NCBI GenBank assembly: GCA_000999595.1 | Contig: LCJH01000001.1 | Location: 1 to 55,815 of the forward strand | Direction of reading: 5' to 3' | Length of the DNA: 55,815 nt | Origin: Microgenomates group bacterium GW2011_GWA2_44_7 | GTDB lineage: Bacteria > Patescibacteriota > Microgenomatia > GWA2-44-7 | Shown here: in pieces, positions 1 to 55,815 of the stretch | How the letters are laid out: each line of letters opens with the position of its first letter | Numbering within the stretch: the first letter of the stretch is position 1 | Notes under the pieces: generated by a model | Databases searched by the model: none | The model's input: the letters and a program-made list of their open reading frames with translations, nothing else | Told to the model about the DNA's origin: nothing | Position numbers and translations under genes: made by a program

Positions 1-370
1 TTTTTCTCGCCCATTCATTTGCTTTTTGGATAATCTCCAACCCCGAATTCTTATCCAGATGTTCCAGTACTTCGATCATGATGACGGCATCAAAACTTTT
101 TTTGGGAAAGGAAATATCCTCAATTCGTTTACATATATAGCGATTGTGAATCTTCCTTTTTTTTGATCTGACAAGATATTCGCTAAAGGGCTCTACGCAA
201 ACGCTATGTTTTACTCCCGCACAGAAAGAGAGAGGAGACTGGGGACCGCAACCCAAATCTAAAACAGACTCACAACCGTTGAGCTCTGTCTTTAGGCAAT
301 GAACTGTTGTGTGGAAGAGCCGTTCCATAATGGGGTTGTGGTAAGCGGATCTAACTAAATCGTTAAACAT
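1..370 (-). CDS. Class I SAM-dependent methyltransferase, partial (C-terminus lies beyond the window start)
   Basis: Not in the ORF track because it is truncated. My minus-strand translation from the ATG at 370-368 reads MFNDLVRSAYHNPIMERLFHTTVHCLKTELNGCESVLDLGCGPQSPLSF...KKSFDAVIMIEVLEHLDKNSGLEIIQKANEWARK. It has LDLGCG (motif I) and FDAV..IEVLEHL, typical of Rossmann-fold methyltransferases. Confidence 0.7.
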   Translation of the reverse strand, partial: MFNDLVRSAYHNPIMERLFHTTVHCLKTELNGCESVLDLGCGPQSPLSFCAGVKHSVCVEPFSEYLVRSKKRKIHNRYICKRIEDISFPKKSFDAVIMIEVLEHLDKNSGLEIIQKANEWARK

Positions 371-383
371 GATAAAACATCCC

Positions 384-1100
384 CTATCGGAAAATCTTTC
401 TTGCTTTGATGGTAATAAATTGGCTGTGTGTGGGCTCAAGCCGACCTAAAAATGCCGGTAAGGGGAAATAACCTGCACCCATTGTGTCTTCCGGGGCAAA
501 TCCGTGTTTGGCAAACAGTTCCTCCAGGGCCCGTATGGCAAGTACTCTGGTATGCATCCAACTTTTTGATTCAATCGGACGACCACGGCTCAGAGCAAAC
601 CGATTGCCCAATCCCCCTCCGGAAACAACACTTATGTTGGCAAGACTAAAGGGTTGCCAGCCAAGCAACAGAGAGCAGATATTACTCCAGCTAGCTAAGT
701 TCTCCGTTGAGACGATACAATATCCACCAACCCTAAGAACGCGGTTTATCTCCTTGACAAAATTATCCAGGTCCCACAGGTGCTCAATGACTTGGTTCGC
801 ATGAACACAATCAAAGAAGTTGTCAGGGAAAGGAAATATTTTATTCAGGTCTCCCTTTTTTGCTTTCACTCCACGTCTTTGCGCTTCTTTCAGCGATTTT
901 TCACTGACATCCACTCCAAATAAACTTCTCGTTCCAATTTTTTTTCCCAGTTGAATTGTCCAATTACCATCGTTGCAACCAAGATCTAAGAGCTTTGCAC
1001 TTTCGGATACTTGTAACAACGATAAAATATTCGCTTTATTCAAGGACATACTTTCATCCCAAATTCTTTGCATGAAACCTCTAATGATAGGCACTTTCAT
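384..1100 (-). CDS. Class I SAM-dependent methyltransferase
   Basis: 238 aa ORF with LLDLGCNDGNWT (motif I), FDCVHANQVIEHLWDLDNF and RVLRVGGYCIVSTEN (Methyltransf_11-like). Its stop is 13 nt upstream of the next gene's start. Confidence 0.85.
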   Translation of the reverse strand: MKVPIIRGFMQRIWDESMSLNKANILSLLQVSESAKLLDLGCNDGNWTIQLGKKIGTRSLFGVDVSEKSLKEAQRRGVKAKKGDLNKIFPFPDNFFDCVHANQVIEHLWDLDNFVKEINRVLRVGGYCIVSTENLASWSNICSLLLGWQPFSLANISVVSGGGLGNRFALSRGRPIESKSWMHTRVLAIRALEELFAKHGFAPEDTMGAGYFPLPAFLGRLEPTHSQFITIKARKIFR

Positions 1101-1143
1101 AGGAAATAATTGTTATTAGGACAATCACTGAGAACAACGTTTG

Positions 1144-3381
1144 TTATGAATCCTTGACATTATCCCGTCCAGGGCCTTTTTGGCCATTAGGCATTAAGCT
1201 CGTTTTGATAAGTATAACCGAAAGGCCGACAAAGAGAATAATTATAAGAACAGTGAAAATATCAACTGACAGAAGGCGGCTGTTATATACGCTAAAAAGG
1301 CCACTCAGGTGGCGAAGAGCAACAGCCATAAATGCAAGATAGCTTACCAGTACCACCAGTCTTAGCCCGTTTGTTACCTGAGATAATCTTGCCAGTACAT
1401 ACGAAATCGCCAGCGGTACGACAAAAGGAAATAAGAGAAAGAAAGTACTTCCGTAGCTATACCATCGATCATAGCGATGAAGATATCCAAGCCAATATAT
1501 TAAAAGCGGGGCGACGCTTAAGAACGCTATTGACCAGTTTTTACGATTATCTTTAAAGAAATAATAAACAAAAAGTATTAGTATAACCGGCGTTAGATTC
1601 GCAAAAAGGGAGAATCGAAAAAACTGTTGGAGATAGTCATCTGAAAGGGGTGAGAGGACAACGTCTTTTCCCCCCTTTAATAAGACGTTTGGGATAAAAA
1701 GCGAGATCAATATTAATGATTTATTTTGTATTAAGTTGCTGTCGGTTTTCGTAACTTCGTTAAAGTAATAACTGCTGTCTCTAGTACTTAACTTATCTAA
1801 TCCGGATAACTTGGGAAAGAAATACCAGAGCCCGACCAAAATGCCCAAGATAAGTGTTATTGGCAATGTTTTTCGTGCAACTTCTATTAGATTTCGATTA
1901 GTAAGGAAATAAAGGATTAATATGGTCAAGCTATAAATTAAAGTAAGCGGGTGGATTAAAAAAGCGGTGCCCAGTAACAGGCCAATTGCCAATGTGGGGC
2001 CTTTACGAGGACCCAAAAGTAAAAGTAGAGATAATAATACCGGATAGAGCGTAAAGTACTTGTAATAGACTTCTATGTTAATCGGCATTTGCGACAGTTG
2101 AACATTAAGCAACATCATTAAGCTGGCTGCAAAAGCTATTCGACCGGAGAATATTTTCTTAATCACGACATAAAAAGATACGTAATAAAGTGAGGCTAAT
2201 ATCTCCAAGAAGCGTTGATACAGAAAGTGTCCCTCACCAAACAATCCGATCACGATCGTTACCGCCAGAGGGAGAAAGGGAGGTTTGTCAAAGACCGGAG
2301 TATCTTGCGTGAGCAATTTTACTTCCGGGCTATTTAAGGCATAGCGATTATAATAGACCCTACCAAAACCCCACGGGAGACGACTGTCAATAAAGTATCC
2401 CATATAGCCTTCGAACGGAAGAGAGCTCCGGCTATCAAGATATTCCCCGATAACGGGCATATTAAAAAGAAGATCTCTTCTGGCAATTGGGAAAAATATT
2501 ACGATGATAGTGATAAACCAGATGGCAACAATAGCTTTTTGTGATTTTAAATCCCGGTACGCTTTGCTGAGCAATAAATAGAAAAATGAAGCGAGAAAAA
2601 GAAGCCAATAAAAACCATAAAACCACTGTGCTCCGGAAATCAGGCGAACGGTTCCGAAAATGACTAATAGAACGAAAGAAAAGATCGGACTGAATATTAA
2701 TAAACTTTCCGGATCCAACCTCTTGGCTAATAATCGGCTTGTAAGGTGAAGAAATGCGTAACCCGGGATAACAATAAGGGCTAGAAAAATAAAATAGTAA
2801 ACCCAGTAGTTAACCAGTCCTTGTTGAGTTAAGAGGTCTTTAAGAAGTAGGCTAAATTGTCCTTCTTCAATTCTTCTATAAAATTTCAAGTCCTGGAGGC
2901 AGACAGCTTGCGGTCTACCTATTGAATCTAGGGACGGCTCTTTTACCGCCAGTTCAAAAGAAGAAACTACATGACTATCGGGAGATACATATTTAAAAAA
3001 TGATTCCCGATAATTATCTCTACTTACCCAAAGCCTGCGAATGTTTTGATTATCGACATAGTAAACGTCGAAAGACGAAGGATTAAAAGACATCGAGCTG
3101 TCGGTCCCGGGGAAAAAGATAGAAAAACCATTTAGAACCGTAGGCCTTGCAAATTTTAGGCTGATAGTCTTCGGGGTGTCCAAAAAACAGGCTTCCCCGG
3201 TTGACGCCGGGTGCGAAAATATTTGCCAGACGCCGATTTGTGAATTTGAAGATACTAAGTCCTTGGTTTGTATCTGATAATACCCGGAATCCTGATTAAT
3301 CTTTAGGTAAAGCCCGATCAGGGAAATCGTTATCAAGCTAATTGCTACCAACCACTTGATAAATTTCATAGACCTAACCAT
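1144..3381 (-). CDS. Large polytopic membrane protein with an N-terminal extracytoplasmic domain (putative GT-C-like glycosyltransferase, family unassigned)
   Basis: 745 aa ORF. It starts with an N-terminal anchor helix (FIKWLVAISLITISLIGLYL). A non-membrane, beta-rich segment of about 160 aa follows. After that come at least 12 hydrophobic helices running to the C-terminus. I recognise no named-family motif; function is inferred from architecture and context. Confidence 0.45.
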   Translation of the reverse strand: MVRSMKFIKWLVAISLITISLIGLYLKINQDSGYYQIQTKDLVSSNSQIGVWQIFSHPASTGEACFLDTPKTISLKFARPTVLNGFSIFFPGTDSSMSFNPSSFDVYYVDNQNIRRLWVSRDNYRESFFKYVSPDSHVVSSFELAVKEPSLDSIGRPQAVCLQDLKFYRRIEEGQFSLLLKDLLTQQGLVNYWVYYFIFLALIVIPGYAFLHLTSRLLAKRLDPESLLIFSPIFSFVLLVIFGTVRLISGAQWFYGFYWLLFLASFFYLLLSKAYRDLKSQKAIVAIWFITIIVIFFPIARRDLLFNMPVIGEYLDSRSSLPFEGYMGYFIDSRLPWGFGRVYYNRYALNSPEVKLLTQDTPVFDKPPFLPLAVTIVIGLFGEGHFLYQRFLEILASLYYVSFYVVIKKIFSGRIAFAASLMMLLNVQLSQMPINIEVYYKYFTLYPVLLSLLLLLGPRKGPTLAIGLLLGTAFLIHPLTLIYSLTILILYFLTNRNLIEVARKTLPITLILGILVGLWYFFPKLSGLDKLSTRDSSYYFNEVTKTDSNLIQNKSLILISLFIPNVLLKGGKDVVLSPLSDDYLQQFFRFSLFANLTPVILILFVYYFFKDNRKNWSIAFLSVAPLLIYWLGYLHRYDRWYSYGSTFFLLFPFVVPLAISYVLARLSQVTNGLRLVVLVSYLAFMAVALRHLSGLFSVYNSRLLSVDIFTVLIIILFVGLSVILIKTSLMPNGQKGPGRDNVKDS

Positions 3382-3400
3382 TTTTTATAAAAAAATCTGC

Positions 3401-4405
3401 TTAATTAAACTTTAGCTGTTTTTCAGGAATATTCGGGCGAGCAAGTTTTGCTTTGTAGTTATCGACTAGATATCGAAGTAGTGACCGCGGAGTAAGAATT
3501 GTTCCGAGAGAAAAAAACCAAAATGCGGGAGAGAGTATATTCCTCCACCTTAGTTTTAACATAACGAGAATTTCCCTATATAAAATAAATGGGGTTTGTC
3601 CGTAATTTTTTAGTTGGATCAGTCCTAAATAATTCTGAAGCATGTGATCCTTGGCTATTCTCCTGACCGAGTTAAACTCTGTTTCCCTGAAGACGGTATC
3701 AAACATCTTCATCCAAGAGAGGGTAGGAGAAACGGAATAGATCTTTGGTTTGGATCGCGTCTGGCTTACAGAAATACCGATGGCCACGGTGTAATCTTTC
3801 AGAAAGACACAGCTTGATCGCTTGAGAATTTCCATAAAGGGATAGATATGAGCGGGGAACACTTCATGGTGAAAATGGGTAAAAAGGTCACGGCGATAGG
3901 CAAGCCCGGATAGTTGTCCGACACTTTCGATAATGGGAATTATCTTGAGGGGTGTTTTTTTTATATCAATATTCCGGTCTTTGCGGGGATCTATCGGAGG
4001 AATATGCCTGACAGGTTTTGTAGGATCGGTATCAAACCAGTAATACGCCCTTGTCACCACCCCTACCTGAGGATCTCTACAAAATGCATGAACAGTTTTT
4101 GTGATGCCGTCATTGATCAATATATCGTCATGAGCCATAAGATAGATAATCTCTCCTTTTGCTAACTTTTCCAGTTGTTGAAGATTCCTACCGTAGCCTA
4201 AATTATGTTTGTTTTTCTGCACCCGGAGTTTACTAAAGCGAAAAGACCTAATTATACTTATCGTTTCATCACTGGAAGCATCGTCACTTATGACAATCTC
4301 TACATTTTGGTAGCTTTGTTTTTTTAGCGATTCCAATAGCGGTCGAATAATCTTGGCCGAATTGTAAGTAGGGATACAAATACTAACGAGCGGATTTGAG
4401 CGCAT
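3401..4405 (-). CDS. GT2 (GT-A fold) glycosyltransferase
   Basis: 334 aa. N-terminus VSICIPTYNSAKIIRPLLESLKKQSYQNVEIVISDDASSDETISI, with an acidic motif at YLMAHDDIL. Overlaps the upstream gene by 23 nt. Confidence 0.8.
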   Translation of the reverse strand: MRSNPLVSICIPTYNSAKIIRPLLESLKKQSYQNVEIVISDDASSDETISIIRSFRFSKLRVQKNKHNLGYGRNLQQLEKLAKGEIIYLMAHDDILINDGITKTVHAFCRDPQVGVVTRAYYWFDTDPTKPVRHIPPIDPRKDRNIDIKKTPLKIIPIIESVGQLSGLAYRRDLFTHFHHEVFPAHIYPFMEILKRSSCVFLKDYTVAIGISVSQTRSKPKIYSVSPTLSWMKMFDTVFRETEFNSVRRIAKDHMLQNYLGLIQLKNYGQTPFILYREILVMLKLRWRNILSPAFWFFSLGTILTPRSLLRYLVDNYKAKLARPNIPEKQLKFN

Positions 4406-5495
4406 TTTTTATTAGCGTAAGTTCTTTATTAATAACATCGATTTTATCAAACCTATTAACGAGAAGCTTGGCGTTGTTTAGATTAGGACGGTTACCCTTA
4501 AATACTTTTAACAATTCGCCGGCAAATGCGTCGACGTCCCCTACTCCCACCATTTTTACTACTGATTTAAAGTTCTCTTCGAGAGCCGGTAGCCGATAAG
4601 CAACAACTTTAATCCCACAAGATAATGCTTCAGCGGCCACCATACCGAAGCCCTCTTCGTAACTCGGAAGCAGCAGTACTTTGGAGGCCTTCATAAGTGC
4701 ATAGACGTCTTCGTTTTTTGGAAGAAATCCTAGGATGATGATATGTTTCTCCAGTTTCTCTTTCTGGATTATCATTCTTAATATTTTCTCTGTACCCCCG
4801 ACGTCTTTGCCGATGACAGCTAATTTCGCTGCCGGTCTTACCTTTATTACCTTTTTCCATATGGGAATTAAATCAAAGACTCCTTTTGATTTTCTCAGCT
4901 GGCCTACAAAAATCCCCTCGTATCGTTCCTTTGAGGGGGTAATTGTTGCTATTTTCTTTAAGTCGATTCCGGGTGATATGAATTCGACTTGCCCTGTAAA
5001 AAAACCGTGCCTCCCGATCAACTCCTCTTTTAGTCCCTGGTTATCAGTGATAATTAAATCGGCTGACTTTATTAAAAAAAGGCTTACTTTTTGAAAAAGG
5101 TAAGAGATGATTCTTTCGGGCGGAACTATATGGAAAATTTTCTGTATCCATAACCGGTGTTTACTTTTCCTAAGTAACCAAGCGGGGAGGACATCGGGTA
5201 AAAAATCGGACGACGCGTACACGACGCCGTCCTTAAAGGGGCGAGACCTTAAGAAAAGAAATGTTTTTAGTAATCTCTCTAAATAGATGAAATAGACGTT
5301 GCCAAACTTTGTTTCGCGCGAAGTCACAATGAACTTCGCCTTAATGGCGCGGTCTTCACACAGCTCCCTCCCCATTTTCGAAGTAACAATTACTAAGTCT
5401 TCTTTTAAGCCAATTTCTTTGGCTATATTTAAAAAACATGCGTCACCCCCGCTTAAGCCCTGTGAGTAAGCATTCAAGAAACCGACAATCCTCAT
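4383..5495 (-). CDS. GT4 (GT-B fold, Glycos_transf_1) glycosyltransferase
   Basis: 370 aa. C-terminal VLLLPSYEEGFGMVAAEALSCGIKVVA carries the E-x7-E signature. GQLRKSKG is a typical start of the C-terminal Rossmann domain. Confidence 0.8.
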   Translation of the reverse strand: MRIVGFLNAYSQGLSGGDACFLNIAKEIGLKEDLVIVTSKMGRELCEDRAIKAKFIVTSRETKFGNVYFIYLERLLKTFLFLRSRPFKDGVVYASSDFLPDVLPAWLLRKSKHRLWIQKIFHIVPPERIISYLFQKVSLFLIKSADLIITDNQGLKEELIGRHGFFTGQVEFISPGIDLKKIATITPSKERYEGIFVGQLRKSKGVFDLIPIWKKVIKVRPAAKLAVIGKDVGGTEKILRMIIQKEKLEKHIIILGFLPKNEDVYALMKASKVLLLPSYEEGFGMVAAEALSCGIKVVAYRLPALEENFKSVVKMVGVGDVDAFAGELLKVFKGNRPNLNNAKLLVNRFDKIDVINKELTLIKNALKSAR

Positions 5496-5622
5496 CTTTC
5501 CTTTCTAATCAAAGTTTATAAATATCCTCATTCTCTCTTCTTGGTGATTCAAAATTATATATTTTAAATGTAATATCTTTTAGTTATCAATGTCAAAATA
5601 AAAAGTCAAGTTCTATCCATTC
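5496..5622 (-). promoter_or_regulatory. AT-rich intergenic region with candidate sigma70-type promoter(s) and an RBS for 4383..5495
   Basis: One of the few real gaps in the cluster. The minus strand reads ...CTTGACTTTTTATTTTGACATTGATAACTAAAAGATATTACATTTAAAATATATAATTTTG...GATTAGAAAGGAAAGATG. It has two TTGAC(T/A) boxes, several TAnnnT boxes and an AGGA-type Shine-Dalgarno about 8 nt before the ATG. No transcription start can be fixed from sequence alone. Confidence 0.3.
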
Positions 5623-6516
5623 TCAATTCCGAATAATATAACCAAAACCGTCAATGATCCCTCTCATATATTCTCTTAGTGCGTCATAACGCCGATACTT
5701 CAATGAGATGAGAAGATAAAACAAAGGGAATATGGGATAAATTACCAGAAAAAAAATAAAGAAAACCGAGTGTTTTTTCATAAAAATAAGTTTATTTCTC
5801 GCCGTCAAATAAGCATTATTTAACCATGCCTCAGTGTTCTGAAAGGGAGCTTTATGATAAAAACGACTCGTTGGTACGTAAAGAATCTTATACCCTGCCT
5901 TTCCCATTCTATAGCAATAATCTGCATCTTCATAATAAACAGGGAAAAAGGCCTCATCGAAAAAACCAACCTTTTTAACTACTTCTCTTTTTACGAGAAC
6001 CGCCCCTCCGGCCCCCTCGGTAGGTATCAGCTTATCAAATCGGCCGTCATCAGGGCCCGAATTTGACCAATTGATACCTGTTATCAAACCTACCGACGAA
6101 CCAGCGTATTGAACAATATTTGGAGAATGATAATACAAAATTTTTGCCGTCGCTCCACCATATTCCGGTTTATTATTTATCGATAAAACTAACTCGCTAA
6201 TCGCGTTCGTTTCAGCAACAAAGTCACTATCAAGAAACAAAATATAATCTGCACCCCTTGGTAACAATCTGATGCCCTGATTCTTACCTCCAGTTGCCCC
6301 AGAATTTTTTGAATTACGAATTACTTTTATCTTAGGGAAACGTTTTCTGATGTGTGAATACGTATCGTCAGTGTTGGCTTGATCAATTACTGTTATTGTC
6401 CAGTTTTTGTATTTTCCTTTTACTATCGAGCTAATATTATCTACTAAATCGCGGCGGCGGTTGTTATGGGAAGGAATAACGATTGACACCATTGGTTCTT
6501 TTCTGTTATCTATCAT
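5623..6516 (-). CDS. GT2 glycosyltransferase, COG1216/WbbL-like, with C-terminal membrane helices
   Basis: 297 aa with VSIVIPSHNN, VIDQANTDDT, FLDSDF and YYEDADYCYRMGKAGYKI. Hydrophobic tail FFIFFLVIYPIFPLFYLLI. Confidence 0.8.
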   Translation of the reverse strand: MIDNRKEPMVSIVIPSHNNRRRDLVDNISSIVKGKYKNWTITVIDQANTDDTYSHIRKRFPKIKVIRNSKNSGATGGKNQGIRLLPRGADYILFLDSDFVAETNAISELVLSINNKPEYGGATAKILYYHSPNIVQYAGSSVGLITGINWSNSGPDDGRFDKLIPTEGAGGAVLVKREVVKKVGFFDEAFFPVYYEDADYCYRMGKAGYKILYVPTSRFYHKAPFQNTEAWLNNAYLTARNKLIFMKKHSVFFIFFLVIYPIFPLFYLLISLKYRRYDALREYMRGIIDGFGYIIRN

Positions 6517-7313
6517 TATGTCCTTACAACGTAAATTGCGACTTCTGGATTAGTGAAGTCAGTATTAGGGTTAATTTTATAAAAGTCTATGTTATTAGGG
6601 TAATTTCTCTGTAAATTTCCAATCAGTTTATAAAATTTTCTATGGGCAATCAATCTTAATAGTTTGGTGTGATTAGCATCAAATTCAAAAATTTTTCCGA
6701 AGATGTTACCAATCGCCGACCGTAAAAAATCTTTATTTTCCTGACGATCACTTCTCCTTACGAGAGTCCGACCTTGCCCATAAAGAGTGATATCTGAACC
6801 AGCGAATGATTTATGTAAAATCTTTGATAGCTCGATAATATCAAATTCATAGATATGAAATTTATTAGCCGGTGGATACTGATGGAGAAAATTGTTAGGG
6901 GTAGAAAGAATTAGGGTTCCTCCTCTCTTAAGATACTCCTTGAGTTTCTTCAAGAAGAATTTATAATCTGGAACGTGCTCGATTGTCTCAAAACAAACTA
7001 TCGTATCGAATCGATGAGTTAATCTTAAATTTATATCATGCTTATTTTCCATTAAGAACTCAAGATTGGGCTTCTTATATTTTCTTACGCAAAACTCCAA
7101 AACATCCTTTTGGACATCAACGCCGACGACCCTTCTTGCAAAACGGCTTAAATAAGAAGAACCGTAACCTGTTCCACAGGCAATATCTAGAACTACTTTT
7201 CTGTTTGCAAATTTAGAGGCGAACTTATAACGATTAATATGGGCTCGATAGATACCACTACCTGGGCTATTTATCATCCTTTCACCGGTAAACTCTAGTT
7301 TATGGTTTCGCAT
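6516..7313 (-). CDS. Class I SAM-dependent methyltransferase
   Basis: 265 aa with VLDIACGTGYGSSYL (motif I), FDTIVCFETIEHV and RGGTLILSTPN. Shares one nucleotide with the downstream gene's start. Confidence 0.8.
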   Translation of the reverse strand: MRNHKLEFTGERMINSPGSGIYRAHINRYKFASKFANRKVVLDIACGTGYGSSYLSRFARRVVGVDVQKDVLEFCVRKYKKPNLEFLMENKHDINLRLTHRFDTIVCFETIEHVPDYKFFLKKLKEYLKRGGTLILSTPNNFLHQYPPANKFHIYEFDIIELSKILHKSFAGSDITLYGQGRTLVRRSDRQENKDFLRSAIGNIFGKIFEFDANHTKLLRLIAHRKFYKLIGNLQRNYPNNIDFYKINPNTDFTNPEVAIYVVRT

Positions 7314-7316
7314 AAA

Positions 7317-8285
7317 TCATAATTGTTGCTTACCAGTAATAAACCCTTTCAAAGAATAGCCAAAACTGACGAAAAGAAGACTAAAGTTAACAAACGGCAC
7401 CAGTAATATGCGGGGGTTTTTCCACTGAGATAGATAGACGTGTCGTGTGTAAAAAAACGCATAGAAAATAATGATAATGACGCCTAGATACTGAACAAAG
7501 GGAACAGTCAGGCTCAGGAGGAGGATTTCTCTGTGAAAAGTGATGATAGTCCTACTTATTCCCGGTCCTGGTAGCCCATATCTTTGTGTGACAGCACCAT
7601 AGGCCTCTGCGTATTGAGCATGCTTACGGAAAATTGCTCCTACTCCAAAACTTGGCTCGAAACCATGAAGATGTTCAGTCTCTGCCCGAGACAGGACTAT
7701 CCTTCCAATCTTCTTAAGTTTTCTCATAGCATCTTCGTCCTCTCCTGCGCTATGGAAAGTTTGACCATCAAATAATCCAACTTTCATCAACGCCTCTTTT
7801 CTAAAACCGTCAAATTTCCCATTAGCTCCGGACAACACAACTCCAGCCCCTCGGTCAAAAAAGACCTTTTGCCAAAAGCCATATGTTTCCCATATTTTAA
7901 ATGGAATTTCTGCCGAATGACACGAAACAACGACCGTCTTATCTAAGATGAGAGGTGAAACCAGTTTCTTGAGTTCTGTAAAACTTTTAAGTCTCATATC
8001 CTGATGCATAGTAACTACAAATTCTCCTAACGCTCGTTTTATCCCGGCGTTATAAGCATTCGCCAGACCGAGAGGGTGTTTAAAGTTTAAGAGATCTGCT
8101 TTAAGCCTATATCTTCCTAAAACCCTATGGACAATTCGCAGTGACCGATCAGTAGACCCATTGTTGACAACAATTAATTTATAATTCACACCTTTTTGCC
8201 CTATGAGGCTAAGAAGAGCGGTCTTAATAGTGGCAGCACCATTAAAGAGTGGTATCACTACACTGACAAGTGGTTTTGCTTTCAT
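7317..8285 (-). CDS. GT2 glycosyltransferase with C-terminal membrane helices
   Basis: 322 aa with VSVVIPLFNGAATIKTALLSLIGQ, LIVVNNGSTDRS and an acidic motif at SAGEDEDAMRKL. Two or three C-terminal hydrophobic helices. Confidence 0.75.
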   Translation of the reverse strand: MKAKPLVSVVIPLFNGAATIKTALLSLIGQKGVNYKLIVVNNGSTDRSLRIVHRVLGRYRLKADLLNFKHPLGLANAYNAGIKRALGEFVVTMHQDMRLKSFTELKKLVSPLILDKTVVVSCHSAEIPFKIWETYGFWQKVFFDRGAGVVLSGANGKFDGFRKEALMKVGLFDGQTFHSAGEDEDAMRKLKKIGRIVLSRAETEHLHGFEPSFGVGAIFRKHAQYAEAYGAVTQRYGLPGPGISRTIITFHREILLLSLTVPFVQYLGVIIIIFYAFFYTRHVYLSQWKNPRILLVPFVNFSLLFVSFGYSLKGFITGKQQL

Positions 8286-8978
8286 AATTCAATACCTGAA
8301 ACTATCGGTGTAAGCCGGTAGGGGAAGTCTCCCCAAAATCCTCTGGACATATAATAAGGGAGTGAAGCTACGAAGACAAACTAACGCGGTTTACTTCTGC
8401 GAATATCACCCAGTGTTTCCGATAACAAAGAACAAATCAAAAGGCACATTGAGCAGCAGAGTGAAGAGGATTTTGGGCAAGCGAAGCTTGAAGTGTGAGA
8501 AAAACCGGTTGCACAAGCTGCCGATAGTTCATTTATACAGTAAGCTCGCGAATTTCTTTATAGCCTCGGTCCTTATAAATAAACTTATTCTTTACTGGAT
8601 CAAAAATATTTGAGGACAACACGTTAACCTTTTTTGTTTTTTTTGAAAAAAAAGAGAGCAACATTGCCCGATGCGTTTCACCTTGTTGTACAATCATTAT
8701 CTAAGGCTAATTATGCTTTCCTTTCATCCAGGCAAACCCGACATTGAAACCCATAACTCCAGAATAAATGGCATCTTAATAAAGCATAAATTTCGCTGCC
8801 ATTTATTGGCAAGCTCATATACCCTAGGATCATTGCTATTGTCAACGACAAACGGTTCATGGCTTTAAATAACGACCTTTCTCCTGACCTAATAAGACGC
8901 AGGATATTCTAATAGCCGCGTGGCCCAAGTCCGGTGACAACGTTAATCATCATTCTTGGGGTTGCTTTAAGAGTTTTA
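8286..8978. other. 0.69 kb gap with no convincing gene (possible decayed gene remnants plus a promoter region)
   Basis: No minus-strand ORF of 60 aa or more. My minus-strand reading gives only short open stretches. One is MMINVVTGLGPRGY-TAG-NILRLIRSGERSLFKAMNRLSLTIAMILGY.... In another frame there is EPFVVDNSNDPRVYELANKWQ, reminiscent of the VVDNgStD segment of GT2 enzymes. Homopolymer runs (T and A tracts) lie at about 8630-8655. Confidence 0.4.
8351..8379 (-). promoter_or_regulatory. Candidate sigma70-type promoter for 7317..8285 and downstream genes
   Basis: The minus strand has TTGTCT (8379-8374), a 17 nt spacer and TATTAT (8356-8351), about 65 nt upstream of the ATG at 8285. This is a pattern match only. 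Confidence 0.2.
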
Positions 8979-10076
8979 CTACTTCGCATCGACATAACTA
9001 TTCGCTGCCGAAAATATTTTCAATTTATAGCTCTTTTTACTTAGCAATTTAACTATTTCCTCATCATAGACCACTCGTGATGCTTGAATTCTTCTCCTTT
9101 CCCTTAGAGTATCAGGAAAAGTATGAAGGTTCCAACTAACCGCACTTAAAACTGAATACGACAGATCGGGTCGTCTCTTTATTAAGAAATACAACATTTC
9201 CCCCAGCTCTAATACTAGATATCGTGGTAGCACCCAAAAAAGTGTTTCTAGGGCATAATTTTTTATTAACATTCTAAGTGAATTTCGTTCGCTTAAGTAC
9301 CTTGTTCTCACTTTTCCCAGCTTCCCAAGAGATGGTGAGATATGGTGATAAAGAAAAGATCGAGGATTAGCAATTATCTTATAACCGAGAAGGCGAACTC
9401 TCCAGGATAAATCAATATCATCCGACAGCCCCCAAAACTTACCGTCAAAGCCACCTGCCTCATTAAATAGTTCTCGAGAAATAATAAAAGATCCCCCATA
9501 GGAAAAGAAAACCTCTTGAATTTCTTTCGGGTATTTATCAAAGGGCTTCCATGGATCATGTTGCATACCAAACCCATACATATCCAACTCTCCACCGGCA
9601 TTATCAATGTAATAAATTCCTGTATTTGGATCTTTATCATGCCGAACCAGGACGCTAGTACAGATTCCGACTGAGCTGTCGCTTGTAATCCCTCGCATCA
9701 ACTCCGAGACGCAGTTCTTGTCAAACTTCATGTCCTCACTCATGAGCACAACATAGTTCTCTCGCGTTCTGGCAACGGCATAATTACTAATCCCGGCTGG
9801 CCCAAGGTTTCTTGAAGACTTAATTATCTTCACTTTGGGATACTTACGTCTAACGTATTCCACACTGTTGTCTGTAGAAGCGTCGTCAGCGAGATATATT
9901 TGGTAGTTCGGATACTTCTGTCTTAAAAGTGATCCGAGTGACTCATCAACAAGACTTTTGCCGTTGTAATTCAGCACGATAACCGCAACTGAGGGGTATT
10001 TAATCCCTCTTTCAAAAGATTTCGTCATGTCATTTCTTAGCAGATTGATAAACAATTCTACTTTTCTTGTTAACAC
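8979..10076 (-). CDS. GT2 glycosyltransferase, COG1216/WbbL-like
   Basis: 365 aa with VAVIVLNYNGKSLVDESLGSLLRQKYPNYQIYLADDASTDNSVEY and LSDDIDLSWRVRLLGYKI. The true start is probably the internal Met of MTKSFERG (about 10028), which removes the 47 nt overlap with the upstream gene. Confidence 0.8.
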   Translation of the reverse strand: MLTRKVELFINLLRNDMTKSFERGIKYPSVAVIVLNYNGKSLVDESLGSLLRQKYPNYQIYLADDASTDNSVEYVRRKYPKVKIIKSSRNLGPAGISNYAVARTRENYVVLMSEDMKFDKNCVSELMRGITSDSSVGICTSVLVRHDKDPNTGIYYIDNAGGELDMYGFGMQHDPWKPFDKYPKEIQEVFFSYGGSFIISRELFNEAGGFDGKFWGLSDDIDLSWRVRLLGYKIIANPRSFLYHHISPSLGKLGKVRTRYLSERNSLRMLIKNYALETLFWVLPRYLVLELGEMLYFLIKRRPDLSYSVLSAVSWNLHTFPDTLRERRRIQASRVVYDEEIVKLLSKKSYKLKIFSAANSYVDAK

Positions 10077-10860
10077 TATTGGCGATTCTTCCGCGCTCTC
10101 TAAGTATCAGAAGTTGGCCTAGCAAAGCCCTTAATGGTACCCGCATTGGTAACCCTTGTGGAGGATCAACTCTATCACTCCCCCAAATCATCGGGATCAT
10201 CAATACCCTGTTCCCTCTCCAAAGAAACTTCACTCGCAACTCTCCCTGAACCGCATAGCCAGGACCCCACCAAACAGAAACAAACTGATCCGGAGGCGAT
10301 ACACTAAAAAGGTCGCTAAGAGACCTGGCGCTAAAGCCCTGGAGACCACTTGTCAGATCAGATACCCAGCCAACGCCGGTTCCTAACAACAAAGCATTGC
10401 CGACAACTGTACCAACTAAACTAATCAGCTTTCTTTGGAGAGGATAACGATCAACCCCTCCGCCGTGGGAGAATCTAGTCGTATATACCCCATCTACCGA
10501 ACCATCGATAATCGGCTCAATTATTCCAGGAAGATAGGAAGGTTTATGAGATCCGTTGCCGTCAATCTCCACTGCTAACTCAACACTATCATTTAATGCC
10601 GCCTGATAACCGCGAAGATAGGCTAGACCAAAAGAGCTCGGGTTGGGGAGGTGAATCACTCTCAGCCAGCTTTCCCTTTCTGCAAGCTTGTTCATGTAAT
10701 TTCTAAATCCCGATGTCGCGTTATTAACGACAACATAAATCCTCGGATTAACTTGTGATGGTACATTGTCAAGAATTTCATGAAGCAAGCCACGCTCAAA
10801 AGGGGTTTTCTGTTTATCATAAGCTGGTATTACTAATCCGACAGTTCTTTCTGACGACAT
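10030..10860 (-). CDS. Divergent DPM1/Ppm1-like GT2 (polyprenyl-phosphate sugar synthase fold) with altered nucleotide-binding and DxD motifs
   Basis: 276 aa. The backbone matches the DPM1 pattern: VGLVIPAY..., GLAYLRGYQAA, YTTRFSHGGGVDRYPLQRKLIS and VSDLTSGLQGFSARSL. However, the DDxSxDxT box reads VVVNNATSG and the DADLSHxP box reads EIDGNGSHKP. Confidence 0.6.
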   Translation of the reverse strand: MSSERTVGLVIPAYDKQKTPFERGLLHEILDNVPSQVNPRIYVVVNNATSGFRNYMNKLAERESWLRVIHLPNPSSFGLAYLRGYQAALNDSVELAVEIDGNGSHKPSYLPGIIEPIIDGSVDGVYTTRFSHGGGVDRYPLQRKLISLVGTVVGNALLLGTGVGWVSDLTSGLQGFSARSLSDLFSVSPPDQFVSVWWGPGYAVQGELRVKFLWRGNRVLMIPMIWGSDRVDPPQGLPMRVPLRALLGQLLILRERGRIANSVNKKSRIVYQSAKK

Positions 10861-10884
10861 ATTTAAGTATACTAACCAAAGAGC

Positions 10885-11595
10885 CTACTTTTGACAAATA
10901 ATCCCGATGTTAAGACAAACATATGGAGCAAGTTTCGTGTTCTGAAAATAGTCCAGAATTGATACCCACCCATTACGGAGTGCAGGTGGAAATTTAAGGG
11001 TAAAGGCACTTCCTCGCCCATAAAATCCAATCGTGTCGAGTTTAAGCTTGAATGCTAGCAATTTTAGATCATTTTTTGAATATTCGGTCTCCCAGCCAAA
11101 CCTAAACGACCCGTGACGCATTCGATATCTTTTGACGAGAGTATAGAGATTGTATTTTTGAGGAACATCGACTATCAGATATCCCCCTTTCTTAAGCACT
11201 CTAACCTGATCTCTTAAAAATAAGACAGGATTTTTATAGTGTTCAATCAACCCGACAGAGTAAACAAGATCAAAATAACTTTCGCGAAAGGGAATTCTTC
11301 GCGCATCCGCCACAACGGTCTCAATCTCGACATTTTGGATCTTCGCAATCTTTTGGCAAACCCTTAAGGAGTTCTCTGAGAAATCCAAAGCGTATCCAAT
11401 TGCTCCAATTTTAACTAAAGAGGTAAGATCCATTCCTGATCCTGCTCCAACTTCCAGTACCTTTTTCCCATTTAACTTACCTCCAAAAATTTTTAACACC
11501 TCAGCTCTTAGCTTATGGTCCGAGGGAATGTTTGGGTTTTTGTAATAATTTCCCCAATCTTCCTGCCAAACTTTGTATAAAGCTGACTTATTCAT
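10885..11595 (-). CDS. Class I SAM-dependent methyltransferase
   Basis: 236 aa with VLEVGAGSGMDL (motif I), FDLVYSVGLIEHY and KKGGYLIVDVP. Confidence 0.8.
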   Translation of the reverse strand: MNKSALYKVWQEDWGNYYKNPNIPSDHKLRAEVLKIFGGKLNGKKVLEVGAGSGMDLTSLVKIGAIGYALDFSENSLRVCQKIAKIQNVEIETVVADARRIPFRESYFDLVYSVGLIEHYKNPVLFLRDQVRVLKKGGYLIVDVPQKYNLYTLVKRYRMRHGSFRFGWETEYSKNDLKLLAFKLKLDTIGFYGRGSAFTLKFPPALRNGWVSILDYFQNTKLAPYVCLNIGIICQK

Positions 11596-11604
11596 TAATA
11601 GATT

Positions 11605-12621
11605 CTACTGTCTCCACTTATCTCGACTACTCTCGGCCGGACTGATCTTTCCTTTCATCCAACCATACAGATATATAAACCAGGTCGAATAAATAATAAC
11701 CGGGTGCAAAACCCAAACCCAGTCTCGTGTTTTTACAAGTCCTTTTATCGTTTGGTAAAGGATAGGGACAACCAATAGACAAAGCACCTGAAAATAGATT
11801 ACTTTCACAAAAAAACTCTTTTCCCAATCAATCGCTCGTCCTCCTTTACCTTTATGAAATGACATATCGTTTATTCGTCTCAGCTGTTTCCTGAAAAATT
11901 TAAAGATGTCATCCTCAACATAGGTATGAACGATTCCCGTCTTTACTTTAGCGAAATAGACAACCTTTCTCTTTCTTAAAATTTCCACGATTACATCAAT
12001 ATCAAATAAATAATCGCCGACGCCCTTCTCAATCAACTCTCTCCTTTGCATTACTGTCCCATTGGCTCCGATTGTCGGCAGCGGCTCGTGGTCCAACTTC
12101 ACCTTGAAATAGCTACCTCTATCCTCAGCTTCCAACTTCAATCCCGTCCACTTCCCGCTAAGGACACTCATACGGTCATAATTACCGATAAAATAGCATA
12201 GCGGATCATTCATCCCTAATTGGGCGAAATACCGTGTAAGAAATGGATCATTTGGTCTTGAAGTATATTCAATTGGTTCCGATCCGATAATCTGTTTATC
12301 TCCAAACGGCTCAACCATCTTCACAAACCAATTCTTATCAGGCAAGATATTATCCGAATCAATAAAAGCCACCAATTCCCCTTTTGCCTCTTTTACACCG
12401 ACCGCTTTTCCTGACTCACTCGTTTTCAAGGGATTTTTTAAAACCCGGCAACCATATCGCCGAGCAATTTCAACTGTTTTGTCTGTTGATCCCCCATCAG
12501 CAACTATAACCTCTATCTTTTTCTTAGGATAATCTTGGGTGGAAATTGATTTAAGACAAGCCTCAATAACTGTTCCGGAGTTAAGAGCGGCAAAAACAAC
12601 CGAGATCGAAGGGTATCTCAC
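11605..12621 (-). CDS. GT2 glycosyltransferase with C-terminal membrane helices
   Basis: 338 aa with a GTG start. Has ISVVFAALNSGTVIEACLKSISTQDYPKKKIEVIVADGGSTDKTVEIA and FIDSDN. C-terminal helices include VIYFQVLCLLVVPILY and VLHPVIIYSTWFIYLYGW. Confidence 0.8.
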   Translation of the reverse strand: MRYPSISVVFAALNSGTVIEACLKSISTQDYPKKKIEVIVADGGSTDKTVEIARRYGCRVLKNPLKTSESGKAVGVKEAKGELVAFIDSDNILPDKNWFVKMVEPFGDKQIIGSEPIEYTSRPNDPFLTRYFAQLGMNDPLCYFIGNYDRMSVLSGKWTGLKLEAEDRGSYFKVKLDHEPLPTIGANGTVMQRRELIEKGVGDYLFDIDVIVEILRKRKVVYFAKVKTGIVHTYVEDDIFKFFRKQLRRINDMSFHKGKGGRAIDWEKSFFVKVIYFQVLCLLVVPILYQTIKGLVKTRDWVWVLHPVIIYSTWFIYLYGWMKGKISPAESSRDKWRQ

Positions 12622-12661
12622 AAAGCTATTTTAACTCAAAAACGCTTACAACTTCACAAAC

Positions 12662-12670
12662 TGATATAAT
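12662..12670 (+). promoter_or_regulatory. Candidate extended -10 promoter element (TGaTATAAT) for the plus-strand FNR/radical-SAM pair
   Basis: TGATATAAT lies at 12662-12670, and the TATAAT ends only 6 nt before the GTG start at 12677. If this element is used, the mRNA would be leaderless or nearly so. There is no Shine-Dalgarno in the 6 nt. This is a pattern match only. Confidence 0.25.
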
Positions 12671-12676
12671 CGCTTC

Positions 12677-13336
12677 GTGCCCAAAACCCAACCTCAAAAA
12701 GCTAAAGTTGCTCAAATAAGATTTCTAACTGAATCTACTTACATCCTTAAACTTGAGCGCAACGGTTTTCAATTTATCCCCGGCCAGTGTATTAACGTGG
12801 GGTTGCCAGGATTAGGCGTAAATCGCGAATATTCCACGTATTCAGGCATAAAAGATCCTTATTTAGAATTTTTGATCAAAAGAATTGACGGAGGACTAGT
12901 CTCAACAAAGTTGAGCCTGCTTGACCCCGGCGACGAGGTCACTCTAGATGGAGCTTATGGTCTATTTACCATCAAGAAACCTTCCGACAAAAAATGTCGC
13001 TACCTTTTTATCGCCTCAGGAACCGGTATCGCCCCCTTTCATTCTTTTCTTCGATCCTATCCAAAACTCAACTGTAAAATCCTTCACGGTATCCGCTTTG
13101 TTCGTGAGCAGTACGAGAAGGACCACTACCCAAAGGAGGTGTACACAAGTTGCGTGTCCGGAGAAAGGGGTGGAGATTTCCGCGGACGGGTGACTGGGTA
13201 TCTTAAGAAACACTCCGTTACAAAAGATACAACTTGTTATGTCTGTGGCAATAGCTCAATGATAAATGATGTTTATGATATTCTAAGGAACCAAGGACTA
13301 TCCGCAAGCAATATCCTTACGGAAACCTTTTTTTAA
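12677..13336 (+). CDS. FNR-family flavoprotein oxidoreductase (FAD_binding_6 plus NAD_binding_1, no ferredoxin domain)
   Basis: 219 aa. Has NREYSTYS (the RxYS FAD motif), IDGGLVSTKL, LFIASGTGIAPFHSFL (the GTGIAP NAD(P)H motif) and YVCGNSSMINDV. GTG start. Confidence 0.75.
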   Translation: MPKTQPQKAKVAQIRFLTESTYILKLERNGFQFIPGQCINVGLPGLGVNREYSTYSGIKDPYLEFLIKRIDGGLVSTKLSLLDPGDEVTLDGAYGLFTIKKPSDKKCRYLFIASGTGIAPFHSFLRSYPKLNCKILHGIRFVREQYEKDHYPKEVYTSCVSGERGGDFRGRVTGYLKKHSVTKDTTCYVCGNSSMINDVYDILRNQGLSASNILTETFF

Positions 13337-13342
13337 AAGACC

Positions 13343-14938
13343 ATGAAAATTGCTATTTCTTATCCTCCCATTGTGAACAAACGCGGTCAGACGGCGATGG
13401 TCTCCCAAAATCGTAATGTTCAATATTTTAAATATCCGACCTACCTTCTACCCGTAATATATGCCCAAGCGGCTACCTGGCTTAAAAACTTGGGCTTTGA
13501 GGTCCGTTGGGACGATGGCAACAGCCAACGAAAGACATACAAACAATGGTTTGACCAGTTAGTCGCCTGGCAACCAGACATTGTTGTTTTGGAAAGTACT
13601 ACCCCGGTAATGAATTTCTACTGGCAAACAACTAATGATCTAAAAAGGGCTCTCCCTAAGACAATTTTCATTATGACCGGCTATCACTCCGTGCGTAGGC
13701 CAAATGAGACTTTAGACAAATCTGCTGTCGATATCGTTTTAAAAAGCAATCACGTCGACTTTGTTCTTGCCAAGCTAATCCCATATATCGCCAAACACAA
13801 CAACTGGCGGCGGACCTGCACGGTTGAAGGGCTCACCATTCGAGTGGATAAAAAAAGAGTTAGAGACACCGGTGCTTTTCGCCAAGTAGAACCGCTAGAT
13901 AATTCGCCTCTTGTTGGCCGGGATCTGGTCGGATGGAAAAATTACGCCTATGAAAATGGAAACTTTCTCCAAACCCCGGGCACCTACGCGACGAGTGTTA
14001 TTCGCGACTGTATGTTTGGGAAATGCACTTTCTGCCGCTATAACGGTCCTGATTTGACTTTCTCAAAAATGTCTGTCGAGAAAAGTCTGGATGAATATCA
14101 GATGCTTATCGAAAAATACGGCGTTAAGGAAATTTTCGATGATTCTGGTGTCTGGTATAGAGGTGCAGATGCCAGAAGATTTGCTCAAGGGATAATTGAT
14201 CGTGGGTTGCATAAAAAGGGCTGCTATTTTGGGTTTAACACTCGTTTTGAATATCTTGATGAAGAAACCATCAAACTGTTAGCAGAAGCAAATTTCCGGT
14301 TTGTCCTTATTGGTCTTGAGGCTGCCAGCAACGAGACCCTTCGCCGTTTAAACAAAGGCTACCAAAATGATTACATTGTCCCCTGTCTTACCTGGATGAA
14401 AAAATACGGACTCCACCCTCACATGACTGTTATGGTCGGATACTACTGGGAGACGCAAGAAATGCTTGATGAAACTGTCCGATTCGTAAAAGAACTTATG
14501 TCTTCCGGGCTAACCCGATCGATACAAGTGACCCTCTGTACCCCGCTTGATTACACGCCTTATCACATTGAGTGTATTACTAAGAAAGTCCTGCTGGCCA
14601 AAAGCTATGACGATTTTGACATGAGCAAGCTCATTGTTAAGACCCCTATCCCTCACGAGAAATACTACGAAGCGATAAGAGAGATGTATGGTTTCGGTTT
14701 CAGTCCCCAATTTATCTTTAGGCAAGTACTTTTCCTTTTAACGTTTCGCAAGCGAGACTGGCAGTTTTTATTTATCTATGGCTGGCGGGCAATAAGGAGA
14801 TTAACGAATCATTACTATGATCTGACAATTCACAGCCGAAAAGGCGCAAAACCGATGGGGATTATTCAAAGGATTGCCGTTTTCTGGGTCGAGAAGATGG
14901 CTTCCCACTTCGAGACTCGACCACAGATCTCCTCTTAG
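13343..14938 (+). CDS. B12-binding-domain radical SAM enzyme (class B-like)
   Basis: 531 aa. The N-terminus has a B12-binding-like Rossmann pattern (KIAISYPP..., WLKNLGFEVRWDD, PDIVVLESTTP, IFIMTGYH, VDIVLKSNH). The cluster motif is RDCMFGKCTFCRY, and core motifs include EIFDDSG and VLIGLEAASNETLRRLNKG. The start is 6 nt after the FNR gene's stop. Confidence 0.75.
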   Translation: MKIAISYPPIVNKRGQTAMVSQNRNVQYFKYPTYLLPVIYAQAATWLKNLGFEVRWDDGNSQRKTYKQWFDQLVAWQPDIVVLESTTPVMNFYWQTTNDLKRALPKTIFIMTGYHSVRRPNETLDKSAVDIVLKSNHVDFVLAKLIPYIAKHNNWRRTCTVEGLTIRVDKKRVRDTGAFRQVEPLDNSPLVGRDLVGWKNYAYENGNFLQTPGTYATSVIRDCMFGKCTFCRYNGPDLTFSKMSVEKSLDEYQMLIEKYGVKEIFDDSGVWYRGADARRFAQGIIDRGLHKKGCYFGFNTRFEYLDEETIKLLAEANFRFVLIGLEAASNETLRRLNKGYQNDYIVPCLTWMKKYGLHPHMTVMVGYYWETQEMLDETVRFVKELMSSGLTRSIQVTLCTPLDYTPYHIECITKKVLLAKSYDDFDMSKLIVKTPIPHEKYYEAIREMYGFGFSPQFIFRQVLFLLTFRKRDWQFLFIYGWRAIRRLTNHYYDLTIHSRKGAKPMGIIQRIAVFWVEKMASHFETRPQISS

Positions 14939-14940
14939 AT

Positions 14941-15984
14941 CTAGGCTGATCTCCTTTGGTTTGAGTTTTCAATCTTTCCAGGCGAAAGGAAACCCTGAAT
15001 AAATTTCACCCCATACCAAAGAACGGTCGCTATTGTCAGCGGTATAGATAGAACCCCAAACTTGAAGTTTCCGGACATCTTGGCGATCCACAGGCCATTC
15101 AGGACTACCGCTATGCCATACCCCAGTGTTGTAATCAAACCAAATTTATAGATAAACCTCAGCTCAGCAAGGCGGTTAAGCCCTACTGCGCTACCCAATA
15201 TTTGATAGATCAAGAGATACAAAAGTCCCAGAAACACTAAACTTGGCCCAAAATATTCCAAGCGAAATGAGGTTTTTGGCAAAGCTCTGGCAAAGTACCC
15301 ACGATGGATGCCGTAATTTCCGTTTTGCTTAAAGTGCGGCCAAAAAAGCGGTCGACGGTGGTGATAAACAACCGCATCCGGATTATAGATGATTTTTTTC
15401 TTTAACTTATAAACTAATTCCAGACAGAGCTTGGTGTCTTCGCCCGGCCAGTAATTGCTGTCAAAACCACCTACTTTTAAAAAATCGGACTTTCTAACGG
15501 CTAGGTTCATCGAGGGATAATCGTCGACCTCCATCATCTTTGCCGGAATAAAGCGATAGGTACATGGACCCCCTCCGATGGGTGAAGCGGAAAACCAACC
15601 GGCGAGTTGTTCTTGCCAGGGGACAGAAGGAGGGGTTACGCCTGGGCCACCGACAGCCGCAACTTTGGGGTTTGAAAAGGGTTGGACCATCTCTTTGAGC
15701 CAATTTTTATCAGCAGGATAAGCATCATCATCGATAAATACCAATATTTCTCCCCTGGCTATCTTTGCTCCATCATCTCGTTTGATGGCCGGTCCGATGT
15801 ACCTTCCGTAATACCTTTTTTTTAATCTTGGGAATTTTATATTGACCCGGTAATCGGTTAAGAGGATTACTTCAAAATTCGTATAGGTCTGTTTGTTAAT
15901 GCCACTCAGACACTCGACTAACAATGGGTTGTTTATTTTAAAATCGATGACAATGACCGAAACATGTGGGCGATTTTTTTTCAT
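14941..15984 (-). CDS. GT2 glycosyltransferase with C-terminal membrane helices
   Basis: 347 aa with VSVIVIDFK...NFEVILLTD, ILVFIDDDAYP and YWPGEDTKLCLEL. About three C-terminal helices. The stop is 2 nt from the convergent radical SAM gene's stop. Confidence 0.75.
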   Translation of the reverse strand: MKKNRPHVSVIVIDFKINNPLLVECLSGINKQTYTNFEVILLTDYRVNIKFPRLKKRYYGRYIGPAIKRDDGAKIARGEILVFIDDDAYPADKNWLKEMVQPFSNPKVAAVGGPGVTPPSVPWQEQLAGWFSASPIGGGPCTYRFIPAKMMEVDDYPSMNLAVRKSDFLKVGGFDSNYWPGEDTKLCLELVYKLKKKIIYNPDAVVYHHRRPLFWPHFKQNGNYGIHRGYFARALPKTSFRLEYFGPSLVFLGLLYLLIYQILGSAVGLNRLAELRFIYKFGLITTLGYGIAVVLNGLWIAKMSGNFKFGVLSIPLTIATVLWYGVKFIQGFLSPGKIENSNQRRSA

Positions 15985-15989
15985 AAGAT

Positions 15990-16811
15990 TTAGCCGACAT
16001 TAACCCTAAAATTCAATTCGGGGTCGAATCGCCACTTTCGGCGATTGGCATCAGAATAGTATTTAAGTATCTTCAAACGGTAAAATACCGCAAACGTGTC
16101 GACCAGCACATCAAATACCGTCTTCGCAAAATAATGACGATTTAAAACAGAGATTCCTTTAAATTTGAACTTCAGCTCAATCGGTGCCTCATATATCCGG
16201 GTAAAGCCTAAAGAATGGGCAACGGCGAGAAGCTCAATGTCGAAAGCGTACTTCTTGACAAGTAGCCTGGGTAATACCTTTTCGAGAACTTTTCGGCGGT
16301 AGAATTTCAGTCCCACCTGGGTGTCACGTATTTTGAGCCCGAAAAGGACCAGGACGATGAACTGATAAACAAACGAGATAATGCGACGTTGCCAATTATA
16401 ATTAACTTTTGAAGCAGGATGTCTTTTTGAGCCAACGATAATGTCGGCATTGTACCATTCAAAATGCTCCAGACACATCGAGATACCATTAGGATTTAAT
16501 TCCATCCCTGCATCAATAGCGGCAATAATATCACCGCTACTTTTTGCCATCCCGAAGCGAACAGCATAACCCTTCCCCCGATTATCTTTGTAGCCTACGA
16601 TTCGAACATTTTTAATAAGTGCCTCCAGCTTTTTGGCTCTTTGATAGGTTTTGTCAACAAACCCATCCACGACAACTATCAATTCATAGCGAATCCGAAT
16701 TTGATTTAAAACTGATATGATGCTGCGGATATCCCTGACAATAGTCAGCTCTTCTCGATATGCAGGCACAATTACTGATAAAAAATGGTTGGGCTGTTTA
16801 ACGGAGCTCAT
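15990..16811 (-). CDS. GT2, GtrB/DPM1-like putative polyprenyl-phosphate glycosyltransferase
   Basis: 273 aa with LSVIVPAYREELTI, LIVVVDGFVDKT, NRGKGYAVRFGM, AIDAGMELNP, IIVGSKRH and RDTQVGLKFYRR. Confidence 0.65.
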   Translation of the reverse strand: MSSVKQPNHFLSVIVPAYREELTIVRDIRSIISVLNQIRIRYELIVVVDGFVDKTYQRAKKLEALIKNVRIVGYKDNRGKGYAVRFGMAKSSGDIIAAIDAGMELNPNGISMCLEHFEWYNADIIVGSKRHPASKVNYNWQRRIISFVYQFIVLVLFGLKIRDTQVGLKFYRRKVLEKVLPRLLVKKYAFDIELLAVAHSLGFTRIYEAPIELKFKFKGISVLNRHYFAKTVFDVLVDTFAVFYRLKILKYYSDANRRKWRFDPELNFRVNVG

Positions 16812-17956
16812 TTGGTTTCAAGCACCTTATTATAAACGTCCAGAGTCATCGCGGCTGTTTTTTGCCAGTTATAGGCGCATGATCTTGCCTTACCCAGAGC
16901 AGTGAGGCGTCTGGACACTGCTGGATTAAGAGCTGACTGTATCCCCTGGGCAATGTCGTCAACATTTAAGGGATCAACATAAACGGCTGCGTTTCCTAAA
17001 AGTTCTTTTAGGGCTGGAGTATTTGAAGAAACTACAGGACAACCTACGGTAATTGCCTCAAGGGGATCAAGGCCAAAACCTTCCCAAAATGATGGTTGAC
17101 AATAAACATTGGCTAAAGAATATATCACAGGAAGATCCGGTTCGGGAACAAAACCAAGTCGGATCACCAGATCACTTTTAAAAAGGCGCGTTAGCTCTTC
17201 TACATGCGCCAGCTCCGGATGGGGAAGCCCCAGCAAGTTTCTTAAAATATCTCTCGGCCTTGATACATGGATCACTTTTCTGTCCAGCTTATCAATTTCG
17301 ATTGCCTGTTTACCCACAATAACTAAGGGCATTTGCATTTGTCCACAGGCTTTGATAAGACCGGGAATATTTTTGTTCCAGTTAACATCGCCGACATAAA
17401 GAACATATTTATCGGGTAGTTTGTATTTCTTCTTAACTTGGTAACCTCTACTTTTAAATAGCCTTTCATTTAATACAAATTGCGGCGCCAAAGGGATAAC
17501 CTGAATCCGATCAGATGCTATCTTTAAATAAAAGGTGATATCTTTTTTTGAAGTATAAGAATCAGTAATTACGAGTTTAACCGATTGAAGTGCTTTTGTT
17601 TGTAACATAAGGCTTTGTTTTCCTCTAATTCCGGCAGGATAGTGCTGTGGAAATCTTAACTGGGTTACGTCATGAATGGTAATCACTGTCGAGAGGCCTT
17701 TTGGGATTTTGAGTGTCGGTCGAAATAGATCAAAGAAGGGATAATGCAAAACCGAGAGTTGCTCACTGTTTAACTGGTCAAAGTTGCTAATCGGGATAAC
17801 CTTAAAAGCTCTATATTCTTTTTTTTGGGTAAGTAAACAAAGGTTTGTGTAAAGTCTATTAGTGTAGAAACCAATTCCCCTAGTGGCATGAGCAGTCTCT
17901 AAGGGAGAGACAATAAATCCCACTTTAATCGGGTTAGCCTTTTCTTTTTTAACCAT
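16808..17956 (-). CDS. GT4 (GT-B fold) glycosyltransferase
   Basis: 382 aa with YVLYVGDVNWNKN and VYCQPSFWEGFGLDPLEAITVGCPVVSS (E-x7-E). It has a 4 nt ATGA overlap with the downstream gene. Confidence 0.8.
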   Translation of the reverse strand: MVKKEKANPIKVGFIVSPLETAHATRGIGFYTNRLYTNLCLLTQKKEYRAFKVIPISNFDQLNSEQLSVLHYPFFDLFRPTLKIPKGLSTVITIHDVTQLRFPQHYPAGIRGKQSLMLQTKALQSVKLVITDSYTSKKDITFYLKIASDRIQVIPLAPQFVLNERLFKSRGYQVKKKYKLPDKYVLYVGDVNWNKNIPGLIKACGQMQMPLVIVGKQAIEIDKLDRKVIHVSRPRDILRNLLGLPHPELAHVEELTRLFKSDLVIRLGFVPEPDLPVIYSLANVYCQPSFWEGFGLDPLEAITVGCPVVSSNTPALKELLGNAAVYVDPLNVDDIAQGIQSALNPAVSRRLTALGKARSCAYNWQKTAAMTLDVYNKVLETK

Positions 17957-17967
17957 TTTTTCTCATC

Positions 17968-18789
17968 TCAGAGCCAGTCTTTGGTTACGTCTTTGGCGCC
18001 GGTAGTCTTGGCCTCCCAGTATTTAATATAAGCATTAACGGTAGTAAGACCGGTAAAAAGCGCAAACACAAATCCCGGGAAACCGTCTTCGTAGCCTTTA
18101 TGCCGAATAAAGATTGAAAACCAGGTAGTTAAGGGTATCCAAAAAAGATATTTAAACATATGGAGCGGTCTGATACCCGGATCTTTTTGAAGGAGTTCCT
18201 GGCCAATGAGGGTGGAATACCGATTGTCTTTTGTTAAATAAACTGAAAACGAAGGAGTCGGTAAGTGAATTAGCTCGCCACTGAGCCAGCCTAGTGCCCC
18301 ATCGACCTCCATCTGTTCGTGAACACTTCGGCATGGAAGTCTGGCTTTGCCTCTTTTGAAAAAACGGATAACCGGGTCAGGATAATGTCCGCCTTTTCTA
18401 ATCCATCGCCCTAAGAACATCTTCCTCCGTTTAATCCAATAAGCAGCCGGATAATCAGTTGCCAAAGCGTTTGTATCGGAACTAATTCTTAAAAGCTCAT
18501 CGCGAAGTTCAGCCGTCACTCTTTCGTCCGCATCCAACTGAAGAACCCAGTTTTCTTTTGCTTGCCTTATCGCTTTTTGTTTATTTACATGAAAGATGGG
18601 GTGATTTTTAGTTATCGTAATCTTTGCCCCGAACTGTTTAGCAATTTCTACAGTTCTATCGGTCGATTCACCGTCCATTATAATAATTTCGTCAGCGAAA
18701 TCTTTCACCGACGCAAGACACCCTAGCAAATCAGGCTCTTCATTTAATGTCGCCAGACATACTGAGATATTTGATTTAGTCTTCTTCAT
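17968..18789 (-). CDS. GT2 glycosyltransferase, WaaE/KdtX-like subfamily (paralog 1 of 3)
   Basis: 273 aa with ISVCLATLNEEPDLLGCLASVKDFADEIIIMDGESTDRTVEIAKQFGAKI, LQLDADERVT, YPDPVIRFFKRG and VHEQMEV. A hydrophobic C-terminal segment follows. Confidence 0.7.
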   Translation of the reverse strand: MKKTKSNISVCLATLNEEPDLLGCLASVKDFADEIIIMDGESTDRTVEIAKQFGAKITITKNHPIFHVNKQKAIRQAKENWVLQLDADERVTAELRDELLRISSDTNALATDYPAAYWIKRRKMFLGRWIRKGGHYPDPVIRFFKRGKARLPCRSVHEQMEVDGALGWLSGELIHLPTPSFSVYLTKDNRYSTLIGQELLQKDPGIRPLHMFKYLFWIPLTTWFSIFIRHKGYEDGFPGFVFALFTGLTTVNAYIKYWEAKTTGAKDVTKDWL

Positions 18790-18814
18790 AAGGTCTTACT
18801 GCTCTATTCTACGG

Positions 18815-20515
18815 CTAGATTGAGGCAAACTCAAAAGCTACCTCTCCACTTGGAAACACAACTCTATCAATAATTTGCGCATTTGAGGGAATTTCCTTCG
18901 GTGTCCCAATAACCAAAGTCCCAGGTATTTGACTTACCTCCTCCCAAATAATCGGCGCAAAATCAAATTTACCAAAACTCTTCACTGTTGAAAATCCATA
19001 TTTATCTCGTAGAGATAGCACCACTTCCTTTTGAAAAACAGCCGGAGGATATTTTAAGAAAAAAAGCATCTCAATATACGGCTGATCATAAGTATCCGTC
19101 ATGATAACTCTGTTGTAGAAGGGTAGTAGTGGCCCCACTTTTCTCGCTACCTGCTCGAATCCATATTCCCAGGCATCCGGATAAACTTTAGGATAATGAA
19201 TGTAATACTGATTAAGATAATAGCTTACACTCCAACCATAACTCAAAGCGATGCCACCAGCAATCAAGCCATAAAGAAGCGGAAAATTTAATCTGACAGC
19301 CGTTAGCTTCTTCACCAATAAGGTAAACCCGGCTGCCGTAACTAACACTAATGGGATAACCATATTTTGAGCTCTCAACGCATGGGGGGTTTGGAAAGTT
19401 AAAGCCGCCGCCAGAGGCGATACTGCCAACCAATAAAAGACCAACGCAGTTCCTCTACCTCCCTTTTTCACTAATACATATACGCCTAGAAGCAAAATCG
19501 GAATCTCTATCAAATACATCTGGCCCATCTCCGGCACCCTGTTCCTTGGAATAACGTCACCGGAAATAAAGAGGAAATTTCCACTGAAGTGTTCAAGATA
19601 GTTCCTAGCAAATAAACCTGCATAAGCCATCACTTTATTATGTAAAATTTTCACCACCAGACTATCGGCGTTACCATGCTGACCGCGTAACTCATTGACC
19701 CGCCAAATAGGACCCGTGTCAGCCGTTAGACCTACCCCGGAAAACCTGGAAAGTCCACCAGGGCTAAAGACAACCCCAATAAGCGGCAATAGAAGCAAAA
19801 ACCCGAGAGCCGTACTTAGCCAGAACTCTCTCCGAGGCGGCCAAACTTGCTTAAAGAAAATCAGCACCAACCCTAATCCCAATACCGGCGCAATCAAGCG
19901 AGTACTCTGATAGATATACATCGAAAAGACAAAAAAGATGACCGACGATAAAAGAAACATCCGTCGATTCAGCCCCTTTAAAAAAAAGACAACCCCGGCC
20001 AACAGCATCGTTGTCCCAGCATTCGTTTCCCATCCTCCTCTTGAAAAATGGATATGCCAGGGCGAGATCGCCAAAAGTAGGGCTGTCAAAAGTTGGTATC
20101 GCTTATCTGACTTACCGAAAGACAAAACCGCTACTTCACCTGCCAGAACATAAATCAGCCAGACCGAAAGAACTCCCAGTAAAGCAGAAGGAAGCCTAAC
20201 CGCCAAGATATTAAGTCCTATTATCTTAACAAGCGGCACTACCAAATAAAAATATCCGCCTGGTTTGTAATCTCCAAATGACTTAAAAACGATCGGCCAG
20301 GCATTTCCGTGCTCGTCCCTCCCTGTCCGTAAAAGCGAATAGGCATTGTAGCCAATCGCTGCCTCGTCCGCATTAAGACCTGATGGAAATTCATCTAATG
20401 AATAAAGTCGGAGAACGGCAGAAAGAACAAGAATTACGATCAAGATAATCTTCTTTAGAGAAAAATTCATTTTAATCTTATGGCCTCCAATTTTCTGAGA
20501 CCGCGTACCGACCAA
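18815..20515 (-). CDS. GT-C glycosyltransferase, GT39/PMT-ArnT-like (family A, member 1)
   Basis: 566 aa and polytopic. The first loop reads LDEFPSGLNADEAAIGYNAYSLLRTGRDEHGNAWPIVFKSFGDYKPGGYFY, followed by ISPWHIHFSRGGWE. The C-terminus has a soluble domain ending VVFPSGEVAFEFASI. The ORF-track start is TTG; the likely true start is the Met of MNFSLKK (about 20470). Confidence 0.75.
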   Translation of the reverse strand: MVGTRSQKIGGHKIKMNFSLKKIILIVILVLSAVLRLYSLDEFPSGLNADEAAIGYNAYSLLRTGRDEHGNAWPIVFKSFGDYKPGGYFYLVVPLVKIIGLNILAVRLPSALLGVLSVWLIYVLAGEVAVLSFGKSDKRYQLLTALLLAISPWHIHFSRGGWETNAGTTMLLAGVVFFLKGLNRRMFLLSSVIFFVFSMYIYQSTRLIAPVLGLGLVLIFFKQVWPPRREFWLSTALGFLLLLPLIGVVFSPGGLSRFSGVGLTADTGPIWRVNELRGQHGNADSLVVKILHNKVMAYAGLFARNYLEHFSGNFLFISGDVIPRNRVPEMGQMYLIEIPILLLGVYVLVKKGGRGTALVFYWLAVSPLAAALTFQTPHALRAQNMVIPLVLVTAAGFTLLVKKLTAVRLNFPLLYGLIAGGIALSYGWSVSYYLNQYYIHYPKVYPDAWEYGFEQVARKVGPLLPFYNRVIMTDTYDQPYIEMLFFLKYPPAVFQKEVVLSLRDKYGFSTVKSFGKFDFAPIIWEEVSQIPGTLVIGTPKEIPSNAQIIDRVVFPSGEVAFEFASI

Positions 20516-21830
20516 ACAACATCTCTGTTCCGTTATGCCGCGGATTATCAGAATAGCCTACAAAGAACATCGAGGGATTGTGAGGCCCGATCGGTTTTTC
20601 ATAGTAAGTCCTTATTATCCCAAATCCATTACCTTCTCCAACTGGAAAATCGTAAGTAATATTAGGCCGATTATATGGCTTTGCCTTTTCCAAAATATAA
20701 AGAACCGCATCCCGCTGGTGATTGTAACCGAGTGTATCATCATAGGTTACAAGCAAATTAAGAGTCCTGATCATACTAAATATTGCCACTATAAAGAGGG
20801 CCACAATCCCAAACGCGTTCTTGCCTATGGTTAAAGTTAGAATCAAAAAAAGAACAAGTACCGCCGTTGCCAGATAATACTCTGGCCAATGAGAACCTCC
20901 ATAAAAAGAAAAAGCCACTATAGAAAGTGGCACCACAAGCAGCAACATTAAAATTTTTAGATTTCGACTGTTTAAATAAAAAAGGGCAACCAAAAGAAAA
21001 AGAGAAACAAAAAGCTCATAAGGTTCAGCTAAAGGCAGGAAAGAACGAAATTCCCTGGAGAACTGAATCACTGCAAAAACAAATCGGTCGATATAACCGC
21101 TTGAAAGAGAAACACTCTGTCCTGCAAAGTTAAATACCGTAGCAATATTGATGAAATTATGACGAATATCAAAGATAATAAGCGGCGCGAACGGAACCAG
21201 AAAAGCACCTATCACGCTCAATAAACCAACGATCCTTTTCGATTTTTTAATACGAAAGTACTTTATAATGAAAATAGCAAGAACCGGTAAAAAGAAAATA
21301 AACTGAACATGAAAATTAATCCCCATCCCGACAAGAAAGGCCAAAAACAATAACGACTTTAAGCGATAACCCCTGGAAATGACCACCTCAACAATCGCTA
21401 TTACAGCCATCGGATAATACATTACGTTCCAACTCACCCTGTGTAGCTCCGAAACCCAGATTACACCTGCCAAAAATCCCGCGAGCGAAGAGATATGTTT
21501 CCTAATAAAGTAAAAGAGCCACGCGACAATCGCCACATTCACCATTCCCGCAACATACGCCTGGAAGATTGGGTCTGCCCTAAAGGCAAGATAAAAGGGA
21601 ACCAGGAAATAATAATGCCATGGCCCTAGGTGAAAACCGGCCTCAGAAACGACCCGGGGACCGATAAGTACCGGCCTTCTAGTTAGGACCATCTGCTGAA
21701 CTTCCTGATAGTCTCTCTCTTGATCATAGCCAATATGATAGAGGTTCTCCAGTTTATAAAAACTAAAAAACAGACTAATAAGTAAAAGTAATAGTAATAA
21801 GCACACCGAAGAAAAGCGTGTGTTAAACAT
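20478..21830 (-). CDS. GT-C-like polytopic membrane protein, ArnT-like (family C, member 1)
   Basis: 450 aa. The first loop YKLENLYHIGYDQERDYQEVQQMVLTRRPVLIGPRVVSEAGFHLGPWHYY is alignable by eye with 50419..51909 and 51912..53381. Confidence 0.6.
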   Translation of the reverse strand: MFNTRFSSVCLLLLLLLISLFFSFYKLENLYHIGYDQERDYQEVQQMVLTRRPVLIGPRVVSEAGFHLGPWHYYFLVPFYLAFRADPIFQAYVAGMVNVAIVAWLFYFIRKHISSLAGFLAGVIWVSELHRVSWNVMYYPMAVIAIVEVVISRGYRLKSLLFLAFLVGMGINFHVQFIFFLPVLAIFIIKYFRIKKSKRIVGLLSVIGAFLVPFAPLIIFDIRHNFINIATVFNFAGQSVSLSSGYIDRFVFAVIQFSREFRSFLPLAEPYELFVSLFLLVALFYLNSRNLKILMLLLVVPLSIVAFSFYGGSHWPEYYLATAVLVLFLILTLTIGKNAFGIVALFIVAIFSMIRTLNLLVTYDDTLGYNHQRDAVLYILEKAKPYNRPNITYDFPVGEGNGFGIIRTYYEKPIGPHNPSMFFVGYSDNPRHNGTEMLFGRYAVSENWRP

Positions 21831-23514
21831 TTTTGTACGGTCCCATCGATAAGAGATGCCTTCGAAGCATCTTTACTGAAATGACGATAATCAAACCGAG
21901 TGAAATTAATGATAACGAGTTACCAATCCTCTCAATTGGAGTGCTGTTCAGTCGCACCTCGACCAAATGTTTCCCAGGTTGAACCGGAAATCCCAATAAC
22001 CCCCCCGTTCCTATCGGAAATGTCTCCACCGGCTGCCCGTCTACTAACACCTGCCACAATGGAAAATAAAACCTCATCGCCTGCAGTAATTGGGGCGACT
22101 TAGTAGTAACCTCAAAAGTAGTAAGATCTCCAACAGCCCGAAAGTTGACCATTTGATAACCCAAACACGCATCAGCGTTGACACCGCAAGTCTCAGGAAC
22201 TTTATCTACCCAAATAGGAAGTGATTCTCCAGCAACATCGGTAGTCCCATAATAAAGCCCGGTATCATGTACATAATAATCGTCAGAATAGCGAACAGGT
22301 TCAAAAGTTCTCAAATAATTTCTATTTGAATAGAAAGCGACCGCCAAAATAAAAGTAACCAAAACCAATTTTGCCACCTTGCTCCCTACTAAAGAAACAA
22401 CCCACGAAGCCAAAAAGGCGCAGGAGAGAACCGTAACCGCCAGAAACCTCCAAGGGAATTGGACGTGACTAAAGAGAGAAATAAACGCCCAAACGGGTTC
22501 TGATTGGGGCTGCATAAGAAAGACAGTAACCCAAAAAATCCCCAAGAAAAGAAAGGCAGAACGATCTTTTCTTCTCAACTGCTCCCGTAATAATCGATAA
22601 AAAAGACACACAGCACTCATTACCACCACCAGCCACTGAACCCCACCTACCTGAAACGACATTCCATCATTTGGGCCGGGGACCGAATACCAATAGCCCC
22701 AAGACGAATATACAAGCTGTCGAAATGTAGGCCAGTGCTGACGAAAATCAAACACCTCGTGGCGCCCTATATGAATGAGGGGTAACTCTAAAACGGCCGG
22801 GAGAAGAAAAAAGGCCGAAAGACCAATCCCTAATAAAAAACTCGTCCCGAACGGGAGTAGCTTTTCTTTCAAACTCTTTGTTTCCACCAATTTCAACCCA
22901 ATATATAAAGCAAGGGGGATAGCAAATATAACCACACTAATGTTATGGGACGTGATGAGTCCAAACGTTGACAAAGCTATCACCACGAACCCCAAGAAAC
23001 TTTTCTTAACAAGATACCGATCAATACTAGCCAGAAGCAAGGGAACAAAGAAAAAAGCAAGCGTTGCCCCATACTGACCAGTAACATAAAGAGTCCCCAA
23101 CCTATAAGGCGCGTAAAGATAAACTATCGCCCCGATCATCGATGAGACACGTCCAAAATAACCTCTTAACCACCAATACATCGAAAAACCGGATCCCAGA
23201 GTCGCCAGATAAATTACCAACTTCAGGCTTCCTCCGTACGTAAATCTCAAGAAATGAAACAACGATCCCAAATAATAAAAGAGCGGGTAAAAATAGTTAA
23301 AAACAGGAGAGCCAAAACCGTTAGCCATATCCACCGCTATCCGTACAGGAAACTGACCCCTTGAGAGCTCATCATAGAAATGCATTAGACGAACCATATG
23401 GTGAGTCCCATCATGAGTCTTAAAAAATCCAGCTGGCAAAAGGGCTTGCGTAATCGGAACTATGGAAATAAATATCAAGAAAAGCGGGATTAGGTTACGT
23501 ATCTTCTTAACCAT
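21823..23514 (-). CDS. GT-C-like polytopic membrane protein, YfhO-like (family B, member 1)
   Basis: 563 aa. N-terminal loop THDGTHHMVRLMHFYDELSRGQFPVRIAVDMANGFGSPVFNYFYPLFYYL. Mid motif HVQFPWRFL. C-terminal module FYFPLWQVLVDGQPV...PGKHLVEVRL followed by a final helix. Confidence 0.6.
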   Translation of the reverse strand: MVKKIRNLIPLFLIFISIVPITQALLPAGFFKTHDGTHHMVRLMHFYDELSRGQFPVRIAVDMANGFGSPVFNYFYPLFYYLGSLFHFLRFTYGGSLKLVIYLATLGSGFSMYWWLRGYFGRVSSMIGAIVYLYAPYRLGTLYVTGQYGATLAFFFVPLLLASIDRYLVKKSFLGFVVIALSTFGLITSHNISVVIFAIPLALYIGLKLVETKSLKEKLLPFGTSFLLGIGLSAFFLLPAVLELPLIHIGRHEVFDFRQHWPTFRQLVYSSWGYWYSVPGPNDGMSFQVGGVQWLVVVMSAVCLFYRLLREQLRRKDRSAFLFLGIFWVTVFLMQPQSEPVWAFISLFSHVQFPWRFLAVTVLSCAFLASWVVSLVGSKVAKLVLVTFILAVAFYSNRNYLRTFEPVRYSDDYYVHDTGLYYGTTDVAGESLPIWVDKVPETCGVNADACLGYQMVNFRAVGDLTTFEVTTKSPQLLQAMRFYFPLWQVLVDGQPVETFPIGTGGLLGFPVQPGKHLVEVRLNSTPIERIGNSLSLISLGLIIVISVKMLRRHLLSMGPYKNV

Positions 23515-25179
23515 TTAATATGTCTTGACAATTCGGAATACGACCGAGCCATCAGGTCGGCGAATATTGTTAACAGCGACTGCTTGCTTACGATCGATAT
23601 CTTTGAGAGGAAGCTCCTCTTCTGTCCCCACGAAAAACGTCCCTTTTATTCCTCTGTCGCTCGGCCAATAAAGATTTCGGAAGTTGTAGTTCTCAAATTT
23701 GTGGACTTCTCCCACATCGCCATTTGGACTTGCTATCAATTTTGCTTGAGATTGGTAGCTAACTGGATCGACTCTATTGTAGAAAAGTACATAGATATAC
23801 GGTTGGCCCATCTTCTGAGTAAAGAAAACCGGACGGTTCTCAAGATTTTCTTGATTCAACAATTCAACCGCTTCCTTGTAACCGTAAAGCCGTTGATCTG
23901 AGAAAGTGACGGGAGCGTGCACGAAATAACTATCAAGATAATAACTTATTCCCCACAAATAAGTGACCGTAATGGCAGCAATTAGAGAGACGCTAAGTAA
24001 TAAAGATCTGCGTCTTATGAATAAGAGCAACGAATTTGTCCCCAGACTTGCTATTAATATTAATGGAATAACAAAGTTTATTGATCGCACTGCCGTGACG
24101 ACATCACGCGAAAGGGCGGCCGGCAAAGGAGAAATAACCAACCAATAAAGTAGAAAACCTTTGGCAGGAATCTCCGGCCGACGGATCAAAAAAGCAAAAC
24201 CAATAATTAGTAAAAGAAGGTCCGGCCAATAAAACTGTCCGGAATAAGGACTACCTAAACGGGCATTTGTCCAATCCCCTTCAAAAAAAAGAAACCGCCC
24301 GGAAAAATAACTAAAATAGCCCTCCAAGAAACGCCTCGTGCTATTTAGCCATTCACCGTGGAAGAATAAAAACTGTAATGAGTTTATAGTGGTTCCCTCT
24401 CTGGCGGCAATCGAGACGGCTTCTCCTACCGATCGCTGATAGGCAAAGACGTTATACACCATTAGCCTCCCACTGGTGCCCTGCGCGAATAATAGGATTA
24501 AAGCCAGAAATAAAGCGAAGATCGTTGAGCCGGTTAAAAAAGAAGGATTATTTCGCCACTTAATTTGTTTTCGAAAACATACTAGTAAGCCGACGACAAC
24601 TAAGGGTGTAATAATTTTGGCACTTTGATAAGTAAAAAATGTCAGACCGAAGGCTAGACCCGCAATTATCAAATAACGGCTTGATTTCCTTCCTTTTAAG
24701 AATGTCAGTATTCCCAATAGCGTGAGCATTAAGTTCATATTTGCTTCCCAAGCTCCTCGGGAGAAATGTATAAGCCAAGGATTGATGGCGGTTATTAACG
24801 CCGCAAACACCCCAATCGTTTTATTTTTTTGATCAAATAACTCACTTACCAAAAGATAGACCAAGCCAATAATAGCCACTCCTGAAACAGCCGAGGGTAG
24901 CTTAACGCTAAACTCATTTAAACCAAATAAGCCCACCGGGAGAACGGCGGCGTAGGCATAAAGGGCGGGTTTATAGTCTCCGAAGGATTTAAGTATCAAA
25001 GGCATAAAAATGCCATATTCATCCTTTCCTGTTTTCAAAATCGAATATGCATTATAGCCAAGGGCGGCTTCATCCCAAAGTAAAGGCCGACCATCAACTC
25101 CTAAACGCCAAACACGCAACGTCGCACCAAGCCCCATGATAACAATTAGGATTACTAGCGCCATATATTTAGTATTCAT
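23515..25179 (-). CDS. GT-C glycosyltransferase, GT39/PMT-ArnT-like (family A, member 2)
   Basis: 554 aa with LLWDEAALGYNAYSILKTGKDEYGIFMPLILKSFGDYKPALYAY and INPWLIHFSRGAWE. C-terminus ends IRRPDGSVVFRIVKTY. Confidence 0.75.
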   Translation of the reverse strand: MNTKYMALVILIVIMGLGATLRVWRLGVDGRPLLWDEAALGYNAYSILKTGKDEYGIFMPLILKSFGDYKPALYAYAAVLPVGLFGLNEFSVKLPSAVSGVAIIGLVYLLVSELFDQKNKTIGVFAALITAINPWLIHFSRGAWEANMNLMLTLLGILTFLKGRKSSRYLIIAGLAFGLTFFTYQSAKIITPLVVVGLLVCFRKQIKWRNNPSFLTGSTIFALFLALILLFAQGTSGRLMVYNVFAYQRSVGEAVSIAAREGTTINSLQFLFFHGEWLNSTRRFLEGYFSYFSGRFLFFEGDWTNARLGSPYSGQFYWPDLLLLIIGFAFLIRRPEIPAKGFLLYWLVISPLPAALSRDVVTAVRSINFVIPLILIASLGTNSLLLFIRRRSLLLSVSLIAAITVTYLWGISYYLDSYFVHAPVTFSDQRLYGYKEAVELLNQENLENRPVFFTQKMGQPYIYVLFYNRVDPVSYQSQAKLIASPNGDVGEVHKFENYNFRNLYWPSDRGIKGTFFVGTEEELPLKDIDRKQAVAVNNIRRPDGSVVFRIVKTY

Positions 25180-25195
25180 TTTTTATTATTTGCTA

Positions 25196-26995
25196 TTAAA
25201 TTCTTGATCGAACTTTATTAAATGTATAGCTTAGATTTTCAAAGAAACTCCCGGGATTAAAGTAAGTAGTATAGGAAAGACTCCCGGGGATATTTTTGCC
25301 ATTGATATAAAGACCTTCCCCACTTCTGCTATCGTATGGAACAGCGATATTTGTTCCTTCAGTGACGGGTGGTGCCCCAGGAGAGGTGATAATTAACGAA
25401 TAACGATGCGTGGCCGACTGTCTAATCTGCTTGAAAACTAATTTCAGATTGAAGTCATCCCCAATTGCTCCTCCGTTTATCTTAAAGGTTTGCGTCATAC
25501 CGCCATCTTTATCTGTCAGTGTAAAATAGACATCAGCTTTGCTTTTCAGTCCAATGTTTTTTATCATCACTTGGAGTCCCTTGAAATTATTATGGGTGAC
25601 TATGAAGTCCTGTTGAACAGTCGTCTCTCGACTTAAGACAACTGATTCTCTTTGGGAAAGGGTCTCAAAATCTATATACATCCCTTTAACGGTCAACCAA
25701 CTATGCAACAGAATTACCAAACCTCCGATACTGATAGCCAAAAGCGAGATAAGCTTTAAAATTCCTATAGGCGGGGTGGCCGGGAATTGATAGTTTGGCT
25801 TGATGGTTTTTATTATTTCAATTACAAACCAAAGCATGCAGGCCAAAAATACCGCATGAAAGAAGCCTTGGAGCTGGCTGCCGACCCCAAATAAGTCAAC
25901 CGCTTGACGGACACTGGGAAGCGAGATTAGGGCTTCATTAGTTGGACTAAATAAAGCAAAGGTCATATAAGTGTCGCTGATCAGAAAAACCGTGGCAAAG
26001 TAGGCAACCATTGATAACAAAGCGACCCTCCAATTTACCCAGCCCTTGATCGTGAGCAGCAATAGAAACGGCATTAACCATAGCATCCACTGGGGGTGAA
26101 AATTGTTTAAACCAAAATAAACGCCAAAAATGGCCAGAGGTATAACTGCCAACGGAGTTTTTTTTAAAAGGCCAAGGGTCGTTAAAATTAGCATTAATCC
26201 ATAAAATACACCATAGATAGGTAAATGTTCATTGTTGCCGATATCAAAGCCTGTTTTTGTTAGCCCGGTCGTTAAATTTGACAGCAGTATAGAACTTAGG
26301 GCTTCTCTTGAGAGCAAAATCGGGATAAAACTTAAGACCAAAGTTAAAATGGCAATAGTTAAGTCTCTCGTCTTTAGCAGTAGCCGACGATTGTCAAGTA
26401 ACCACCAAAAAGGAATAAGTAATAATGGAAAGAGTTTGAAACCAGCACCCGCGCCGAGCATAATATAAGACAAAGTCTTTTTTCTTCCAAAACATATTAC
26501 CGAGGCCAGTGTCAGGCTGGTCGGAACGACATCAAAATGAGAGGTACCATAAATTGCGTAAAGCGAGAACGGGTTGAAAAGCCAAATAAGGGCAGTTTGT
26601 TTCTTCTGATCATCTGAAACTGACCTTAATAATAACCAGGCGATAACTAGATCCGTGATGATGATTGGCATTTTCATCAGAAGTAAATCTCGATAGATCC
26701 CTCGATAATTCCCTACCCGAAGATCAAGACTCTCAATCCAGCCGTTAAAGTTGGGAGTAAATAAAAAACTCCCGATCTTTTGATAGGTAGCGAACAGCAG
26801 GTAAACAGGCGGTGGGTAATGCAAGGGAGTATTTTCTTTTACGCCAACCTCGTAGCCTTTAACCCAACCATATTTAGAAATTAGCGTTGCTTCGTGATAA
26901 ATACCCTTAAGATCAGGGTGATATAAAAAAGACGATAGCAGGATTCGCAAAATAACGGCCAGACCGACAAATTTTAACCACCAATGGTCTTTCAC
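25196..26995 (-). CDS. GT-C-like membrane protein, DUF2029/GT87-Gpi18-like (family D, member 1) with a C-terminal extracytoplasmic domain
   Basis: 599 aa. N-terminus FLYHPDLKGIYHEA...LHYPPPVYLLFA, then about 12 helices. After the last helix comes a non-membrane, beta-rich tail of about 150 aa (...FKGLQVMIKNIGLKSKADVYFTLTDKDGG...YSLIITSPG...). Confidence 0.55.
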   Translation of the reverse strand: MKDHWWLKFVGLAVILRILLSSFLYHPDLKGIYHEATLISKYGWVKGYEVGVKENTPLHYPPPVYLLFATYQKIGSFLFTPNFNGWIESLDLRVGNYRGIYRDLLLMKMPIIITDLVIAWLLLRSVSDDQKKQTALIWLFNPFSLYAIYGTSHFDVVPTSLTLASVICFGRKKTLSYIMLGAGAGFKLFPLLLIPFWWLLDNRRLLLKTRDLTIAILTLVLSFIPILLSREALSSILLSNLTTGLTKTGFDIGNNEHLPIYGVFYGLMLILTTLGLLKKTPLAVIPLAIFGVYFGLNNFHPQWMLWLMPFLLLLTIKGWVNWRVALLSMVAYFATVFLISDTYMTFALFSPTNEALISLPSVRQAVDLFGVGSQLQGFFHAVFLACMLWFVIEIIKTIKPNYQFPATPPIGILKLISLLAISIGGLVILLHSWLTVKGMYIDFETLSQRESVVLSRETTVQQDFIVTHNNFKGLQVMIKNIGLKSKADVYFTLTDKDGGMTQTFKINGGAIGDDFNLKLVFKQIRQSATHRYSLIITSPGAPPVTEGTNIAVPYDSRSGEGLYINGKNIPGSLSYTTYFNPGSFFENLSYTFNKVRSRI

Positions 26996-27075
26996 GGTCT
27001 AATTATCGCACTTTATGGGACTTAAGTGGATCCCTCACCCAAAGCCATAAGACTCACTCCCCAGGCAGAAATTCC

Positions 27076-28773
27076 TTACAGCTGAACAATATCAAACGCC
27101 GGTTGACCATCCAACAACTTAATTGATTCGATTAAAGTTCCACCGATGTAATTTCCGGGACTGGTTATGAGGAGAGTCTTATCGGGGATTGTAATTTTTG
27201 GTTGTTTTTGCTTTATTTCCCAATCATTGATGAATACAAATTTATCAAACCCATCCACCCAGTACCAATTTGATTGGAAATAACGTACCAACCGTTTATC
27301 GGATTGATATTTCTGTGGATCCCATGGCCAATAAAAGAGAAGAAATTCGTGGGGTTCTCCGTACTTTTTCGTAATTATTATTGTGTCTTCAGACAAGTAT
27401 CTTTCCCTTACTATTGCGATGACTTGAGAATAGCCATATTGCCAAGCCCAAGAGAACTTTGCCGAATATGTCTCATAACGCTTCCAAAAGTTCAAAAGCA
27501 TGAGAAGATTAATGACAATAACCACCGCTAATAATCCCCCGACTAGCGCTGGATGATATTTACTTAGCCATTTCTTTGTAACAACTATCCCAAGTGAAAT
27601 AAACGCTAAAAGTGGTGGGAGCATTATTAGACTCCGCAACGGATGTGGACTATCGCGTGTCAAACTTGCAGCAATCGGGGCGATAACTAACCAGCCTAAA
27701 AATACTTTAAAAGAGAGAAGCTCCTTATTTGTTTCTCTGCTAAAAAGTCTCTTGCCTACAAAAAACAGCCCTATTGCCAAAAAAGGGCCATTGAACCAAT
27801 AAATAAGCCCGTAGTTGGGCAAACTAAATTGGTAATTTGTTCCTCCCGACACGAAAAGATAATCCGGCCTGAAATAACTGACGTAGTTATTTAGAAATAG
27901 AACTAAACCGACAGTTATTTTGTTTACCAAAAATCTTGGTATTGGGTCAGGGAGAGAAACTGCCTCCCGAAGTTGGCCTATTCTTTCCACGGCTCCGGCG
28001 TCAATTAAACCTATCAGGTTATATCGAGCTGAACCTTGACCAAAAAGTGTCTGGTAAATTACAAGTCCCATCGAAAGAATCATTATCCCCAGTCCGATTC
28101 GTCCCCTGCCCGTAATTTTATCGAACAAGCCGCTGCTTCTATACAAAGACCATCCTAAAACTAATATCATCGGGACAAACAACCGAAAAATATAATATGT
28201 GTATAAAGCCAGGACTAAGGCAATAAAACCAGAGGTATACCTTTGTTTGAGTAAGAGAAATAGGCCGAGCAAACAAAAAAAATAGGCAAGGTTTCCTTCG
28301 AGCGCCACTCTGGAAATAAAAACGCTCCAAGGAGAAACTGCCAATAATAAAGCGGATAACCAAGCAATTGACCAATTGTTTGGAAATAATTTAATAACAA
28401 TAAGATACAATATTAAGATACTGCCAATTCCAGCCAGCGCGGAAGTTAATCGAACAGCCAAGGGTGTTAAGCCTAATATTTTCTCTGCGACCGCTGTTAT
28501 ATAAATGTAGGTGGGTAATTTGTAATCTCCATAGGCTCTAAAGAGTAATGGGTACCCCATACCCCACTCATCTCGCCCTGTCTTTAAGATACTGAAAGCG
28601 TTATAACCATGGCTAACTTCGTCCCAGTTTAGACTTGGAGGAAGAGTGGATAGGTTTAACAACCTCACCAAACTACCCAATATTAAAATCAAAATTATTA
28701 CTGTTCGCTTTTTAGTTATTTTAAACATTTTTTCGGCTATCCAGAATAAACACCAATGATAGTCCCATGGCAA
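27076..28773 (-). CDS. GT-C glycosyltransferase, GT39/PMT-ArnT-like (family A, member 3)
   Basis: 565 aa with LNWDEVSHGYNAFSILKTGRDEWGMGYPLLFRAYGDYKLPTYIY and VSPWSVFISRVALE. C-terminus ends IKLLDGQPAFDIVQL. The likely true start is the Met of MFKITKK (about 28728). Confidence 0.75.
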   Translation of the reverse strand: MPWDYHWCLFWIAEKMFKITKKRTVIILILILGSLVRLLNLSTLPPSLNWDEVSHGYNAFSILKTGRDEWGMGYPLLFRAYGDYKLPTYIYITAVAEKILGLTPLAVRLTSALAGIGSILILYLIVIKLFPNNWSIAWLSALLLAVSPWSVFISRVALEGNLAYFFCLLGLFLLLKQRYTSGFIALVLALYTYYIFRLFVPMILVLGWSLYRSSGLFDKITGRGRIGLGIMILSMGLVIYQTLFGQGSARYNLIGLIDAGAVERIGQLREAVSLPDPIPRFLVNKITVGLVLFLNNYVSYFRPDYLFVSGGTNYQFSLPNYGLIYWFNGPFLAIGLFFVGKRLFSRETNKELLSFKVFLGWLVIAPIAASLTRDSPHPLRSLIMLPPLLAFISLGIVVTKKWLSKYHPALVGGLLAVVIVINLLMLLNFWKRYETYSAKFSWAWQYGYSQVIAIVRERYLSEDTIIITKKYGEPHEFLLFYWPWDPQKYQSDKRLVRYFQSNWYWVDGFDKFVFINDWEIKQKQPKITIPDKTLLITSPGNYIGGTLIESIKLLDGQPAFDIVQL

Positions 28774-30391
28774 AGAGAGAGATCATATCAAGGATTAGTT
28801 TAAAGTCCGTCTCTTTGAACTTTATTTGGACATTGTGCTGACCCGCCGGAATCAGAAGACTGAGCTGCCCGAAAGGTCTTCCTGCACCAAGGGTGGTTTG
28901 ATTGCCATCAATGTAAGCTTTCCATCCGGGGAAGGTGTATCGACGAATGTTTAATATAAATGGGAAAGGGGAATTGGTTTCAACAGATACGTTAAGAAGT
29001 TGGTCCCCGTTTATCTGCTCCACCCCTTCGTTTGCAAAGAAGAGTTGATAATTTCTGTCAGGTCGAACGTCAGTTAATTTTAATAACCTCAGATACTCCT
29101 CTTTTGTTAATTTATATTCTTCACTTGCTTTGGGCATTGGAATATAGCGATTTAAATAATAGTCATCACCCCTTGAAAGAAAGTCATGGGGCCTAAATAA
29201 CTGATAGGTTGTTAAAATCGCTGATATAATTAATACTAACGGAATAACTTTGTGAGGAATCTGTGAAAGCGGAATAAGGAGAAACGGAAATAAAAGAGTC
29301 GTCAGCATCAAGAATCTCCAAGGAAATTGGAAATAAGGTAAGAATGGTAGAGATTTCCAAATAATATCTGACCGAAAGTTCATCATGAATATTGATAAGG
29401 CAATAGAAATTAATGCCCAAAGGTACAACATATTTCTATCGCCGCTTATTTGCTTATATCGCCGAATAAAGAAAACTGATGAAAAAATTAACAGAATAAT
29501 CCCTAAAGTCCCCAGGTAATATGATTGATTGCCGTATGGATCGGGGGCGGCAAGTTTGGAAGTAGAATAAGGCGCAAGAAGTTGCAACAAACTGGGAAAA
29601 TGATCAACATAGTTATAGACCGTATCATATTTGACTAACTGACTATCCAGAATGGCAGGAAGCCAAAAATACACCGCTCCCGCCAAGCCCAAAACAAACA
29701 TGAACATGACTTTAACTGCCTGGCGAAAAATGTCCGTTGGGTTAGAAAGTATCCGGATGGTAGAGAATAGGATTAGAAGTGGTACAAACATGTAGGCGGC
29801 AATGTTATGGGATAGGATAAGGCCTGCAAGGCCAAGGGATCCGACACCATACCACCGGCGGTGACATACCCTGCAAACTGTCAATTGATAGACTGCAAGT
29901 AAGACAAGCGGAAAGAAAATAAAGGCAACTGATTCACCTATATCGCCTCTGTAGTAGATATCGATGGCTCGATAAGGAGTATAAATATAGATTACGCCCC
30001 CAACTACTGCGTATATTCGGCCTAATATTTGCCTTAACAGCCAATACATCGCTAGGCCAGACAATACGATGCTCAAACCGAAAACAATCTTGGTACTTGC
30101 GACCAGCGAAAAGCCGATAAAATAAAATAACGCCCCTAGGTAGTACGGGAACGGAAATACAAAATTGAAAAGCGGATACCCGAACCCAAAACTTAAATCC
30201 GGTACGTATCTGGGCGGGAATTGACCGTTTTTGAGCGTTTGGGTCATTTCATAGAGCCAGGCGATATGGATATCATCGGATGCCCCGTAAAACCCACTTG
30301 CCGTAAGGGCGTAGACCGTGGGAATGGAGAAAATAATTATTAAAATTAACGGGTGGAAAATGGGGTTGATTTTTTTAAACACTTTTAGCAT
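28721..30391 (-). CDS. GT-C-like polytopic membrane protein, YfhO-like (family B, member 2)
   Basis: 556 aa with GASDDIHIAWLYEMTQTLKNGQFPPRYVPDLSFGFGYPLFNFVFPFPYYL and YFQFPWRFL. C-terminal module YTFPGWKAYIDGNQT...PAGQHNVQIKF plus a terminal helix. Confidence 0.65.
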   Translation of the reverse strand: MLKVFKKINPIFHPLILIIIFSIPTVYALTASGFYGASDDIHIAWLYEMTQTLKNGQFPPRYVPDLSFGFGYPLFNFVFPFPYYLGALFYFIGFSLVASTKIVFGLSIVLSGLAMYWLLRQILGRIYAVVGGVIYIYTPYRAIDIYYRGDIGESVAFIFFPLVLLAVYQLTVCRVCHRRWYGVGSLGLAGLILSHNIAAYMFVPLLILFSTIRILSNPTDIFRQAVKVMFMFVLGLAGAVYFWLPAILDSQLVKYDTVYNYVDHFPSLLQLLAPYSTSKLAAPDPYGNQSYYLGTLGIILLIFSSVFFIRRYKQISGDRNMLYLWALISIALSIFMMNFRSDIIWKSLPFLPYFQFPWRFLMLTTLLFPFLLIPLSQIPHKVIPLVLIISAILTTYQLFRPHDFLSRGDDYYLNRYIPMPKASEEYKLTKEEYLRLLKLTDVRPDRNYQLFFANEGVEQINGDQLLNVSVETNSPFPFILNIRRYTFPGWKAYIDGNQTTLGAGRPFGQLSLLIPAGQHNVQIKFKETDFKLILDMISLFAMGLSLVFILDSRKNV

Positions 30392-32174
30392 AACCTCTGC
30401 TTGATTTAACTTCGGAAGCCATCAAAACTGCAAGTATGGGAATTACCGATGAAAAACTTAGCAAGGTAAAAATATTAGCAAAGGTCCTAAGGGGTGTATT
30501 TTCTAACTTAATCTTTATGGTGTGTCTACCCTCGTTAGGGATTGAAAAATTGATAAGACCGAGACAAAAAGGCAGTCCGCTACAATCATTATTGAGATGT
30601 TGGACAAAAGAATCGTCTACATAGACAGACATACCGGGAAAGTCGTAAAGAGGCACTCTTAATTTAACTGCCGACTTTACCAGTATTACGCCTTCTTGAA
30701 AATCACTGCCTTTATTATAACTTTCAATTACGGCTTCTCCACTTAAGACCTCGGGATAGTCAGGAGCTTTGGTTGTCGGTGGGAACTGGGCGTAAATCGG
30801 CAGATAATCAAAAATACTTGAGGTTAATTGTTTCTCCCAGATGACACCTGATAATTTTTCTTTATCAGTAATCCTCAACCAATCCTTGGGTTTAAAGAAA
30901 TTTCCGTACAAAGACCAGGCGGCTAGCAACAAAAAAAGGGTTGCAAAAAGAGTAAATTTTCCCCTTGGGCACAAAAAGATCCCCACAGCTGCCAGAAAAG
31001 AGAGCAAGAATATTGCTGGTCCTAAGAACCGCCAAGGAAATTGCAAGTAGGCCAAGAAGTTAATCGTTTCCCAAATAAATGAAGATTTCTGATGAACCAT
31101 AAATAAAATCCCCAGAGCAAGACCCACTAGCAAGATAGCTAGCTTTGCGATAAATACGTTTCTCTTAATTGAAAATAAAGCTAGGACAAGTGCACCAAGA
31201 GCAGCGATCCAATGCACAATTCCGACAGAAAGTGAAAGGTTATCTGTTTGTCCCAGATTAGAAGATCCATATCCCCAACGGTTTGAAAAAAATAGCCCTC
31301 CTAAACTTACAAAATGTTGACGATAATCAAAATAGCCCCCAATTAACGTTTCGGTGTGAACATATCCTTTTTCGACTATGGCCGGGATAATAAAAAATGC
31401 AGCCATTCCAACAGCTAAGATAAAACTGGCAACAAACTTGGGTAGTCTTTTAAACTCTCTGAAAAAGATCGCCAAAGCAAAAATCCACACGGCCAAGACG
31501 GGTAAAAAGATTACTGACATCGGAATATGGGTTAACAAAAGAAGAGAAATAACTATGGCTAAGAAAAGGTAATTACTTCTTTGGCCATTCTTAACTGCCC
31601 GAAATGAATAGAGAAATAATAAGGGGAAGAGAGCCAACGCCCAAGATTCACTTAGAGCCCCCCGAACGTAGACTTCAACCGCCCTAAAGGGTGCGTAGAC
31701 ATAGAGTAAGCTCCCCGTATAAGCCGGCAGCAAACCAAAGAAATCCCTTAAGAGGAAAAACATCGTCACGCCTGAGGCAATAAATCCCAAGATAAACAAC
31801 AATTTAACCGTATCGATAATTTGGAAACCACTAATCTTTAAGACCGCCCCAAGATAGTAAAGGCTTGGCGGGTAATAATTGAACATCGGATAGCCATAGC
31901 CATAGCCTCCATCAGGGATCCACCGACAAGGTAGTTGCCGATCCTCCAGGCATTTGACCATTTGGTGAAGCCTAAATGCTTGTTGGTCATCTTGCATAGA
32001 AAAATAACCGGCTCTTAACAAAGAACTGAAAGACGGAACGATAAATATGATTAGCAAAAATAGTTGTAAAAGAATAGAAGACCTAAAACTTGTTAACCCT
32101 TTTTTAAAGAAAGAATGCATTTGCTTTTGTGCTTCCTGGTCTTGCCAATATAAATTACAAAACGCCCAGTCCAC
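30375..32174 (-). CDS. GT-C-like polytopic membrane protein, YfhO-like (family B, member 3)
   Basis: 599 aa with SMQDDQQAFRLHQMVKCLEDRQLPCRWIPDGGYGYGYPMFNYYPPSLYYL and YLQFPWRFL. C-terminal module LYDFPGMSVYVDDS...EGRHTIKIKL plus a terminal helix. The start may be the internal Met of MHSFFKK (about 32120). Confidence 0.65.
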   Translation of the reverse strand: MDWAFCNLYWQDQEAQKQMHSFFKKGLTSFRSSILLQLFLLIIFIVPSFSSLLRAGYFSMQDDQQAFRLHQMVKCLEDRQLPCRWIPDGGYGYGYPMFNYYPPSLYYLGAVLKISGFQIIDTVKLLFILGFIASGVTMFFLLRDFFGLLPAYTGSLLYVYAPFRAVEVYVRGALSESWALALFPLLFLYSFRAVKNGQRSNYLFLAIVISLLLLTHIPMSVIFLPVLAVWIFALAIFFREFKRLPKFVASFILAVGMAAFFIIPAIVEKGYVHTETLIGGYFDYRQHFVSLGGLFFSNRWGYGSSNLGQTDNLSLSVGIVHWIAALGALVLALFSIKRNVFIAKLAILLVGLALGILFMVHQKSSFIWETINFLAYLQFPWRFLGPAIFLLSFLAAVGIFLCPRGKFTLFATLFLLLAAWSLYGNFFKPKDWLRITDKEKLSGVIWEKQLTSSIFDYLPIYAQFPPTTKAPDYPEVLSGEAVIESYNKGSDFQEGVILVKSAVKLRVPLYDFPGMSVYVDDSFVQHLNNDCSGLPFCLGLINFSIPNEGRHTIKIKLENTPLRTFANIFTLLSFSSVIPILAVLMASEVKSSRGYAKSV

Positions 32175-33776
32175 TTTTACTTATTCTAATGGCTGGTTTG
32201 CCGTCTGGATAATTTATTTGCTTAAGGATATTTTTGTCCAGAGGCAACTCTTCCTCTTTCCCTACAAGTAATATGTTGTCGCCACGGGAGTCACTCGGGT
32301 AGTTTATTCGTCTAAACTCATATTTGCCGAGTGAATATTCTCCGAGTTGGTCTACAAATTTTAAGCCGCTTATCTCATATTGCAGCCATTTCTTTGATTG
32401 TTGCTGAAAAAATACCGGATCCTCCTTTAAAAAGAAACCGATGAAGATTTGAGGCTCACTAAATTCGTGACTAACAATAATTTTTTCATAATTTGGGCTT
32501 ACTAGACCAAGATATTGTGCTGCTTTATCCCAACCGTAGCTCATATGCGGGGCAACGACGATTGGGCTATGATAAAAATATCGATCTACAAATGAAGTTA
32601 GGCTGGCGATAACGATAACGGTAATCGCAAGAATGTTTAGATTTTTGCCTAAGACTTGAGACAGTTTATAAAATAAACTTATACCACCAAAGGCAGATAA
32701 AATTTGAATAAAAGGCATCATAATGGCAAGCCTATTGGCAGCCAATCCCGGACCTTTTGTTAAAGCGGCAGGAATAGGAGTAATAAGAATAAGTGCTACC
32801 AAGATCCAAAAGGGATAGGTTTTGATTAGCCCAAGTTTAGTGATTTTGAAAATTGCAGATACAAGAAATGCCAATTCGAAGAGATAGAGAACTCCGATCC
32901 CCGGGGCCATCCCATAAGTTGCTTCACCCGGACCTTGGGTAAACAAGAATTGGACAGAAAAATATGATAAATAATTTCCGATAAACAGTGAACCTATATA
33001 AGTCAATTTATTCCAAAACAATTTACCAAGTAGGGCCGGCTCACCTAGTAGAGCTCCGTCGTATCGAAGATCAAAGGCTGCCTGCCATCCCCCAGTCGGA
33101 CTAAAAATGGCTACATCTGCAGCACGGGTACTGGCACCGAAGAAAGTTGTCCCAAGGGCGACTAGTAGAAAGATAGAGAATATGCCTAACGAAAAGAGGT
33201 AGCGAGAAAGAATTATTTTTAAATTAAACCTCTGAAAAAACTGTCGATGAGCAAAAAATAGTAAAGTTATGGCACTAGCGGGATAAAAAAGGATGGTAGA
33301 TTTGCCTCAAATGCACCCCTTGATAGTTGGACATGCCACGGGCTGATCGCCAGCAGCAAGGCAGCTACTAAGCCAATAACATTGCCATTTAGCCAAACTT
33401 TCTCTTTTAATTTCGGCATCGACATGGCAGTATGGTCAAAAAGCGAAATGACAAGCAGGTAAGTAATCAGTACCGTGAGGGTTCCTAATATCGCGGCCGG
33501 CAAACGGGTCGCAAAAACATTAAGTCCGAATAGCGCAATTGATGGAACCGTCAGGTAGGTGTAAAGCGGGGCTTTATAATCACCAAATGTTCGGGGAGAT
33601 AACGGTAATGTCTCTCCCCACTCATCCTTCCCTGTTTGTAAAAGAGAGTATGCACTGTAGCCTTGATTGGCCTCGTCAGCATTAAACCCGGCAGGATATC
33701 GATCCAACGCACCCAGCCGGAGTATCAAAGCCAACACTATAATTGTCCCCAGAAAAATTCGACTTCTAGATATCAT
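32155..33776 (-). pseudogene. Frameshifted GT39/PMT-ArnT-like GT-C gene (family A, member 4), given as two ORFs in the track
   Basis: ORF 33267..33776 carries the family A N-terminus: FNADEANQGYSAYSLLQTGKDEWGETLPLSPRTFGDYKAPLYTY and ISPWHVQLSRGAFE. ORF 32155..33021 carries the C-terminal two thirds, ending INYPDGKPAIRISK. My reading shows the C-terminal frame stays open upstream to about 33300 (STILFYPASAITLLFFAHRQFF...LGKLFWNKLTY). Adding one base in the A run at about 33285-33290 (plus strand) fuses the two parts into a protein of about 540 aa. Confidence 0.65.
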
Positions 33777-35425
33777 TTTCTTTTTAGTACTTGCATTAAA
33801 GGTTGAGAATATTCTGGATCTTTAATTACCTTAATTAACTCAAAGTTGCTGGTTGCATTTAATACCCAATTTCCCGGAATATCTCTTCCTTGAACAGTCA
33901 GAAAAGTCATTCCGGGCTTCAGAAAATCTTCCAACGCAACTTTGTTATTTAGGTTCCCGAAAAATAAATCCGGTCCGACTCTAAAGCCGTCCAAGCCAGG
34001 AATGACATCGCTGGTAAACTTATCGCCTGTAAAGTTTGCCTGAAACCAACGAGGATCGGTCTTGGACCAAAAAAGATATCTTATTAATGCCGGCTCACCT
34101 TTATAGCTGATTACCTTTATCTTTGGCTCGGTGGACAGTGCTTGGATTGCCTCTTTATACCCATATTGCCAAGCTCGCCATGATTCAAAGCGATAATGAA
34201 AAATAGTATGGTGTCCAAAGAATATAATCTCTGTAATAAATGCAGCCAGAACAATAAAAACGGCGAGAGTCTTTTGGTAGCTTGGCTTAAAAAAATCATA
34301 AATCGCCCAAAACCCGACTGCCGAGGACACCACCAACGGAGGTAACATTAAAAACAATCTGGTTGCATGTTCCCCACCACCGATAGTCACGGAAGATGAT
34401 AACGGAGCAAGTAATAACCACCCAAGAAATAGTTGCGAATATTGTCGCTTCCGCCGGGCTACTAATATCCCGACACCAACCAGACTCAAAAGATACTCCG
34501 CATGAAATAATTCACCGAAACCGCCGCCGATTTCAGAGTGAGTTGGGTTTGGATCTCCATCTAGGGCCAAAAACTGCGGAGAGAAACTTTTAAGATAATT
34601 GGACGTTATCTCACGAAGAATAACCGTCGGCTTATTATGAAAAAGGCTTCCGACAATGCCATTTTCATCAATGCTTCGTTTGGTTGAAATCTCCTTTTCG
34701 AGGCCAGGTAACGCTAAAAGACTGACCGTCCCCACTCGTTCGCGTGGTTGCCCTAAACCACCAAAAAACAGTAAAAACCCGCTGGCGACTATTACAAGAA
34801 AAATAGATGTTTTAGTCTTTATCTCAATTATGTTAGGCTTAAATACAAAAAATATTAGAAGACCCAAAAAAGGCGAAAAACTTAACGCCGAGCTATAGGT
34901 AAAGAGGCTCAGGCTTAGGAAAATCATTGAGACAACGATGAACCACCATCGCCGGTTTTGGTTGATCCAAAACCAAACCGATAGCAAAACGAAAAGCAAA
35001 AGCAAGCTAACTTCAAAACCTGCCCGACTATAATGCCAGTGCCACGGTGTCACGGCCAAAAGGAGAGAAGAAGATATTGCTGTTCGTTCATCTGTAAGTT
35101 TGTTGACTATTAAGAATAGTATGAGAATGCTTAACGTCCCCCAAAGTGCCGGAGCGATCCTTACCCCCCACTCATTTAAGCCAAAAATGGCAACTGTGGG
35201 CACGAGTGAATAGATAAACATTGGAGAACGATTTTCTGGAAAGGAATGAAAATTGATTGGAAGAGAATGACCCAGATAATCCTTACCGGTTTTTAAGATA
35301 GAATAAGCTTGATACCCGGCGTCAAGTTCATCCCCAAAGAGCTCTATCGGTAATTTATCTAAGCCCCAGACCCGTATCAGCAGTGCAAAAAGGAGAATTA
35401 ACCCGACCTTAAGTTTTAGTAGCAT
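33773..35425 (-). CDS. GT-C glycosyltransferase, GT39/PMT-ArnT-like (family A, member 5, most divergent)
   Basis: 550 aa with LFGDELDAGYQAYSILKTGKDYLGHSLPINFHSFPENRSPMFIY and VTPWHWHYSRAGFE. It has a 4 nt overlap with the downstream gene. Confidence 0.7.
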   Translation of the reverse strand: MLLKLKVGLILLFALLIRVWGLDKLPIELFGDELDAGYQAYSILKTGKDYLGHSLPINFHSFPENRSPMFIYSLVPTVAIFGLNEWGVRIAPALWGTLSILILFLIVNKLTDERTAISSSLLLAVTPWHWHYSRAGFEVSLLLLFVLLSVWFWINQNRRWWFIVVSMIFLSLSLFTYSSALSFSPFLGLLIFFVFKPNIIEIKTKTSIFLVIVASGFLLFFGGLGQPRERVGTVSLLALPGLEKEISTKRSIDENGIVGSLFHNKPTVILREITSNYLKSFSPQFLALDGDPNPTHSEIGGGFGELFHAEYLLSLVGVGILVARRKRQYSQLFLGWLLLAPLSSSVTIGGGEHATRLFLMLPPLVVSSAVGFWAIYDFFKPSYQKTLAVFIVLAAFITEIIFFGHHTIFHYRFESWRAWQYGYKEAIQALSTEPKIKVISYKGEPALIRYLFWSKTDPRWFQANFTGDKFTSDVIPGLDGFRVGPDLFFGNLNNKVALEDFLKPGMTFLTVQGRDIPGNWVLNATSNFELIKVIKDPEYSQPLMQVLKRK

Positions 35426-36689
35426 TCTTGGTCCATTTTATCAAAAGCATTAGATAAATTCCCAATGCTAATACAGTTAATATTTTAATGCCTAATTCAA
35501 AAGATAATAGTTGGATTAACCAAAAAATATTAGGCTCCCACCAATTGTGGTAGAGATTTATCAAGTGAAAACCTGATAGGTATAAATAGCCTAATATAAT
35601 TAGCCGGTTCCACTTGCCCCAAGGTAACAAAAATAAAATAAGTGCCGGGCCTAGATATCTTTCGTGCATTCTCGTTGCCAGAAAAAAGGTGGAAAGAAGA
35701 ATGAGAATCCAGGCTTTCCAAAGATAGTCGATGGTGGCCATTTTTTTCGTGTTTATTAAAAGCCAGATGCCTGCCGCACCAACGAAGATGGATCCGTAAG
35801 TGCTATACGGAATTCCGAATAACCAGCCCAAGGAGTCAGGAATTTTACTTGATCCGACTACTAAAAACCAAAAATTGAATGCATGGTCAGTCACATAATC
35901 AGATCCCGATCCGGTGCTTAACTTCTCCATAAATATTCTAAATGGCCAAAATAAATCAAAAATATTGTTAAAGGGCAAGAAGACCAAAAGAAAGATTAAA
36001 AGTTGCAAGAGTAAAGCTTTTATGGACACGAAAAACCCTTTTTTACTAAACAAATACGCGAAGAAGAAGGGAAGAAATATAATAGCGGATTGTTTGGTTA
36101 GAATTGCCAGAGTAACTGAAATAGATGAAAGCAAAAATCGTTCTTCAAGTAGAAAGAGCGATCCTAAGAGAAGAAAGAAGATAGGAATACTTTCTATCTG
36201 GCCCCAGGCAGCGCTATTAAACCAAATGGCAGGGTTAAAAAGAGCGAGCAAAAAAACAGAGATGGATTTGTTGATAGATTTCGTTTGGCGTATCGTAATT
36301 TGATAAAGCAAAACAGCAATCCCGATATCTGCCAAGATAGATGGCAATTTAAAGAAAGCCGGTAAAAAGTTGGGGTGACCAGAGCTAATTACCCAGTCAG
36401 TAAACAATGAGGGCGCCAAGCGGCCTACGGTGTATATAATTCGAATCGTTTGTAAATATATTTCGTAGCTGATTGCAAATAATGAAATGGCGATCGGCGG
36501 ATAGGTGGGGGGCATAACTTTATATTTTTCAGTAAATTCTCGTTCATAAATTCCTTGGATACCAAACATGGTAATTTCCTTACCCCAGGCAATGTGGTTA
36601 TTTACATCGCCGCTATAAAGCCTGACAGAGATAAATAGCCTCATCAAAATAGCCAGCAATAAAATTAAAGCGAACAAGCTACTTTTCAT
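35409..36689 (-). CDS. GT-C-like membrane protein, DUF2029/GT87-Gpi18-like (family D, member 2)
   Basis: 426 aa with no large soluble domain. N-terminus RLYSGDVNNHIAWGKEI...MPPTYPPIAISLFA, then about 11 helices. Confidence 0.55.
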   Translation of the reverse strand: MKSSLFALILLLAILMRLFISVRLYSGDVNNHIAWGKEITMFGIQGIYEREFTEKYKVMPPTYPPIAISLFAISYEIYLQTIRIIYTVGRLAPSLFTDWVISSGHPNFLPAFFKLPSILADIGIAVLLYQITIRQTKSINKSISVFLLALFNPAIWFNSAAWGQIESIPIFFLLLGSLFLLEERFLLSSISVTLAILTKQSAIIFLPFFFAYLFSKKGFFVSIKALLLQLLIFLLVFLPFNNIFDLFWPFRIFMEKLSTGSGSDYVTDHAFNFWFLVVGSSKIPDSLGWLFGIPYSTYGSIFVGAAGIWLLINTKKMATIDYLWKAWILILLSTFFLATRMHERYLGPALILFLLPWGKWNRLIILGYLYLSGFHLINLYHNWWEPNIFWLIQLLSFELGIKILTVLALGIYLMLLIKWTKNATKT

Positions 36690-36694
36690 GGGGA

Positions 36695-37573
36695 TTACGA
36701 CCGTGGTACGAATCTAATAATCAGAGTAATAAGCAGATGCCTTAACCAACCAAAGTATAAAATGCTACTTTCAACTATGTAATTATGGGTAGTGTTTTCA
36801 CTTGATAACCCGATTATTTTTTTTATCGGATAGAGTAAGGATTCTTTAAGATATTTAAAGTTGGCGGCTGGTTTGCCGCTGGCTCCATGATGATGGATGA
36901 TGACTGCCTTAGGATTAAAGACAACTAACCATCCTTTTTGCTTTAATCGGCGACATAGATCTAAATCTTCGAAATAGAAAAAGTATTTTTGATCAAAACC
37001 GCCGAGATCTTTTGCCACAACAGAGGGTAACATCATGGCTGCCCCGACGACCGCATCTACACAGACCGGTTCATCCGAGGCCGGAGCATATTTGGCGACT
37101 AGCTCTTTTTTTCCCAGCCAATATGCTTTTATCGTGTTGATCACAGAAGGAAAATGAAAGCAGGAAGGTTGAATCGAATGATCTTTGTTGACCATCTTCG
37201 GGGAAACTAAGCCGACATCGGTGTTTGAGGCGAGGAGTTGGACGAGAGAATTTATGACACCGCCTGTAACAATTGTGTCTGAATTTAGAAATAAAATGTA
37301 TTTGCCGTGGCTGGATTTAAGCCCTTGATTTTGCGCTGTAGCAAAGCCAAGATTACAACGATTTTCAATCAAACGAACCTGGGGAAATTTACTCTTGATC
37401 ATCGTTACAGATGCATCCGAGGAACCATTGTCAACTACAACTACTTCCCACTGGCTTGAGGATTTATCTTTAAAAATAGAGTATAGGCACTCTTTCAGTA
37501 ATTCTTTCGTGTTAAAGCTTGCAATAATGATTGAAACCTCAGGCAAAATTTGATCGACTGAAAACTTGTTCAT
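36695..37573 (-). CDS. GT2 glycosyltransferase, COG1216/WbbL-like
   Basis: 292 aa with VSIIIASFNTKELLKECLYSIFKD, VVVVDNGSSDASVTMI, LFLNSDT and YFEDLDLCRRLKQKGW. Confidence 0.8.
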   Translation of the reverse strand: MNKFSVDQILPEVSIIIASFNTKELLKECLYSIFKDKSSSQWEVVVVDNGSSDASVTMIKSKFPQVRLIENRCNLGFATAQNQGLKSSHGKYILFLNSDTIVTGGVINSLVQLLASNTDVGLVSPKMVNKDHSIQPSCFHFPSVINTIKAYWLGKKELVAKYAPASDEPVCVDAVVGAAMMLPSVVAKDLGGFDQKYFFYFEDLDLCRRLKQKGWLVVFNPKAVIIHHHGASGKPAANFKYLKESLLYPIKKIIGLSSENTTHNYIVESSILYFGWLRHLLITLIIRFVPRS

Positions 37574-38429
37574 CGGTTAGTTTCCCCTCCCTTCGCTCAA
37601 TATTTCTACGAATAATAATGATGTTTAATTTTGTTATCGCAGCAAATATAACAAATAAATAGCCGGGGTGGGTCAAAGCTCGCTTCACCAAGGCATAAAT
37701 ATGTTCCTTGATAAGTTTTCCACTGAGGATATTCATCCAAATTACCAGTAGCCTATTTCGCTCCTTTATTTTAATTAACGATTTTGTGTCTAAGAGCTTG
37801 GCAAAACTTGCACCTCGAACAGAACTGGTTATGACGGCTGAAGGCTCCCAGAGCATCTTCCAACCTCGCCGCCTGGCTCTGAGGCCCAGGTCTACGTCCT
37901 CCCAATACCCGGGGGAATAAATCAGGTCATAACCACCCAACAAATTCCACATCTTTTTTTTGTATATTGTCTCGCCACCGCTACCCCAAAAAGTCGCCTG
38001 TGGCTTGTTTGTCACTTTTGCCGCTGACAGTTCCAACCAGCCGTCTTGCCAAGTAACAATGCCGCCCCCAAGTTCGTTTGTTTCCCTAAGGGTCACGCCA
38101 AATATATTGGGTTTACTAAAATGAACAAGTGTGTTGACTATCGCGTCTTGCTTTGGGATTAGATCATGATTAATAATCGCCACTAAATCACCTTTGGCGA
38201 TCTTTACTCCTGTATTGGCCGTTAACGGAAAACCACCGTTTTTAGGTTGGTTGATAACCCTGACTTTGGGAAAATTTTCTTTAACCCAGTTGGTGCTCCC
38301 ATCAGATGAAGCGTCGTCTACCAGGATCCACTCAAAGACGCCTTTGAGCTTTAAGATTGCCGGCAAACTTTCTTTGAGTGCCTCGAGGCCGTTCCAACAA
38401 GGGATAACTACCGAAACTTGCCAATTCAT
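37539..38429 (-). CDS. GT2 glycosyltransferase, COG1216/WbbL-like
   Basis: 296 aa with VSVVIPCWNGLEALKESLPAILKL, ILVDDASSDGSTNWV and YWEDVDLGLRARRRGWKM. Confidence 0.8.
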   Translation of the reverse strand: MNWQVSVVIPCWNGLEALKESLPAILKLKGVFEWILVDDASSDGSTNWVKENFPKVRVINQPKNGGFPLTANTGVKIAKGDLVAIINHDLIPKQDAIVNTLVHFSKPNIFGVTLRETNELGGGIVTWQDGWLELSAAKVTNKPQATFWGSGGETIYKKKMWNLLGGYDLIYSPGYWEDVDLGLRARRRGWKMLWEPSAVITSSVRGASFAKLLDTKSLIKIKERNRLLVIWMNILSGKLIKEHIYALVKRALTHPGYLFVIFAAITKLNIIIIRRNIERREGKLTDEQVFSRSNFA

Positions 38430-39700
38430 AACTCGCGATTAATATCCAGATTAACAAGACGCCAGAAGAAAATAATACCCAGTCCTGCGAGAGTGCTTCT
38501 GACTAAACTCACTGCCTGTGAGAAAGGAATGAACTTCGCAATAAAAGCGGGTAGAGTGTAGGGAATTTCTCTAACGACCGGAAGGGCGGGTCCCAGAAGG
38601 GCGTAATGCAATGAAGGATCGAAAGATAATACAATCCCTAGATTTGCTACCATAAGCAAAATGATTAACGGTCGAAGTGCCTTTGCTTTTAACCATAAAA
38701 TGGCAAACCAAGGTGTGATCCATAAAAACCACTGTGGGTGATAATGAGTGACGGAAAATAAAAGAAGCAGGATGCCTGTCCAGATGGTGAACCATGACAC
38801 CTTTTTGGCAAATAATCCCAGACCAACAAGGGCCACAAAGCCGATGGCGAAGACAGAAAGAAACTGATCACCTGAAACATTTATTTTTGCAAATAACATT
38901 TTATCTGTCTGGGGAGCGAACAAAGCCATCACGCGATACCCCGGAGAAAAGATGGCAAAAGGAAGAACAATCGTGAGATAGACAATCAGCCCGCTTCCTA
39001 ATATTTTTAACTTTTCAATTATATTTTTCCCGAAATAAAGACTGATTGGGACAAGAAAAAGTAGGGGAAAAATTTTGTAACTGCCACCCAGGCCTAACAT
39101 TATCGAGGCCCACATGTATCTTCTCCTGGTGAGCAGTACACCGGCGGCGACAGTAAATAACGTCGGCCAAATATCCCTTTGGCCCATTGCAAAGGAGGCG
39201 TAAAGAGTTATTGGGTTAAGCATCCATAAAAGGAAAACCTTCCACTTGTCTTTGGTCTGGTTAAAAAAATAGGTCAATAGGAATGCTAGTCCAAGATCAG
39301 CAAACAGGTTCTGGCTTTTGATTAAAATTAAATAAAGCATAAATTCCGGTTTAGAAAATAAGAGACTTTCATTTTGCTCAAAAACAACCAGGTCAATGCT
39401 TTTGTCTATCAATGGCCTTAAGACCAGCCTAAAGACCGAAGGAATAAAATAAGCTAAGGGTGGAGAGTTTAGTTCCTGTGTCCCCAGGTTTTGAAAAACA
39501 CTGATTAGATCATCTTCCTCGGGCGGGCGATAAAATTGGTCGTAAAGATCTAAGAACTTGCCCTTTTCTACGATAAGGTAACTCGCAAGTGCCGTTGCCC
39601 TAACATCGGGGTGATAGGTCAAACCCATGATGGCCACCCTTGTCAGGATGGCAAAGATAACGGCGATGACCAAGGTGTATTTACTTTGAAAAATCCTCAT
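38426..39700 (-). CDS. GT-C-like membrane protein, DUF2029/GT87-Gpi18-like (family D, member 3)
   Basis: 424 aa with LTYHPDVRATALASYL...LNSPPLAYFIPSVF, then about 11 helices. YKIFPLLFL resembles FKLFPLLLI in 25196..26995. Confidence 0.55.
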   Translation of the reverse strand: MRIFQSKYTLVIAVIFAILTRVAIMGLTYHPDVRATALASYLIVEKGKFLDLYDQFYRPPEEDDLISVFQNLGTQELNSPPLAYFIPSVFRLVLRPLIDKSIDLVVFEQNESLLFSKPEFMLYLILIKSQNLFADLGLAFLLTYFFNQTKDKWKVFLLWMLNPITLYASFAMGQRDIWPTLFTVAAGVLLTRRRYMWASIMLGLGGSYKIFPLLFLVPISLYFGKNIIEKLKILGSGLIVYLTIVLPFAIFSPGYRVMALFAPQTDKMLFAKINVSGDQFLSVFAIGFVALVGLGLFAKKVSWFTIWTGILLLLFSVTHYHPQWFLWITPWFAILWLKAKALRPLIILLMVANLGIVLSFDPSLHYALLGPALPVVREIPYTLPAFIAKFIPFSQAVSLVRSTLAGLGIIFFWRLVNLDINREL

Positions 39701-40672
39701 TCACCCTCTTTCTTACATTAATTTTAAACTTCATAAATGAAAATTCCAAAGCTCGCTGGCGAAGACGGGATCCATCGACAAGGTTTAAAGCGGGGGGGCG
39801 CATAATTAGCTCTTTTGTTCTTGCTTTTAATTCCTGAGAAGAATCCCATCCATATTCCAGAAACTTTGCTCCCAGAATCTCTTTAAATCCGCCTTTTCTT
39901 ACTGGCAAAACGAGACAACCTGCCGCCATCGCTTCGACTAATGTAATGCCAAAATGTTCGACCCGTTCCGGATGGGTGTTTTCGTCTTGTCCGTAACCGC
40001 TGGCGGTCCAATAGATGGTACTTTTACCGTAAAGCTCTTTAAGTTGTGAGAAATTCGGGGCGAAAGTGAATTTGATCGGGTAACCTTCGGCCGATTTTTG
40101 TAACTGTGTTAGATCAGTTTGTTTGATACCACCGAGGCCGCCGGCCAACATTAATGTCCAACCTTTAAGGCCATCGTCGACTAATCGACAGGAGGATACA
40201 AGACATCAGTCTGAAGTCCATATTCCTTATCGATAATCTGTTTTGTAAACAGAGAATTTACCACTACCCGCCCGATACCTTTAAACTTAAGAGTGTTAAT
40301 AAGCGATTTTCCCCCAACTCCCACGAAAGGAACTTGAAAATGAAGCCAATTAACCTTAGCGGTCAAAAATGGGACACTGCCGTCACTGACAAAAAATATC
40401 AAGTCATATTTACTCATACTATAAATTTTGCGCACCAGGGCTTTACCTTTAAAAAAGTCGTTTTTGATTTTTATTCCGCTTAGGTCAATTTGAAATCTTT
40501 CTTGGCTTTTGACCAGCACATTTTTATCCGACCAGAGGACATCGACTCCGAAGCCCATTGCCTTGAGGGCAACGGCGACGGATAGCGTGTATCTCTCGCC
40601 ACCGCCTAATGTGTCTAAATAAGGATCATAGATCGCTGCCTGCTTCATTTGTATTATTGTTGAAGTTCCCAA
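39681..40672 (-). pseudogene. Split ALG11-like GT4 (GT-B) glycosyltransferase; two ORFs, and the linker/beta1 segment of the C-domain is apparently missing
   Basis: ORF 40181..40672 is the N-domain: MKQAAIYDPYLDTLGGGERYTLS...VLYPPVD, then a stop. ORF 39681..40151 is the C-domain: LMLAGGLGG...VEHFGITLVEAMAAGCLVLPVRKGGFKEIL. The frames differ and only about 29 nt separate them. The usual segment of about 35-45 aa after PPVD (ILSVGrF..K type) is absent. Confidence 0.6.
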
Positions 40673-41412
40673 AGGCGTAAATAAACGATCATGGTGTGAT
40701 ATGCCTGATAGACAGATTCTATCCAGCCCTCTGTACCATCCCGAAATCCTTGTTTTTTAATTAACCGATCCCAAAGAGTTAAACCGCCCATTTTCAAAAC
40801 GCGCCACCAGACAACCGTTGGATGATTGATTCCCGGAGCCAAAAAAAGTTTTGCTTCATAGTCCGACCAAATAACGCTTTTGGCTAGTGCCTCTTCAAGC
40901 GTCACTGGTTGGTAATGGATGAGGGCTTGGGTTAATTTCCCAAAATGACCGTCAAAAATAGCTTGCTCGTGAAGTTCGCCGATAAATTTAATCAATGCAT
41001 CTTTTTTAAAGAGACGCATTACATAATCATTACCCCAACCACCGAATTTAAGCTCTTTGCCGAGCAAGAAATTTCTCCTGGGAACGGCGTAAGCGGCAAG
41101 TGGATTATTATCTTTAGTGACCCTTAAGAGCTCGTTTCTTAACAGGGGGGTAATACGTTCATCCGCGTCCAGATAAAACAACCACCCGCCGGTGGCAAGA
41201 CTCTTTAGCTTGTTTTTCCTTGACCCATATTTTTCCAAAACTCCTTCTGCACAGAAATATTTTACCCATTGGTGTGTTTTTACTATTTTTTTTGTATCAT
41301 CCGTGGATCCATTATCCAGTACGATAACCTCGTCTGCCCATCTTGCCGATGCCAAACACTCTTCGATCATCGATTCTTCATTCTTGGCCGGGATCAGGAT
41401 GGAGATACTCAT
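40654..41412 (-). CDS. GT2 glycosyltransferase, WaaE/KdtX-like subfamily (paralog 2 of 3)
   Basis: 252 aa with ISILIPAKNEESMIEECLASARWADEVIVLDNGSTDDTKKIV, FYLDADERIT, DYVMRLFKK and LHEQAIF. Confidence 0.7.
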   Translation of the reverse strand: MSISILIPAKNEESMIEECLASARWADEVIVLDNGSTDDTKKIVKTHQWVKYFCAEGVLEKYGSRKNKLKSLATGGWLFYLDADERITPLLRNELLRVTKDNNPLAAYAVPRRNFLLGKELKFGGWGNDYVMRLFKKDALIKFIGELHEQAIFDGHFGKLTQALIHYQPVTLEEALAKSVIWSDYEAKLFLAPGINHPTVVWWRVLKMGGLTLWDRLIKKQGFRDGTEGWIESVYQAYHTMIVYLRLWELQQ

Positions 41413-42329
41413 AGGGGATAACTGCCTTTGCCAAAACGTCCGAGGAAAAAGTCACGAGCACCCAACTTTTGCCAATGTCTTCCGGTTGTTAGGGTCCTGA
41501 CCGCCTCTCTTATTAATGCTATCTTTGCCCGCAATGATGCCCAACGCATGCCAAAGAGCAGTCGATTTCGCACGGTGAAATAGTCCTGTAGTCCGGAGCC
41601 GACTCCGGAAGAACCGGCATTTATATGCCAAAGCTCGGCAGAAGGGATATACCAAACTGTCCCACCCAGCTTCTTGATTCTCATTGAGAGATCATTGTCT
41701 TCATAATATAAATAGAGCTTTTGATCAAAGCCGCCCGTTTTTTTTGCCAGAGAGGCAGGGATAAGCATGCAGCAACCGGTAGCAAAATCGGTTGTTTCTT
41801 CTGAGGCATATTGGCCTATGTCCACCTCATCTACCCCTCGGTGCATTCCGATGACATTGTCCCAGTCAGTAATACCACCGGCATACCAGATCACTTTCCC
41901 GCGCTCATTTTTTTGATACCGATCAAAGTGAAATTCTCGCTGGGGAGCAAAGTATATTTTTGGAGAAAGTAAACTATTGGGATGGCGGCGATGGGCGGCC
42001 ACTAAGTTTTCGACCAGATTCGGATCAAGAATGGTGTCAACATTTAAGACGATGATTACCTCTTTTCCAAGGGAAAGGGCTTTTTCTATGCCCTTGTTGT
42101 TTCCGCCCGCGAGTCCGAGATTGTTATTATTGCGAACAATTAACACTCCGGGGTATAGCTTCCTAGCTAGTTCAACCGATTTATCCTTTGAACCGTTGTC
42201 AGAGAGAATGACGGTAAGATTAATACCGGTTAGTTTTTGGGCTAGGAGCGACTTAAGCAGACCCGGGAGATCTCTTTGGCTATTCCAAATAGGGATTACA
42301 ATACTTACCTTTATTTTCTTCATTTCCAT
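41409..42329 (-). CDS. GT2 glycosyltransferase, COG1216/WbbL-like
   Basis: 306 aa with VSIVIPIWNSQRDLPGLLKSLLAQ, VILSDNGSKDKSVELA, IVLNVDT and YYEDNDLSMRIKKLGG. Confidence 0.8.
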   Translation of the reverse strand: MEMKKIKVSIVIPIWNSQRDLPGLLKSLLAQKLTGINLTVILSDNGSKDKSVELARKLYPGVLIVRNNNNLGLAGGNNKGIEKALSLGKEVIIVLNVDTILDPNLVENLVAAHRRHPNSLLSPKIYFAPQREFHFDRYQKNERGKVIWYAGGITDWDNVIGMHRGVDEVDIGQYASEETTDFATGCCMLIPASLAKKTGGFDQKLYLYYEDNDLSMRIKKLGGTVWYIPSAELWHINAGSSGVGSGLQDYFTVRNRLLFGMRWASLRAKIALIREAVRTLTTGRHWQKLGARDFFLGRFGKGSYPL

Positions 42330-42356
42330 TACTTTCTAATGTTATTCTTCGGTAAT

Positions 42357-43286
42357 TTACGATGAGAGCTTGCGGATCAGTTTTAAACGGAACTTTTCTA
42401 TGGGGTTGTTTTGTGTTTTTATTAAACTGTCGGCCAGCCAATAACTGAACTCTTTATTGGCTGATTTAGCTTCATCTTGAAATTGAGTAAGTGAGATATC
42501 ACGAGGGATAAAACCCTGTCTTTCCCAGACTTTGACTAAGACCAAAACTTCGGCAAAACCCTGAAGAAGTCCTAAGGCCAACCCATGAAGTCCGTCCTTA
42601 TAGCCTTTTCCAAAGAAATAACGACTCAAAAACTCCCCAAATGGCTTGCGGATTAAATCTTCCCATTGAAAGCTGTAGCCATTTTTTAGTAAAGCAGCAC
42701 AGCGAACATCAGCATAACGATTGGCCCACAAGATAAATTTCTCAATTGAGTCATAATGATAATGAATGATGGCAATTTCTTCATTGGCGGTCATTTTTTT
42801 ACCCTCCCCGACCATTTTTGGTTCATGGTGTATTTCACCGGACCATATCGCCGTGCCTTTTTTAAAAAAACGAATTTTGTAATCCGGCCACCATCGTGAT
42901 CCCTGAATCCACTTGCCAAAGACAATATTTTTTCTCGGAATGGCGTAATAGGTAATTTTTCCTTTTTCTGGCTTTTTTGCGATTGCTTTTAAAGTCGCAC
43001 GCAATTTTGGCGAAACTTCCTCATCCGGGTCGAGAACGAGGATCCAGTCCCCTTTTGCTTGCGAGACGCCAAAATTTCTCACAGGCTCGACGTAATTAAT
43101 GTACTTATGGCTAATGACACGTGCTCCGAACTTCTTGGCAACCTCGACACTGTTGTCCCGACTTTCTATGTCAACAATCAGAATTTCGTCCGCAAGCTCC
43201 TTAACTGAGGATAGAACCTGGGGAAGATATTTTTCTTCGTTTCTGGTGGTAATGACAACGGATATTAAGCTCGCCACGTAAGGCAA
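42357..43286 (-). CDS. GT2 glycosyltransferase, WaaE/KdtX-like subfamily (paralog 3 of 3)
   Basis: 309 aa with ISVVITTRNEEKYLPQVLSSVKELADEILIVDIESRDNSVEVAKKFGARVI, LVLDPDEEVS, WPDYKIRFFKKG and IHHEPKM. Has a longer helical C-terminal extension. Confidence 0.7.
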   Translation of the reverse strand: MPYVASLISVVITTRNEEKYLPQVLSSVKELADEILIVDIESRDNSVEVAKKFGARVISHKYINYVEPVRNFGVSQAKGDWILVLDPDEEVSPKLRATLKAIAKKPEKGKITYYAIPRKNIVFGKWIQGSRWWPDYKIRFFKKGTAIWSGEIHHEPKMVGEGKKMTANEEIAIIHYHYDSIEKFILWANRYADVRCAALLKNGYSFQWEDLIRKPFGEFLSRYFFGKGYKDGLHGLALGLLQGFAEVLVLVKVWERQGFIPRDISLTQFQDEAKSANKEFSYWLADSLIKTQNNPIEKFRLKLIRKLSS

Positions 43287-43321
43287 TTTTACATCAGCTT
43301 TAACGTCGGGAGCAAAAGGAG

Positions 43322-45028
43322 TTATAGCCCGTCAACCCGGTAGATACGGATGCCCGCTTGTGAGTATATCGCGGAAAGTCCTAATTCCCTGACCGAGCCC
43401 GGGAGAACTTGGTCCTCACTTAAATAAACATAGAGGATTCGATTATCCCTTAAAAACCGCATTGCCATGAATGTGTCCCCTGCGGTAAAGAATTTCATCG
43501 CCTGCTCATGGCGTTGTTTCCAGGGGACACCGAGGATATCCAAATTAACGCTGTCAGCCAAGTATGACGGTTTGCCAGAATACGCGGATACGTATGCGGT
43601 GGAGGTGTATTTTCGAAGCGGAATCGGTGGCTCAGGCAGCTGGGTAAGAGCCGGCTTTTCGTAAGGATAGGTAAGCACGGTACCGGGCGGTTCCCGCTTT
43701 AAGAAATTTAAGGCGCTTAACTCATTAAACGGTAGCGTGGCGGGTGGTCTGTTTGGGAGATAGTTATAGTACAAGGACGAAAAACTTGTGGGTAGGGTAA
43801 ATAGGATAATTGAAAGTAACAGTAGCTTTTTATAAAAAGGCTTACTTATTTTTAGTCTGGCTATTTCTATGCCCGCCGTCCAGCCGACAAAAATTTGGCC
43901 ATAGTAAAAGAACTGGATTGTGTTCCAGGTTGTCCCCTTTTGAACAAAGACCAGCGGAAAGATCAAAGCGATTAAAGACATGCCAATTAACGCCAGATCA
44001 AAATATCTTTCCCTCCAGTTTCCCTTCAGCAAATTTAATAGATAAATAAGCCCCAAAATCCTCGTACCTATATTTCCCAATATAAATACGGTGGTAATAA
44101 GAATGGAAAGAATAATCACTCTGCTATATAGCCCTAAGAAAAGATAGGCATTAAATGCTTCGGCCAGCTTGGGGATAAATAGTCTGTCTGGCGCCTCAAT
44201 CATCGTCCGAGGAAACCATAGAGGCTCCAGCACCAGTAACCCGCTTGATTGGGGGGCTGTCCAAAGGAATAAAAGAACTGTAATTATAATGGCTCCTCCG
44301 GCTCGCCAAAGGCCCACTAATTGTTTCTTAATAAGCACCTGCCAAAATGCAATAATCGTCAAGCCTGCAAGCCCTATTACCCCGGCATAACTTTTAACAA
44401 AGAATAATAAACCGAAGATTATTATCTGTAAAACTAACAATGGAAACTTAGGATTTAAACCTTTTATCACCAAATAAAATCCACCAATTAAAAAAACAAG
44501 TGAAAGTGCAAATGGTGGGTTGATAAGCGTGGAAATTGATTGTTGTGACCAGAAAAGAGATTCGCCTCCCAGCTGGCCGGATCGTAAGTATGTGATAAAC
44601 CACCCAAAGCTTCCTCCAAAAAAAGTAAAAAACGTGGCCCAGTTGGCTGCCTTTTTTGAACCGGTCCACTCCTTGATCAGTAGGAAAGTTAAGACTCCAA
44701 TGGCGATTGCCATCAAAGGAGGGAGAATCTGAAAGTATAGAACGCCGGCTGAAAGGCCGGTCCACTTCGAAGCTAAGGCGATTATGAGGTCAAAACCCCA
44801 GTGATAGTTCGAAATTGGTGTCGGAGAGAATAGGGGGTTCACGACAGGAAAGCCTTGCTTTATTGATTCAATTAGAGACAGATGCCAGATGGCATCATGG
44901 CCATTTGCCCCCCAAAAGCCCAAACCCCACTTGGTCGGTAGACCGCTTTTAATCATGGTCAGAGACCACGAGAGCGAACCTATGAAAAGCAGTAGGGGGG
45001 TCTCCCAGTTAAGCCTTCTTTGCCTCAT
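43322..45028 (-). CDS. Polytopic membrane protein of unassigned family (GT-C-like or Wzy/ligase-like), translationally coupled to the flippase gene
   Basis: 568 aa with at least 12 helices. The first loop has WGANGHDAIWHLSLIESIKQGFPVVNPLF...NYHWGFDL. The C-terminus is a soluble domain of about 130 aa. Overlaps the upstream Wzx-like gene by 20 nt. Confidence 0.4.
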   Translation of the reverse strand: MRQRRLNWETPLLLFIGSLSWSLTMIKSGLPTKWGLGFWGANGHDAIWHLSLIESIKQGFPVVNPLFSPTPISNYHWGFDLIIALASKWTGLSAGVLYFQILPPLMAIAIGVLTFLLIKEWTGSKKAANWATFFTFFGGSFGWFITYLRSGQLGGESLFWSQQSISTLINPPFALSLVFLIGGFYLVIKGLNPKFPLLVLQIIIFGLLFFVKSYAGVIGLAGLTIIAFWQVLIKKQLVGLWRAGGAIIITVLLFLWTAPQSSGLLVLEPLWFPRTMIEAPDRLFIPKLAEAFNAYLFLGLYSRVIILSILITTVFILGNIGTRILGLIYLLNLLKGNWRERYFDLALIGMSLIALIFPLVFVQKGTTWNTIQFFYYGQIFVGWTAGIEIARLKISKPFYKKLLLLSIILFTLPTSFSSLYYNYLPNRPPATLPFNELSALNFLKREPPGTVLTYPYEKPALTQLPEPPIPLRKYTSTAYVSAYSGKPSYLADSVNLDILGVPWKQRHEQAMKFFTAGDTFMAMRFLRDNRILYVYLSEDQVLPGSVRELGLSAIYSQAGIRIYRVDGL

Positions 45029-46517
45029 GTTTGCGGATTAATAATAGGAGCGTTTTCGCCTCAGTGACTACCATTCCTTCGGTCAGCACGTAAATAGAGA
45101 GCAAATACACGGCCGTCCCTGCTAGCCCTATGGTAAACAGAGAAATCCACGATACCGGCAGAATGAATCTCCCAAGCACTAAAACAATACCGAGAAAAGC
45201 GCTAGACACAAGAACTTTGAAGACACCTGCCAAGGAAAATGGAACTTCTCTTCGGACCAAGATAATGGGGATAAACGAGGTGCAGCCGACAATTGCAGTT
45301 CCGATAGCCATGCCGGTGTAACCAAACTTGAGAGCTAACGATGGAATTAGCAACCAAGTTAATGCCGTCCAGAAAAGCATTAAATAGGTGTTCCACTTTA
45401 TTTTGCCGATACTATTTAAGACATTGGTCAAATGGGTGGAAATCGCCGCCCACATTGCATTGATAATATAAAAGTCTAAAGCGGCTAGGGCCGGGCTCCA
45501 GTGCAGATAGACCGGGATTAACATTAAAACCCAAGGGGCGAGAATCGCCATCGTTATCACCACCGGAAACACAAGGGCTGTTATAAAGAATAATGACTTT
45601 GAAACTGTTCGTCCCAATTCCGCTCTATCGTCCTGCAGTCGAGAATAAGCCGGAAATGTAACGGTATTAACAGGATCCATAAATGCCCGCAAAACCTGAT
45701 TAGCATTCCTTTCTGCCCAACCGGCAAAACCAATGGCCCCGGGGCCAATTATCCCGCCTAAAAATACGATTGTTAATCGATCTTTGATCAGGGCGATTAG
45801 AGAATTTACTTGATACGGTACTCCAAACCTAAAAAGGCTTTTAAGATTACTAAATTTAAAAGATAGGCCGACTTGCCAAGGTGAAATTAAATACAACGCA
45901 GTTACACCTACAAAAGCTCTGCCCAAAACTGCGACCGTGTAGCTATTTAGTCCAAAACCCTGATAGGCAAGAAGAACTAAGAGAAAGTTAAACACTGCTG
46001 TTTCCAGCAAGGCAACCAAGACAATCTTCTGAAATTCCAGTTTACGTTCCAGCATCACACTGGGAATACTTTTAAATGATACCAGCCAAAAACTAAACGC
46101 CAAAGCGTAGAGGAGGGTCATTTGGGTCGGTTGAAGGTGATTCCACTGTCTGACAAATGGGCTTAGCAGAAATATTGCCACCACAGAGGTCGTTACTAAC
46201 AACTGTTGCAGGGTAAAGGAGCTACGAAATTCCTGCAAGGTGGGGGTGGTCTTTTTTTGGACAAGGGCAGCGGCAAGGCCGACATCGGAGAAATATGTAA
46301 AAATATCAATCACCGCAGAGACGAGGATATATGTTCCAATTTCGTTCTCACGGAACTTGGCCGACAGCAATGCAAAGCCGGCAACCGTAATTAGAGTGCT
46401 TAGTTGATTGCGTATAATTAAGGTAACCACACCCCGTACTGTCCGCCTCTTTACAGTCGCCAGATCCAATTCATGCCTTTCGGCAGCTTCGGGATCATCA
46501 AGCTTTAGATTGATCAT
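45009..46517 (-). CDS. Wzx-like oligosaccharide/polysaccharide flippase (MOP superfamily)
   Basis: 502 aa with about 14 helices. N-terminus RTVRGVVTLIIRNQLSTLITVAGFALLSAKFRENEIGTYILVSAVIDIFTYFSDVGLAAALVQKK, typical of RfbX/Wzx (Polysacc_synt) proteins. Confidence 0.75.
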   Translation of the reverse strand: MINLKLDDPEAAERHELDLATVKRRTVRGVVTLIIRNQLSTLITVAGFALLSAKFRENEIGTYILVSAVIDIFTYFSDVGLAAALVQKKTTPTLQEFRSSFTLQQLLVTTSVVAIFLLSPFVRQWNHLQPTQMTLLYALAFSFWLVSFKSIPSVMLERKLEFQKIVLVALLETAVFNFLLVLLAYQGFGLNSYTVAVLGRAFVGVTALYLISPWQVGLSFKFSNLKSLFRFGVPYQVNSLIALIKDRLTIVFLGGIIGPGAIGFAGWAERNANQVLRAFMDPVNTVTFPAYSRLQDDRAELGRTVSKSLFFITALVFPVVITMAILAPWVLMLIPVYLHWSPALAALDFYIINAMWAAISTHLTNVLNSIGKIKWNTYLMLFWTALTWLLIPSLALKFGYTGMAIGTAIVGCTSFIPIILVRREVPFSLAGVFKVLVSSAFLGIVLVLGRFILPVSWISLFTIGLAGTAVYLLSIYVLTEGMVVTEAKTLLLLIRKHEAKKA

Positions 46518-46572
46518 GACTTTGATATTATTGTATCTCCGAATGGCTAATCTCCGGGAATTCGGCGAAGGA

Positions 46573-48258
46573 TTAGGCTTGAGCTAATTTTTGTTGTAGA
46601 AGCCAGGCTCCGACAACTCCCAATACTGACGCGAACGAAAGATAATCAGATACCACCCTTAATGGTGTTTCTGAAAACTTCACTTCAATATCGTTGATTC
46701 CGACCGGAACTTCTAACTTGATTAAACCAAGTTCTCCGTCAGTTACACGAGCGTTTTGGGTGCTGCCGTTAATCTTAACCAACCACCCAGGATAATAAAG
46801 AGTGTTGACCACCATCGTAATGGGACCGGATGTATTATTTTCAATTTTATAGATTTGGCTATTTGACTTTTTTATACTTGCTTTTACCGGTATCCCTGTG
46901 GCCAACACCGCATCGGATGAGGACGGTACCCCGGGAGGAGCTTTTGACCATAAAGGTAAATAGTCATAAATACCAGCACTGATTTGTCTAGCCCAGAGCT
47001 TGCCAGAAAATTGTATTTCATCTGTTCGATCGTTGTACCAACTAATGGGTTGAAAATATACCACGTAGGCAATTAAGCTAATACCAACCAGGGCCGCAAC
47101 AATAAGTGACTGACGACTTTCACGAAAAAAAACAACGACGCTGGCGGCAATTAGGGATATCGCCAGCATGACGATTGACATAAATCTCCACGAAAACTGC
47201 AGATATTCTAGTTTAGGAGCTATTTGCCAAAATGGGGTTGCTTTCCAATGGGTGAGGAAGCTGGTTAGTAAAAATATCACTAGCAAAAAAATAACGACAA
47301 TAATTCTATCCCGACTTTTTTCCCGCCAAGAAATTATCGTTAGCATGGAAATAAGACCAACTAACCAGTGGACAATCCCTATTTGAAACGCCATTCCGTC
47401 GTTGGGGCCGAAAACCGAAGCCCCATAACCCCAAAAGCGTGAGACAAACAATTGATTAATATCCACGAAATGGGCCAAAAAGTTAAAGTAGCCTATGACC
47501 AAGGTTTCAATATGAACGTACTGTTGTTCATAAATAACGGGGAAGATAAAAAAGGCAGAGATACCGACAGCGATAACGGCAGAGATAATCAGAGTTTTAA
47601 TTGCCCTTGTTAGCGTCTGTTTATTTGAAGCAGCTAGCCAGATAAGAATCCAGATCACAAGCAAGGGGGTAAAGATCAGCGTCATGCCGACATGAGAAAG
47701 AATTATCATCGCCTCTGTTAACCCCAACTTTATTGCATTTTTCAAATTGGGGTGTTTTACTAATCGGTACCCAAACCACAGCGTTGCCGGAAAAATAGCT
47801 ATTGCCCAGAGCTCATTTAAGTCGCCCCTGACATAAAGATCCAGTGCATGGTATGGGCTGTACAAATAAAACACAGCCGCCAGTATGCCACCCCATTTAC
47901 CTAAGAAAATATTTCCGAGACGAGCCATAAACCCGGCCGAAACAACCAATGACAAAATAAATAGCAACTTAACCGTATCCAAATACGAAAGGCCCATGGC
48001 CCTAGGAACGAGTCCAAAAACGTAAGGAAGGGGTGGATAAAAATTCATTAACGGATAACCATAACCGTTGCCCAGTTCTTTCGTCCACCTACATGGAAGC
48101 TGCAAATCCCTAAGACATTCTTCTAAAGCATATTGTCTGACTACCGGTAGGTCGTCATGCATCGGGAAGAAACCCCCGCGCAAAAGTGATAGAAAAGAGG
48201 GAATTGTGATAATCAAGAGCAGCCACCAAAGCCGTGATTGGTTATTTAGTTTGCTCAT
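46573..48258 (-). CDS. GT-C-like polytopic membrane protein, YfhO-like (family B, member 4)
   Basis: 561 aa with PMHDDLPVVRQYALEECLRDLQLPCRWTKELGNGYGYPLMNFYPPLPYVF and YLQFSWRFM. C-terminal module LYYPGWLVKINGS...VGINDIEVKF plus a terminal helix. Confidence 0.65.
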   Translation of the reverse strand: MSKLNNQSRLWWLLLIITIPSFLSLLRGGFFPMHDDLPVVRQYALEECLRDLQLPCRWTKELGNGYGYPLMNFYPPLPYVFGLVPRAMGLSYLDTVKLLFILSLVVSAGFMARLGNIFLGKWGGILAAVFYLYSPYHALDLYVRGDLNELWAIAIFPATLWFGYRLVKHPNLKNAIKLGLTEAMIILSHVGMTLIFTPLLVIWILIWLAASNKQTLTRAIKTLIISAVIAVGISAFFIFPVIYEQQYVHIETLVIGYFNFLAHFVDINQLFVSRFWGYGASVFGPNDGMAFQIGIVHWLVGLISMLTIISWREKSRDRIIVVIFLLVIFLLTSFLTHWKATPFWQIAPKLEYLQFSWRFMSIVMLAISLIAASVVVFFRESRQSLIVAALVGISLIAYVVYFQPISWYNDRTDEIQFSGKLWARQISAGIYDYLPLWSKAPPGVPSSSDAVLATGIPVKASIKKSNSQIYKIENNTSGPITMVVNTLYYPGWLVKINGSTQNARVTDGELGLIKLEVPVGINDIEVKFSETPLRVVSDYLSFASVLGVVGAWLLQQKLAQA

Positions 48259-49652
48259 TTATATGGGCAATTGCGGTTTCACTCGATAGAAATATAATAT
48301 TTCGGTCGATCCATCAACCCGTGATGGCTTGGCGAAGGAAGAAACGAGTTCTAATCCATGTTTTGGTGGATCCATTATTTCAAAACGGCTCTTGTTGGCT
48401 ATCAGATAGACCTCGTTATCCCCGAGGGCATTATTGAGCGAAGTCGGAATGTCTTTGATCGGATAAGCCAGGCCAACGACCCGAATATTAGAACGCCCCT
48501 CGAGATACATTTGTAAACCGTCCGGCATTGTCCCAAAAAAACCTTCTGTGCCAACTAAAATATTAATATTGTCGGGTCTGCCCTTTAAGTAAGCGGCGAT
48601 CTCCCGCAGGCCGTACCCGGCAGTCCACTCTTCCATATAGTTGGGGAGACTCTGGATATGCCATATGCCCCAAAGAGCAGCATCGCCGGAACTGTAAACA
48701 AAATGTACCTGGCAGTAAAAACTTTACCAAAAATTGACTCGATTAATATTGGTCCTATCGTCCAAACGAATAGCAACAGGGCTTTTGATGGCATACGGCG
48801 CAGCATACGATAGGCCCCGATAACTCCAAGAATAACAATCGGAAGTGTCATGAGTATGATTAGCCACCAACCAACCTGCTCGAGGTTTGAAATCAGAGGA
48901 GTTAATGGGTGACTGATTATTTCATTTAGTGAATAAATGTAATCAAGGTTTCGAGAGCCTATTAGATGAAAATTCGGCCCTAAACGCAAAATATTATATA
49001 TGCCAAAGCCAACAATTAAGGCGACCAAGAAGCCTGACAACGCCTTTAGCAGAAACTTCCAGTCAGCTAAACTTTTTTTTGGGGCAACCAATAGCACAGT
49101 AGGCAAAAGAAAGAAGAAAAATTCGCCCGGTGTTTTGGTCAACCAAGCACCACCCAGCGCCCCACCGATTAAGAGTGATAAGTCAAACCTTGGATTGCGT
49201 ACAAACAGTAGACCCAAGACCAGAGCGCCCATTCCCCAGAAAGTAAGCAGACTATCAACTAAGGCTTTCCGATCAAAAAATACTAAAAAGGGAGAGGAGG
49301 CGATTAAGAAAAATGTAATTATTGCTACTTGTTTTGATCGGAACAAGAGCCAACTTACTAATCCCATTTCGATCATTATTCCCAGACCGGAAAGTACGGA
49401 GATAAAGCGACCGGCAAACAGGGGATCTGAGAATAATTTGAGAGAAGGAATTACCAACCACATAAAAAGCGGTTGTTTGCCATCTGAAAGAGGTAAAAAC
49501 CTTAAGGTCTCTTCTGCCTTCATAACTTGTGCCCAGCGAACATAAATAGCTTCGTCGACAAAAACCGGCAGAGTTGTACCTAAACTATAAAGCCTTAAGA
49601 TAATTCCAATGAAGAAAATGACGGCGATAAGAATGACGTCCTTATGATTCAT
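48259..49652 (-). pseudogene. Frameshifted ArnT/GT83-like GT-C gene (family E); two overlapping ORFs in different frames
   Basis: ORF 48585..49652 is the membrane domain (LPVFVDEAIYVRWAQVMKAEE...DGKQPLFMW, about 10 helices). ORF 48259..48636 is the C-terminal soluble domain (NYMEEWTAGYGLREIAAYLKGRPDNINILVG...). The C-terminal frame is open upstream to about 48722. The last credible helix (ILFTVPAMLLFGAYGI) places the shift at about 48640-48665. Confidence 0.6.
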
Positions 49653-49653
49653 C

Positions 49654-50400
49654 TTAATCGTAAATCCCTAGAATTTCGTTCTTTCTTACTCGAATAATTT
49701 CCCGCAGCATCTCCACTGATTCTTGAACAAATTTTCGTTGTTTGGAGGTACTTGAATCTATATTTCGCCACTCAACGGTGATCTCTTTGATCTTAAAGTT
49801 CATTCTTTGAGCAACAAATAACAGCTCGACGTCCCAAGCGCCTACTCGCCACCCTGATCCTCGTTGCCGTCGAAAAACTTCTAGCTTAGAAAAAACCTTT
49901 TTAACGACATCCGTTCTAAAACACTTAAAGCCACACTGGGTATCGTGAATGCTCGAAAGTACCAACGCTCTTCTAATCAGTAGAAAAATCGGAGAAGCAA
50001 TTTTTCTAACAAACGGGTAATTCTCACGCTTAAAACCCCTAGATCCGATAACAATTTCGTACCCATGCTCGATCCCCTCTTTGAATTTTTCAAATTCATC
50101 AATTGGAGTTGATTGATCCATATCGGTGAATAATACATATTTCCCCTTGGCTTTATTGATGCCTGCCCTAAGAGCGAATGCTTTTCCTCCTTTTGGGTTT
50201 CTAAGGTGAACGAAATGTTTTTTGCCCTTGATATATTTTTCTACTAACTCAAAACTTCCGTCAGATGAACCGTCATCAGAGATAACAATTTCCCAATCAA
50301 AGTTCTGGCGCGAAAGATAGCTTGTGACCTCCGCTAACACACCTCTTTTTAGATTTTCTAATTCGTTATAGCAGGGTATTATTACTGATAAAAATATCAT
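49654..50400 (-). CDS. GT2 polyprenyl-phosphate hexosyltransferase (ALG5/GtrB-like)
   Basis: 248 aa with LSVIIPCYNELENL, IVISDDGSSDGS, FTDMDQSTP, IVIGSR and HDTQCGFKCFR. The stop lies 1 nt from the downstream GT-C gene's start. Confidence 0.75.
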   Translation of the reverse strand: MIFLSVIIPCYNELENLKRGVLAEVTSYLSRQNFDWEIVISDDGSSDGSFELVEKYIKGKKHFVHLRNPKGGKAFALRAGINKAKGKYVLFTDMDQSTPIDEFEKFKEGIEHGYEIVIGSRGFKRENYPFVRKIASPIFLLIRRALVLSSIHDTQCGFKCFRTDVVKKVFSKLEVFRRQRGSGWRVGAWDVELLFVAQRMNFKIKEITVEWRNIDSSTSKQRKFVQESVEMLREIIRVRKNEILGIYD

Positions 50401-50418
50401 TTGTTCACAGTTATAAGT

Positions 50419-51909
50419 CTATTTTATACGAGTTCGTTGTTCTACAGTAATTCCTCCAAAGGTGGCTACTTGGTCAACCCTCCCTATTTTCTTTTGGCGG
50501 GTAAGCCACGCGGCAAGTCTTTCCGGATGAGGTACATCGACTTCGTAGATAGTATATAGCTTAGGAGTCAATGCGGTTGAGGGCAAAAGCAAATGGGAAG
50601 GCTTAGTTCCTAACCATTTGAATAAATAGTCATATGCGTGTGGAATGACCGGAGGCACATAGACATCGGTATTATATGGTTCACCCTCCTGTTTGGCTCG
50701 CTGTAAAACCCAGTTAACCGCTTGTTTTTCGTTTCCAAGAACGACATTAACCGGACCATCGGTCCCAGCTACCAGGTAATTTCTAATAAGAGGAAGATTT
50801 AACCAAATGAAAAGAAGCATAAAGACGATAAAGAGCGCCTTGCCGAATAAATATTTCGTCCACCAAGCGGTTAGAACTGAGACAAGGAGGACAAAAACCA
50901 AATAAATACCTGTTAAATAGTAATCCCAGACATACCCCGAATTACCTTGATAAAAAAGAAGGCCTATCAAGGGCGTTAACAGCCATAATAATAGTAGTTT
51001 TATTCCGTCTGATTTTAACCGTGATCTGAAAAGCACTAATGATCCGGCGACACTGATTAGCATGAAATTCGCAACAGGAACATCGCTTGCAACAATTTTT
51101 AACCATAAAGCTTGCCAATAATAATTTAGCCTCGACCCGAGAACAGCAAAGAGATCGTGTCGGAAGCTTTGTTCGCTTATTAGAAATCGATAAAAAGACT
51201 TGATCATTAAAGAATCGTGTCGAAGATCAAATAAGGCTTGTGGAAGAAGGGTCAGAATAAACAAGAATAGGGAAAAAATCAAGAGATAGCCTTTGGGAGC
51301 TTTTTTGCGTTGCCATGTCAAGAAAATCAAGATTGCCGGAAGGAAAAAGAAAGCGCTGGCGGCTTCAAACTGTAGGCTGACACCCAAGCCAAGCGAGACA
51401 ACCAACCAATACTTGAGGTTTCCTTTTATTATCTGCCATAATCCCCAAATCATTATCGAGCTTGACAACATAAGCTGTGTCGGATTGGATAACCAACGAC
51501 TTGCGACTACTAACCAATAAGAAAAACCTCCCAAGGCAATAAATATATAAGCGGTTCTCCTACCAAAAATTTCATCAGCTAATTTCGCGGTCATAATAAG
51601 AGCCAATACGGTGGTGGCAGAGAGATAAATTGCCGGAAAGACGGGGTCCCCACTACCGAGCCAATACCACGGAAGCAGCGTAAAATAATAAAGTGGACCT
51701 AAAAATATTCCTTCTATACCAGTGGTCGGACCTATTAAAAACAGTTTATGGTTAACAATAAGATCTCGTATTGTTAAGGCATCCCTTCCCTGATCAAAAT
51801 AAAAACCGAGAAGTTCATCTAACCGATAAACTCTAATAAGGAAAGCGACTGATAAAAGAACTCCCATCAATCCCCAGTTTCTGCCCCATCGCAATATCTT
51901 AGGAAACAT
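50419..51909 (-). CDS. GT-C-like polytopic membrane protein, ArnT-like (family C, member 2)
   Basis: 496 aa. The first loop is YRLDELLGFYFDQGRDALTIRDLIVNHKLFLIGPTTGIEGIFLGPLYYF. C-terminal soluble domain of about 100 aa. Confidence 0.65.
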   Translation of the reverse strand: MFPKILRWGRNWGLMGVLLSVAFLIRVYRLDELLGFYFDQGRDALTIRDLIVNHKLFLIGPTTGIEGIFLGPLYYFTLLPWYWLGSGDPVFPAIYLSATTVLALIMTAKLADEIFGRRTAYIFIALGGFSYWLVVASRWLSNPTQLMLSSSIMIWGLWQIIKGNLKYWLVVSLGLGVSLQFEAASAFFFLPAILIFLTWQRKKAPKGYLLIFSLFLFILTLLPQALFDLRHDSLMIKSFYRFLISEQSFRHDLFAVLGSRLNYYWQALWLKIVASDVPVANFMLISVAGSLVLFRSRLKSDGIKLLLLWLLTPLIGLLFYQGNSGYVWDYYLTGIYLVFVLLVSVLTAWWTKYLFGKALFIVFMLLFIWLNLPLIRNYLVAGTDGPVNVVLGNEKQAVNWVLQRAKQEGEPYNTDVYVPPVIPHAYDYLFKWLGTKPSHLLLPSTALTPKLYTIYEVDVPHPERLAAWLTRQKKIGRVDQVATFGGITVEQRTRIK

Positions 51910-51911
51910 GC

Positions 51912-53381
51912 TTAAGGTTTGTTATGTATCAGTTTATAAAGAGTTACCCCCCAGGGAAAAGACCGAGAACTGTCAATCTTTGCCCAGCCAAAATTCGCTA
52001 TTTCGGCTTTAGGATGACCTACAGGATTGCACTGGGATACCGGGAGTTCACAAACGACAAATAACTGTTCGGTTAAGTCAGGTGGCATCTCTTTTAGAGG
52101 TGCACCCCATTTGCGCAAAATAAAGCGGTAGCTTTCATCATAATTTTGATTCGCAATCATGCCCAAATTAAAATCTTTCCCTCCCGATGACTGTACTATT
52201 TCACGACTAATAACCTGGGCATGCTGATAAAGATCATAAGGTGTTGCCAAAAGAGGACTGGCTGAAAGGTTTAAATAAAGCAAGCCCATAAACGCGACTA
52301 TTACCGCTACCCTAGTTACTTTGGCTGTTTCCCAAAGGTAATCTATAAGAGCCCCCGCGATTAAGAAAATTGCCGGGAAAATAAAGCCATAGTAATGATC
52401 AAAAAGAGATTGTTTATAAAGGCCTAACCCGATAATACCAAAGCTAACCCAGGTAACTAATAACCTTAAGCTGGTAACTTTATACCTTCTGATAAAAAGG
52501 ACAATCGTTCCAAAAAGAATCACGCTTGAGGTGATAGTGCCGAGATGTTTCGAACCGGCAGTTAGAAGGGACGTTGTCATTCTTTCTAGAATAGGTAGCA
52601 GATTGGGAACAGCCTTGTAAACCTTAAAGTTGACGGTCGTTTGACGTTGGGAGAAGAAAGTAAGCATTGCACGCGAATTTAAAAATTGATGCCTGATATC
52701 AAATAAAACTATCGGCGACATCAGCAAAATAAATACTATAAACGAGATCGCTGTTGAATGAAGCAGGGCTTGCCTGTCTACTTTTTCCTTTTTGACAGCA
52801 AGAAGCCACCAAACAAGAATCGTCGGTAATAATAAAAGTCCGAGGTAGTGCGCTTGGATTGCAAAGGCAAGTGAGATAAAGCAGATTAATAACCACCTAA
52901 ATTTGCCACCATTAAACACTCGCCAAATTGCATATATAGCCAAAAGGGCAAAAAAGGGCATGACATTTGGATTCCATGAAGATCGTGAATAGATAATTAC
53001 CGTTGGAGAAAGTGCATATAATATGGCGGCGGTAGAGCCGGCCATGGGTGAAAACCATTCTCTCCCAATTAGATATATCATCAAAACAGTGGCGACACCT
53101 ATTAGGGCTACAAAAACTGACGGACCGACAGGTGAGAGGCCGGCGAGAACGAAAGAGGGTAATATTAGGTAGTAGTAAAGGGGGCCGTTGTACATATGCC
53201 CGACAGAGGTCCCCGGCCCGATTAATGTTAATTTCTTCTCTACTACCAACTTCCAAAGCACAAGTGCATCTCTGCCTTCATCCCCCTGAAACTGCATATA
53301 CCGATCGATTTGATAAAGCCTGAGAAATGCTGCAAGAAGAACAAGGACGATCAGCGCAGACAACTTACCACCAATAAACAT
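51912..53381 (-). CDS. GT-C-like polytopic membrane protein, ArnT-like (family C, member 3)
   Basis: 489 aa. The first loop is YQIDRYMQFQGDEGRDALVLWKLVVEKKLTLIGPGTSVGHMYNGPLYYY. Tandem with its paralog, separated by 2 nt. Confidence 0.65.
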   Translation of the reverse strand: MFIGGKLSALIVLVLLAAFLRLYQIDRYMQFQGDEGRDALVLWKLVVEKKLTLIGPGTSVGHMYNGPLYYYLILPSFVLAGLSPVGPSVFVALIGVATVLMIYLIGREWFSPMAGSTAAILYALSPTVIIYSRSSWNPNVMPFFALLAIYAIWRVFNGGKFRWLLICFISLAFAIQAHYLGLLLLPTILVWWLLAVKKEKVDRQALLHSTAISFIVFILLMSPIVLFDIRHQFLNSRAMLTFFSQRQTTVNFKVYKAVPNLLPILERMTTSLLTAGSKHLGTITSSVILFGTIVLFIRRYKVTSLRLLVTWVSFGIIGLGLYKQSLFDHYYGFIFPAIFLIAGALIDYLWETAKVTRVAVIVAFMGLLYLNLSASPLLATPYDLYQHAQVISREIVQSSGGKDFNLGMIANQNYDESYRFILRKWGAPLKEMPPDLTEQLFVVCELPVSQCNPVGHPKAEIANFGWAKIDSSRSFPWGVTLYKLIHNKP

Positions 53382-53384
53382 AGA

Positions 53385-54122
53385 TTAATTACTACGAAGC
53401 GAGAGCCATAAATCTACCGTCCCTTTAACTGCTCGCAGTATTATTTTTGGATGAGCACCTCGTTCTCTACGATTTTTATCACCCTGATCTGGAAAGTGGG
53501 ATACCGGGACTTCTGAAATTTTGAGTCCCGCTCTTTTGGCTTTAACTAATAGTTCTGTACTTATCATCGCCGTGTTGGTTTTTAGTCTCGGTAATTTAGC
53601 CAATGAGCTCCTTTTAATCATCTTAAAGGCACAGTCGATATCTTTAAACCAAATACCAAAAAAGATGAGATCCCAAAATCTCAGCGCTTGGGCAAGCAAA
53701 ACCCTAGGCAAGCCTTCGGCTCTATTAGCTCGATATCCGATGACAAGATCATTATTGATAATTAGTTGTATAAATTTAACCACTTCACCAAAGTCAAACT
53801 GTCCGTCACCATCGGTAAAAATAATTAGATCTTTCTTAGAACTGTAAAAGCCGGCGATCAATGCTCCGCCATAGCCTCGGTTGGGAGAATGGTGAATCAC
53901 CTTAATTCGCTTATTCTTAGCGGCTAAGGCATCGGCTATCAGACCAGTTTTGTCAACTGAGCCGTCATCAACGATTATGACTTCATAATCTGTGTCTAAA
54001 CTTTCTAATTCTTTAATTGCCAAAGAGATAGTCCTTTTTATGTTTGATTCTTCATTATAAGCGGGGAAAAAAACTGAGATACTATTTTTCGTGGCCATTT
54101 TGAAATAAGTATAACATGCCAA
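53385..54122 (-). CDS. GT2 polyprenyl-phosphate glycosyltransferase (ArnC/GtrB-like)
   Basis: 245 aa with ISVFFPAYNEESNI, VIIVDDGSVDKTGLIA, NRGYGGALIAGF, FTDGDGQFD, VIGYR and DIDCAFKMI. The likely true start is the Met of MATKNS (about 54098). Confidence 0.75.
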   Translation of the reverse strand: MACYTYFKMATKNSISVFFPAYNEESNIKRTISLAIKELESLDTDYEVIIVDDGSVDKTGLIADALAAKNKRIKVIHHSPNRGYGGALIAGFYSSKKDLIIFTDGDGQFDFGEVVKFIQLIINNDLVIGYRANRAEGLPRVLLAQALRFWDLIFFGIWFKDIDCAFKMIKRSSLAKLPRLKTNTAMISTELLVKAKRAGLKISEVPVSHFPDQGDKNRRERGAHPKIILRAVKGTVDLWLSLRSN

Positions 54123-54243
54123 CTTCTTGTTTTTAACTTACAAAGGTCTTAATACGGCTTTTATTCCCTGTTCCAAGTAATAATTTGGAAGTCGTTAACG
54201 TTTACCTAGGATCGCTTATTTGACCAAAGAAATCCTGACTTGG

Positions 54244-55374
54244 TTATTTTTTTCCAGTCTGCTTCCAAACGATCCGTGTGTACATCAGCCAATTGTATGG
54301 GAGCACCAAAAAAACAATAATGAAAGGCAGATAGATTTGACGGTACTGTGTCCCAAAAACCGAAGCGAGGGCAGTTCCAGTGATGGTAGTAATTATGAGT
54401 GCCCCGGCAGAAGTCAAATTAAATTGCATAAACTTCCTTACAATGTCTAATATCTTAGTGAAACTTTCTTCTTTAAAAGTCCAAAGGTTATTCCAAGTAA
54501 AATTCGAGATAATCCCCGCTTCTGTTGCTATCGACCAAACCAGAACCTCGACGATATTCATCCGACCCAGTATCCAAATGCCCAGAGAAGTGACAATATA
54601 GCCTAGAAAACCGACAATACCGAATTTTATAAATTTCTTTACTTTGGGCTCTTGGGCTCTAGTCGTTATAATAAATAAAAGCGTTCGGACAATGTACTCC
54701 AGCTTTGGCATTTTCGATTTCCCTGCCGTACGATCGACAAAATGAAAGGGTACCTCCGCTACCTTTGCTTTGTAAAACAGCGCCCAGTAAAGAGATGAGA
54801 GTTGAAAAGTATAATTGCGATATTCCGTCACGTGCGGTTTAAATTTTTCATAGACCCATCGACGAAGTAACCGATATCCTCCTGTCCAATCTTTAATATC
54901 GAAACGGGTAAATAAAACCATGGCAACAATATTGCCAATCACCGAGAGAAATTTTCGGTGAATACCCCAACTTTGAGGAATTCCTCCCCCGGGGATATAC
55001 CTTGAACCAAGGACCAAATCATAGCCCTCGTCTAATTTTCTTATCATTTGAGGAATCTTATCCGGATCATGAGACAAATCCGCATCCATTTCAAAAACCG
55101 CATCGGCGCCTTTTTTCTCAAATGCATAAGCCATGGCAACCAAATAGGCACCGCCTAAGCCAACTTTGTGCTTATTAACAACCAAGTCTAAATTGGGGAC
55201 AAATTGCATTAAATCCCGAACGATATCAGCTGTGCCGTCTGGAGACGTGTCGTCAACGACAATAATTCCTAAATCATGCCCCTTGACCTTGCTAAATGCC
55301 CGTCTTATTCCTTCAATAGATTTAACAATATTTTCCGCTTCATTGTATGTGGGGACAATTACAAGAATCTTCAT
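54244..55374 (-). CDS. Polyprenol-monophosphate mannose/hexose synthase (DPM1/Ppm1-like GT2) fused to a C-terminal GtrA-like membrane domain
   Basis: 376 aa. The catalytic part has ILVIVPTYNEAENI, IIVVDDTSPDGTADIV, GLGGAYLVAM, MDADLSHDPDKIP and LVLGSRYIPGGG. The C-terminal ~130 aa form four helices with KFIKFGIVGFLGY and ISNFTWNNLWTFKE (GtrA family pattern). Confidence 0.8.
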   Translation of the reverse strand: MKILVIVPTYNEAENIVKSIEGIRRAFSKVKGHDLGIIVVDDTSPDGTADIVRDLMQFVPNLDLVVNKHKVGLGGAYLVAMAYAFEKKGADAVFEMDADLSHDPDKIPQMIRKLDEGYDLVLGSRYIPGGGIPQSWGIHRKFLSVIGNIVAMVLFTRFDIKDWTGGYRLLRRWVYEKFKPHVTEYRNYTFQLSSLYWALFYKAKVAEVPFHFVDRTAGKSKMPKLEYIVRTLLFIITTRAQEPKVKKFIKFGIVGFLGYIVTSLGIWILGRMNIVEVLVWSIATEAGIISNFTWNNLWTFKEESFTKILDIVRKFMQFNLTSAGALIITTITGTALASVFGTQYRQIYLPFIIVFLVLPYNWLMYTRIVWKQTGKK

Positions 55375-55429
55375 ACTTGTTAGATTATCATAAAAAAAGT
55401 TCGCAAGATAACTGGTAAAATAACCGGGA

Positions 55430-55815
55430 ATGAATATTGATATTATAACTTTATTTCCAGAAGCATTTATCGGGCCGCTTTCAAGTAGTATTTTGAAAAG
55501 GGCTCAAGAGAAGAGGAGGCTTGTTATCAGTACACACAACCTCCGAAAGTGGACTATCGATAAGCGCGGAACAGTCGACGATCGACCGTATGGGGGTGGT
55601 CCAGGCATGATTTTAATGGTGGAGCCTATAGATAAAGCAATTAGTGAGCTGCGGACAAAAGACTCCTATATTATCTTTGTTGATCCCTCAGGAAAGAAAT
55701 TTAATCAACGGTTGGCTGGGCAACTGGCACTTAAGAAGCATCTAATTTTTGTTTGCGGACATTATGAAGGTATAGACGAACGAGCCAAAACGTCTTTTGC
55801 ACACGAGATAATTTC
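55430..55815 (+). CDS. trmD: tRNA (guanine37-N1)-methyltransferase TrmD, partial (C-terminus beyond the window end)
   Basis: Not in the ORF track because it is truncated. My translation reads MNIDIITLFPEAFIGPLSSSILKRAQEKRRLVISTHNLRKWTIDKRGTVDDRPYGGGPGMILMVEPIDKAISEL...LIFVCGHYEGIDERAKTSFAHEIIS. VDDRPYGGGPGM and CGxYEGIDER are hallmark TrmD motifs. Confidence 0.9.
   Translation, partial: MNIDIITLFPEAFIGPLSSSILKRAQEKRRLVISTHNLRKWTIDKRGTVDDRPYGGGPGMILMVEPIDKAISELRTKDSYIIFVDPSGKKFNQRLAGQLALKKHLIFVCGHYEGIDERAKTSFAHEII

What the first reader, a model, noticed from the sequence alone, without database searches (positions are those of the whole stretch)
1..55374. One continuous >55 kb same-strand glycosylation super-cluster: 38 predicted glycosyltransferases among 46 genes
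By my motif-based assignments the window holds 17 GT2, 3 GT4 and 18 polytopic GT-C-like genes, plus 4 SAM methyltransferases and one Wzx-like flippase. These 43 genes run in a row on the minus strand, mostly with overlapping or abutting stop and start codons. The left edge is still inside the cluster (a partial methyltransferase); the right edge is housekeeping trmD. Several expected components are absent from the window. There is no nucleotide-sugar synthesis gene and no priming phosphoglycosyltransferase (WecA/WbaP type). There is no chain-length regulator and no obvious acceptor gene (S-layer, pilin or teichoic-acid backbone). Typical O-antigen, capsule or teichoic-acid loci are several-fold smaller and dominated by cytoplasmic GTs. 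Here membrane GT-C enzymes make up almost half of the GTs. If the host is a small-genome uncultivated bacterium, which the families and packing suggest, this locus would take up a substantial share of its coding capacity.
Basis: partly seen in the sequence, partly recalled or inferred. Interest (0 to 1): 0.8.

Follow-up and report, generated by a model that had tools for sequence, protein, structure and literature searches.

The report
Giant membrane-glycosyltransferase locus in a tiny bacterium
A groundwater bacterium from the small-genome Microgenomates group keeps at least 83 kb of sugar-adding genes in one place, about half of them membrane enzymes that work outside the cell membrane; related species share the locus, which probably builds an uncharacterised surface sugar coat.

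Summary
Pfam places 17 ORFs in GT2 and 3 in GT4. It also finds 4 SAM methyltransferases, one Wzx flippase and 13 polytopic GT-C-type proteins. The other 5 polytopic proteins join GT-C through paralogy, a PIG-M profile match or a predicted structure.

Three genes look split only because the window lacks four ~100-bp segments that independent assemblies contain.

The organism is Microgenomates bacterium GW2011_GWB1_44_8 (Rifle aquifer). On a 109-kb contig the cluster continues at least 27.7 kb past the left edge. That stretch adds two more Wzx, a Wzy_C protein, YfhO, an AftD-like 1066-aa protein and more GT4/GT2/PMT_2 genes. The total is at least 83 kb and about 68 genes.

49 related species (Daviesbacteria, Woesebacteria, Shapirobacteria, Amesbacteria) carry syntenic versions.

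Best model: an enlarged multi-component transmembrane glycosylation system. DPMS/ArnC-like GT2s load polyprenyl phosphate. Cytoplasmic GTs and methyltransferases extend some carriers, Wzx flips them, and GT-C enzymes assemble the glycan outside the membrane. Priming by GT-A enzymes, as in Lactococcus Wps, would explain the missing phosphoglycosyltransferase.

A Pfam-less GT-C family with an oligosaccharyltransferase-like fold is linked to Wzx by adjacency and one fusion. The product and acceptor remain unknown.

The parts
1..370 (-). SAM methyltransferase, C-terminal part cut by the window edge (226 aa in full)
   Evidence: Methyltransf_11, 43 bits; the full gene is seen in L001 10731-11411
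384..1100 (-). SAM methyltransferase
   Evidence: Methyltransf_11, 75.6 bits
1144..3381 (-). 745-aa polytopic GT-C-like protein with an extra N-terminal extracytoplasmic region
   Evidence: About 14 TM segments; PMT_2 24.3 bits, just under the 26.1 cut-off; no PDB or NCBIfam match
3401..4405 (-). GT2
   Evidence: PF00535, 95 bits
4383..5495 (-). GT4
   Evidence: Glycos_transf_1, 90 bits
5623..6516 (-). GT2
   Evidence: PF00535, 69 bits
6516..7313 (-). SAM methyltransferase
   Evidence: Methyltransf_11, 62 bits
7317..8285 (-). GT2 with 2 C-terminal TM segments
   Evidence: PF00535, 73 bits; TM count
8286..8978 (+). ORF-free gap holding a decayed IS200-like transposase remnant; 98 bp are missing from the window at 8421/8422
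   Evidence: Translation of the full region from L001; Y1_Tnp E 0.014, sub-threshold; missing segment shown
8979..10076 (-). GT2
   Evidence: PF00535, 79 bits
10030..10860 (-). GT2
   Evidence: PF00535, 38.6 bits
10885..11595 (-). SAM methyltransferase
   Evidence: Methyltransf_11, 74 bits
11605..12621 (-). GT2
   Evidence: PF00535, 71.5 bits
12677..13336 (+). FNR-like FAD/NAD(P) oxidoreductase, conserved partner of the radical-SAM gene
   Evidence: FAD_binding_6 plus NAD_binding_1; found next to the radical-SAM gene in most of 41 loci from many phyla
13343..14938 (+). B12-binding radical SAM enzyme, presumed to modify a sugar
   Evidence: Radical_SAM 62 bits plus B12-binding; 63-78% identical across phyla; nearest NCBIfam models HpnJ and BchE lie far below their cut-offs
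14941..15984 (-). GT2 with 3 TM segments
   Evidence: PF00535, 45 bits
15990..16811 (-). GT2 of the polyprenyl-phosphate-sugar synthase type
   Evidence: PF00535, 89.6 bits; paralogue of 53385, 49654 and 54244; weak NCBIfam matches that include PgfS, ArnC and PpgS, all far below cut-off
16808..17956 (-). GT4
   Evidence: Glycos_transf_1, 83 bits
17968..18789 (-). GT2
   Evidence: PF00535, 59 bits
18815..20515 (-). GT-C, family B (PMT_2)
   Evidence: PMT_2, 29.6 bits; acidic 'ADE' motif after TM1
20478..21830 (-). GT-C-like, family C
   Evidence: 8 TM segments; no Pfam hit; BLASTP E 3e-16 to the PMT_2 protein at 51912
21823..23514 (-). GT-C, family A (YfhO / PTPS_related)
   Evidence: YfhO, 29.9 bits
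23515..25179 (-). GT-C, family B (PMT_2)
   Evidence: PMT_2, 46.9 bits
25196..26995 (-). GT-C-like, family D (GT87 / PIG-M-like)
   Evidence: 9 TM segments; BLASTP E 1e-19 to 38426; the family profile matches PIG-M at E 7e-13
27076..28773 (-). GT-C, family B
   Evidence: PMT 19.8 bits, sub-threshold; BLASTP E 5e-54 to 18815
28721..30391 (-). GT-C, family A (PTPS_related)
   Evidence: PTPS_related, 33.5 bits; orthologues in 40 related loci
30375..32174 (-). GT-C, family A (PTPS_related)
   Evidence: PTPS_related, 53 bits; about 50%-identical orthologues in 49 species
32155..33776 (-). GT-C, family B. One 577-aa gene, split in the window because 112 bp are missing at 33274/33275
33773..35425 (-). 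GT-C, family B (PMT_2)
   Evidence: PMT_2, 53.5 bits
35409..36689 (-). GT-C-like, family D
   Evidence: 6 TM segments; BLASTP E 2e-5 to 38426; member of the A2 profile that matches PIG-M
36695..37573 (-). GT2
   Evidence: PF00535, 89.6 bits
37539..38429 (-). GT2
   Evidence: PF00535, 66.5 bits
38426..39700 (-). GT-C-like, family D
   Evidence: GT87 19.3 bits, sub-threshold; the family profile matches PIG-M
39681..40672 (-). GT4. One 359-aa gene, split in the window because 112 bp are missing at 40183/40184
40654..41412 (-). GT2
   Evidence: PF00535, 60.8 bits
41409..42329 (-). GT2
   Evidence: PF00535, 90 bits
42357..43286 (-). GT2
   Evidence: PF00535, 81 bits
43322..45028 (-). Pfam-less GT-C-fold enzyme resembling oligosaccharyltransferases, genetically coupled to Wzx
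   Evidence: AF2 model pLDDT 87; Foldseek top matches AglB/STT3/PglB at E 1e-8, also DPY19, AftA and ArnT. No Pfam or PDB sequence match. 1669 representative clusters. Next to Wzx in 28 of 36 loci. Fused to Wzx in P0289
45009..46517 (-). Wzx-type flippase
   Evidence: Polysacc_synt_3, 152 bits
46573..48258 (-). GT-C, family A (PTPS_related)
   Evidence: PTPS_related, 40.4 bits
48259..49652 (-). GT-C (PMT). One 503-aa gene, split in the window because 118 bp are missing at 48640/48641
   Evidence: PMT 33-34 bits, above the 22.7 cut-off; intact in L008
49654..50400 (-). GT2 of the polyprenyl-phosphate-sugar synthase type, directly upstream of the PMT gene
   Evidence: PF00535, 96 bits; best NCBIfam resemblance is ArnC, far below cut-off
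50419..51909 (-). GT-C-like, family C
   Evidence: 7 TM segments; BLASTP E 3e-29 to 51912
51912..53381 (-). GT-C, family C (PMT_2)
   Evidence: PMT_2, 50.6 bits
53385..54122 (-). GT2 of the polyprenyl-phosphate-sugar synthase type
   Evidence: PF00535, 96 bits; best PDB matches are ArnC, DPMS and GtrB
54244..55374 (-). Polyprenyl-phosphate hexose synthase: GT2 fused to a GtrA/DPMS membrane domain; first gene of the cluster
   Evidence: PF00535 98.5 bits plus GtrA_DPMS_TM 50 bits; full-length match to P. furiosus dolichol-phosphate-mannose synthase 5mlz, E 4e-40
55430..55815 (+). trmD (partial); housekeeping gene marking the right border of the cluster
   Evidence: tRNA_m1G_MT, 98 bits; housekeeping genes follow in L007

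Best explanation
The window is the right-hand two thirds of a chromosomal locus of at least 83 kb. The locus makes cell-envelope glycoconjugates in the CPR bacterium Microgenomates GW2011_GWB1_44_8. It works as an enlarged, many-branched multi-component transmembrane glycosylation system.

Step 1 (shown by homology). Four GT2 enzymes of the DPMS/ArnC/GtrB type (54244, 53385, 49654, 15990) load single sugars from nucleotide sugars onto polyprenyl phosphate at the inner face of the membrane.

Step 2 (inferred). Some of these lipid-monophosphate sugars are flipped as they are, through the GtrA-like membrane domain fused to 54244 or through Wzx. Outside the membrane they serve as donors.

Step 3 (inferred by analogy with Lactococcus WpsA/B-G-J/I and Streptococcus GacI-L). 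Other carriers are extended in the cytoplasm by the remaining 13 GT2 and 3 GT4 enzymes. The four methyltransferases and the B12-radical-SAM/reductase pair modify them. Wzx then flips them. This route needs no WecA/WbaP-type priming enzyme.

Step 4 (GT-C identity shown; roles inferred). Outside the membrane, the 18 GT-C-fold enzymes of four paralogous families plus singletons add, branch, polymerise or ligate sugars on the growing glycan. The oligosaccharyltransferase-like GT-C at 43322-45028 is genetically coupled to Wzx. It is the best candidate for moving the flipped oligosaccharide as a block onto its acceptor.

The acceptor is not identified. It could be a wall-linked polysaccharide, surface proteins or a lipid. 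With three Wzx flippases and a Wzy_C protein across the whole locus, several products or sub-chains are likely.
For: - Family assignments.
- Lipid-sugar synthases: 54244 matches archaeal DPMS over its full length (E 4e-40). 53385 matches ArnC, DPMS and GtrB best.
- Gene pairing: orthologues of these GT2s sit next to a GT-C gene in 58 of 73 cases across 49 related loci. Characterised pairs such as CsbB-YfhO and CsdA-CsdB are arranged the same way (PMC8035078 and PMC9574508).
- Catalytic motif: in 17 of the 18 GT-C proteins an acidic motif follows TM1 (DE, DD, HPD or HD). In 1144-3381 the GT-C-like region starts only near residue 365 and was not inspected. Acidic residues in that position are invariant in the family alignments: D45, D32 and D62.
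- Wzx coupling: Wzx is adjacent to the 43322 family in 28 of 36 loci. One 1639-aa protein fuses Wzx to the 43322 domain.
- Conservation: orthologues of about 50% identity occur in syntenic order in 49 species of Daviesbacteria, Woesebacteria, Shapirobacteria and Amesbacteria. In those loci 365 of 584 labelled genes are GT-C-like.
- Extension to the left: two more Wzx, Wzy_C, YfhO, PMT_2 genes, an acetyltransferase and a 1066-aa protein whose distant homologues carry PF11847, which I recall (untested) to be the AftD-type GT-C family.
- Sugar supply: relatives have rmlBCD and gmd beside the cluster.
Against: - No biochemical, expression or glycan-structure data exist, so every enzymatic role rests on homology or gene context.
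- No acceptor, undecaprenyl-phosphate supply or nucleotide-sugar gene was seen in the 83 kb examined in this genome.
- About 9 kb at the far left of the contig could not be read. A priming phosphoglycosyltransferase could lie there or elsewhere in the genome, which would make the GT-A priming idea unnecessary.
- The oligosaccharyltransferase resemblance of 43322 is fold-level only (TM-score about 0.5). It matches AftA, ArnT and DPY19 about equally well, so block transfer is a guess.
- The Wzx fusion is a single predicted protein and could be a gene-calling or sequencing error.
- Five of the 18 polytopic proteins have no direct family hit.
Confidence: 0.6

Rival explanations
1. The locus is mainly a protein-glycosylation system. 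The PMT/PMT_2-type and oligosaccharyltransferase-like GT-C enzymes attach sugars or oligosaccharides to secreted proteins such as S-layer proteins, pilins or serine/threonine-rich regions. This would resemble actinobacterial O-mannosylation, Streptococcus Pgf or archaeal Agl pathways. The many paralogues would serve different protein targets or glycan positions.
For: - PMT and PMT_2 models are the commonest hits among the GT-C genes.
- The best structural matches of 43322 are the N-oligosaccharyltransferases AglB, STT3 and PglB.
- 54244 matches DPMS, the enzyme that supplies Dol-P-Man to PMTs.
- Among the weak NCBIfam resemblances of the loading GT2s are PgfS and AglJ.
- Kantor et al. 2013 suggested glycoproteins or a glycosylated S-layer for CPR bacteria (PMC3812714).
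Against: - PMT_2-type enzymes in Gram-positive bacteria mostly decorate teichoic acids and wall polysaccharides (Table 2 of PMC8035078). The family name therefore does not predict a protein acceptor.
- No STT3 Pfam hit was found for 43322. I did not see a WWDYG motif in the alignment consensus, but I did not search for it formally.
- No candidate acceptor protein is encoded in the locus.
- Twenty or more cytoplasmic GTs, three Wzx and a Wzy_C protein point to long or repeated glycans rather than short protein-linked ones.
Confidence: 0.22
2. The 'super-cluster' is not one pathway. It is a chromosomal gathering of several independent glycan systems: at least three Wzx-dependent pathways plus stand-alone sugar-decoration modules. 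They lie together for co-regulation or by history, and each makes a separate product.
For: - The whole locus holds three Wzx flippases and one Wzy_C protein.
- Several features subdivide it: an IS200-like remnant in a 693-bp gap, an opposite-strand cassette (12677-14938) and an opposite-strand YfhO gene.
- Conservation is uneven. The core from about 28.7 to 53.4 kb is conserved, whereas the region from 0.4 to 12.6 kb and the 1066-aa protein have few or no close relatives.
- Gene order is rearranged between Daviesbacteria-type and Woesebacteria-type loci.
Against: - This view mostly refines the best explanation rather than replacing it.
- The conserved side-by-side position of the modules in 49 species, their tight packing and their shared strand suggest functional linkage.
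- In Lactococcus, separately made chains are joined into a single wall polysaccharide (PMC9574508).
Confidence: 0.4
3. The locus builds a membrane-anchored lipoglycan comparable to mycobacterial lipomannan or lipoarabinomannan. GT-C enzymes would extend a glycolipid primer outside the membrane.
For: - Family D resembles GT87 and PIG-M, which are mannosyltransferases acting on lipid-anchored glycans.
- A 1066-aa GT-C lies to the left; its distant homologues carry PF11847, which I recall to be the AftD-type GT-C family.
- A DPMS-type polyprenyl-phosphate hexose synthase is present.
Against: - No PimA/PimB-type or phosphatidylinositol-related genes were recognised.
- No genes for decaprenyl-phosphate-arabinose synthesis were recognised.
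- The family resemblances are distant and below Pfam cut-offs.
Confidence: 0.12
4. The array is an artefact or is decaying. It would be either a chimeric metagenome assembly or a run of pseudogenised paralogues.
For: Three genes look split in the window, and a 693-bp stretch has no ORF.
Against: - Independent assemblies from several samples and assemblers are 100% identical to the window.
- The splits come from about 100-bp segments missing only from the window; the genes are intact elsewhere.
- Differences in one scaffold are runs of N.
- Paralogues are 24-35% identical with conserved motifs, and orthologues exist in 49 species.
Confidence: 0.02

Closest known systems
Multi-component (three- or four-component) transmembrane glycosylation systems of Gram-positive bacteria: CsbB/GtcA/YfhO, CsdAB/CflA, GacI-J-K-L, and the Lactococcus lactis Wps pathway (WpsA/B, WpsG, WpsI, WpsJ)
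   Same: - A GT-A enzyme makes a polyprenyl-phosphate sugar.
- A GtrA-type or Wzx-type flippase moves it across the membrane.
- A polytopic GT-C enzyme (often PMT_2 or YfhO, often with no Pfam hit) transfers it outside the membrane.
- The GT-A and GT-C genes are adjacent.
- In the Wps pathway an oligosaccharide is built on a monophosphate carrier without a phosphoglycosyltransferase, flipped by Wzx, and then polymerised and ligated by GT-C enzymes (PMC8035078, PMC9574508).
   Different: - Scale: known organisms have one to three such pairs scattered in 2-4 Mb genomes, and the cwps locus is about 25 kb (from memory). Here at least 18 GT-C genes lie in the window and about 23-24 in the whole locus.
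- The GT-C families are lineage-specific.
- The organism is a CPR bacterium.
- The acceptor polymer is unknown. No rhamnan or teichoic-acid backbone genes were seen in this genome's locus.
Mycobacterial and corynebacterial arabinogalactan and lipoarabinomannan assembly (EmbA/B/C, AftA-D, MptA-C, PimE, Ppm1)
   Same: - A major envelope polymer is built largely outside the membrane by a large set of GT-C enzymes that use polyprenyl-phosphate monosaccharide donors made by a Ppm1/DPMS-type GT2.
- GT87-like proteins are present, plus a 1066-aa protein whose distant homologues carry PF11847, which I recall to be the AftD family.
- AftA is among the structural matches of 43322.
   Different: - From memory, the mycobacterial genes are spread over a genome of about 4.4 Mb; here they are packed into one locus of a genome likely near 1 Mb.
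- No decaprenyl-phosphate-arabinose genes were recognised.
- Sequence relationships are remote, so convergence is as likely as common descent.
Archaeal Agl N-glycosylation clusters (AglB, AglD/AglJ, AglR, AglS)
   Same: - A DPMS/AglD-like GT2, a Wzx-like flippase and a GT-C enzyme cooperate to add a sugar outside the membrane.
- Several cytoplasmic GT2/GT4 enzymes and methyltransferases sit in the same cluster.
- From memory, AglS is a PTPS_related-type GT-C; I did not test this here.
- 54244 matches an archaeal DPMS best, and the fold of 43322 matches AglB best.
   Different: - No STT3 Pfam hit was found for 43322, and I saw no WWDYG motif in the alignment consensus.
- The host is bacterial.
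- There are many more GT-C paralogues.
- N-glycosylation of proteins has not been shown.
Wzx/Wzy-dependent O-antigen and capsule loci, including the very large Leptospira rfb loci
   Same: - A long, largely one-strand run of GT2 and GT4 genes, methyltransferases, an acetyltransferase, Wzx flippases and a Wzy_C-like protein.
- A variable periphery around a more conserved core.
   Different: - No initiating phosphoglycosyltransferase, no Wzz and no export machinery were found.
- No nucleotide-sugar genes lie in this genome's locus.
- About half of the coding sequence is GT-C enzymes, which are rare or absent in classical loci.

Membership tests
GT-C glycosyltransferase superfamily (Pfam clan CL0111) | Integral membrane protein with about 8-13 transmembrane helices | tested here: met
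   A hydropathy scan gives 6-14 segments for all 18 candidates. The AF2 model of 43322 shows a multi-helix membrane core. The TM count is crude (Kyte-Doolittle), not a topology predictor.
GT-C glycosyltransferase superfamily (Pfam clan CL0111) | Homology or fold similarity to established GT-C families | tested here: met
   - 10 proteins score above the Pfam cut-offs for PMT_2, PMT, YfhO or PTPS_related; 3 more are sub-threshold.
- Clan membership of these families is stated in PMC7801869.
- The family D profile matches PIG-M at E 7e-13.
- The fold of 43322 matches AglB, STT3, PglB, DPY19, AftA and ArnT.
- 20478 and 50419 are linked only through paralogy.
GT-C glycosyltransferase superfamily (Pfam clan CL0111) | Acidic (modified DxD) motif in the first extracytoplasmic loop | tested here: met
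   In 17 of the 18 proteins DE, DD, HPD or HD motifs follow TM1; 1144-3381, whose GT-C-like region starts near residue 365, was not inspected. Acidic residues there are invariant in the alignments: D45 (A1/A4), D32 (A2) and D62 (A3). The side of the membrane on which the loop lies was not computed.
GT-C glycosyltransferase superfamily (Pfam clan CL0111) | Uses lipid-phosphate-linked sugar donors | not testable with these tools
   This requires an enzyme assay. It is supported only by the neighbouring polyprenyl-phosphate-sugar synthase genes.
Multi-component transmembrane glycosylation system | GT-A enzyme that makes a polyprenyl-phosphate monosaccharide | tested here: met
   54244 matches DPMS 5mlz over its full length at E 4e-40. 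53385 matches ArnC, DPMS and GtrB best.
Multi-component transmembrane glycosylation system | GtrA-type or Wzx-type flippase | tested here: met
   A GtrA_DPMS_TM domain is fused to 54244 (50 bits). Wzx lies at 45009-46517 (152 bits). Two more Wzx genes lie left of the window.
Multi-component transmembrane glycosylation system | GT-C transferase encoded next to the GT-A gene | tested here: met
   In the window the pairs are 53385 with 51912 and 49654 with 48259-49652. In relatives, 58 of 73 orthologous GT2 genes are adjacent to a GT-C gene.
Multi-component transmembrane glycosylation system | Defined acceptor polymer (LTA, WTA, rhamnan or O-antigen) | not testable with these tools
   No acceptor-synthesis genes were recognised in the 83 kb examined.
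Wzx/Wzy-dependent O-antigen or capsule locus | Initiating phosphoglycosyltransferase (WecA/WbaP type) | tested here: not met
   No Bac_transf or Glycos_transf_4 (MraY/WecA) hit in any window ORF, nor among the called genes of the left extension. The rest of the genome was not seen.
Wzx/Wzy-dependent O-antigen or capsule locus | Wzx flippase together with a Wzy polymerase | tested here: inconclusive
   Wzx is present. A Wzy_C hit occurs only outside the window, at 31.5 bits against a cut-off of 31.7.
Wzx/Wzy-dependent O-antigen or capsule locus | Chain-length regulator and nucleotide-sugar genes in the locus | tested here: not met
   None are found in the window or the extension. Relatives have rmlBCD and gmd adjacent to the cluster.
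STT3/PglB/AglB oligosaccharyltransferases (considered for 43322-45028) | GT-C fold with a C-terminal extracytoplasmic domain | tested here: met
   Foldseek E 1e-8, TM-score about 0.5 to AglB, STT3 and PglB. A weak match (E 0.16) to the AglB C-terminal domain 3vu0.
STT3/PglB/AglB oligosaccharyltransferases (considered for 43322-45028) | Sequence membership (Pfam STT3) and the WWDYG motif | tested here: not met
   No STT3 hit in any of 34 family members even at E <= 1. No PDB sequence match. I saw no WWDYG in the alignment consensus, but I did not run a formal motif search. The protein is therefore not filed as an STT3 member.
Protein O-mannosyltransferase, GT39 (considered for 48259-49652) | PMT domain with a DE motif in loop 1 | tested here: met
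   PMT scores 33-34 bits against a cut-off of 22.7. The sequence 'VDEA' follows TM1.
Protein O-mannosyltransferase, GT39 (considered for 48259-49652) | Transfers mannose to Ser/Thr of proteins | not testable with these tools
   This requires biochemistry.

The most novel reading that the evidence does not exclude
Microgenomates, and perhaps a wider part of the CPR, build their main surface layer almost entirely outside the cytoplasmic membrane. More than 20 lineage-specific GT-C enzymes would form an assembly line that parallels mycobacterial arabinogalactan synthesis. Within it, the Pfam-less 43322 family would be a new class of bacterial oligosaccharyltransferase or ligase that hands Wzx-flipped oligosaccharides to the acceptor. 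On this reading the locus, perhaps 8% of a roughly 1-Mb genome, decides how these ultra-small cells attach to hosts and resist phages.
Probability: 0.3. Interest if true: 0.85.

Novelty: new variant of a known kind. Interest (0 to 1): 0.7.

Why it matters
CPR bacteria make up a large share of bacterial diversity. Their genomes are minimal, and they are thought to live attached to other cells. Their surface chemistry is essentially unknown: a 2024 review of the group that I searched does not mention glycans at all.

An organism of this kind devotes at least 83 kb and about 68 genes, possibly around 8% of its genome, to one glycan locus. The core of that locus is conserved across at least 49 species. 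This suggests strong selection on a complex surface glycan.

The locus offers concrete handles for experiments:
- a DPMS-type lipid-sugar synthase,
- four GT-C paralogue families,
- a Wzx-coupled GT-C family with an oligosaccharyltransferase-like fold, with 1669 representative clusters and no Pfam model.

These could be used for heterologous expression, glycan labelling in enrichment cultures and cryo-electron tomography. The locus also adds several unannotated GT-C families to the known repertoire.

Tried and rejected
Searches that found nothing or were uninformative:
- The metagenome-contig scan with the 1066-aa protein found nothing.
- The genome-contig scan with the same protein found nothing.
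- A genome scan with release factor 1 from the flank, meant to place the organism, returned only about 45%-identical hits from unrelated phyla. The organism name came instead from identical proteins.
- NCBIfam gave no match above any family cut-off.
- PDB sequence searches found nothing for the family A profile, the 43322 profile, the radical-SAM protein or 1144-3381.
- An AF2 model of family A built from the four window paralogues alone was poor (pLDDT 52). Its Foldseek hits were GT-C enzymes but only at E about 0.04, so I count them as weak.
- Profile-profile comparison of family A with the 43322 family gave 4% probability, so no detectable sequence relation.
- Rfam found no RNA family in the window.
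- Promoter-like and terminator-like sites are no more frequent than in shuffled sequence, so operon structure stays inferred from gene spacing.
- Nine literature searches found no description of this locus type.

Ideas considered and rejected:
- Pseudogene decay. The splits come from segments missing only in the window.
- Phase variation at homopolymer tracts. The differences in one scaffold are runs of N.
- Recent tandem duplication. Paralogues are only 24-35% identical.
- A mobile island. GC content stays between 0.38 and 0.44, the flank is housekeeping and relatives are syntenic.
- Membership of 43322 in the STT3 family. No sequence signature supports it.

Full report
**1. What is in the window**

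Listing ORFs of at least 100 aa gives an almost gap-free run on the minus strand. GC content stays between 0.38 and 0.44. I scanned all ORFs against Pfam.

- 17 ORFs pass the GT2 model PF00535.
- 3 are GT4.
- 4 are SAM-dependent methyltransferases; one is cut by the left edge at 1-370.
- 45009-46517 is a Wzx-type flippase (Polysacc_synt_3, 152 bits).
- 18 are polytopic membrane proteins with 6-14 predicted TM segments.
- The right edge is trmD on the plus strand from 55430.

The one interruption of the minus-strand run is a plus-strand pair. It consists of an FNR-like FAD/NAD oxidoreductase (12677-13336) and a B12-binding radical SAM enzyme (13343-14938).

Of 43 gene junctions, 17 overlap and 18 are 0-30 bp apart. 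Coding density is 97%. GT-C-type genes account for 28.9 kb of the 55.4 kb.

**2. Are the polytopic proteins GT-C enzymes?**

Ten score above the curated Pfam cut-offs for PMT_2, PMT, YfhO or PTPS_related. Three have sub-threshold hits to PMT_2, PMT or GT87. PMC7801869 lists these families as members of GT-C clan CL0111.

All-against-all BLASTP sorts most of them into four paralogue families, with two singletons:
- Family A: PTPS_related/YfhO-like (21823, 28721, 30375, 46573).
- Family B: PMT_2 (18815, 23515, 27076, 32155-33776, 33773).
- Family C: 50419, 51912 and 20478, with 48259-49652 loosely attached.
- Family D: 25196, 35409 and 38426.
- Singletons: 1144-3381 and 43322-45028.

Paralogues are only 24-35% identical, so the duplications are old.

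A profile of family D and its orthologues matches the solved GT-C enzyme GPI mannosyltransferase 1 (PIG-M) at E 7e-13.

The protein at 43322-45028 has no Pfam, NCBIfam or PDB sequence match. A model built from 34 homologues is confident (pLDDT 87, pTM 0.88). Its best PDB matches are the oligosaccharyltransferases AglB, STT3 and PglB (E about 1e-8, TM-score about 0.5). DPY19, AftA and ArnT follow.

In 17 of the 18 proteins an acidic motif lies shortly after the first TM helix. In 1144-3381 the GT-C-like region begins only near residue 365, and I did not inspect it. The corresponding residues are invariant in the family alignments. I therefore accept all 18 as GT-C-fold proteins. The evidence is weakest for 1144-3381, 20478 and 50419.

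**3. Artefacts in the window**

The window is 100% identical to contigs from several Rifle aquifer samples built with different assemblers. The exceptions are four segments that are absent from the window:
- 98 bp at 8421/8422
- 112 bp at 33274/33275
- 112 bp at 40183/40184
- 118 bp at 48640/48641

These gaps create three apparently split genes. In the other assemblies each is intact: a 577-aa PMT_2 protein, a 359-aa GT4 and a 503-aa PMT protein. One scaffold's further differences are runs of N. The missing pieces therefore look like scaffold gaps that were closed up. There is no evidence for pseudogenes or phase variation.

**4. Organism and true extent**

Proteins identical to those just left of the window are named in NCBI as coming from 'Microgenomates group bacterium GW2011_GWB1_44_8'.

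On a 109,174-bp ENA contig the cluster continues at least 27.7 kb beyond window position 1. From the window edge outwards, the additional genes are:
- GT2, two methyltransferases and GT4;
- a 1066-aa polytopic protein whose distant homologues carry PF11847, which I recall to be the AftD-type GT-C family;
- three further membrane proteins, one of which is a family B paralogue;
- Wzx, GT4, GT2 and a third Wzx;
- an opposite-strand YfhO of 766 aa;
- PMT_2 and two GT4 genes;
- a hexapeptide acetyltransferase, a 184-aa protein and a GT2;
- a Wzy_C-like protein (31.5 bits against a cut-off of 31.7);
- PMT_2 and two more GT4 genes.

The contig was still inside the cluster where my reach ended, about 9 kb from its start. 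The locus is therefore at least 83 kb with about 68 genes. Roughly 23-24 of them are GT-C-like.

Beyond trmD lie housekeeping genes: tsaE/tsaD, ftsEX, an M23 peptidase and a release factor.

Complete genomes of relatives are 0.98-1.08 Mb. If this genome is similar, the locus is about 8% of it. That figure is an inference; I did not see this genome's size.

**5. Conservation**

A scan of one genome per species found orthologues of 30375-32174 at about 50% identity in 49 species. They are annotated as Daviesbacteria, Woesebacteria, Shapirobacteria, Amesbacteria or 'Microgenomates'.

I labelled all ORFs in the 21-kb neighbourhoods by their best window homologue. Every neighbourhood is filled with the same families in recurring order: GT2, GT-C family C, GT2, GT-C family C, then three or four family A genes, sometimes a family D gene, then Wzx and the 43322 family. 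Of 584 labelled genes, 365 are GT-C-like.

Within the sampled neighbourhoods, the best-conserved window genes are:
- family A (28721, 30375);
- the 43322 family, Wzx, the PMT gene and its upstream GT2 (49654), and 51912;
- the reductase/radical-SAM pair and its neighbouring GT2 at 14941.

The cytoplasmic GT and methyltransferase genes between 0.4 and 12.6 kb have few close relatives. The 1066-aa protein has none. This is the pattern of a conserved assembly core with a variable periphery.

Some relatives carry rmlB, rmlC, rmlD and gmd directly beside the cluster. Deoxyhexoses are therefore likely components of the glycan in those species.

**6. How it most likely works**

The first gene, 54244-55374, matches the Pyrococcus furiosus dolichol-phosphate-mannose synthase over its full length, membrane domain included (E 4e-40). 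The gene at 53385-54122 matches ArnC, DPMS and GtrB best. The genes at 49654 and 15990 are paralogues of these. These are enzymes that load a single sugar onto polyprenyl phosphate.

In the window and in relatives, such GT2 genes sit directly beside GT-C genes: 58 of 73 cases. The characterised pairs CsbB-YfhO, CsdA-CsdB and GacI-GacL are arranged the same way (PMC8035078, PMC9574508). In those systems the lipid-linked sugar is flipped by a GtrA-type or Wzx-type protein. A GT-C enzyme then transfers it to a wall polymer outside the membrane.

The Lactococcus Wps pathway goes further. WpsA/B, which is a GT-A enzyme and not a phosphoglycosyltransferase, primes an oligosaccharide on undecaprenyl monophosphate. 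Cytoplasmic GTs extend it and the Wzx protein WpsG flips it. The GT-C enzymes WpsI and WpsJ then polymerise it and attach it to rhamnan.

That scheme fits this locus well. It accounts for many cytoplasmic GT2/GT4 genes and methyltransferases, for Wzx, for many GT-C enzymes, and for the absence of a WecA/WbaP-type primer.

The 43322 family is the best candidate for the block-transfer or polymerisation step. Three observations support this:
- It is adjacent to Wzx in 28 of 36 loci.
- One 1639-aa predicted protein fuses Wzx (41% identical to the window's Wzx), a secreted domain and the 43322 domain (33% identical).
- Its fold is closest to enzymes that transfer whole oligosaccharides.

What is shown: the family and fold assignments, the gene order, the conservation and the fusion. 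What is inferred: donor and acceptor identities, the order of reactions, and the role of 43322.

**7. Rival explanations**

- Protein glycosylation is a serious alternative or an additional role. The evidence includes PMT-type hits, the oligosaccharyltransferase-like fold and the DPMS. However, PMT_2 enzymes of Gram-positive bacteria mostly decorate wall polymers. No acceptor protein is encoded here.
- The locus may be several pathways placed side by side rather than one. Three Wzx genes, a transposase remnant, opposite-strand insertions and uneven conservation point that way. I regard this as a refinement of the main model.
- A lipoglycan product is possible but has little specific support.
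- Assembly artefact and gene decay are excluded (section 3).

**8. Comparison with what is known**

The locus works like the multi-component transmembrane glycosylation systems and meets their testable defining features. It resembles mycobacterial arabinogalactan and lipoarabinomannan assembly in its reliance on many GT-C enzymes, but no specific arabinan genes were recognised. It fails defining features of a classical Wzx/Wzy O-antigen or capsule locus: there is no primer, no Wzz and no sugar-nucleotide genes. The 43322 protein is not an STT3-family member by sequence.

The literature I could search contains only general remarks. Kantor et al. 2013 noted the abundance of glycosyltransferases in CPR genomes and suggested polysaccharides, glycoproteins or a glycosylated S-layer (PMC3812714). 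Kadnikov et al. 2020 counted 29 glycosyltransferase genes in a Microgenomates genome (PMC7143001). A 2024 review of the group does not mention glycans. I found no description of this conserved, GT-C-dominated mega-locus, nor of the 43322 family. That family has 1669 representative clusters and no Pfam model.

**9. Verdict**

This is a new, extreme variant of a known kind of system, not a new category. Interest is fairly high for three reasons: the scale relative to genome size, the conservation across a CPR superphylum, and the unannotated GT-C families. It is limited by the complete lack of product or expression data.

Noticed in passing
window junctions 8421/8422, 33274/33275, 40183/40184 and 48640/48641: The window lacks four segments of 98-118 bp that are present in otherwise identical independent assemblies. 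They are probably scaffold gaps that were closed up. They create three false split genes.
   Followed up: yes
window 12677-14938 (+); loci L062-L102: The two-gene cassette (FNR-like reductase plus B12-binding radical SAM) is unusually conserved. The radical-SAM protein is 63-78% identical in Gottesmanbacteria, Shapirobacteria, Nitrospinaceae, Pelagibacteraceae, Glassbacteria and an archaeal MAG. The cassette usually sits among GT2 and methyltransferase genes. No characterised equivalent was found; HpnJ and BchE models lie far below their cut-offs. It may be a widely exchanged sugar-modifying module.
   Followed up: partly
window 8286-8978 (+); full sequence in L001 2023-2815: The only long ORF-free stretch carries a frameshifted, stop-interrupted remnant resembling an IS200/IS605 transposase (…YHPVF…, …WYLGHFVSTVG…IKRHIEQQ). 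The Pfam Y1_Tnp hit is only E 0.014.
   Followed up: partly
proteins P0255-P0311; loci L013-L042 at about 18-20 kb: About a quarter of the best 43322-family members are long forms of about 1000-1160 aa. They carry an N-terminal secreted domain of about 450-560 aa with no Pfam model (weak DUF3863 hit). This long form follows Wzx in Daviesbacteria-type loci. The window's genome has the short form, and the domain was not found in the parts of the genome I could read.
   Followed up: partly
L188 10001-13201 (left of the window; protein P0121): A 1066-aa polytopic protein has a large extracytoplasmic middle region. Only 13 homologues turned up in 5.8 billion proteins, and the most distant of them carry PF11847. 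No close relative exists in the species-representative genomes.
   Followed up: partly
L016 45-3126 and equivalent positions in other Daviesbacteria-type loci: rmlB-like, rmlC, rmlD and gmd genes lie immediately beside the cluster in relatives. They are absent from the same flank in the window's genome, where trmD abuts the cluster.
   Followed up: yes
window 5496-5622: One of the few intergenic gaps over 100 bp contains two overlapping sigma-70-like sites (10 of 12 matches) on the minus strand, upstream of the GT4 gene at 4383-5495. This could be an internal promoter, but such sites are no more frequent in the region than in shuffled sequence.
   Followed up: no
window 18000-36000: AT skew on the plus strand is strongly positive (up to 0.23) across the block of GT-C genes. 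The likely cause is T-rich codons for hydrophobic residues on the coding (minus) strand.
   Followed up: no

Follow-up and report, generated by a model that had tools for sequence, protein, structure and literature searches.

Low-potential single electrons are needed by radical SAM (rSAM) enzymes and by corrinoid partners alike. In E. coli, Fpr, an NAD(P)H-dependent flavoprotein of the FNR family, serves with flavodoxin as the electron entry for rSAM activation. Corrinoids are reduced in an analogous way by Fpr/flavodoxin with MetH or CobA and by methionine synthase reductase. In eukaryotic TYW1, the flavin module is a flavodoxin domain. Reductases can also act on a product or intermediate. 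CDP-6-deoxy-delta-3,4-glucoseen reductase (E3), an FNR-family reductase in sugar modification that carries a [2Fe-2S] domain, does so with E1 in 3,6-dideoxyhexose synthesis. AprD3, an SDR that reduces a ketone and not an FNR, does so as the partner of AprD4, the radical SAM 1,2-diol dehydratase of apramycin. We know of no dedicated FNR gene for the cobalamin-dependent enzymes OxsB, TsrM, TokK, CysS, and MgmA, and we found none reported in the literature searched.

Previous reports showed that rSAM enzymes such as TYW1 can bear their own flavin module (PMC8941971). Class B methylases use one extra electron per turnover to regenerate methylcobalamin (MeCbl) (PMC9204698). The hopanoid-associated HpnJ and the anaerobic Mg-protoporphyrin cyclase BchE are non-methylases, and HpnJ acts after a GT2 glycosyltransferase, remodelling a sugar that is bound to a lipid (PMC9204698). 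AprD4 is without cobalamin, and cobalamin-free Rossmann-like domains of this type are found in AprD4 and ArsL homologues (PMC12931638). In this study, we compared a gene pair of Microgenomates group bacterium GW2011_GWA2_44_7 with these systems. The pair lies in a stretch of DNA of 55,815 nt, which was analysed as a whole and is called the window. The window contains GT2, GT4, GT-C, and flippase genes throughout.

Organization of the Gene Pair

Two plus-strand genes were found in this giant cell-surface glycan cluster. The first (12,677-13,336, GTG start) encodes a flavoprotein of 219 aa, mini-FNR, and the second (13,343-14,938, ATG start) encodes an rSAM protein of 531 aa. The TAA stop codon of the FNR gene (13,334-13,336) is separated from the ATG at 13,343 by the 6-nt plus-strand spacer AAGACC (13,337-13,342). 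An independent gene caller gave the same two products on three public contigs. All remaining plus-strand ORFs of at least 100 aa lie inside or overlap a longer minus-strand ORF. These results agree with an earlier note on this DNA, which had described the pair as the only opposite-strand insert with these two protein lengths and this gap: the two are the sole plausible plus-strand genes of the 55-kb glycan cluster. The start of 12,622 given there includes a 55-nt intergenic region, and the FNR gene proper begins at 12,677.

Mini-FNR Is a Minimal Flavoprotein

In a Pfam search, mini-FNR scored 32.8 bits for FAD_binding_6 (cutoff 21.1) and 32.6 bits for NAD_binding_1 (cutoff 22), and no ferredoxin, Fe-S, or flavodoxin domain was found. 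R50-E-Y-S53, G115-T-G-I-A-P120, C190-G191, and the terminal F218-F219 were invariant or nearly so in 19-33 homologues, among which the motifs NREYS, GTGIAPF, CGN..M, and TE.FF are kept. The C-terminus reads ...TETFF. C190 of the CGN motif is the sole invariant Cys, and no Fe-S motif was present in the protein. The two domains and the motifs place mini-FNR in the FNR superfamily and bear out its earlier description as a minimal member with RxYS and GTGIAP motifs and no ferredoxin domain.

The best PDB sequence match of mini-FNR was the FNR module of benzoate dioxygenase reductase (1krh, E 9.5e-14), and flavodoxin reductase 1fdr was matched at E 1.1e-11. The best NCBIfam and PDB matches were the BenC, MmoC, and AntC reductase modules and E3. 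These proteins own an N-terminal plant-type [2Fe-2S] domain, whereas mini-FNR has none and aligns only to their FNR portion at the C-terminus (positions 103-330 of 333 in the BenC profile). It is an equivalog neither of BenC (NF040810, 101.8 bits vs. a cutoff of 430) nor of Fpr (NF008178, 49.9 bits vs. a cutoff of 390). In contrast to the Fpr system, mini-FNR is a stand-alone, genetically dedicated protein of 219 aa with partner-specific clades, and the FNR-rSAM cassette has no flavodoxin gene. We propose that mini-FNR donates electrons from NAD(P)H to the rSAM protein encoded downstream.

The rSAM Protein Belongs to an Isolated Family

The rSAM protein scored 62.3 bits for Pfam PF04055 (Radical_SAM; cutoff 29.5, aa 219-382), which places it in the superfamily, but PF02310 (B12-binding) remained at 24.2 bits, below the 32.1 cutoff, and the Pfam search gave no DUF4070 match. 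A precomputed PF02310 match exists in about half of the close homologues. In the protein, a Rossmann-like (B12-binding-like) domain at the N-terminus precedes a partial TIM-barrel core, and the C-terminal region is helical. Its AF2 model (pLDDT 81, pTM 0.84) matched many solved rSAM structures with E below 1e-10, and the Foldseek matches included AprD4, MgmA, OxsB, TsrM, CysS, and TokK. Identity across phyla was 63-85%. Within the family, members share at least about 60% identity, and the next full-length relatives are at most 40% identical. By sequence comparison, the protein is a member of an uncharacterised, isolated, very highly conserved family.

C223-MFGK-C228-TF-C231 (14,009-14,035, plus strand), a CX4CX2C motif, presumably ligates the [4Fe-4S] cluster that binds SAM. 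CMFGKCTFC was identical in all of the 120 closest database homologues. In relatives at 33-42% identity, the motif reads CW[WY]G[KR]CTFC or takes a CX7CX2C form, and at 30% identity or less it is the canonical CPFxCxFC; all three Cys line up between the CX4CX2C protein and other families, canonical relatives included. Queuine lyase 6p78 aligns to the motif with C-IWGK-C-SF-C. OxsB also has CX4CX2C (PMC9204698), and a CX4CX2C megacluster is listed at RadicalSAM.org (PMC9477430). The spacing that the earlier note had singled out is thus invariant in the family, but with these precedents it is too common to count as a finding alone.

A second motif, L-C399-TPLD403-YTPY-H408 (14,534-14,566, plus strand), is family-specific and follows barrel strand 393-398. 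Paralogues without an FNR carry the usual V(V/I)PYPGTPL[FY] where the FNR-linked rSAM has this motif. The most amphipathic helix, aa 470-497 (14,750-14,833, plus strand; muH 0.62, the protein maximum), is conserved, has many aromatic and basic residues, and is also helical in the AF2 model. It is possibly a membrane-interface anchor. No transmembrane segment was found in the rSAM protein (maximum KD19 1.15).

Comparison with Named rSAM Enzymes

HpnJ (TIGR03471) and BchE (TIGR02026) were the best-scoring named families, and each aligned over nearly the full length of the rSAM protein (aa 18-463 for HpnJ, aa 37-484 for BchE). Both scores missed the curated cutoffs (97.7 vs. 577.6 bits for HpnJ, 90.9 vs. 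481.35 bits for BchE). HpnJ, BchE, and the rSAM protein have in common an N-terminal Rossmann-like domain followed by the rSAM core; however, hopanoid or chlorophyll genes are absent near the rSAM gene here. AprD4 (6fd2) was the top match both by structure and by PDB profile-sequence search. The structural match had E 7.5e-18 and a target-normalised TM of 0.70-0.74 at about 14-15% aligned identity. The likeness lies in the Rossmann-like N-domain and the rSAM core, and AprD4 has a sugar substrate and a partner reductase. OxsB, TsrM, TokK, CysS, and MgmA showed the same overall fold. By sequence, the rSAM protein matched 9ccb (MgmA, named via Foldseek) at E 0.004 and OxsB at E 0.71, and none of the five was found at E 0.01 with the rSAM family profile.

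FNR and rSAM Are Neighbours across Genomes

An FNR homologue was located immediately upstream of the rSAM gene on the same strand in 39/39 evaluable genome loci. Two more, making 41 genome loci in total, were not evaluable, with the contig ending less than 60 nt upstream of rSAM. The loci span CPR, Nitrospinaceae, SAR11 (single-cell genomes), and others, although taxon labels of MAGs may be unreliable. Seventeen further metagenome loci, found via the FNR, have an orthologous rSAM; in 16 of them it follows the FNR directly on the downstream side, and in L054 it is about 2 kb off. The gap was 30 nt or less in 28 of 50 loci, with a 1-nt overlap in 5; longer gaps reached 299 nt, and 1959 nt in one. 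Translational coupling, which the earlier note had assumed, is plausible at the sequence level. Two metagenomic ORFs, P0144 and P0251, are possible in-frame FNR-rSAM fusions, both being fragments with frameshifted ends. The pair stays together while surrounding genes rearrange. With the pair recurring in dozens of unrelated contigs, chance pairing is of no concern. Since FNR and rSAM occur together in distant phyla, mini-FNR is most likely the dedicated electron supplier of the rSAM protein.

A reciprocal search covered the neighbours of mini-FNR relatives at 31-49% identity. These relatives were found directly upstream of MiaB plus MtaB, of RlmN, or of a SPASM-like (Rv1681-like) rSAM protein, and the MiaB, MtaB, and RlmN partners scored above NCBIfam cutoffs. 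Independent gene calls on contigs of 3.2 Mb and 6.5 Mb confirmed the FNR-MiaB-MtaB order. In 8 loci, another FNR clade came directly after the gene for a PduO-type cob(I)yrinic acid a,c-diamide adenosyltransferase (ATR), on its downstream side. In an NJ tree, the FNRs clustered according to partner gene. About one-quarter of the FNR-relative loci having sufficient flanking sequence had no rSAM or ATR neighbour. The partner-matched clades strongly support a dedicated reductant, which the earlier note had proposed and which the genome and metagenome loci also favour.

The Pair Lies beside Glycosyltransferase Genes

GT2-B (14,941-15,984, minus strand), a family-2 glycosyltransferase of 347 aa that ends in 3-4 transmembrane segments, is convergent with rSAM, the stop codons being 2 nt apart. 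Its similarity to MftF and AglG was weak. Of 56 loci, about 33 have a GT2-B orthologue (35-57% identity) adjoining the pair, in one of three arrangements; no GT2-B lies near the pair in some long loci, such as L016, L033-L035, and L040. GT2-A, a 273-aa GT2 (15,990-16,811, minus strand), resembles the polyprenyl-phosphate sugar synthases ArnC, PpgS, AglJ, and PgfS. It is frequently beside GT2-B, and some genomes have the two as a fusion (cluster 15). Conservation of the pair beside these two GT2 genes supports the role in glycan biosynthesis that the earlier note had drawn from location.

A 338-aa GT2 on the other side (11,605-12,621, minus strand) is divergent from the pair. Its orthologue (44% identity over 338 aa) is directly downstream of a paralogous, FNR-less rSAM gene in a Chloroflexi-type locus. 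This paralogue is 35-38% identical to the rSAM protein and has the same GT2-A plus GT2-B module. No adjacent FNR was seen at the paralogue loci examined, and at one of them a small ferredoxin takes its place. The paralogous family does without a neighbouring FNR, so the GT2-rSAM module does not in general need one.

Discussion

In this study, we established the structure of both genes, their domains, the conservation of their motifs, the strict synteny of FNR and rSAM across phyla, partner-specific FNR clades next to other rSAM enzymes, and a link to GT2-A and GT2-B. On balance, we favour as probable the joint reading that the two form a conserved redox cassette, with the electron-supply mechanism below, and that GT2-A, GT2-B, and rSAM form a conserved glycan-building module, usually with a Wzx-like flippase nearby. 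The FAD of the flavoprotein would take a hydride from NAD(P)H and pass single electrons to the rSAM protein, reducing the CX4CX2C-bound [4Fe-4S]2+ cluster either directly or via a small cellular ferredoxin or flavodoxin. The reduced cluster would cleave SAM to a 5'-deoxyadenosyl radical. The radical would then take an H atom from the sugar of a membrane-associated intermediate, probably polyprenyl phosphate-linked, that is built by the adjacent GT2 enzymes. Once flipped, the modified sugar would serve the cluster's many GT-C transferases. We infer which way and how directly the electrons pass, that the substrate is a membrane-linked sugar, and what type of reaction takes place.

FAD couples have less reducing power than typical rSAM clusters do. 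As mini-FNR also has no Fe-S/FMN relay domain, direct transfer may be inefficient and a ferredoxin is possibly required. No ferredoxin, flavodoxin, or cobalamin family matches were found among the annotated ORFs of the 55-kb window. Candidate reactions are rearrangement or ring contraction, epimerisation, dehydration, and methylation. The earlier statement that class B enzymes typically methylate is a weak guide here, as HpnJ and BchE, the named families nearest to the rSAM protein, are not methylases (PMC9204698).

It is possible, though doubtful, that the rSAM protein is a true cobalamin-dependent class B enzyme and that the FNR reduces cob(II)alamin to cob(I)alamin, regenerating methylcobalamin with the extra electron that class B methylases need per turnover (PMC9204698). 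This explanation is compatible with cluster reduction. It is consistent with the sister FNR clade beside the PduO-type adenosyltransferase in 8 loci, with the weak PF02310 match of the N-domain, and with the fold matches to OxsB, TsrM, TokK, CysS, and MgmA. However, the rSAM family is present in SAR11 single-cell genomes and CPR, which to our knowledge are generally without cobalamin synthesis, and other sister FNR clades pair with the corrinoid-free MiaB, MtaB, and RlmN. The B12-type N-domain of the earlier note is clear as a fold, but the class B status implied with it is only putative: PF02310 is below the gathering cutoff, and AprD4, the best fold match, binds no cobalamin (PMC12931638).

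We regard it as unlikely that a sugar is deoxygenated in two steps with the FNR as chemical partner, the rSAM protein being a diol dehydratase like AprD4, or a comparable radical rearrangement enzyme, whose product or intermediate is reduced by the flavoprotein electrons. AprD4 as the best match by structure and by PDB profile-sequence search points in this direction, as do the multi-component reductase modules BenC and MmoC as best matches of the FNR. The active-site-side residues C399, D403, and H408 occur in the FNR-associated rSAM clade and are absent from the FNR-less paralogues. However, the rSAM protein resembles AprD4 only marginally in sequence (E about 2e-3), AprD3 is an SDR, mini-FNR is missing the [2Fe-2S] domain of E3, and the sister FNR partners need cluster reduction only.

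It is very unlikely that the substrate of the rSAM protein is the lipid carrier or a different membrane lipid, as with the BchE/HpnJ-cluster enzymes acting on hopanoids and ladderanes, with the glycan context reflecting merely a common use of polyprenyl carriers. HpnJ, HpnR, and the ladderane lipid rSAM are among the nearest named families, and the conserved amphipathic C-terminal helix would suit such a substrate, but all three scores are far below the cutoffs. Glycosyltransferases are the tightest conserved neighbours in both paralogous rSAM families, and HpnJ itself works on the sugar part of its substrate (PMC9204698). Incidental adjacency of an unrelated housekeeping FNR is effectively refuted by the 39/39 loci, the metagenome loci, the partner-specific FNR clades, and a pair intact across phyla despite rearranged surroundings.

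The redox cassette may also have its own start signal. An extended -10-like box, TGATATAAT (12,662-12,670, plus strand), was read from the sequence and ends 6 nt ahead of the GTG codon that opens the FNR gene. This box was passed over in a consensus promoter scan because a -35 hexamer is absent at 16-18 nt. With the box so close to the GTG and no Shine-Dalgarno sequence between them, the sequence suggests a possible leaderless or near-leaderless start of a two-gene transcript.

The FNR and rSAM genes as a plus-strand unit

The FNR gene (12677..13336, plus strand) begins with GTG, ends with TAA at 13334-13336 and encodes a flavoprotein of 219 aa. The gene for the 531-aa radical SAM protein (rSAM; 13343..14938, plus strand) starts six nt past this stop, as an earlier note on this DNA had claimed. 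The note had placed the start of the insert at 12622. The divergent upstream gene on the minus strand reaches up to this position, and the FNR gene proper runs from 12677. The pair had also been described as the sole plus-strand insert. The remaining plus-strand ORFs of at least 100 aa all sit in or overlap longer minus-strand ORFs, so the pair is indeed the only plausible plus-strand coding unit. Identical copies of both genes, with the same gene calls, were found on public groundwater-metagenome contigs.

The divergent intergenic region is 55 nt in full. At 12662-12679, TGATATAAT presents an extended -10-like box ending 6 nt ahead of the FNR GTG. Since no Shine-Dalgarno sequence lies between this box and the GTG, the FNR transcript may be leaderless. 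A consensus promoter and terminator scan of 12300-15300 gave nothing over background. At 14936-14943, 2 nt separate the rSAM stop (ending at 14938) from the stop of the convergent glycosyltransferase GT2-B (from 14941, plus-strand numbering). This junction has no terminator-like hairpin, and the convergent transcripts would therefore overlap.

FNR and rSAM share one reading frame in the window (TAA AAG ACC ATG), which hinted at a read-through fusion. Two metagenomic ORFs, P0144 and P0251, run from an FNR C-terminus (...SFF or ...KYF) into an rSAM N-terminus (MKIAISYPP or MKVSISYPP) through linkers of 1-4 residues. These ORFs are fragmentary and may be natural fusions or sequencing errors. The common frame was found in 16 of 50 orthologous pairs, which is the chance expectation. 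Because frame sharing is at chance level and the apparent fusions are fragmentary, the evidence for a fusion was taken as weak.

The rSAM family and its cysteine motif

The 531-aa protein matched Pfam Radical_SAM well over threshold. Its cysteine motif, C223-MFGK-C228-TF-C231, is CX4CX2C, and this spacing, already read in the earlier note, recurs in homologues: the best 120 of 1344 homologues from database searches (70-85% identical) all carry the exact CMFGKCTFC. Relatives at 33-42% identity have CW[WY]G[KR]CTFC (CX4CX2C) or CWWRKDGGCTFC (CX7CX2C), and those at 30% identity or less have the canonical CPFxCxFC. Cysteine spacing thus follows relatedness, and the extra residue is a conserved clade trait. 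Taken alone, the CX4CX2C spacing is ordinary and has precedent. It is present in OxsB (PMC9204698), defines a megacluster in RadicalSAM.org (PMC9477430) and aligns with C-IWGK-C-SF-C of the queuine lyase 6p78.

Carriers of this rSAM include Gottesmanbacteria and Shapirobacteria (CPR), several independent Nitrospinaceae MAGs, Pelagibacteraceae single-cell genomes, Glassbacteria, Planctomycetes-labelled MAGs and one archaeon-labelled MAG. The protein is 63-78% identical across lineages in one-genome-per-species contigs, and 63-85% overall. In a library clustered at 50% identity, the whole family is one full-length representative (61% identical), and the next full-length relatives are at most 40% identical. 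This gap marks the family as a sharply bounded, slowly evolving island. No NCBIfam equivalog was reached (HpnJ, 98 bits vs a cutoff of 578; BchE, 91 vs 481), and DUF4070, which had been suggested as a check, gave no Pfam match at E < 0.01. A scan of viral contigs found no copy of rSAM and thus no sign of phage carriage.

Linkage of the mini-FNR to rSAM and to other partners

The 219-aa protein had been described as a minimal FNR without a ferredoxin domain. Consistent with this, Pfam FAD_binding_6 and NAD_binding_1 were above threshold and no other domain was present. Profile comparison aligned it with BenC-type reductases in their C-terminal FNR module alone, and in the PDB it matched flavodoxin and ferredoxin reductases. 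The motifs NREYS, GTGIAPF, CGN..M and a terminal TE.FF are kept among homologues. FNR identity was 35-66% across the same genome loci in which rSAM was compared, indicating that FNR evolves faster than rSAM.

Of 41 genome loci, 39 have an FNR homologue directly upstream of rSAM and in the same orientation. The contigs of the other two break off less than 60 nt before rSAM, so that the association holds in 39 of 39 evaluable loci. The stop-to-start gap was 30 nt or less in 28 of 50 pairs, five of which overlap by 1 nt. Larger gaps extended up to 299 nt, apart from one locus with intervening genes, in which the gap is 1959 nt. At locus L028 (7765-9393), the FNR-linked rSAM is directly followed by a paralogue of the FNR-less type (36% identical, CWWGKCDFC), and one FNR may serve both enzymes.

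The partners of FNR relatives were examined by a metagenome scan with the FNR alignment as query, which returned 80 loci. The FNRs nearest to that of the window precede the same rSAM. More distant FNRs (31-49% identical to the query) were found upstream of MiaB followed by MtaB in ten loci, of RlmN in five or six and of an Rv1681-like radical SAM protein in three. The FNR-MiaB-MtaB and FNR-RlmN loci are jointly L052, L053, L059, L061, L069, L080, L084-L086 and L088; L125 and L126; and L104, L108, L113, L114, L118 and L121. MiaB, MtaB, RlmN and the PduO N-terminal domain were above curated NCBIfam cutoffs. Independent gene calls on 3.2-Mb and 6.5-Mb contigs backed the FNR-MiaB-MtaB order; the neighbours on these contigs are Bacteroidota-like (GH97, DUF4738). 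In a neighbour-joining tree the FNRs clustered by partner, except that the SAR11-type FNRs were on a long branch separate from the main glycan-rSAM clade. The rule is not absolute, since about one in four evaluable FNR loci lacked a neighbour of this kind. MiaB, MtaB, RlmN and the other FNR partners all need low-potential single electrons. This common need, together with the adjacency, is the strongest available support for the proposal of the earlier note that the FNR would act as a dedicated reductant.

In eight further loci (L103, L106, L109, L111, L112, L115, L117 and L119), a mini-FNR clade, 33-36% identical, lies directly 3' of a PduO-type cob(I)yrinic acid a,c-diamide adenosyltransferase, which suggests a dedicated corrinoid reductase.

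Glycan context and FNR-less paralogues

Annotated ORFs showed that nearly all genes of the window are glycan-building and lie on one strand. They include about 20 GT2 as well as GT4 glycosyltransferases, SAM-dependent methyltransferases, at least 12 GT-C-type membrane transferases (PMT_2, PMT, PTPS_related, YfhO), a Wzx-like flippase and a GT2-GtrA protein. Ferredoxin, flavodoxin and cobalamin families had no match among the annotated ORFs of the 55-kb window. This glycan "supercluster" (1-55815) is a very large coding share for a CPR-like organism with a presumably small genome.

GT2-B (14941-15984, minus strand), convergent with rSAM, has 3-4 C-terminal transmembrane segments. Its orthologue adjoins the pair in about 33 of 56 loci, in three placements: downstream and convergent, immediately 5' of FNR, or immediately 3' of rSAM. 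GT2-A (15990-16811, minus strand) resembles polyprenyl-phosphate sugar synthases and is often beside GT2-B; some genomes carry the two as a fusion. Roizmanbacteria (CP066689.1), a Chloroflexi-type contig and WWE3 have members of a paralogous rSAM family (35-38% identical, CWWG[KR]CTFC). GT2-A and GT2-B orthologues (38-50% identical) are directly upstream of rSAM in the Roizmanbacteria and Chloroflexi loci, and about 1 and 4 kb upstream in WWE3. No FNR was found within 5 kb of the paralogous rSAM in these three loci, and a small ferredoxin takes its place at one paralogue locus. These results indicate that GT2-A, GT2-B and rSAM are the conserved functional unit and that FNR is an addition specific to the rSAM family of the window. 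The linkage in both families also supports the glycan role claimed earlier.

Two genes of the window appeared broken. A GT4 is seemingly split into two minus-strand ORFs (39681-40151 and 40181-40672) with 29 nt between them, comprising an N-terminal Glyco_transf_4 part of 163 aa and a C-terminal Glycos_transf_1 part of 156 aa; a pseudogene, a frameshift or misassembly may explain this. A 169-aa ORF (33267-33776, minus strand) corresponds to the N-terminal part alone of a PMT_2 GT-C transferase, and 245 nt beyond it lies a 288-aa ORF with no Pfam match (32155-33021, minus strand). These may be a disrupted GT-C gene.

Predicted structure of rSAM and the question of cobalamin

The AlphaFold2 model of rSAM (pLDDT 81, pTM 0.84) consists of a Rossmann-like N-domain, a radical SAM barrel and C-terminal helices. 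For this N-domain, called B12-binding-like in the earlier note, the Pfam B12-binding score (24.2 bits) was under the gathering score of 32.1. The best structural match in the PDB was AprD4, followed by MgmA, OxsB, TsrM, CysS and TokK. Sequence matches were marginal: 9ccb (E 0.004) and 6p78 (E 0.006) in a single-sequence search, and only AprD4 (0.0021) and 6p78 (0.0023) in a family-profile search. Cobalamin-binding features could not be transferred at residue level. AprD4 does not bind cobalamin (PMC12931638). The earlier note had taken the methylation tendency of class B enzymes as a guide, which is a weak one here, as neither of the nearest families, HpnJ and BchE, is a methylase (PMC9204698). 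For rSAM, then, cobalamin dependence is not to be assumed, nor is methylation.

The FNR-linked rSAM has C399, D403 and H408 in place of the usual PYPGTPL[FY] motif of the paralogues. These are active-site-side positions, and the difference correlates with FNR presence; C294 and H358 are likewise unlike the paralogues. An auxiliary Fe-S site from the extra conserved cysteines was considered. C294 and C399 are at opposite barrel-strand ends in the predicted secondary structure, so a cluster common to both appears unlikely. rSAM lacks transmembrane segments. A conserved C-terminal helix (aa 470-497) is its most amphipathic part and would suit an enzyme that acts at the membrane surface.

Proposed reaction and alternatives

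FNR-type flavoprotein activation of radical SAM enzymes is a known principle (Fpr/flavodoxin). To our knowledge, the physiological electron donor of most of these enzymes is not known, and in vitro work depends on dithionite or the E. coli Fpr/flavodoxin pair. TYW1, with its flavodoxin domain, is a further precedent (PMC8941971). Both proteins of the pair are members of known superfamilies. In the searched literature we found no description of a free-standing FNR of 219 aa linked genetically to one rSAM family, of sister FNR clades locked to MiaB/MtaB, RlmN or the PduO-type adenosyltransferase, or of an ultra-conserved rSAM family, itself uncharacterised, that keeps its link to a GT2 pair in different phyla.

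From the observed anatomy and associations we infer an electron path, a substrate and a reaction type. In the best-supported model, FAD of the mini-FNR would be reduced by NAD(P)H and would pass single electrons, directly or via a cellular ferredoxin, to the CX4CX2C [4Fe-4S] cluster of rSAM. Cleavage of SAM would give a 5'-deoxyadenosyl radical, which would remove a hydrogen atom from the sugar moiety of a GT2-A/GT2-B product that is membrane-associated and probably polyprenyl phosphate-linked. The product would then be flipped and used by the GT-C transferases. A further-reaching reading, less likely than not, is that the 219-aa protein belongs to an unrecognised stand-alone "mini-FNR" family. 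Driven by NAD(P)H and each specific to its partner, the members would directly activate radical SAM enzymes (glycan rSAM, MiaB/MtaB, RlmN, SPASM-like) and a corrinoid adenosyltransferase, without a flavodoxin/ferredoxin relay. In the same reading, rSAM would carry out a new, electron-consuming, possibly cobalamin-independent radical change on a polyprenyl-phosphate-linked sugar via C399, D403 and H408.

That the FNR instead serves a true class B cycle by reducing cob(II)alamin, as its PduO-linked sister clade would favour, is rather unlikely: the clades linked to MiaB and RlmN speak against it, as does the weak B12 evidence for rSAM. We consider it improbable that the FNR is the source of product-forming electrons in an AprD4/AprD3-like or E1/E3-like deoxygenation, and still more doubtful that the substrate of rSAM is a lipid and not a sugar. 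An incidental FNR-rSAM adjacency is effectively excluded.

A small flavoprotein genetically locked to one rSAM, as seen in every evaluable locus and in the partner-locked sister clades, would be a directly testable cognate reducing system. Such systems could activate recalcitrant radical SAM enzymes in vitro or in heterologous hosts. The high identity of rSAM across CPR, Nitrospinaceae, SAR11 and others, with its tie to the GT2 pair, points to a widespread modification of envelope sugars in abundant uncultured bacteria.

Inteins in paralogous rSAMs

Six proteins related to the window rSAM (P0123, P0126, P0128, P0138, P0141 and P0405; 33-41% identical) carry large inteins exactly at the Fe-S cluster cysteines. 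The insertion point follows either CTF|C or the first Cys, and the inteins end in ...HN|C or ...KN|C. In P0405, precomputed Pfam Hint_2 and Intein_splicing domains were present.

Follow-up and report, generated by a model that had tools for sequence, protein, structure and literature searches.

An apparently ancient run of eleven GT-C-type glycosyltransferase genes in a Microgenomates bacterium and its possible role in the assembly of a complex envelope glycan

Organization of the gene run

The window analyzed here is the whole 55,815-nucleotide stretch of DNA, from a Microgenomates-group bacterium of the candidate phyla radiation (CPR) that is uncultured and was found in groundwater. Between positions 18815 and 36689, its minus strand carries eleven contiguous genes for polytopic GT-C-type glycosyltransferases without any intervening gene, as an earlier note on this DNA had claimed. 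This was borne out by the ORF list and by a Kyte-Doolittle scan, which found 6 to 12 hydrophobic segments per intact ORF and 4 to 5 per fragment of the one split gene. On the plus strand of this interval, the ORF list contained no ORF of at least 150 aa. Intergenic distances ranged from -53 to +80 nt, the majority of adjacent genes overlapping; the run forms the core of a cluster that is co-directional and probably co-transcribed. Genes are numbered below from 1 to 11 in the direction of transcription and named by their lower coordinate.

Gene 3 (32155..33776, minus strand), described previously as one gene, was found in the window as two ORFs, 33267-33776 (169 aa) and 32155-33021 (288 aa), interrupted by a stop at about 33267 and then by a frame break. 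In four further assemblies from this population, whose aligned flanks are 99.97-100% identical, 112 nt more are present between 33274 and 33275 and the gene encodes an intact 577-aa protein; it is thus broken in the window because these 112 nt are missing. Two further gaps were observed, one of 112 nt at 40183/40184, which breaks a GT4 gene, and one of 118 nt at 48640/48641, which breaks a PMT-like GT-C gene, both genes being intact elsewhere (the latter as 503 aa in sibling assemblies). All three are read as assembly gaps rather than pseudogenes.

Family assignment and GT-C identity

The four families A to D proposed by eye were reproduced exactly by all-vs-all BLASTP, and the motifs quoted for A, C and D were indeed found in the sequences. 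Pfam matches above the gathering score were obtained for six of the eleven run genes, while 20478, 25196 and 35409 had no direct match in Pfam scans.

Family A comprises genes 2 (33773..35425, 550 aa), 3, 6 (27076..28773, 565 aa), 8 (23515..25179, 554 aa) and 11 (18815..20515, 566 aa), all on the minus strand. PMT_2 (cut-off 26.1 bits) was matched above its gathering score by 33773 (53.5 bits), 23515 (46.9 bits) and 18815 (29.6 bits), and the N-terminal fragment of gene 3 scored 30.2 bits. Gene 27076 reached 19.8 bits for PMT, under the cut-off of 22.7, and shared 29-30% identity with the remaining A members along its full length. The motif DE...GYNAYS..TG.DE was present in the family, with the DE pair confirmed in 33773, and the family profile matched ArnT (E 2.4e-6).

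These data bear on the view that family A consists of protein O-glycosyltransferases in the PMT sense, which would mannosylate Ser/Thr residues of secreted or surface proteins, each paralog being specialized in its substrates. A loop-1 Asp-Glu pair is known in eukaryotic PMTs, and the invariant loop-1 DE pair of family A, together with the PMT_2 and PMT matches, speaks for this view. Bacterial precedent exists as well: protein O-mannosylation is reported to be performed by bacterial PMT homologs, and protein glycosylation in Caldicellulosiruptor bescii to need a bacterial GT39 enzyme (PMC6151902, PMC11727336). However, ArnT, a lipid A-modifying GT83 enzyme, was the sole solved relative found in profile searches, solved eukaryotic PMT chains being unmatched; no family A member of the run reached the PF02366 (PMT) cut-off, Pfam scans gave no MIR domain match, and no Ser/Thr-rich candidate substrate gene was found in the island described below. 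We therefore consider a PMT-type function unlikely. The former label of GT39/PMT-like holds for the PMT_2 relationship and not for GT39 PMTs in the strict sense; judged by its sequence relatives, family A is PMT_2/ArnT-like.

Family C is represented by gene 10 (20478..21830, minus strand, 450 aa), which has the DQERD...LIGP motif. Its homologs carry PMT_2 (PF13231), one of them being named GT39, and its profile matched PIG-M (E 1e-4). In line with an hhalign probability of 98.9% between C and A, family C is, on profile evidence, a divergent relative of A.

Family D, with its HPD...YPP motif, had been called DUF2029-like. This holds for the family of gene 7 (25196..26995, minus strand, 599 aa), in which 16 of 21 aligned members matched GT87, and is refined by the separation of two subfamilies. 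The 25196 profile (A2) matched PIG-M (GPI mannosyltransferase 1; E 2.7e-12), and the protein is extended at its C-terminus by about 200 aa. By contrast, gene 1 (35409..36689, minus strand, 426 aa; subfamily 'd') is ALG6/GT57- and Gpi18-like, its profile (A3) matching yeast ALG6 (6snh) with an E of 9.8e-12 over residues 8-386, nearly the full length. Its AF2 model was of high confidence (pLDDT 94.4). In Foldseek, this model matched ALG6 (E 3.1e-8, TM 0.67) and its best 22 structural matches were all GT-C enzymes; a GT-C fold of 35409 is thereby shown at the level of a predicted structure.

Family B contains genes 4 (30375..32174, 599 aa), 5 (28721..30391, 556 aa) and 9 (21823..23514, 563 aa), again on the minus strand. 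All three exceeded a gathering score, for PTPS_related (cut-off 26.4 bits) in 30375 (53.1 bits) and 28721 (33.5 bits), and for YfhO (cut-off 28.5 bits) in 21823 (29.9 bits). Comparison of B with A by hhalign gave 95.7%, the 'DD' motif of B being aligned with the 'DE' of A. The AF2 model of 30375 was poor (pLDDT 53.7) and the family has no solved structural relative; its predicted GT-C fold rests on Pfam and profile comparison. Further hhalign links (A-d 97.1%, B-C 96.8%, B-d 94.6%, D-d 99.9%) connect the four families as distant relatives of one another.

The Asp/Glu residues of the first predicted loop, which the earlier note took as the hallmark of GT-C catalysis, were conserved at 98-100% in 26 to 177 homologs per family: D28 of 35409 in 100% of 26 sequences, D62 of 30375 in 98% of 50, H26 and D28 of 25196 in 99-100% of 75, D36/E37 of 23515 in 99% of 177, and D36 of 20478 in 100%. 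The invariant D28 of 35409 was aligned with the Asp of the ALG6 'GDFE' motif. This Asp would be D69, the catalytic base of ALG6 (PMC12653191), on the assumption that the deposited chain, which is 562 aa long, carries its 18 additional residues at the N-terminus.

Could these proteins instead be clustered transporters or other polytopic membrane proteins? The lack of a direct Pfam match for three genes and the unreliable model of family B leave some room for it. Nevertheless, profile, profile-profile and structural evidence all indicate GT-C enzymes, transporters appeared among the Foldseek matches of 35409 as noise only (E > 1, TM-scores about 0.15), the first-loop acidic residues are invariant, and the neighboring 55 kb consist almost wholly of glycosyltransferase genes. 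We regard a non-glycosyltransferase identity as very improbable, and reject the transporter reading for A, C, D and d on profile, profile-profile and, for 35409, structural evidence. The findings that the earlier note had named as contrary to a GT-C identity (non-glycosyltransferase HMM or structural matches, or unconserved first-loop acids) were looked for in full, and the reading withstood them.

Orthology and conservation of gene order

The array was compared with 77 related loci. These had been gathered by taking family D homologs and 10 kb on either side, so that the sample is biased with regard to synteny. Most run paralogs have their own orthologs, 38-53% identical, in related Shapiro-, Ames- and Blackburnbacteria, and nine of the eleven genes have them in other Microgenomates lineages. 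In the alignment of family A, each paralog was accompanied by 18 to 46 sequences from other genomes at 39-53% identity, vs. 29-34% to the paralogs of the window. Ortholog-like matches of 33773 numbered 28 across 27 loci, and those of 27076 occurred in 23 loci. Identity to orthologs of 32155-33776 rose to 51% when measured in the family alignment (L047) and to 48% by BLASTP, the closest relatives of 18815 in other genomes reached 53 and 49%, respectively, and orthologs of 28721 were found with E 1e-146 to 1e-167 in L047, L010 and L024.

The earlier note had suggested seeking the array in related genomes. L047, L065 (Blackburnbacteria) and L049 have it with a similar gene order, d-D-A33773-A577-B-(B)-A27076-A23515-A18815, and its downstream part (D or A33773 to A18815) was found again in L010 and L026 (Shapirobacteria) and in L034. 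Orthologs of 27076 and 23515 were adjacent in 14 loci, and the 35409/33773 adjacency recurred in 10. The line-up is however not rigid, since 21823 and 20478 had no ortholog-like match among the compared loci and 25196 is placed differently than in relatives. No DNA-level repeats were found, which argues against recent duplication. Orthologs proper to each paralog, together with the similar order in relatives, indicate an ancient array of long-diverged paralogs rather than a recent amplification; this orthology and recurring order constitute a new finding.

Such data may be confronted with a possible, less favored explanation, according to which each GT-C enzyme works by itself as a late decoration module, as in the GtrABC or CsbB-GtcA-YfhO systems. 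The enzymes would then draw on a small common set of polyprenyl-phosphate sugar donors and add side-chain sugars to separate acceptors (teichoic-acid-like polymers, S-layer, pilins, lipids) or sites, without stepwise glycan extension. Indeed, characterized bacterial GT-C enzymes of the YfhO/GtlB and GtrC types are all post-polymerization decorators (PMC8035078, PMC5836110, PMC11127046), and the two genes without ortholog-like match and the relocated one suggest modular gain and loss. On the other hand, ancient 1:1 orthologs whose order and orientation stay similar in several candidate lineages are more typical of one pathway, and the genes overlap or abut in an operon-like manner. Conserved synteny is nevertheless also compatible with co-regulated, independent decoration enzymes.

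The surrounding glycosylation island

The glycosylation island in which the array lies spans at least 63 kb and contains 17 GT2 and 3 GT4 genes, a Wzx-like flippase gene and methyltransferases. Its first gene (54244..55374, minus strand), downstream of housekeeping genes, encodes a GT2 fused to a GtrA-type membrane domain (Glycos_transf_2 and GtrA_DPMS_TM in Pfam) and is a candidate polyprenyl-phosphate sugar synthase; its best NCBIfam resemblances were PgfS, ArnC, PpgS and AglJ, each under the curated cut-off. Three other minus-strand GT2 genes belong to the same ArnC/PgfS/DPM1-like group of candidate lipid-sugar synthases: 53385..54122 (by BLASTP, Pfam and NCBIfam), 49654..50400 (top NCBIfam resemblance ArnC; a paralog of 53385, 54244 and 15990), and 15990..16811 (Pfam GT2; BLASTP E 1e-20 to 53385, 4e-16 to 49654 and 2e-14 to 54244). 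All four scored far under NCBIfam equivalog cut-offs, and GT2 paralogs of the island also resemble dolichyl-phosphate hexose transferases. A Rosetta-stone fusion in P0066 joins a GT2 to a 35409-type GT-C; the ORF L065:7920-9998 equals it in length (692 aa) and shares its best match.

The count of seven more GT-C-like genes in the window was reproduced, weakly so for 1144. The others, all on the minus strand, are a family D member (38426..39700, 424 aa; BLASTP to 25196 1e-19, ortholog-like matches in 23 loci), a family B member (46573..48258, 561 aa; PTPS_related 40.4 bits, 35% identical to 30375), the PMT-like gene split by the 118-nt gap (48259..49652; PMT 34.0 bits), two family C/PMT_2-like genes (50419..53381, 496 and 489 aa; both linked to 20478 by BLASTP, 51912 with PMT_2 at 50.6 bits), and 43322..45028 (568 aa, family 'F'). 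The latter, without Pfam or PDB sequence match, is conserved in 19 related loci and has 1167 representative relatives; with an hhalign probability of 96.6% over 402 columns (A6 vs. A8), it is probably a GT-C-related, uncharacterized protein. A candidate Wzx-type flippase of the MOP family is encoded at 45009..46517 (minus strand; Polysacc_synt_3, 151.9 bits). The window yielded no initiating phosphoglycosyltransferase, oligosaccharyltransferase, ligase or LCP-type ligase.

This content weighs on both sides. The GT-C enzymes number about 18 and the candidate lipid-sugar synthases only about four, a proportion expected if decoration enzymes share donors, whereas 17 GT2 and 3 GT4 genes and a Wzx-like gene imply that a dedicated backbone is made there too.

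A proposed assembly line

On the basis of the ancient divergence, of orthologs for nine of the eleven genes and of the recurring parts of the gene order, we propose, with a probability of roughly 0.55, a single line that would build one complex glycan step by step outside the cytoplasm, using polyprenyl-phosphate sugars. Cytoplasmic GT2 and GT4 enzymes of the flanks would build a lipid-linked precursor, and the four ArnC/PgfS/DPM1-like GT2 enzymes would load single sugars onto polyprenyl phosphate. At the outer face of the membrane, every GT-C enzyme would then rely on its conserved first-loop Asp/Glu to move one sugar from a polyprenyl-phosphate sugar to a defined position of the growing glycan, the eleven paralogs performing successive, non-redundant steps toward a complex envelope glycan, probably methylated. 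The ArnC/PgfS/DPM1-like GT2 paralogs, the Rosetta-stone fusion and the Wzx-like gene speak for the supply and flipping of donors. In this proposal, we infer the kind of donor, the flipping step, the successive action of the enzymes and what the product is.

The earlier note had left the choice between a highly branched glycan and many acceptor specificities; conserved orthology and gene order favor, by sequence comparison, a highly elaborated single glycan, the many-acceptor option being less favored. The run and the recurrence of much of its order in related lineages point to an assembly line, so far undescribed, that would make a complex sugar polymer of the cell surface. The general model behind this proposal is that of multi-component transmembrane glycosylation (PMC8035078, PMC5836110). 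The proposed line may be likened to the lumenal ALG steps of eukaryotic N-glycan synthesis, as well as to the GT-C steps in the synthesis of mycobacterial lipomannan, LAM and arabinogalactan.

Organization and Integrity of the GT-C Array

Eleven consecutive polytopic open reading frames extend from 36689 down to 18815 on the minus strand, and the ORF list bears out the claim of the earlier note that this run is unbroken. No plus-strand ORF of at least 150 aa was found in that list between the eleven genes, named here by their start coordinates, and neighbors abut or overlap, with a spacing of -53 to +80 nt. Each of the ten intact genes displayed 6-12 hydrophobic segments in a hydropathy scan, a crude procedure that undercounts, and this was taken to agree with the approximately 8-13 or more transmembrane helices of the GT-C fold, that of polytopic membrane glycosyltransferases. 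The remaining gene, 32155-33776, does belong to the run as had been proposed, but it is present in the window as two fragments, 33267-33776 (169 aa) and 32155-33021 (288 aa).

Public-assembly look-up of a neighboring protein yielded several sibling contigs, 99.97-100% identical to the window and mostly from Rifle-aquifer groundwater metagenomes. In four of these siblings (L001, L002, L004, and L005), an additional 112 bases separate window positions 33274 and 33275, and the gene is intact, with 577 aa. The window is likewise short of 112 nt at 40183/40184 relative to siblings (99.9-100% identical), where a GT4 gene (359 aa) is broken, and of 118 nt at 48640/48641, where a PMT-like GT-C gene is broken that has 503 aa in the sibling assemblies. 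Pseudogenization of these three genes was rejected since the siblings carry the 112-118 extra bases exactly there. Three near-equal gaps, each at a place where the siblings are intact, indicate assembly gaps, and the eleven-gene run is therefore real in the population. That the gaps are so alike in size points to scaffold gaps that were collapsed or removed rather than to biology.

Promoter and terminator counts in a scan of 18000-37800 were no different from those in shuffled sequence, and a tRNA scan found none, hence no sign of a tRNA-targeted mobile island. The plus-strand AT skew is strongly positive, up to +0.23, over the GT-C run (18000-36000), which fits the use of T-rich codons for hydrophobic residues by genes on the minus strand; it is not a replication signal.

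Four Old and Distantly Homologous Families

All-vs-all BLASTP returned exactly the four families that had been drawn by eye. Family A comprises 18815, 23515, 27076, 33773, and the 577-aa gene 32155-33776, with weak links to 51912 and 48585 elsewhere in the window. Family B comprises 21823, 28721, and 30375, plus 46573 outside the run; family C, 20478, plus 50419 and 51912; and family D, 25196 and, weakly, 35409, plus 38426. Paralogs of the same family are just 24-35% identical, and a repeat search found no DNA-level repeats among them. Recent tandem duplication or gene conversion was rejected on this ground, and the copies must thus be old.

Profile-profile comparison (hhalign) indicated that all families are distantly homologous across an N-terminal module of ~170-190 residues. 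The family alignments were built from 77 related loci, collected as 10-kb flanks around a family D homolog and thus a family-D-centered sample. Probabilities were 98.9% for A-C, 97.1% for A-d, 96.8% for B-C, 94.6% for B-d, and 99.9% for D-d, where d is the ALG6-like subfamily of D that includes 35409. Families A and B were joined at 95.7% with tool-made alignments, the "DD" motif of B landing on the "DE" motif of A.

Assignment of the Families to GT-C Enzymes

Profile homology to GT-C enzymes was found through Pfam (PMT_2, YfhO, and PTPS_related) and through PDB profiles (ArnT, PIG-M, and ALG6), with the hhalign links joining all the families. NCBIfam gave only weak, sub-threshold resemblances for the eleven array genes (Agl23, AZOBR_p60025).

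In family A, PMT_2 (PF13231) scored 29.6 bits for 18815, 46.9 for 23515, 53.5 for 33773, and 30.2 for the N-terminal fragment of the 577-aa gene, against a gathering cut-off of 26.1; 27076 fell under this cut-off, yet is 29-30% identical to other A members over its full length. A 45-sequence family A profile found ArnT (5ezm) as its sole solved relative (E 2.4e-6). The label "GT39/PMT-like" had been attached to this family, and its DE motif and PMT_2 matches are indeed present, but it is not strictly GT39: no A member of the run reaches the cut-off of PF02366 (PMT), which 27076 alone matches within the run, below cut-off (19.8 vs 22.7). No MIR domain was matched in any Pfam scan, and the family A profile search matched no eukaryotic PMT chain. 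"PMT_2/ArnT-like" is therefore more accurate than "GT39," and the possibility that family A performs strictly PMT-like protein O-mannosylation, which has less in its favor than the readings discussed below, seems unlikely.

Family B was recognized by YfhO (PF09586; 21823, 29.9 bits vs 28.5) and by PTPS_related (PF10131; 28721, 33.5 and 30375, 53.1, vs 26.4). The final hydrophobic segment, at residues 527-568, is preceded by a gap of ~130-170 residues in the hydropathy profile, and a low-confidence model shows a beta-rich segment at 481-556; YfhO/PTPS_related proteins likewise have a large extracytoplasmic domain ahead of the last C-terminal transmembrane helix. YfhO is genetically required for lipoteichoic-acid glycosylation and has been proposed to be a GT-C enzyme (PMC5836110). 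Family B profiles matched no PDB sequence. The AF2 model, from an alignment of the four window paralogs, was poor (pLDDT 53.7), so that its top 11 Foldseek matches, to STT3 at TM ~0.2, were not counted as evidence.

The family C window protein had no Pfam match; its homologs carry PF13231 (one, in Shapirobacteria, is named GT39), and the family profile matches PIG-M (E 1e-4). Family D gene 25196 had no direct Pfam match either, while its profile matches PIG-M at 2.7e-12 and 16 of 21 aligned members match GT87, as expected of a GT87/PIG-M protein (GT50; PF09594/PF05007). For 35409, the profile matches yeast ALG6 over residues 8-386 (E 9.8e-12), and the AlphaFold model is confident (pLDDT 94.4, pTM 0.93), with ~12 long helices. 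The top 22 Foldseek matches of this model all have the GT-C fold, with ALG6 first (3.1e-8, TM 0.67), followed by ArnT, PIG-U, ALG3, ALG9, PimE, PIG-M, STT3, ALG12, and DPY19; transporters enter the list only with E > 1 and TM ~0.15. Pfam Alg6_Alg8 did not match 35409 itself, and some of its homologs carry PF03155. On sequence profile and predicted fold, 35409 may thus be described as ALG6-like, without being filed as a GT57 member.

These profile searches, together with the structural evidence for 35409, turned up no transporter or other non-GT identity for families A, C, and D, for which such an identity was rejected, and the GT-C reading stands; for family B a transporter or other non-GT identity is unlikely.

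Conservation of the First-Loop Acidic Residues

The acidic residue of the first extracytoplasmic loop, which had been pointed to as a catalytic hallmark, is 98-100% conserved, depending on the family, among homologs from the 77 related loci: D36/E37 in 99% of 177 family A sequences, D62 in 98% of 50 family B sequences, D36 in all 26 of family C, and D28 in all 75 of family D and all 26 of subfamily d. The motifs lie 5-15 residues past the first hydrophobic segment and conform to the GT-C pattern of DxD, DxE, DDx, DEx, or a single Asp in the first extracytoplasmic loop. In 35409, D28 comes directly after TM1 (model helices 3-21 and 28-42) and aligns with the Asp of "GDFEAQRHW" in ALG6, at position 87 of the 562-aa deposited chain. 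Native ALG6 presumably has 544 aa and, provided that the 18 extra residues of the chain are N-terminal, the aligned residue would be D69. The catalytic base of ALG6 has been named as D69 (PMC12653191).

The Surrounding Glycosylation Island

The window is almost wholly one minus-strand glycosylation island. Besides the array, it encodes 17 GT2 and 3 GT4 glycosyltransferases, 3 SAM methyltransferases, a Wzx-type flippase candidate (45009-46517), and seven more polytopic proteins. Seven further GT-C-like genes had also been counted in the earlier note; 38426, 46573, 48259-49652, 50419, and 51912 are well supported as such, but 43322 is of no known family and 1144-3381 is weak. The latter (minus strand, 745 aa) has an N-terminal extracytoplasmic domain of ~190 aa, then ~13 hydrophobic segments. 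Its PMT_2 score is sub-threshold (24.3 vs 26.1 bits) and its hhalign links are weak; its GT-C status is uncertain. Only two genes of the island, at 12677-14938, lie on the plus strand. Their products, an FAD/NAD-binding oxidoreductase and a B12-binding radical-SAM enzyme, may modify sugars, for instance by C-methylation, beside the SAM methyltransferases encoded at 384, 6516, and 10885.

Gene 43322-45028 (minus strand), which adjoins the Wzx-like gene, encodes a 568-aa polytopic protein with an invariant N-terminal "GPNGHDxxWH" and with no Pfam or PDB sequence match. Its family, termed F, is linked to family A by hhalign (96.6% over 402 columns), is kept in 19 related loci, and has 1167 representative relatives. 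Seven larger relatives that were inspected (~1020-1170 aa) have an unrecognized N-terminal secreted domain of ~430-590 aa with "IVNPVRGxEFW." One relative, of 1639 aa, is fused to a Wzx-type domain; a flippase as the usual fusion partner was nevertheless rejected, since most fused relatives bear the unrecognized secreted domain instead.

Four GT2 paralogs (15990, 49654, 53385, and 54244) form a subgroup in BLASTP, and 54244 is fused to a GtrA/DPMS membrane domain. The best NCBIfam resemblances of 49654, 53385, and 54244, all far below cut-off, include ArnC, PgfS, PpgS, AglJ, and dolichyl-phosphate hexose transferase. The four paralogs are natural candidates for the synthesis of polyprenyl-phosphate sugar donors. 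Candidate genes for the synthase, flippase, and GT-C roles are thus all encoded, in a ratio of ~4 : 1-2 : 18 that is unlike known systems and in which the synthase role comes from sub-threshold resemblance.

The right end of the island directly follows housekeeping genes (trmD, tsaD/E, ftsEX, and a release factor). Past the left end of the window, the island runs for at least 8 kb more, with three methyltransferases, a GT2, a GT4, and a 1066-aa polytopic protein, so that the whole island measures at least 63 kb. The 1066-aa protein (L091:14826-18026) contains the motif "GMRDDW" in its first loop and, in its center, a large extracytoplasmic domain; its resemblance to family B is weak (hhalign 83%), as are its GT-C signals. 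Another contig, L086 (ERZ505139 NODE_684, coverage ~1), tracks the island from its right end to window position ~41298, beyond which its genes are unrelated, one of them encoding an IS110-family transposase; the contig represents either a strain whose island is truncated or a chimera assembled at low coverage.

Orthologs and Gene Order in Related Genomes

Similar arrays, which the earlier note had suggested looking for in relatives, do occur: runs of 5-11 consecutive GT-C genes of the same families are common among the 77 loci. Gene-by-gene best matches recovered the order d(35409)-D-A(33773)-A(577)-B-(B)-A(27076)-A(23515)-A(18815) in L047, L065 (Blackburnbacteria), and L049, and part of it, from D or A(33773) down to A(18815), in L010 and L026 (both Shapirobacteria) and L034. 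These best matches have E-values of ~1e-50 to 1e-177, and ortholog-like matches are 38-49% identical (BLASTP). L010 and L026 also share the F gene and a row of smaller unidentified ORFs upstream. Adjacency of 27076 and 23515 was found in 14 loci, and that of 35409 and 33773 in 10.

In the family A alignment, each paralog has 18-46 sequences from other genomes that are closer to it than any paralog of the window, the best identity to another genome being 39-53% vs 29-34% for the nearest window paralog. Unlike in relatives, the D gene 25196 is shifted to between 27076 and 23515, and 21823 (B) and 20478 (C) had no ortholog-like counterpart in the 77 loci; these three features look specific to the lineage of the window. 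Among species-representative genomes, the great majority of those with a relative of the family D gene belong to Microgenomates-group Patescibacteria (Shapiro-, Ames-, Woese-, and Blackburnbacteria), and 25196 shares only 38% identity with its best GTDB relatives.

In P0066, a 692-aa protein, a GT2 (Leloir) domain is naturally fused to an ALG6-like GT-C domain of the 35409 type, and a 692-aa ORF in Blackburnbacteria (L065:7920-9998) has the same length and best match. This fusion hints, in the Rosetta-stone manner, at a functional tie between 35409-type GT-C enzymes and Leloir-type GT2 enzymes. Many third-party MAGs with Microgenomates-type clusters (L007-L083) are titled "uncultured Gammaproteobacteria," "Pseudomonadales," or "Clostridia"; as they carry the same clusters, they are probably mislabeled taxonomically.

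Proposed Role of the Array

Eleven distinct GT-C-type enzymes, with catalytic motifs intact and conserved, are encoded co-directionally with candidate synthases, flippase candidates, and Leloir glycosyltransferases. We infer that they work together in the manner established for multi-component transmembrane glycosylation (PMC8035078). In the cytoplasm, GT-A enzymes would charge polyprenyl phosphate with single sugars, a flippase would carry these lipid-linked sugars to the outer leaflet, and each GT-C would pass its sugar to an extracytoplasmic acceptor.

Because each paralog is ancient and conserved in its own right, and because their order is similar in other lineages, we favor, with a probability of about 0.55, an assembly line that builds one complex, probably methylated glycan step by step. 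The main rival is a battery of independent decorators that differ in acceptors or sites. Such decoration is what every characterized bacterial YfhO- or GtrC-type enzyme does, and it would fit the low synthase-to-GT-C ratio; set against the age, individual conservation, and order of the paralogs, it appears less likely. In function, the stepwise line would be a counterpart of the lumenal ALG reactions in N-glycan synthesis and of the reactions that GT-C enzymes contribute to LM, LAM, and AG synthesis in mycobacteria. A broader proposal is tentative, and we hold it with some doubt: Microgenomates-group members of the candidate phyla radiation (CPR) may share an ancient, operon-encoded extracytoplasmic line, ER-ALG-like or mycobacterial-LAM-like, in which at least 10 different GT-C enzymes would draw on polyprenyl-phosphate donors, each attaching its own specific sugar to one lipid- or wall-linked glycan.

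CPR bacteria (Patescibacteria), with their tiny genomes, probably live attached to other cells, and their surface chemistry is nearly uncharted. About half of the 55.8-kb window is taken up by ~18 polytopic GT-C-like genes, of which 16 are well supported, and the array with its conserved orthologs and order implies a hitherto undescribed surface glycan that is large, conserved, and presumably important. If the line of at least 10 enzymes were real, it would make a lineage-defining envelope polymer by perhaps the densest GT-C pathway described, and this polymer could replace teichoic-acid or LPS-type polymers and mediate the attachment of episymbionts to their hosts. The individual enzyme families and the general mechanism are known, and what is seen here is an unusual deployment rather than a new mechanism. 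What appears undescribed is the scale and organization, with eleven contiguous GT-C genes and ~18 in 55.8 kb, of 4-5 families, in an order much of which is kept across a major CPR lineage. No such array was reported in the literature covered on glycosyltransferases in CPR, Patescibacteria, or Microgenomates, a coverage that is incomplete and yields absence of evidence only. The defined orthogroups, invariant catalytic residues, and confident ALG6-like model offer a lead for CPR envelope biology and for GT-C evolution, and bear on how lumenal and extracytoplasmic GT-C pathways evolved.

Comparison With Known Systems

The three-component systems GtrA/B/C, CsbB-GtcA-YfhO, and GacI/J/K/L (PMC8035078, PMC5836110, PMC11127046) have a parts list for which the island has candidates throughout, namely membrane-associated GT-A (GT2) polyprenyl-phosphate sugar synthases, a GtrA-type domain and a Wzx-type flippase, and polytopic GT-C enzymes with an acidic first loop, and family B shares the Pfam families YfhO and PTPS_related with them. 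However, they use one synthase per GT-C and decorate a polymer made elsewhere, whereas the island has eleven contiguous GT-C genes (~18 in the window) of 4-5 families, far more than its synthases, in a similar order across lineages. Family A recalls ArnT (GT83) and the PMT_2 "GT39-like" enzymes through its matches to PF13231 and 5ezm, its N-terminal acidic motif, and its C-terminal extracytoplasmic domain. Yet the ArnT match spans just ~160 residues, and the family has its own signature (DE-x3-GYNAYS-x3-TG-x-DE-x-G...FGDYK) and 5-6 diverged paralogs per genome.

Among the eukaryotic ER enzymes ALG3/9/12/6/8/10, ALG6 is closest to 35409 by profile and fold, its aligned Asp being taken as the catalytic base (PMC12653191), and 25196 matches PIG-M of the GPI mannosyltransferases PIG-M/Gpi14. 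The logic of the ALG pathway would be shared, with cytoplasmic Leloir steps, flipping, and then GT-C steps from lipid-phosphate sugars. By contrast, identity to the ALG/GPI enzymes is only 14-18%, no STT3/PglB-type oligosaccharyltransferase was identified in the window, and the bacterial genes are clustered while the eukaryotic ALG/GPI genes are not.

The GT-C enzymes of the mycobacterial and corynebacterial envelope (PimE, GT87 mannosyltransferases, Emb/Aft, and Pmt) are likewise many and sequential, and use polyprenyl-phosphate donors to build a large branched glycan, as is proposed here. The likeness extends to family D, which is GT87/PIG-M-like, and to PimE, which is among the structural matches of 35409; the organisms are phylogenetically unrelated, however, and Emb/Aft-type families were not found. 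In mycobacteria, the corresponding genes are mostly scattered over a 4.4-Mb genome; the array, by contrast, is packed into one operon-like run of a small CPR genome.
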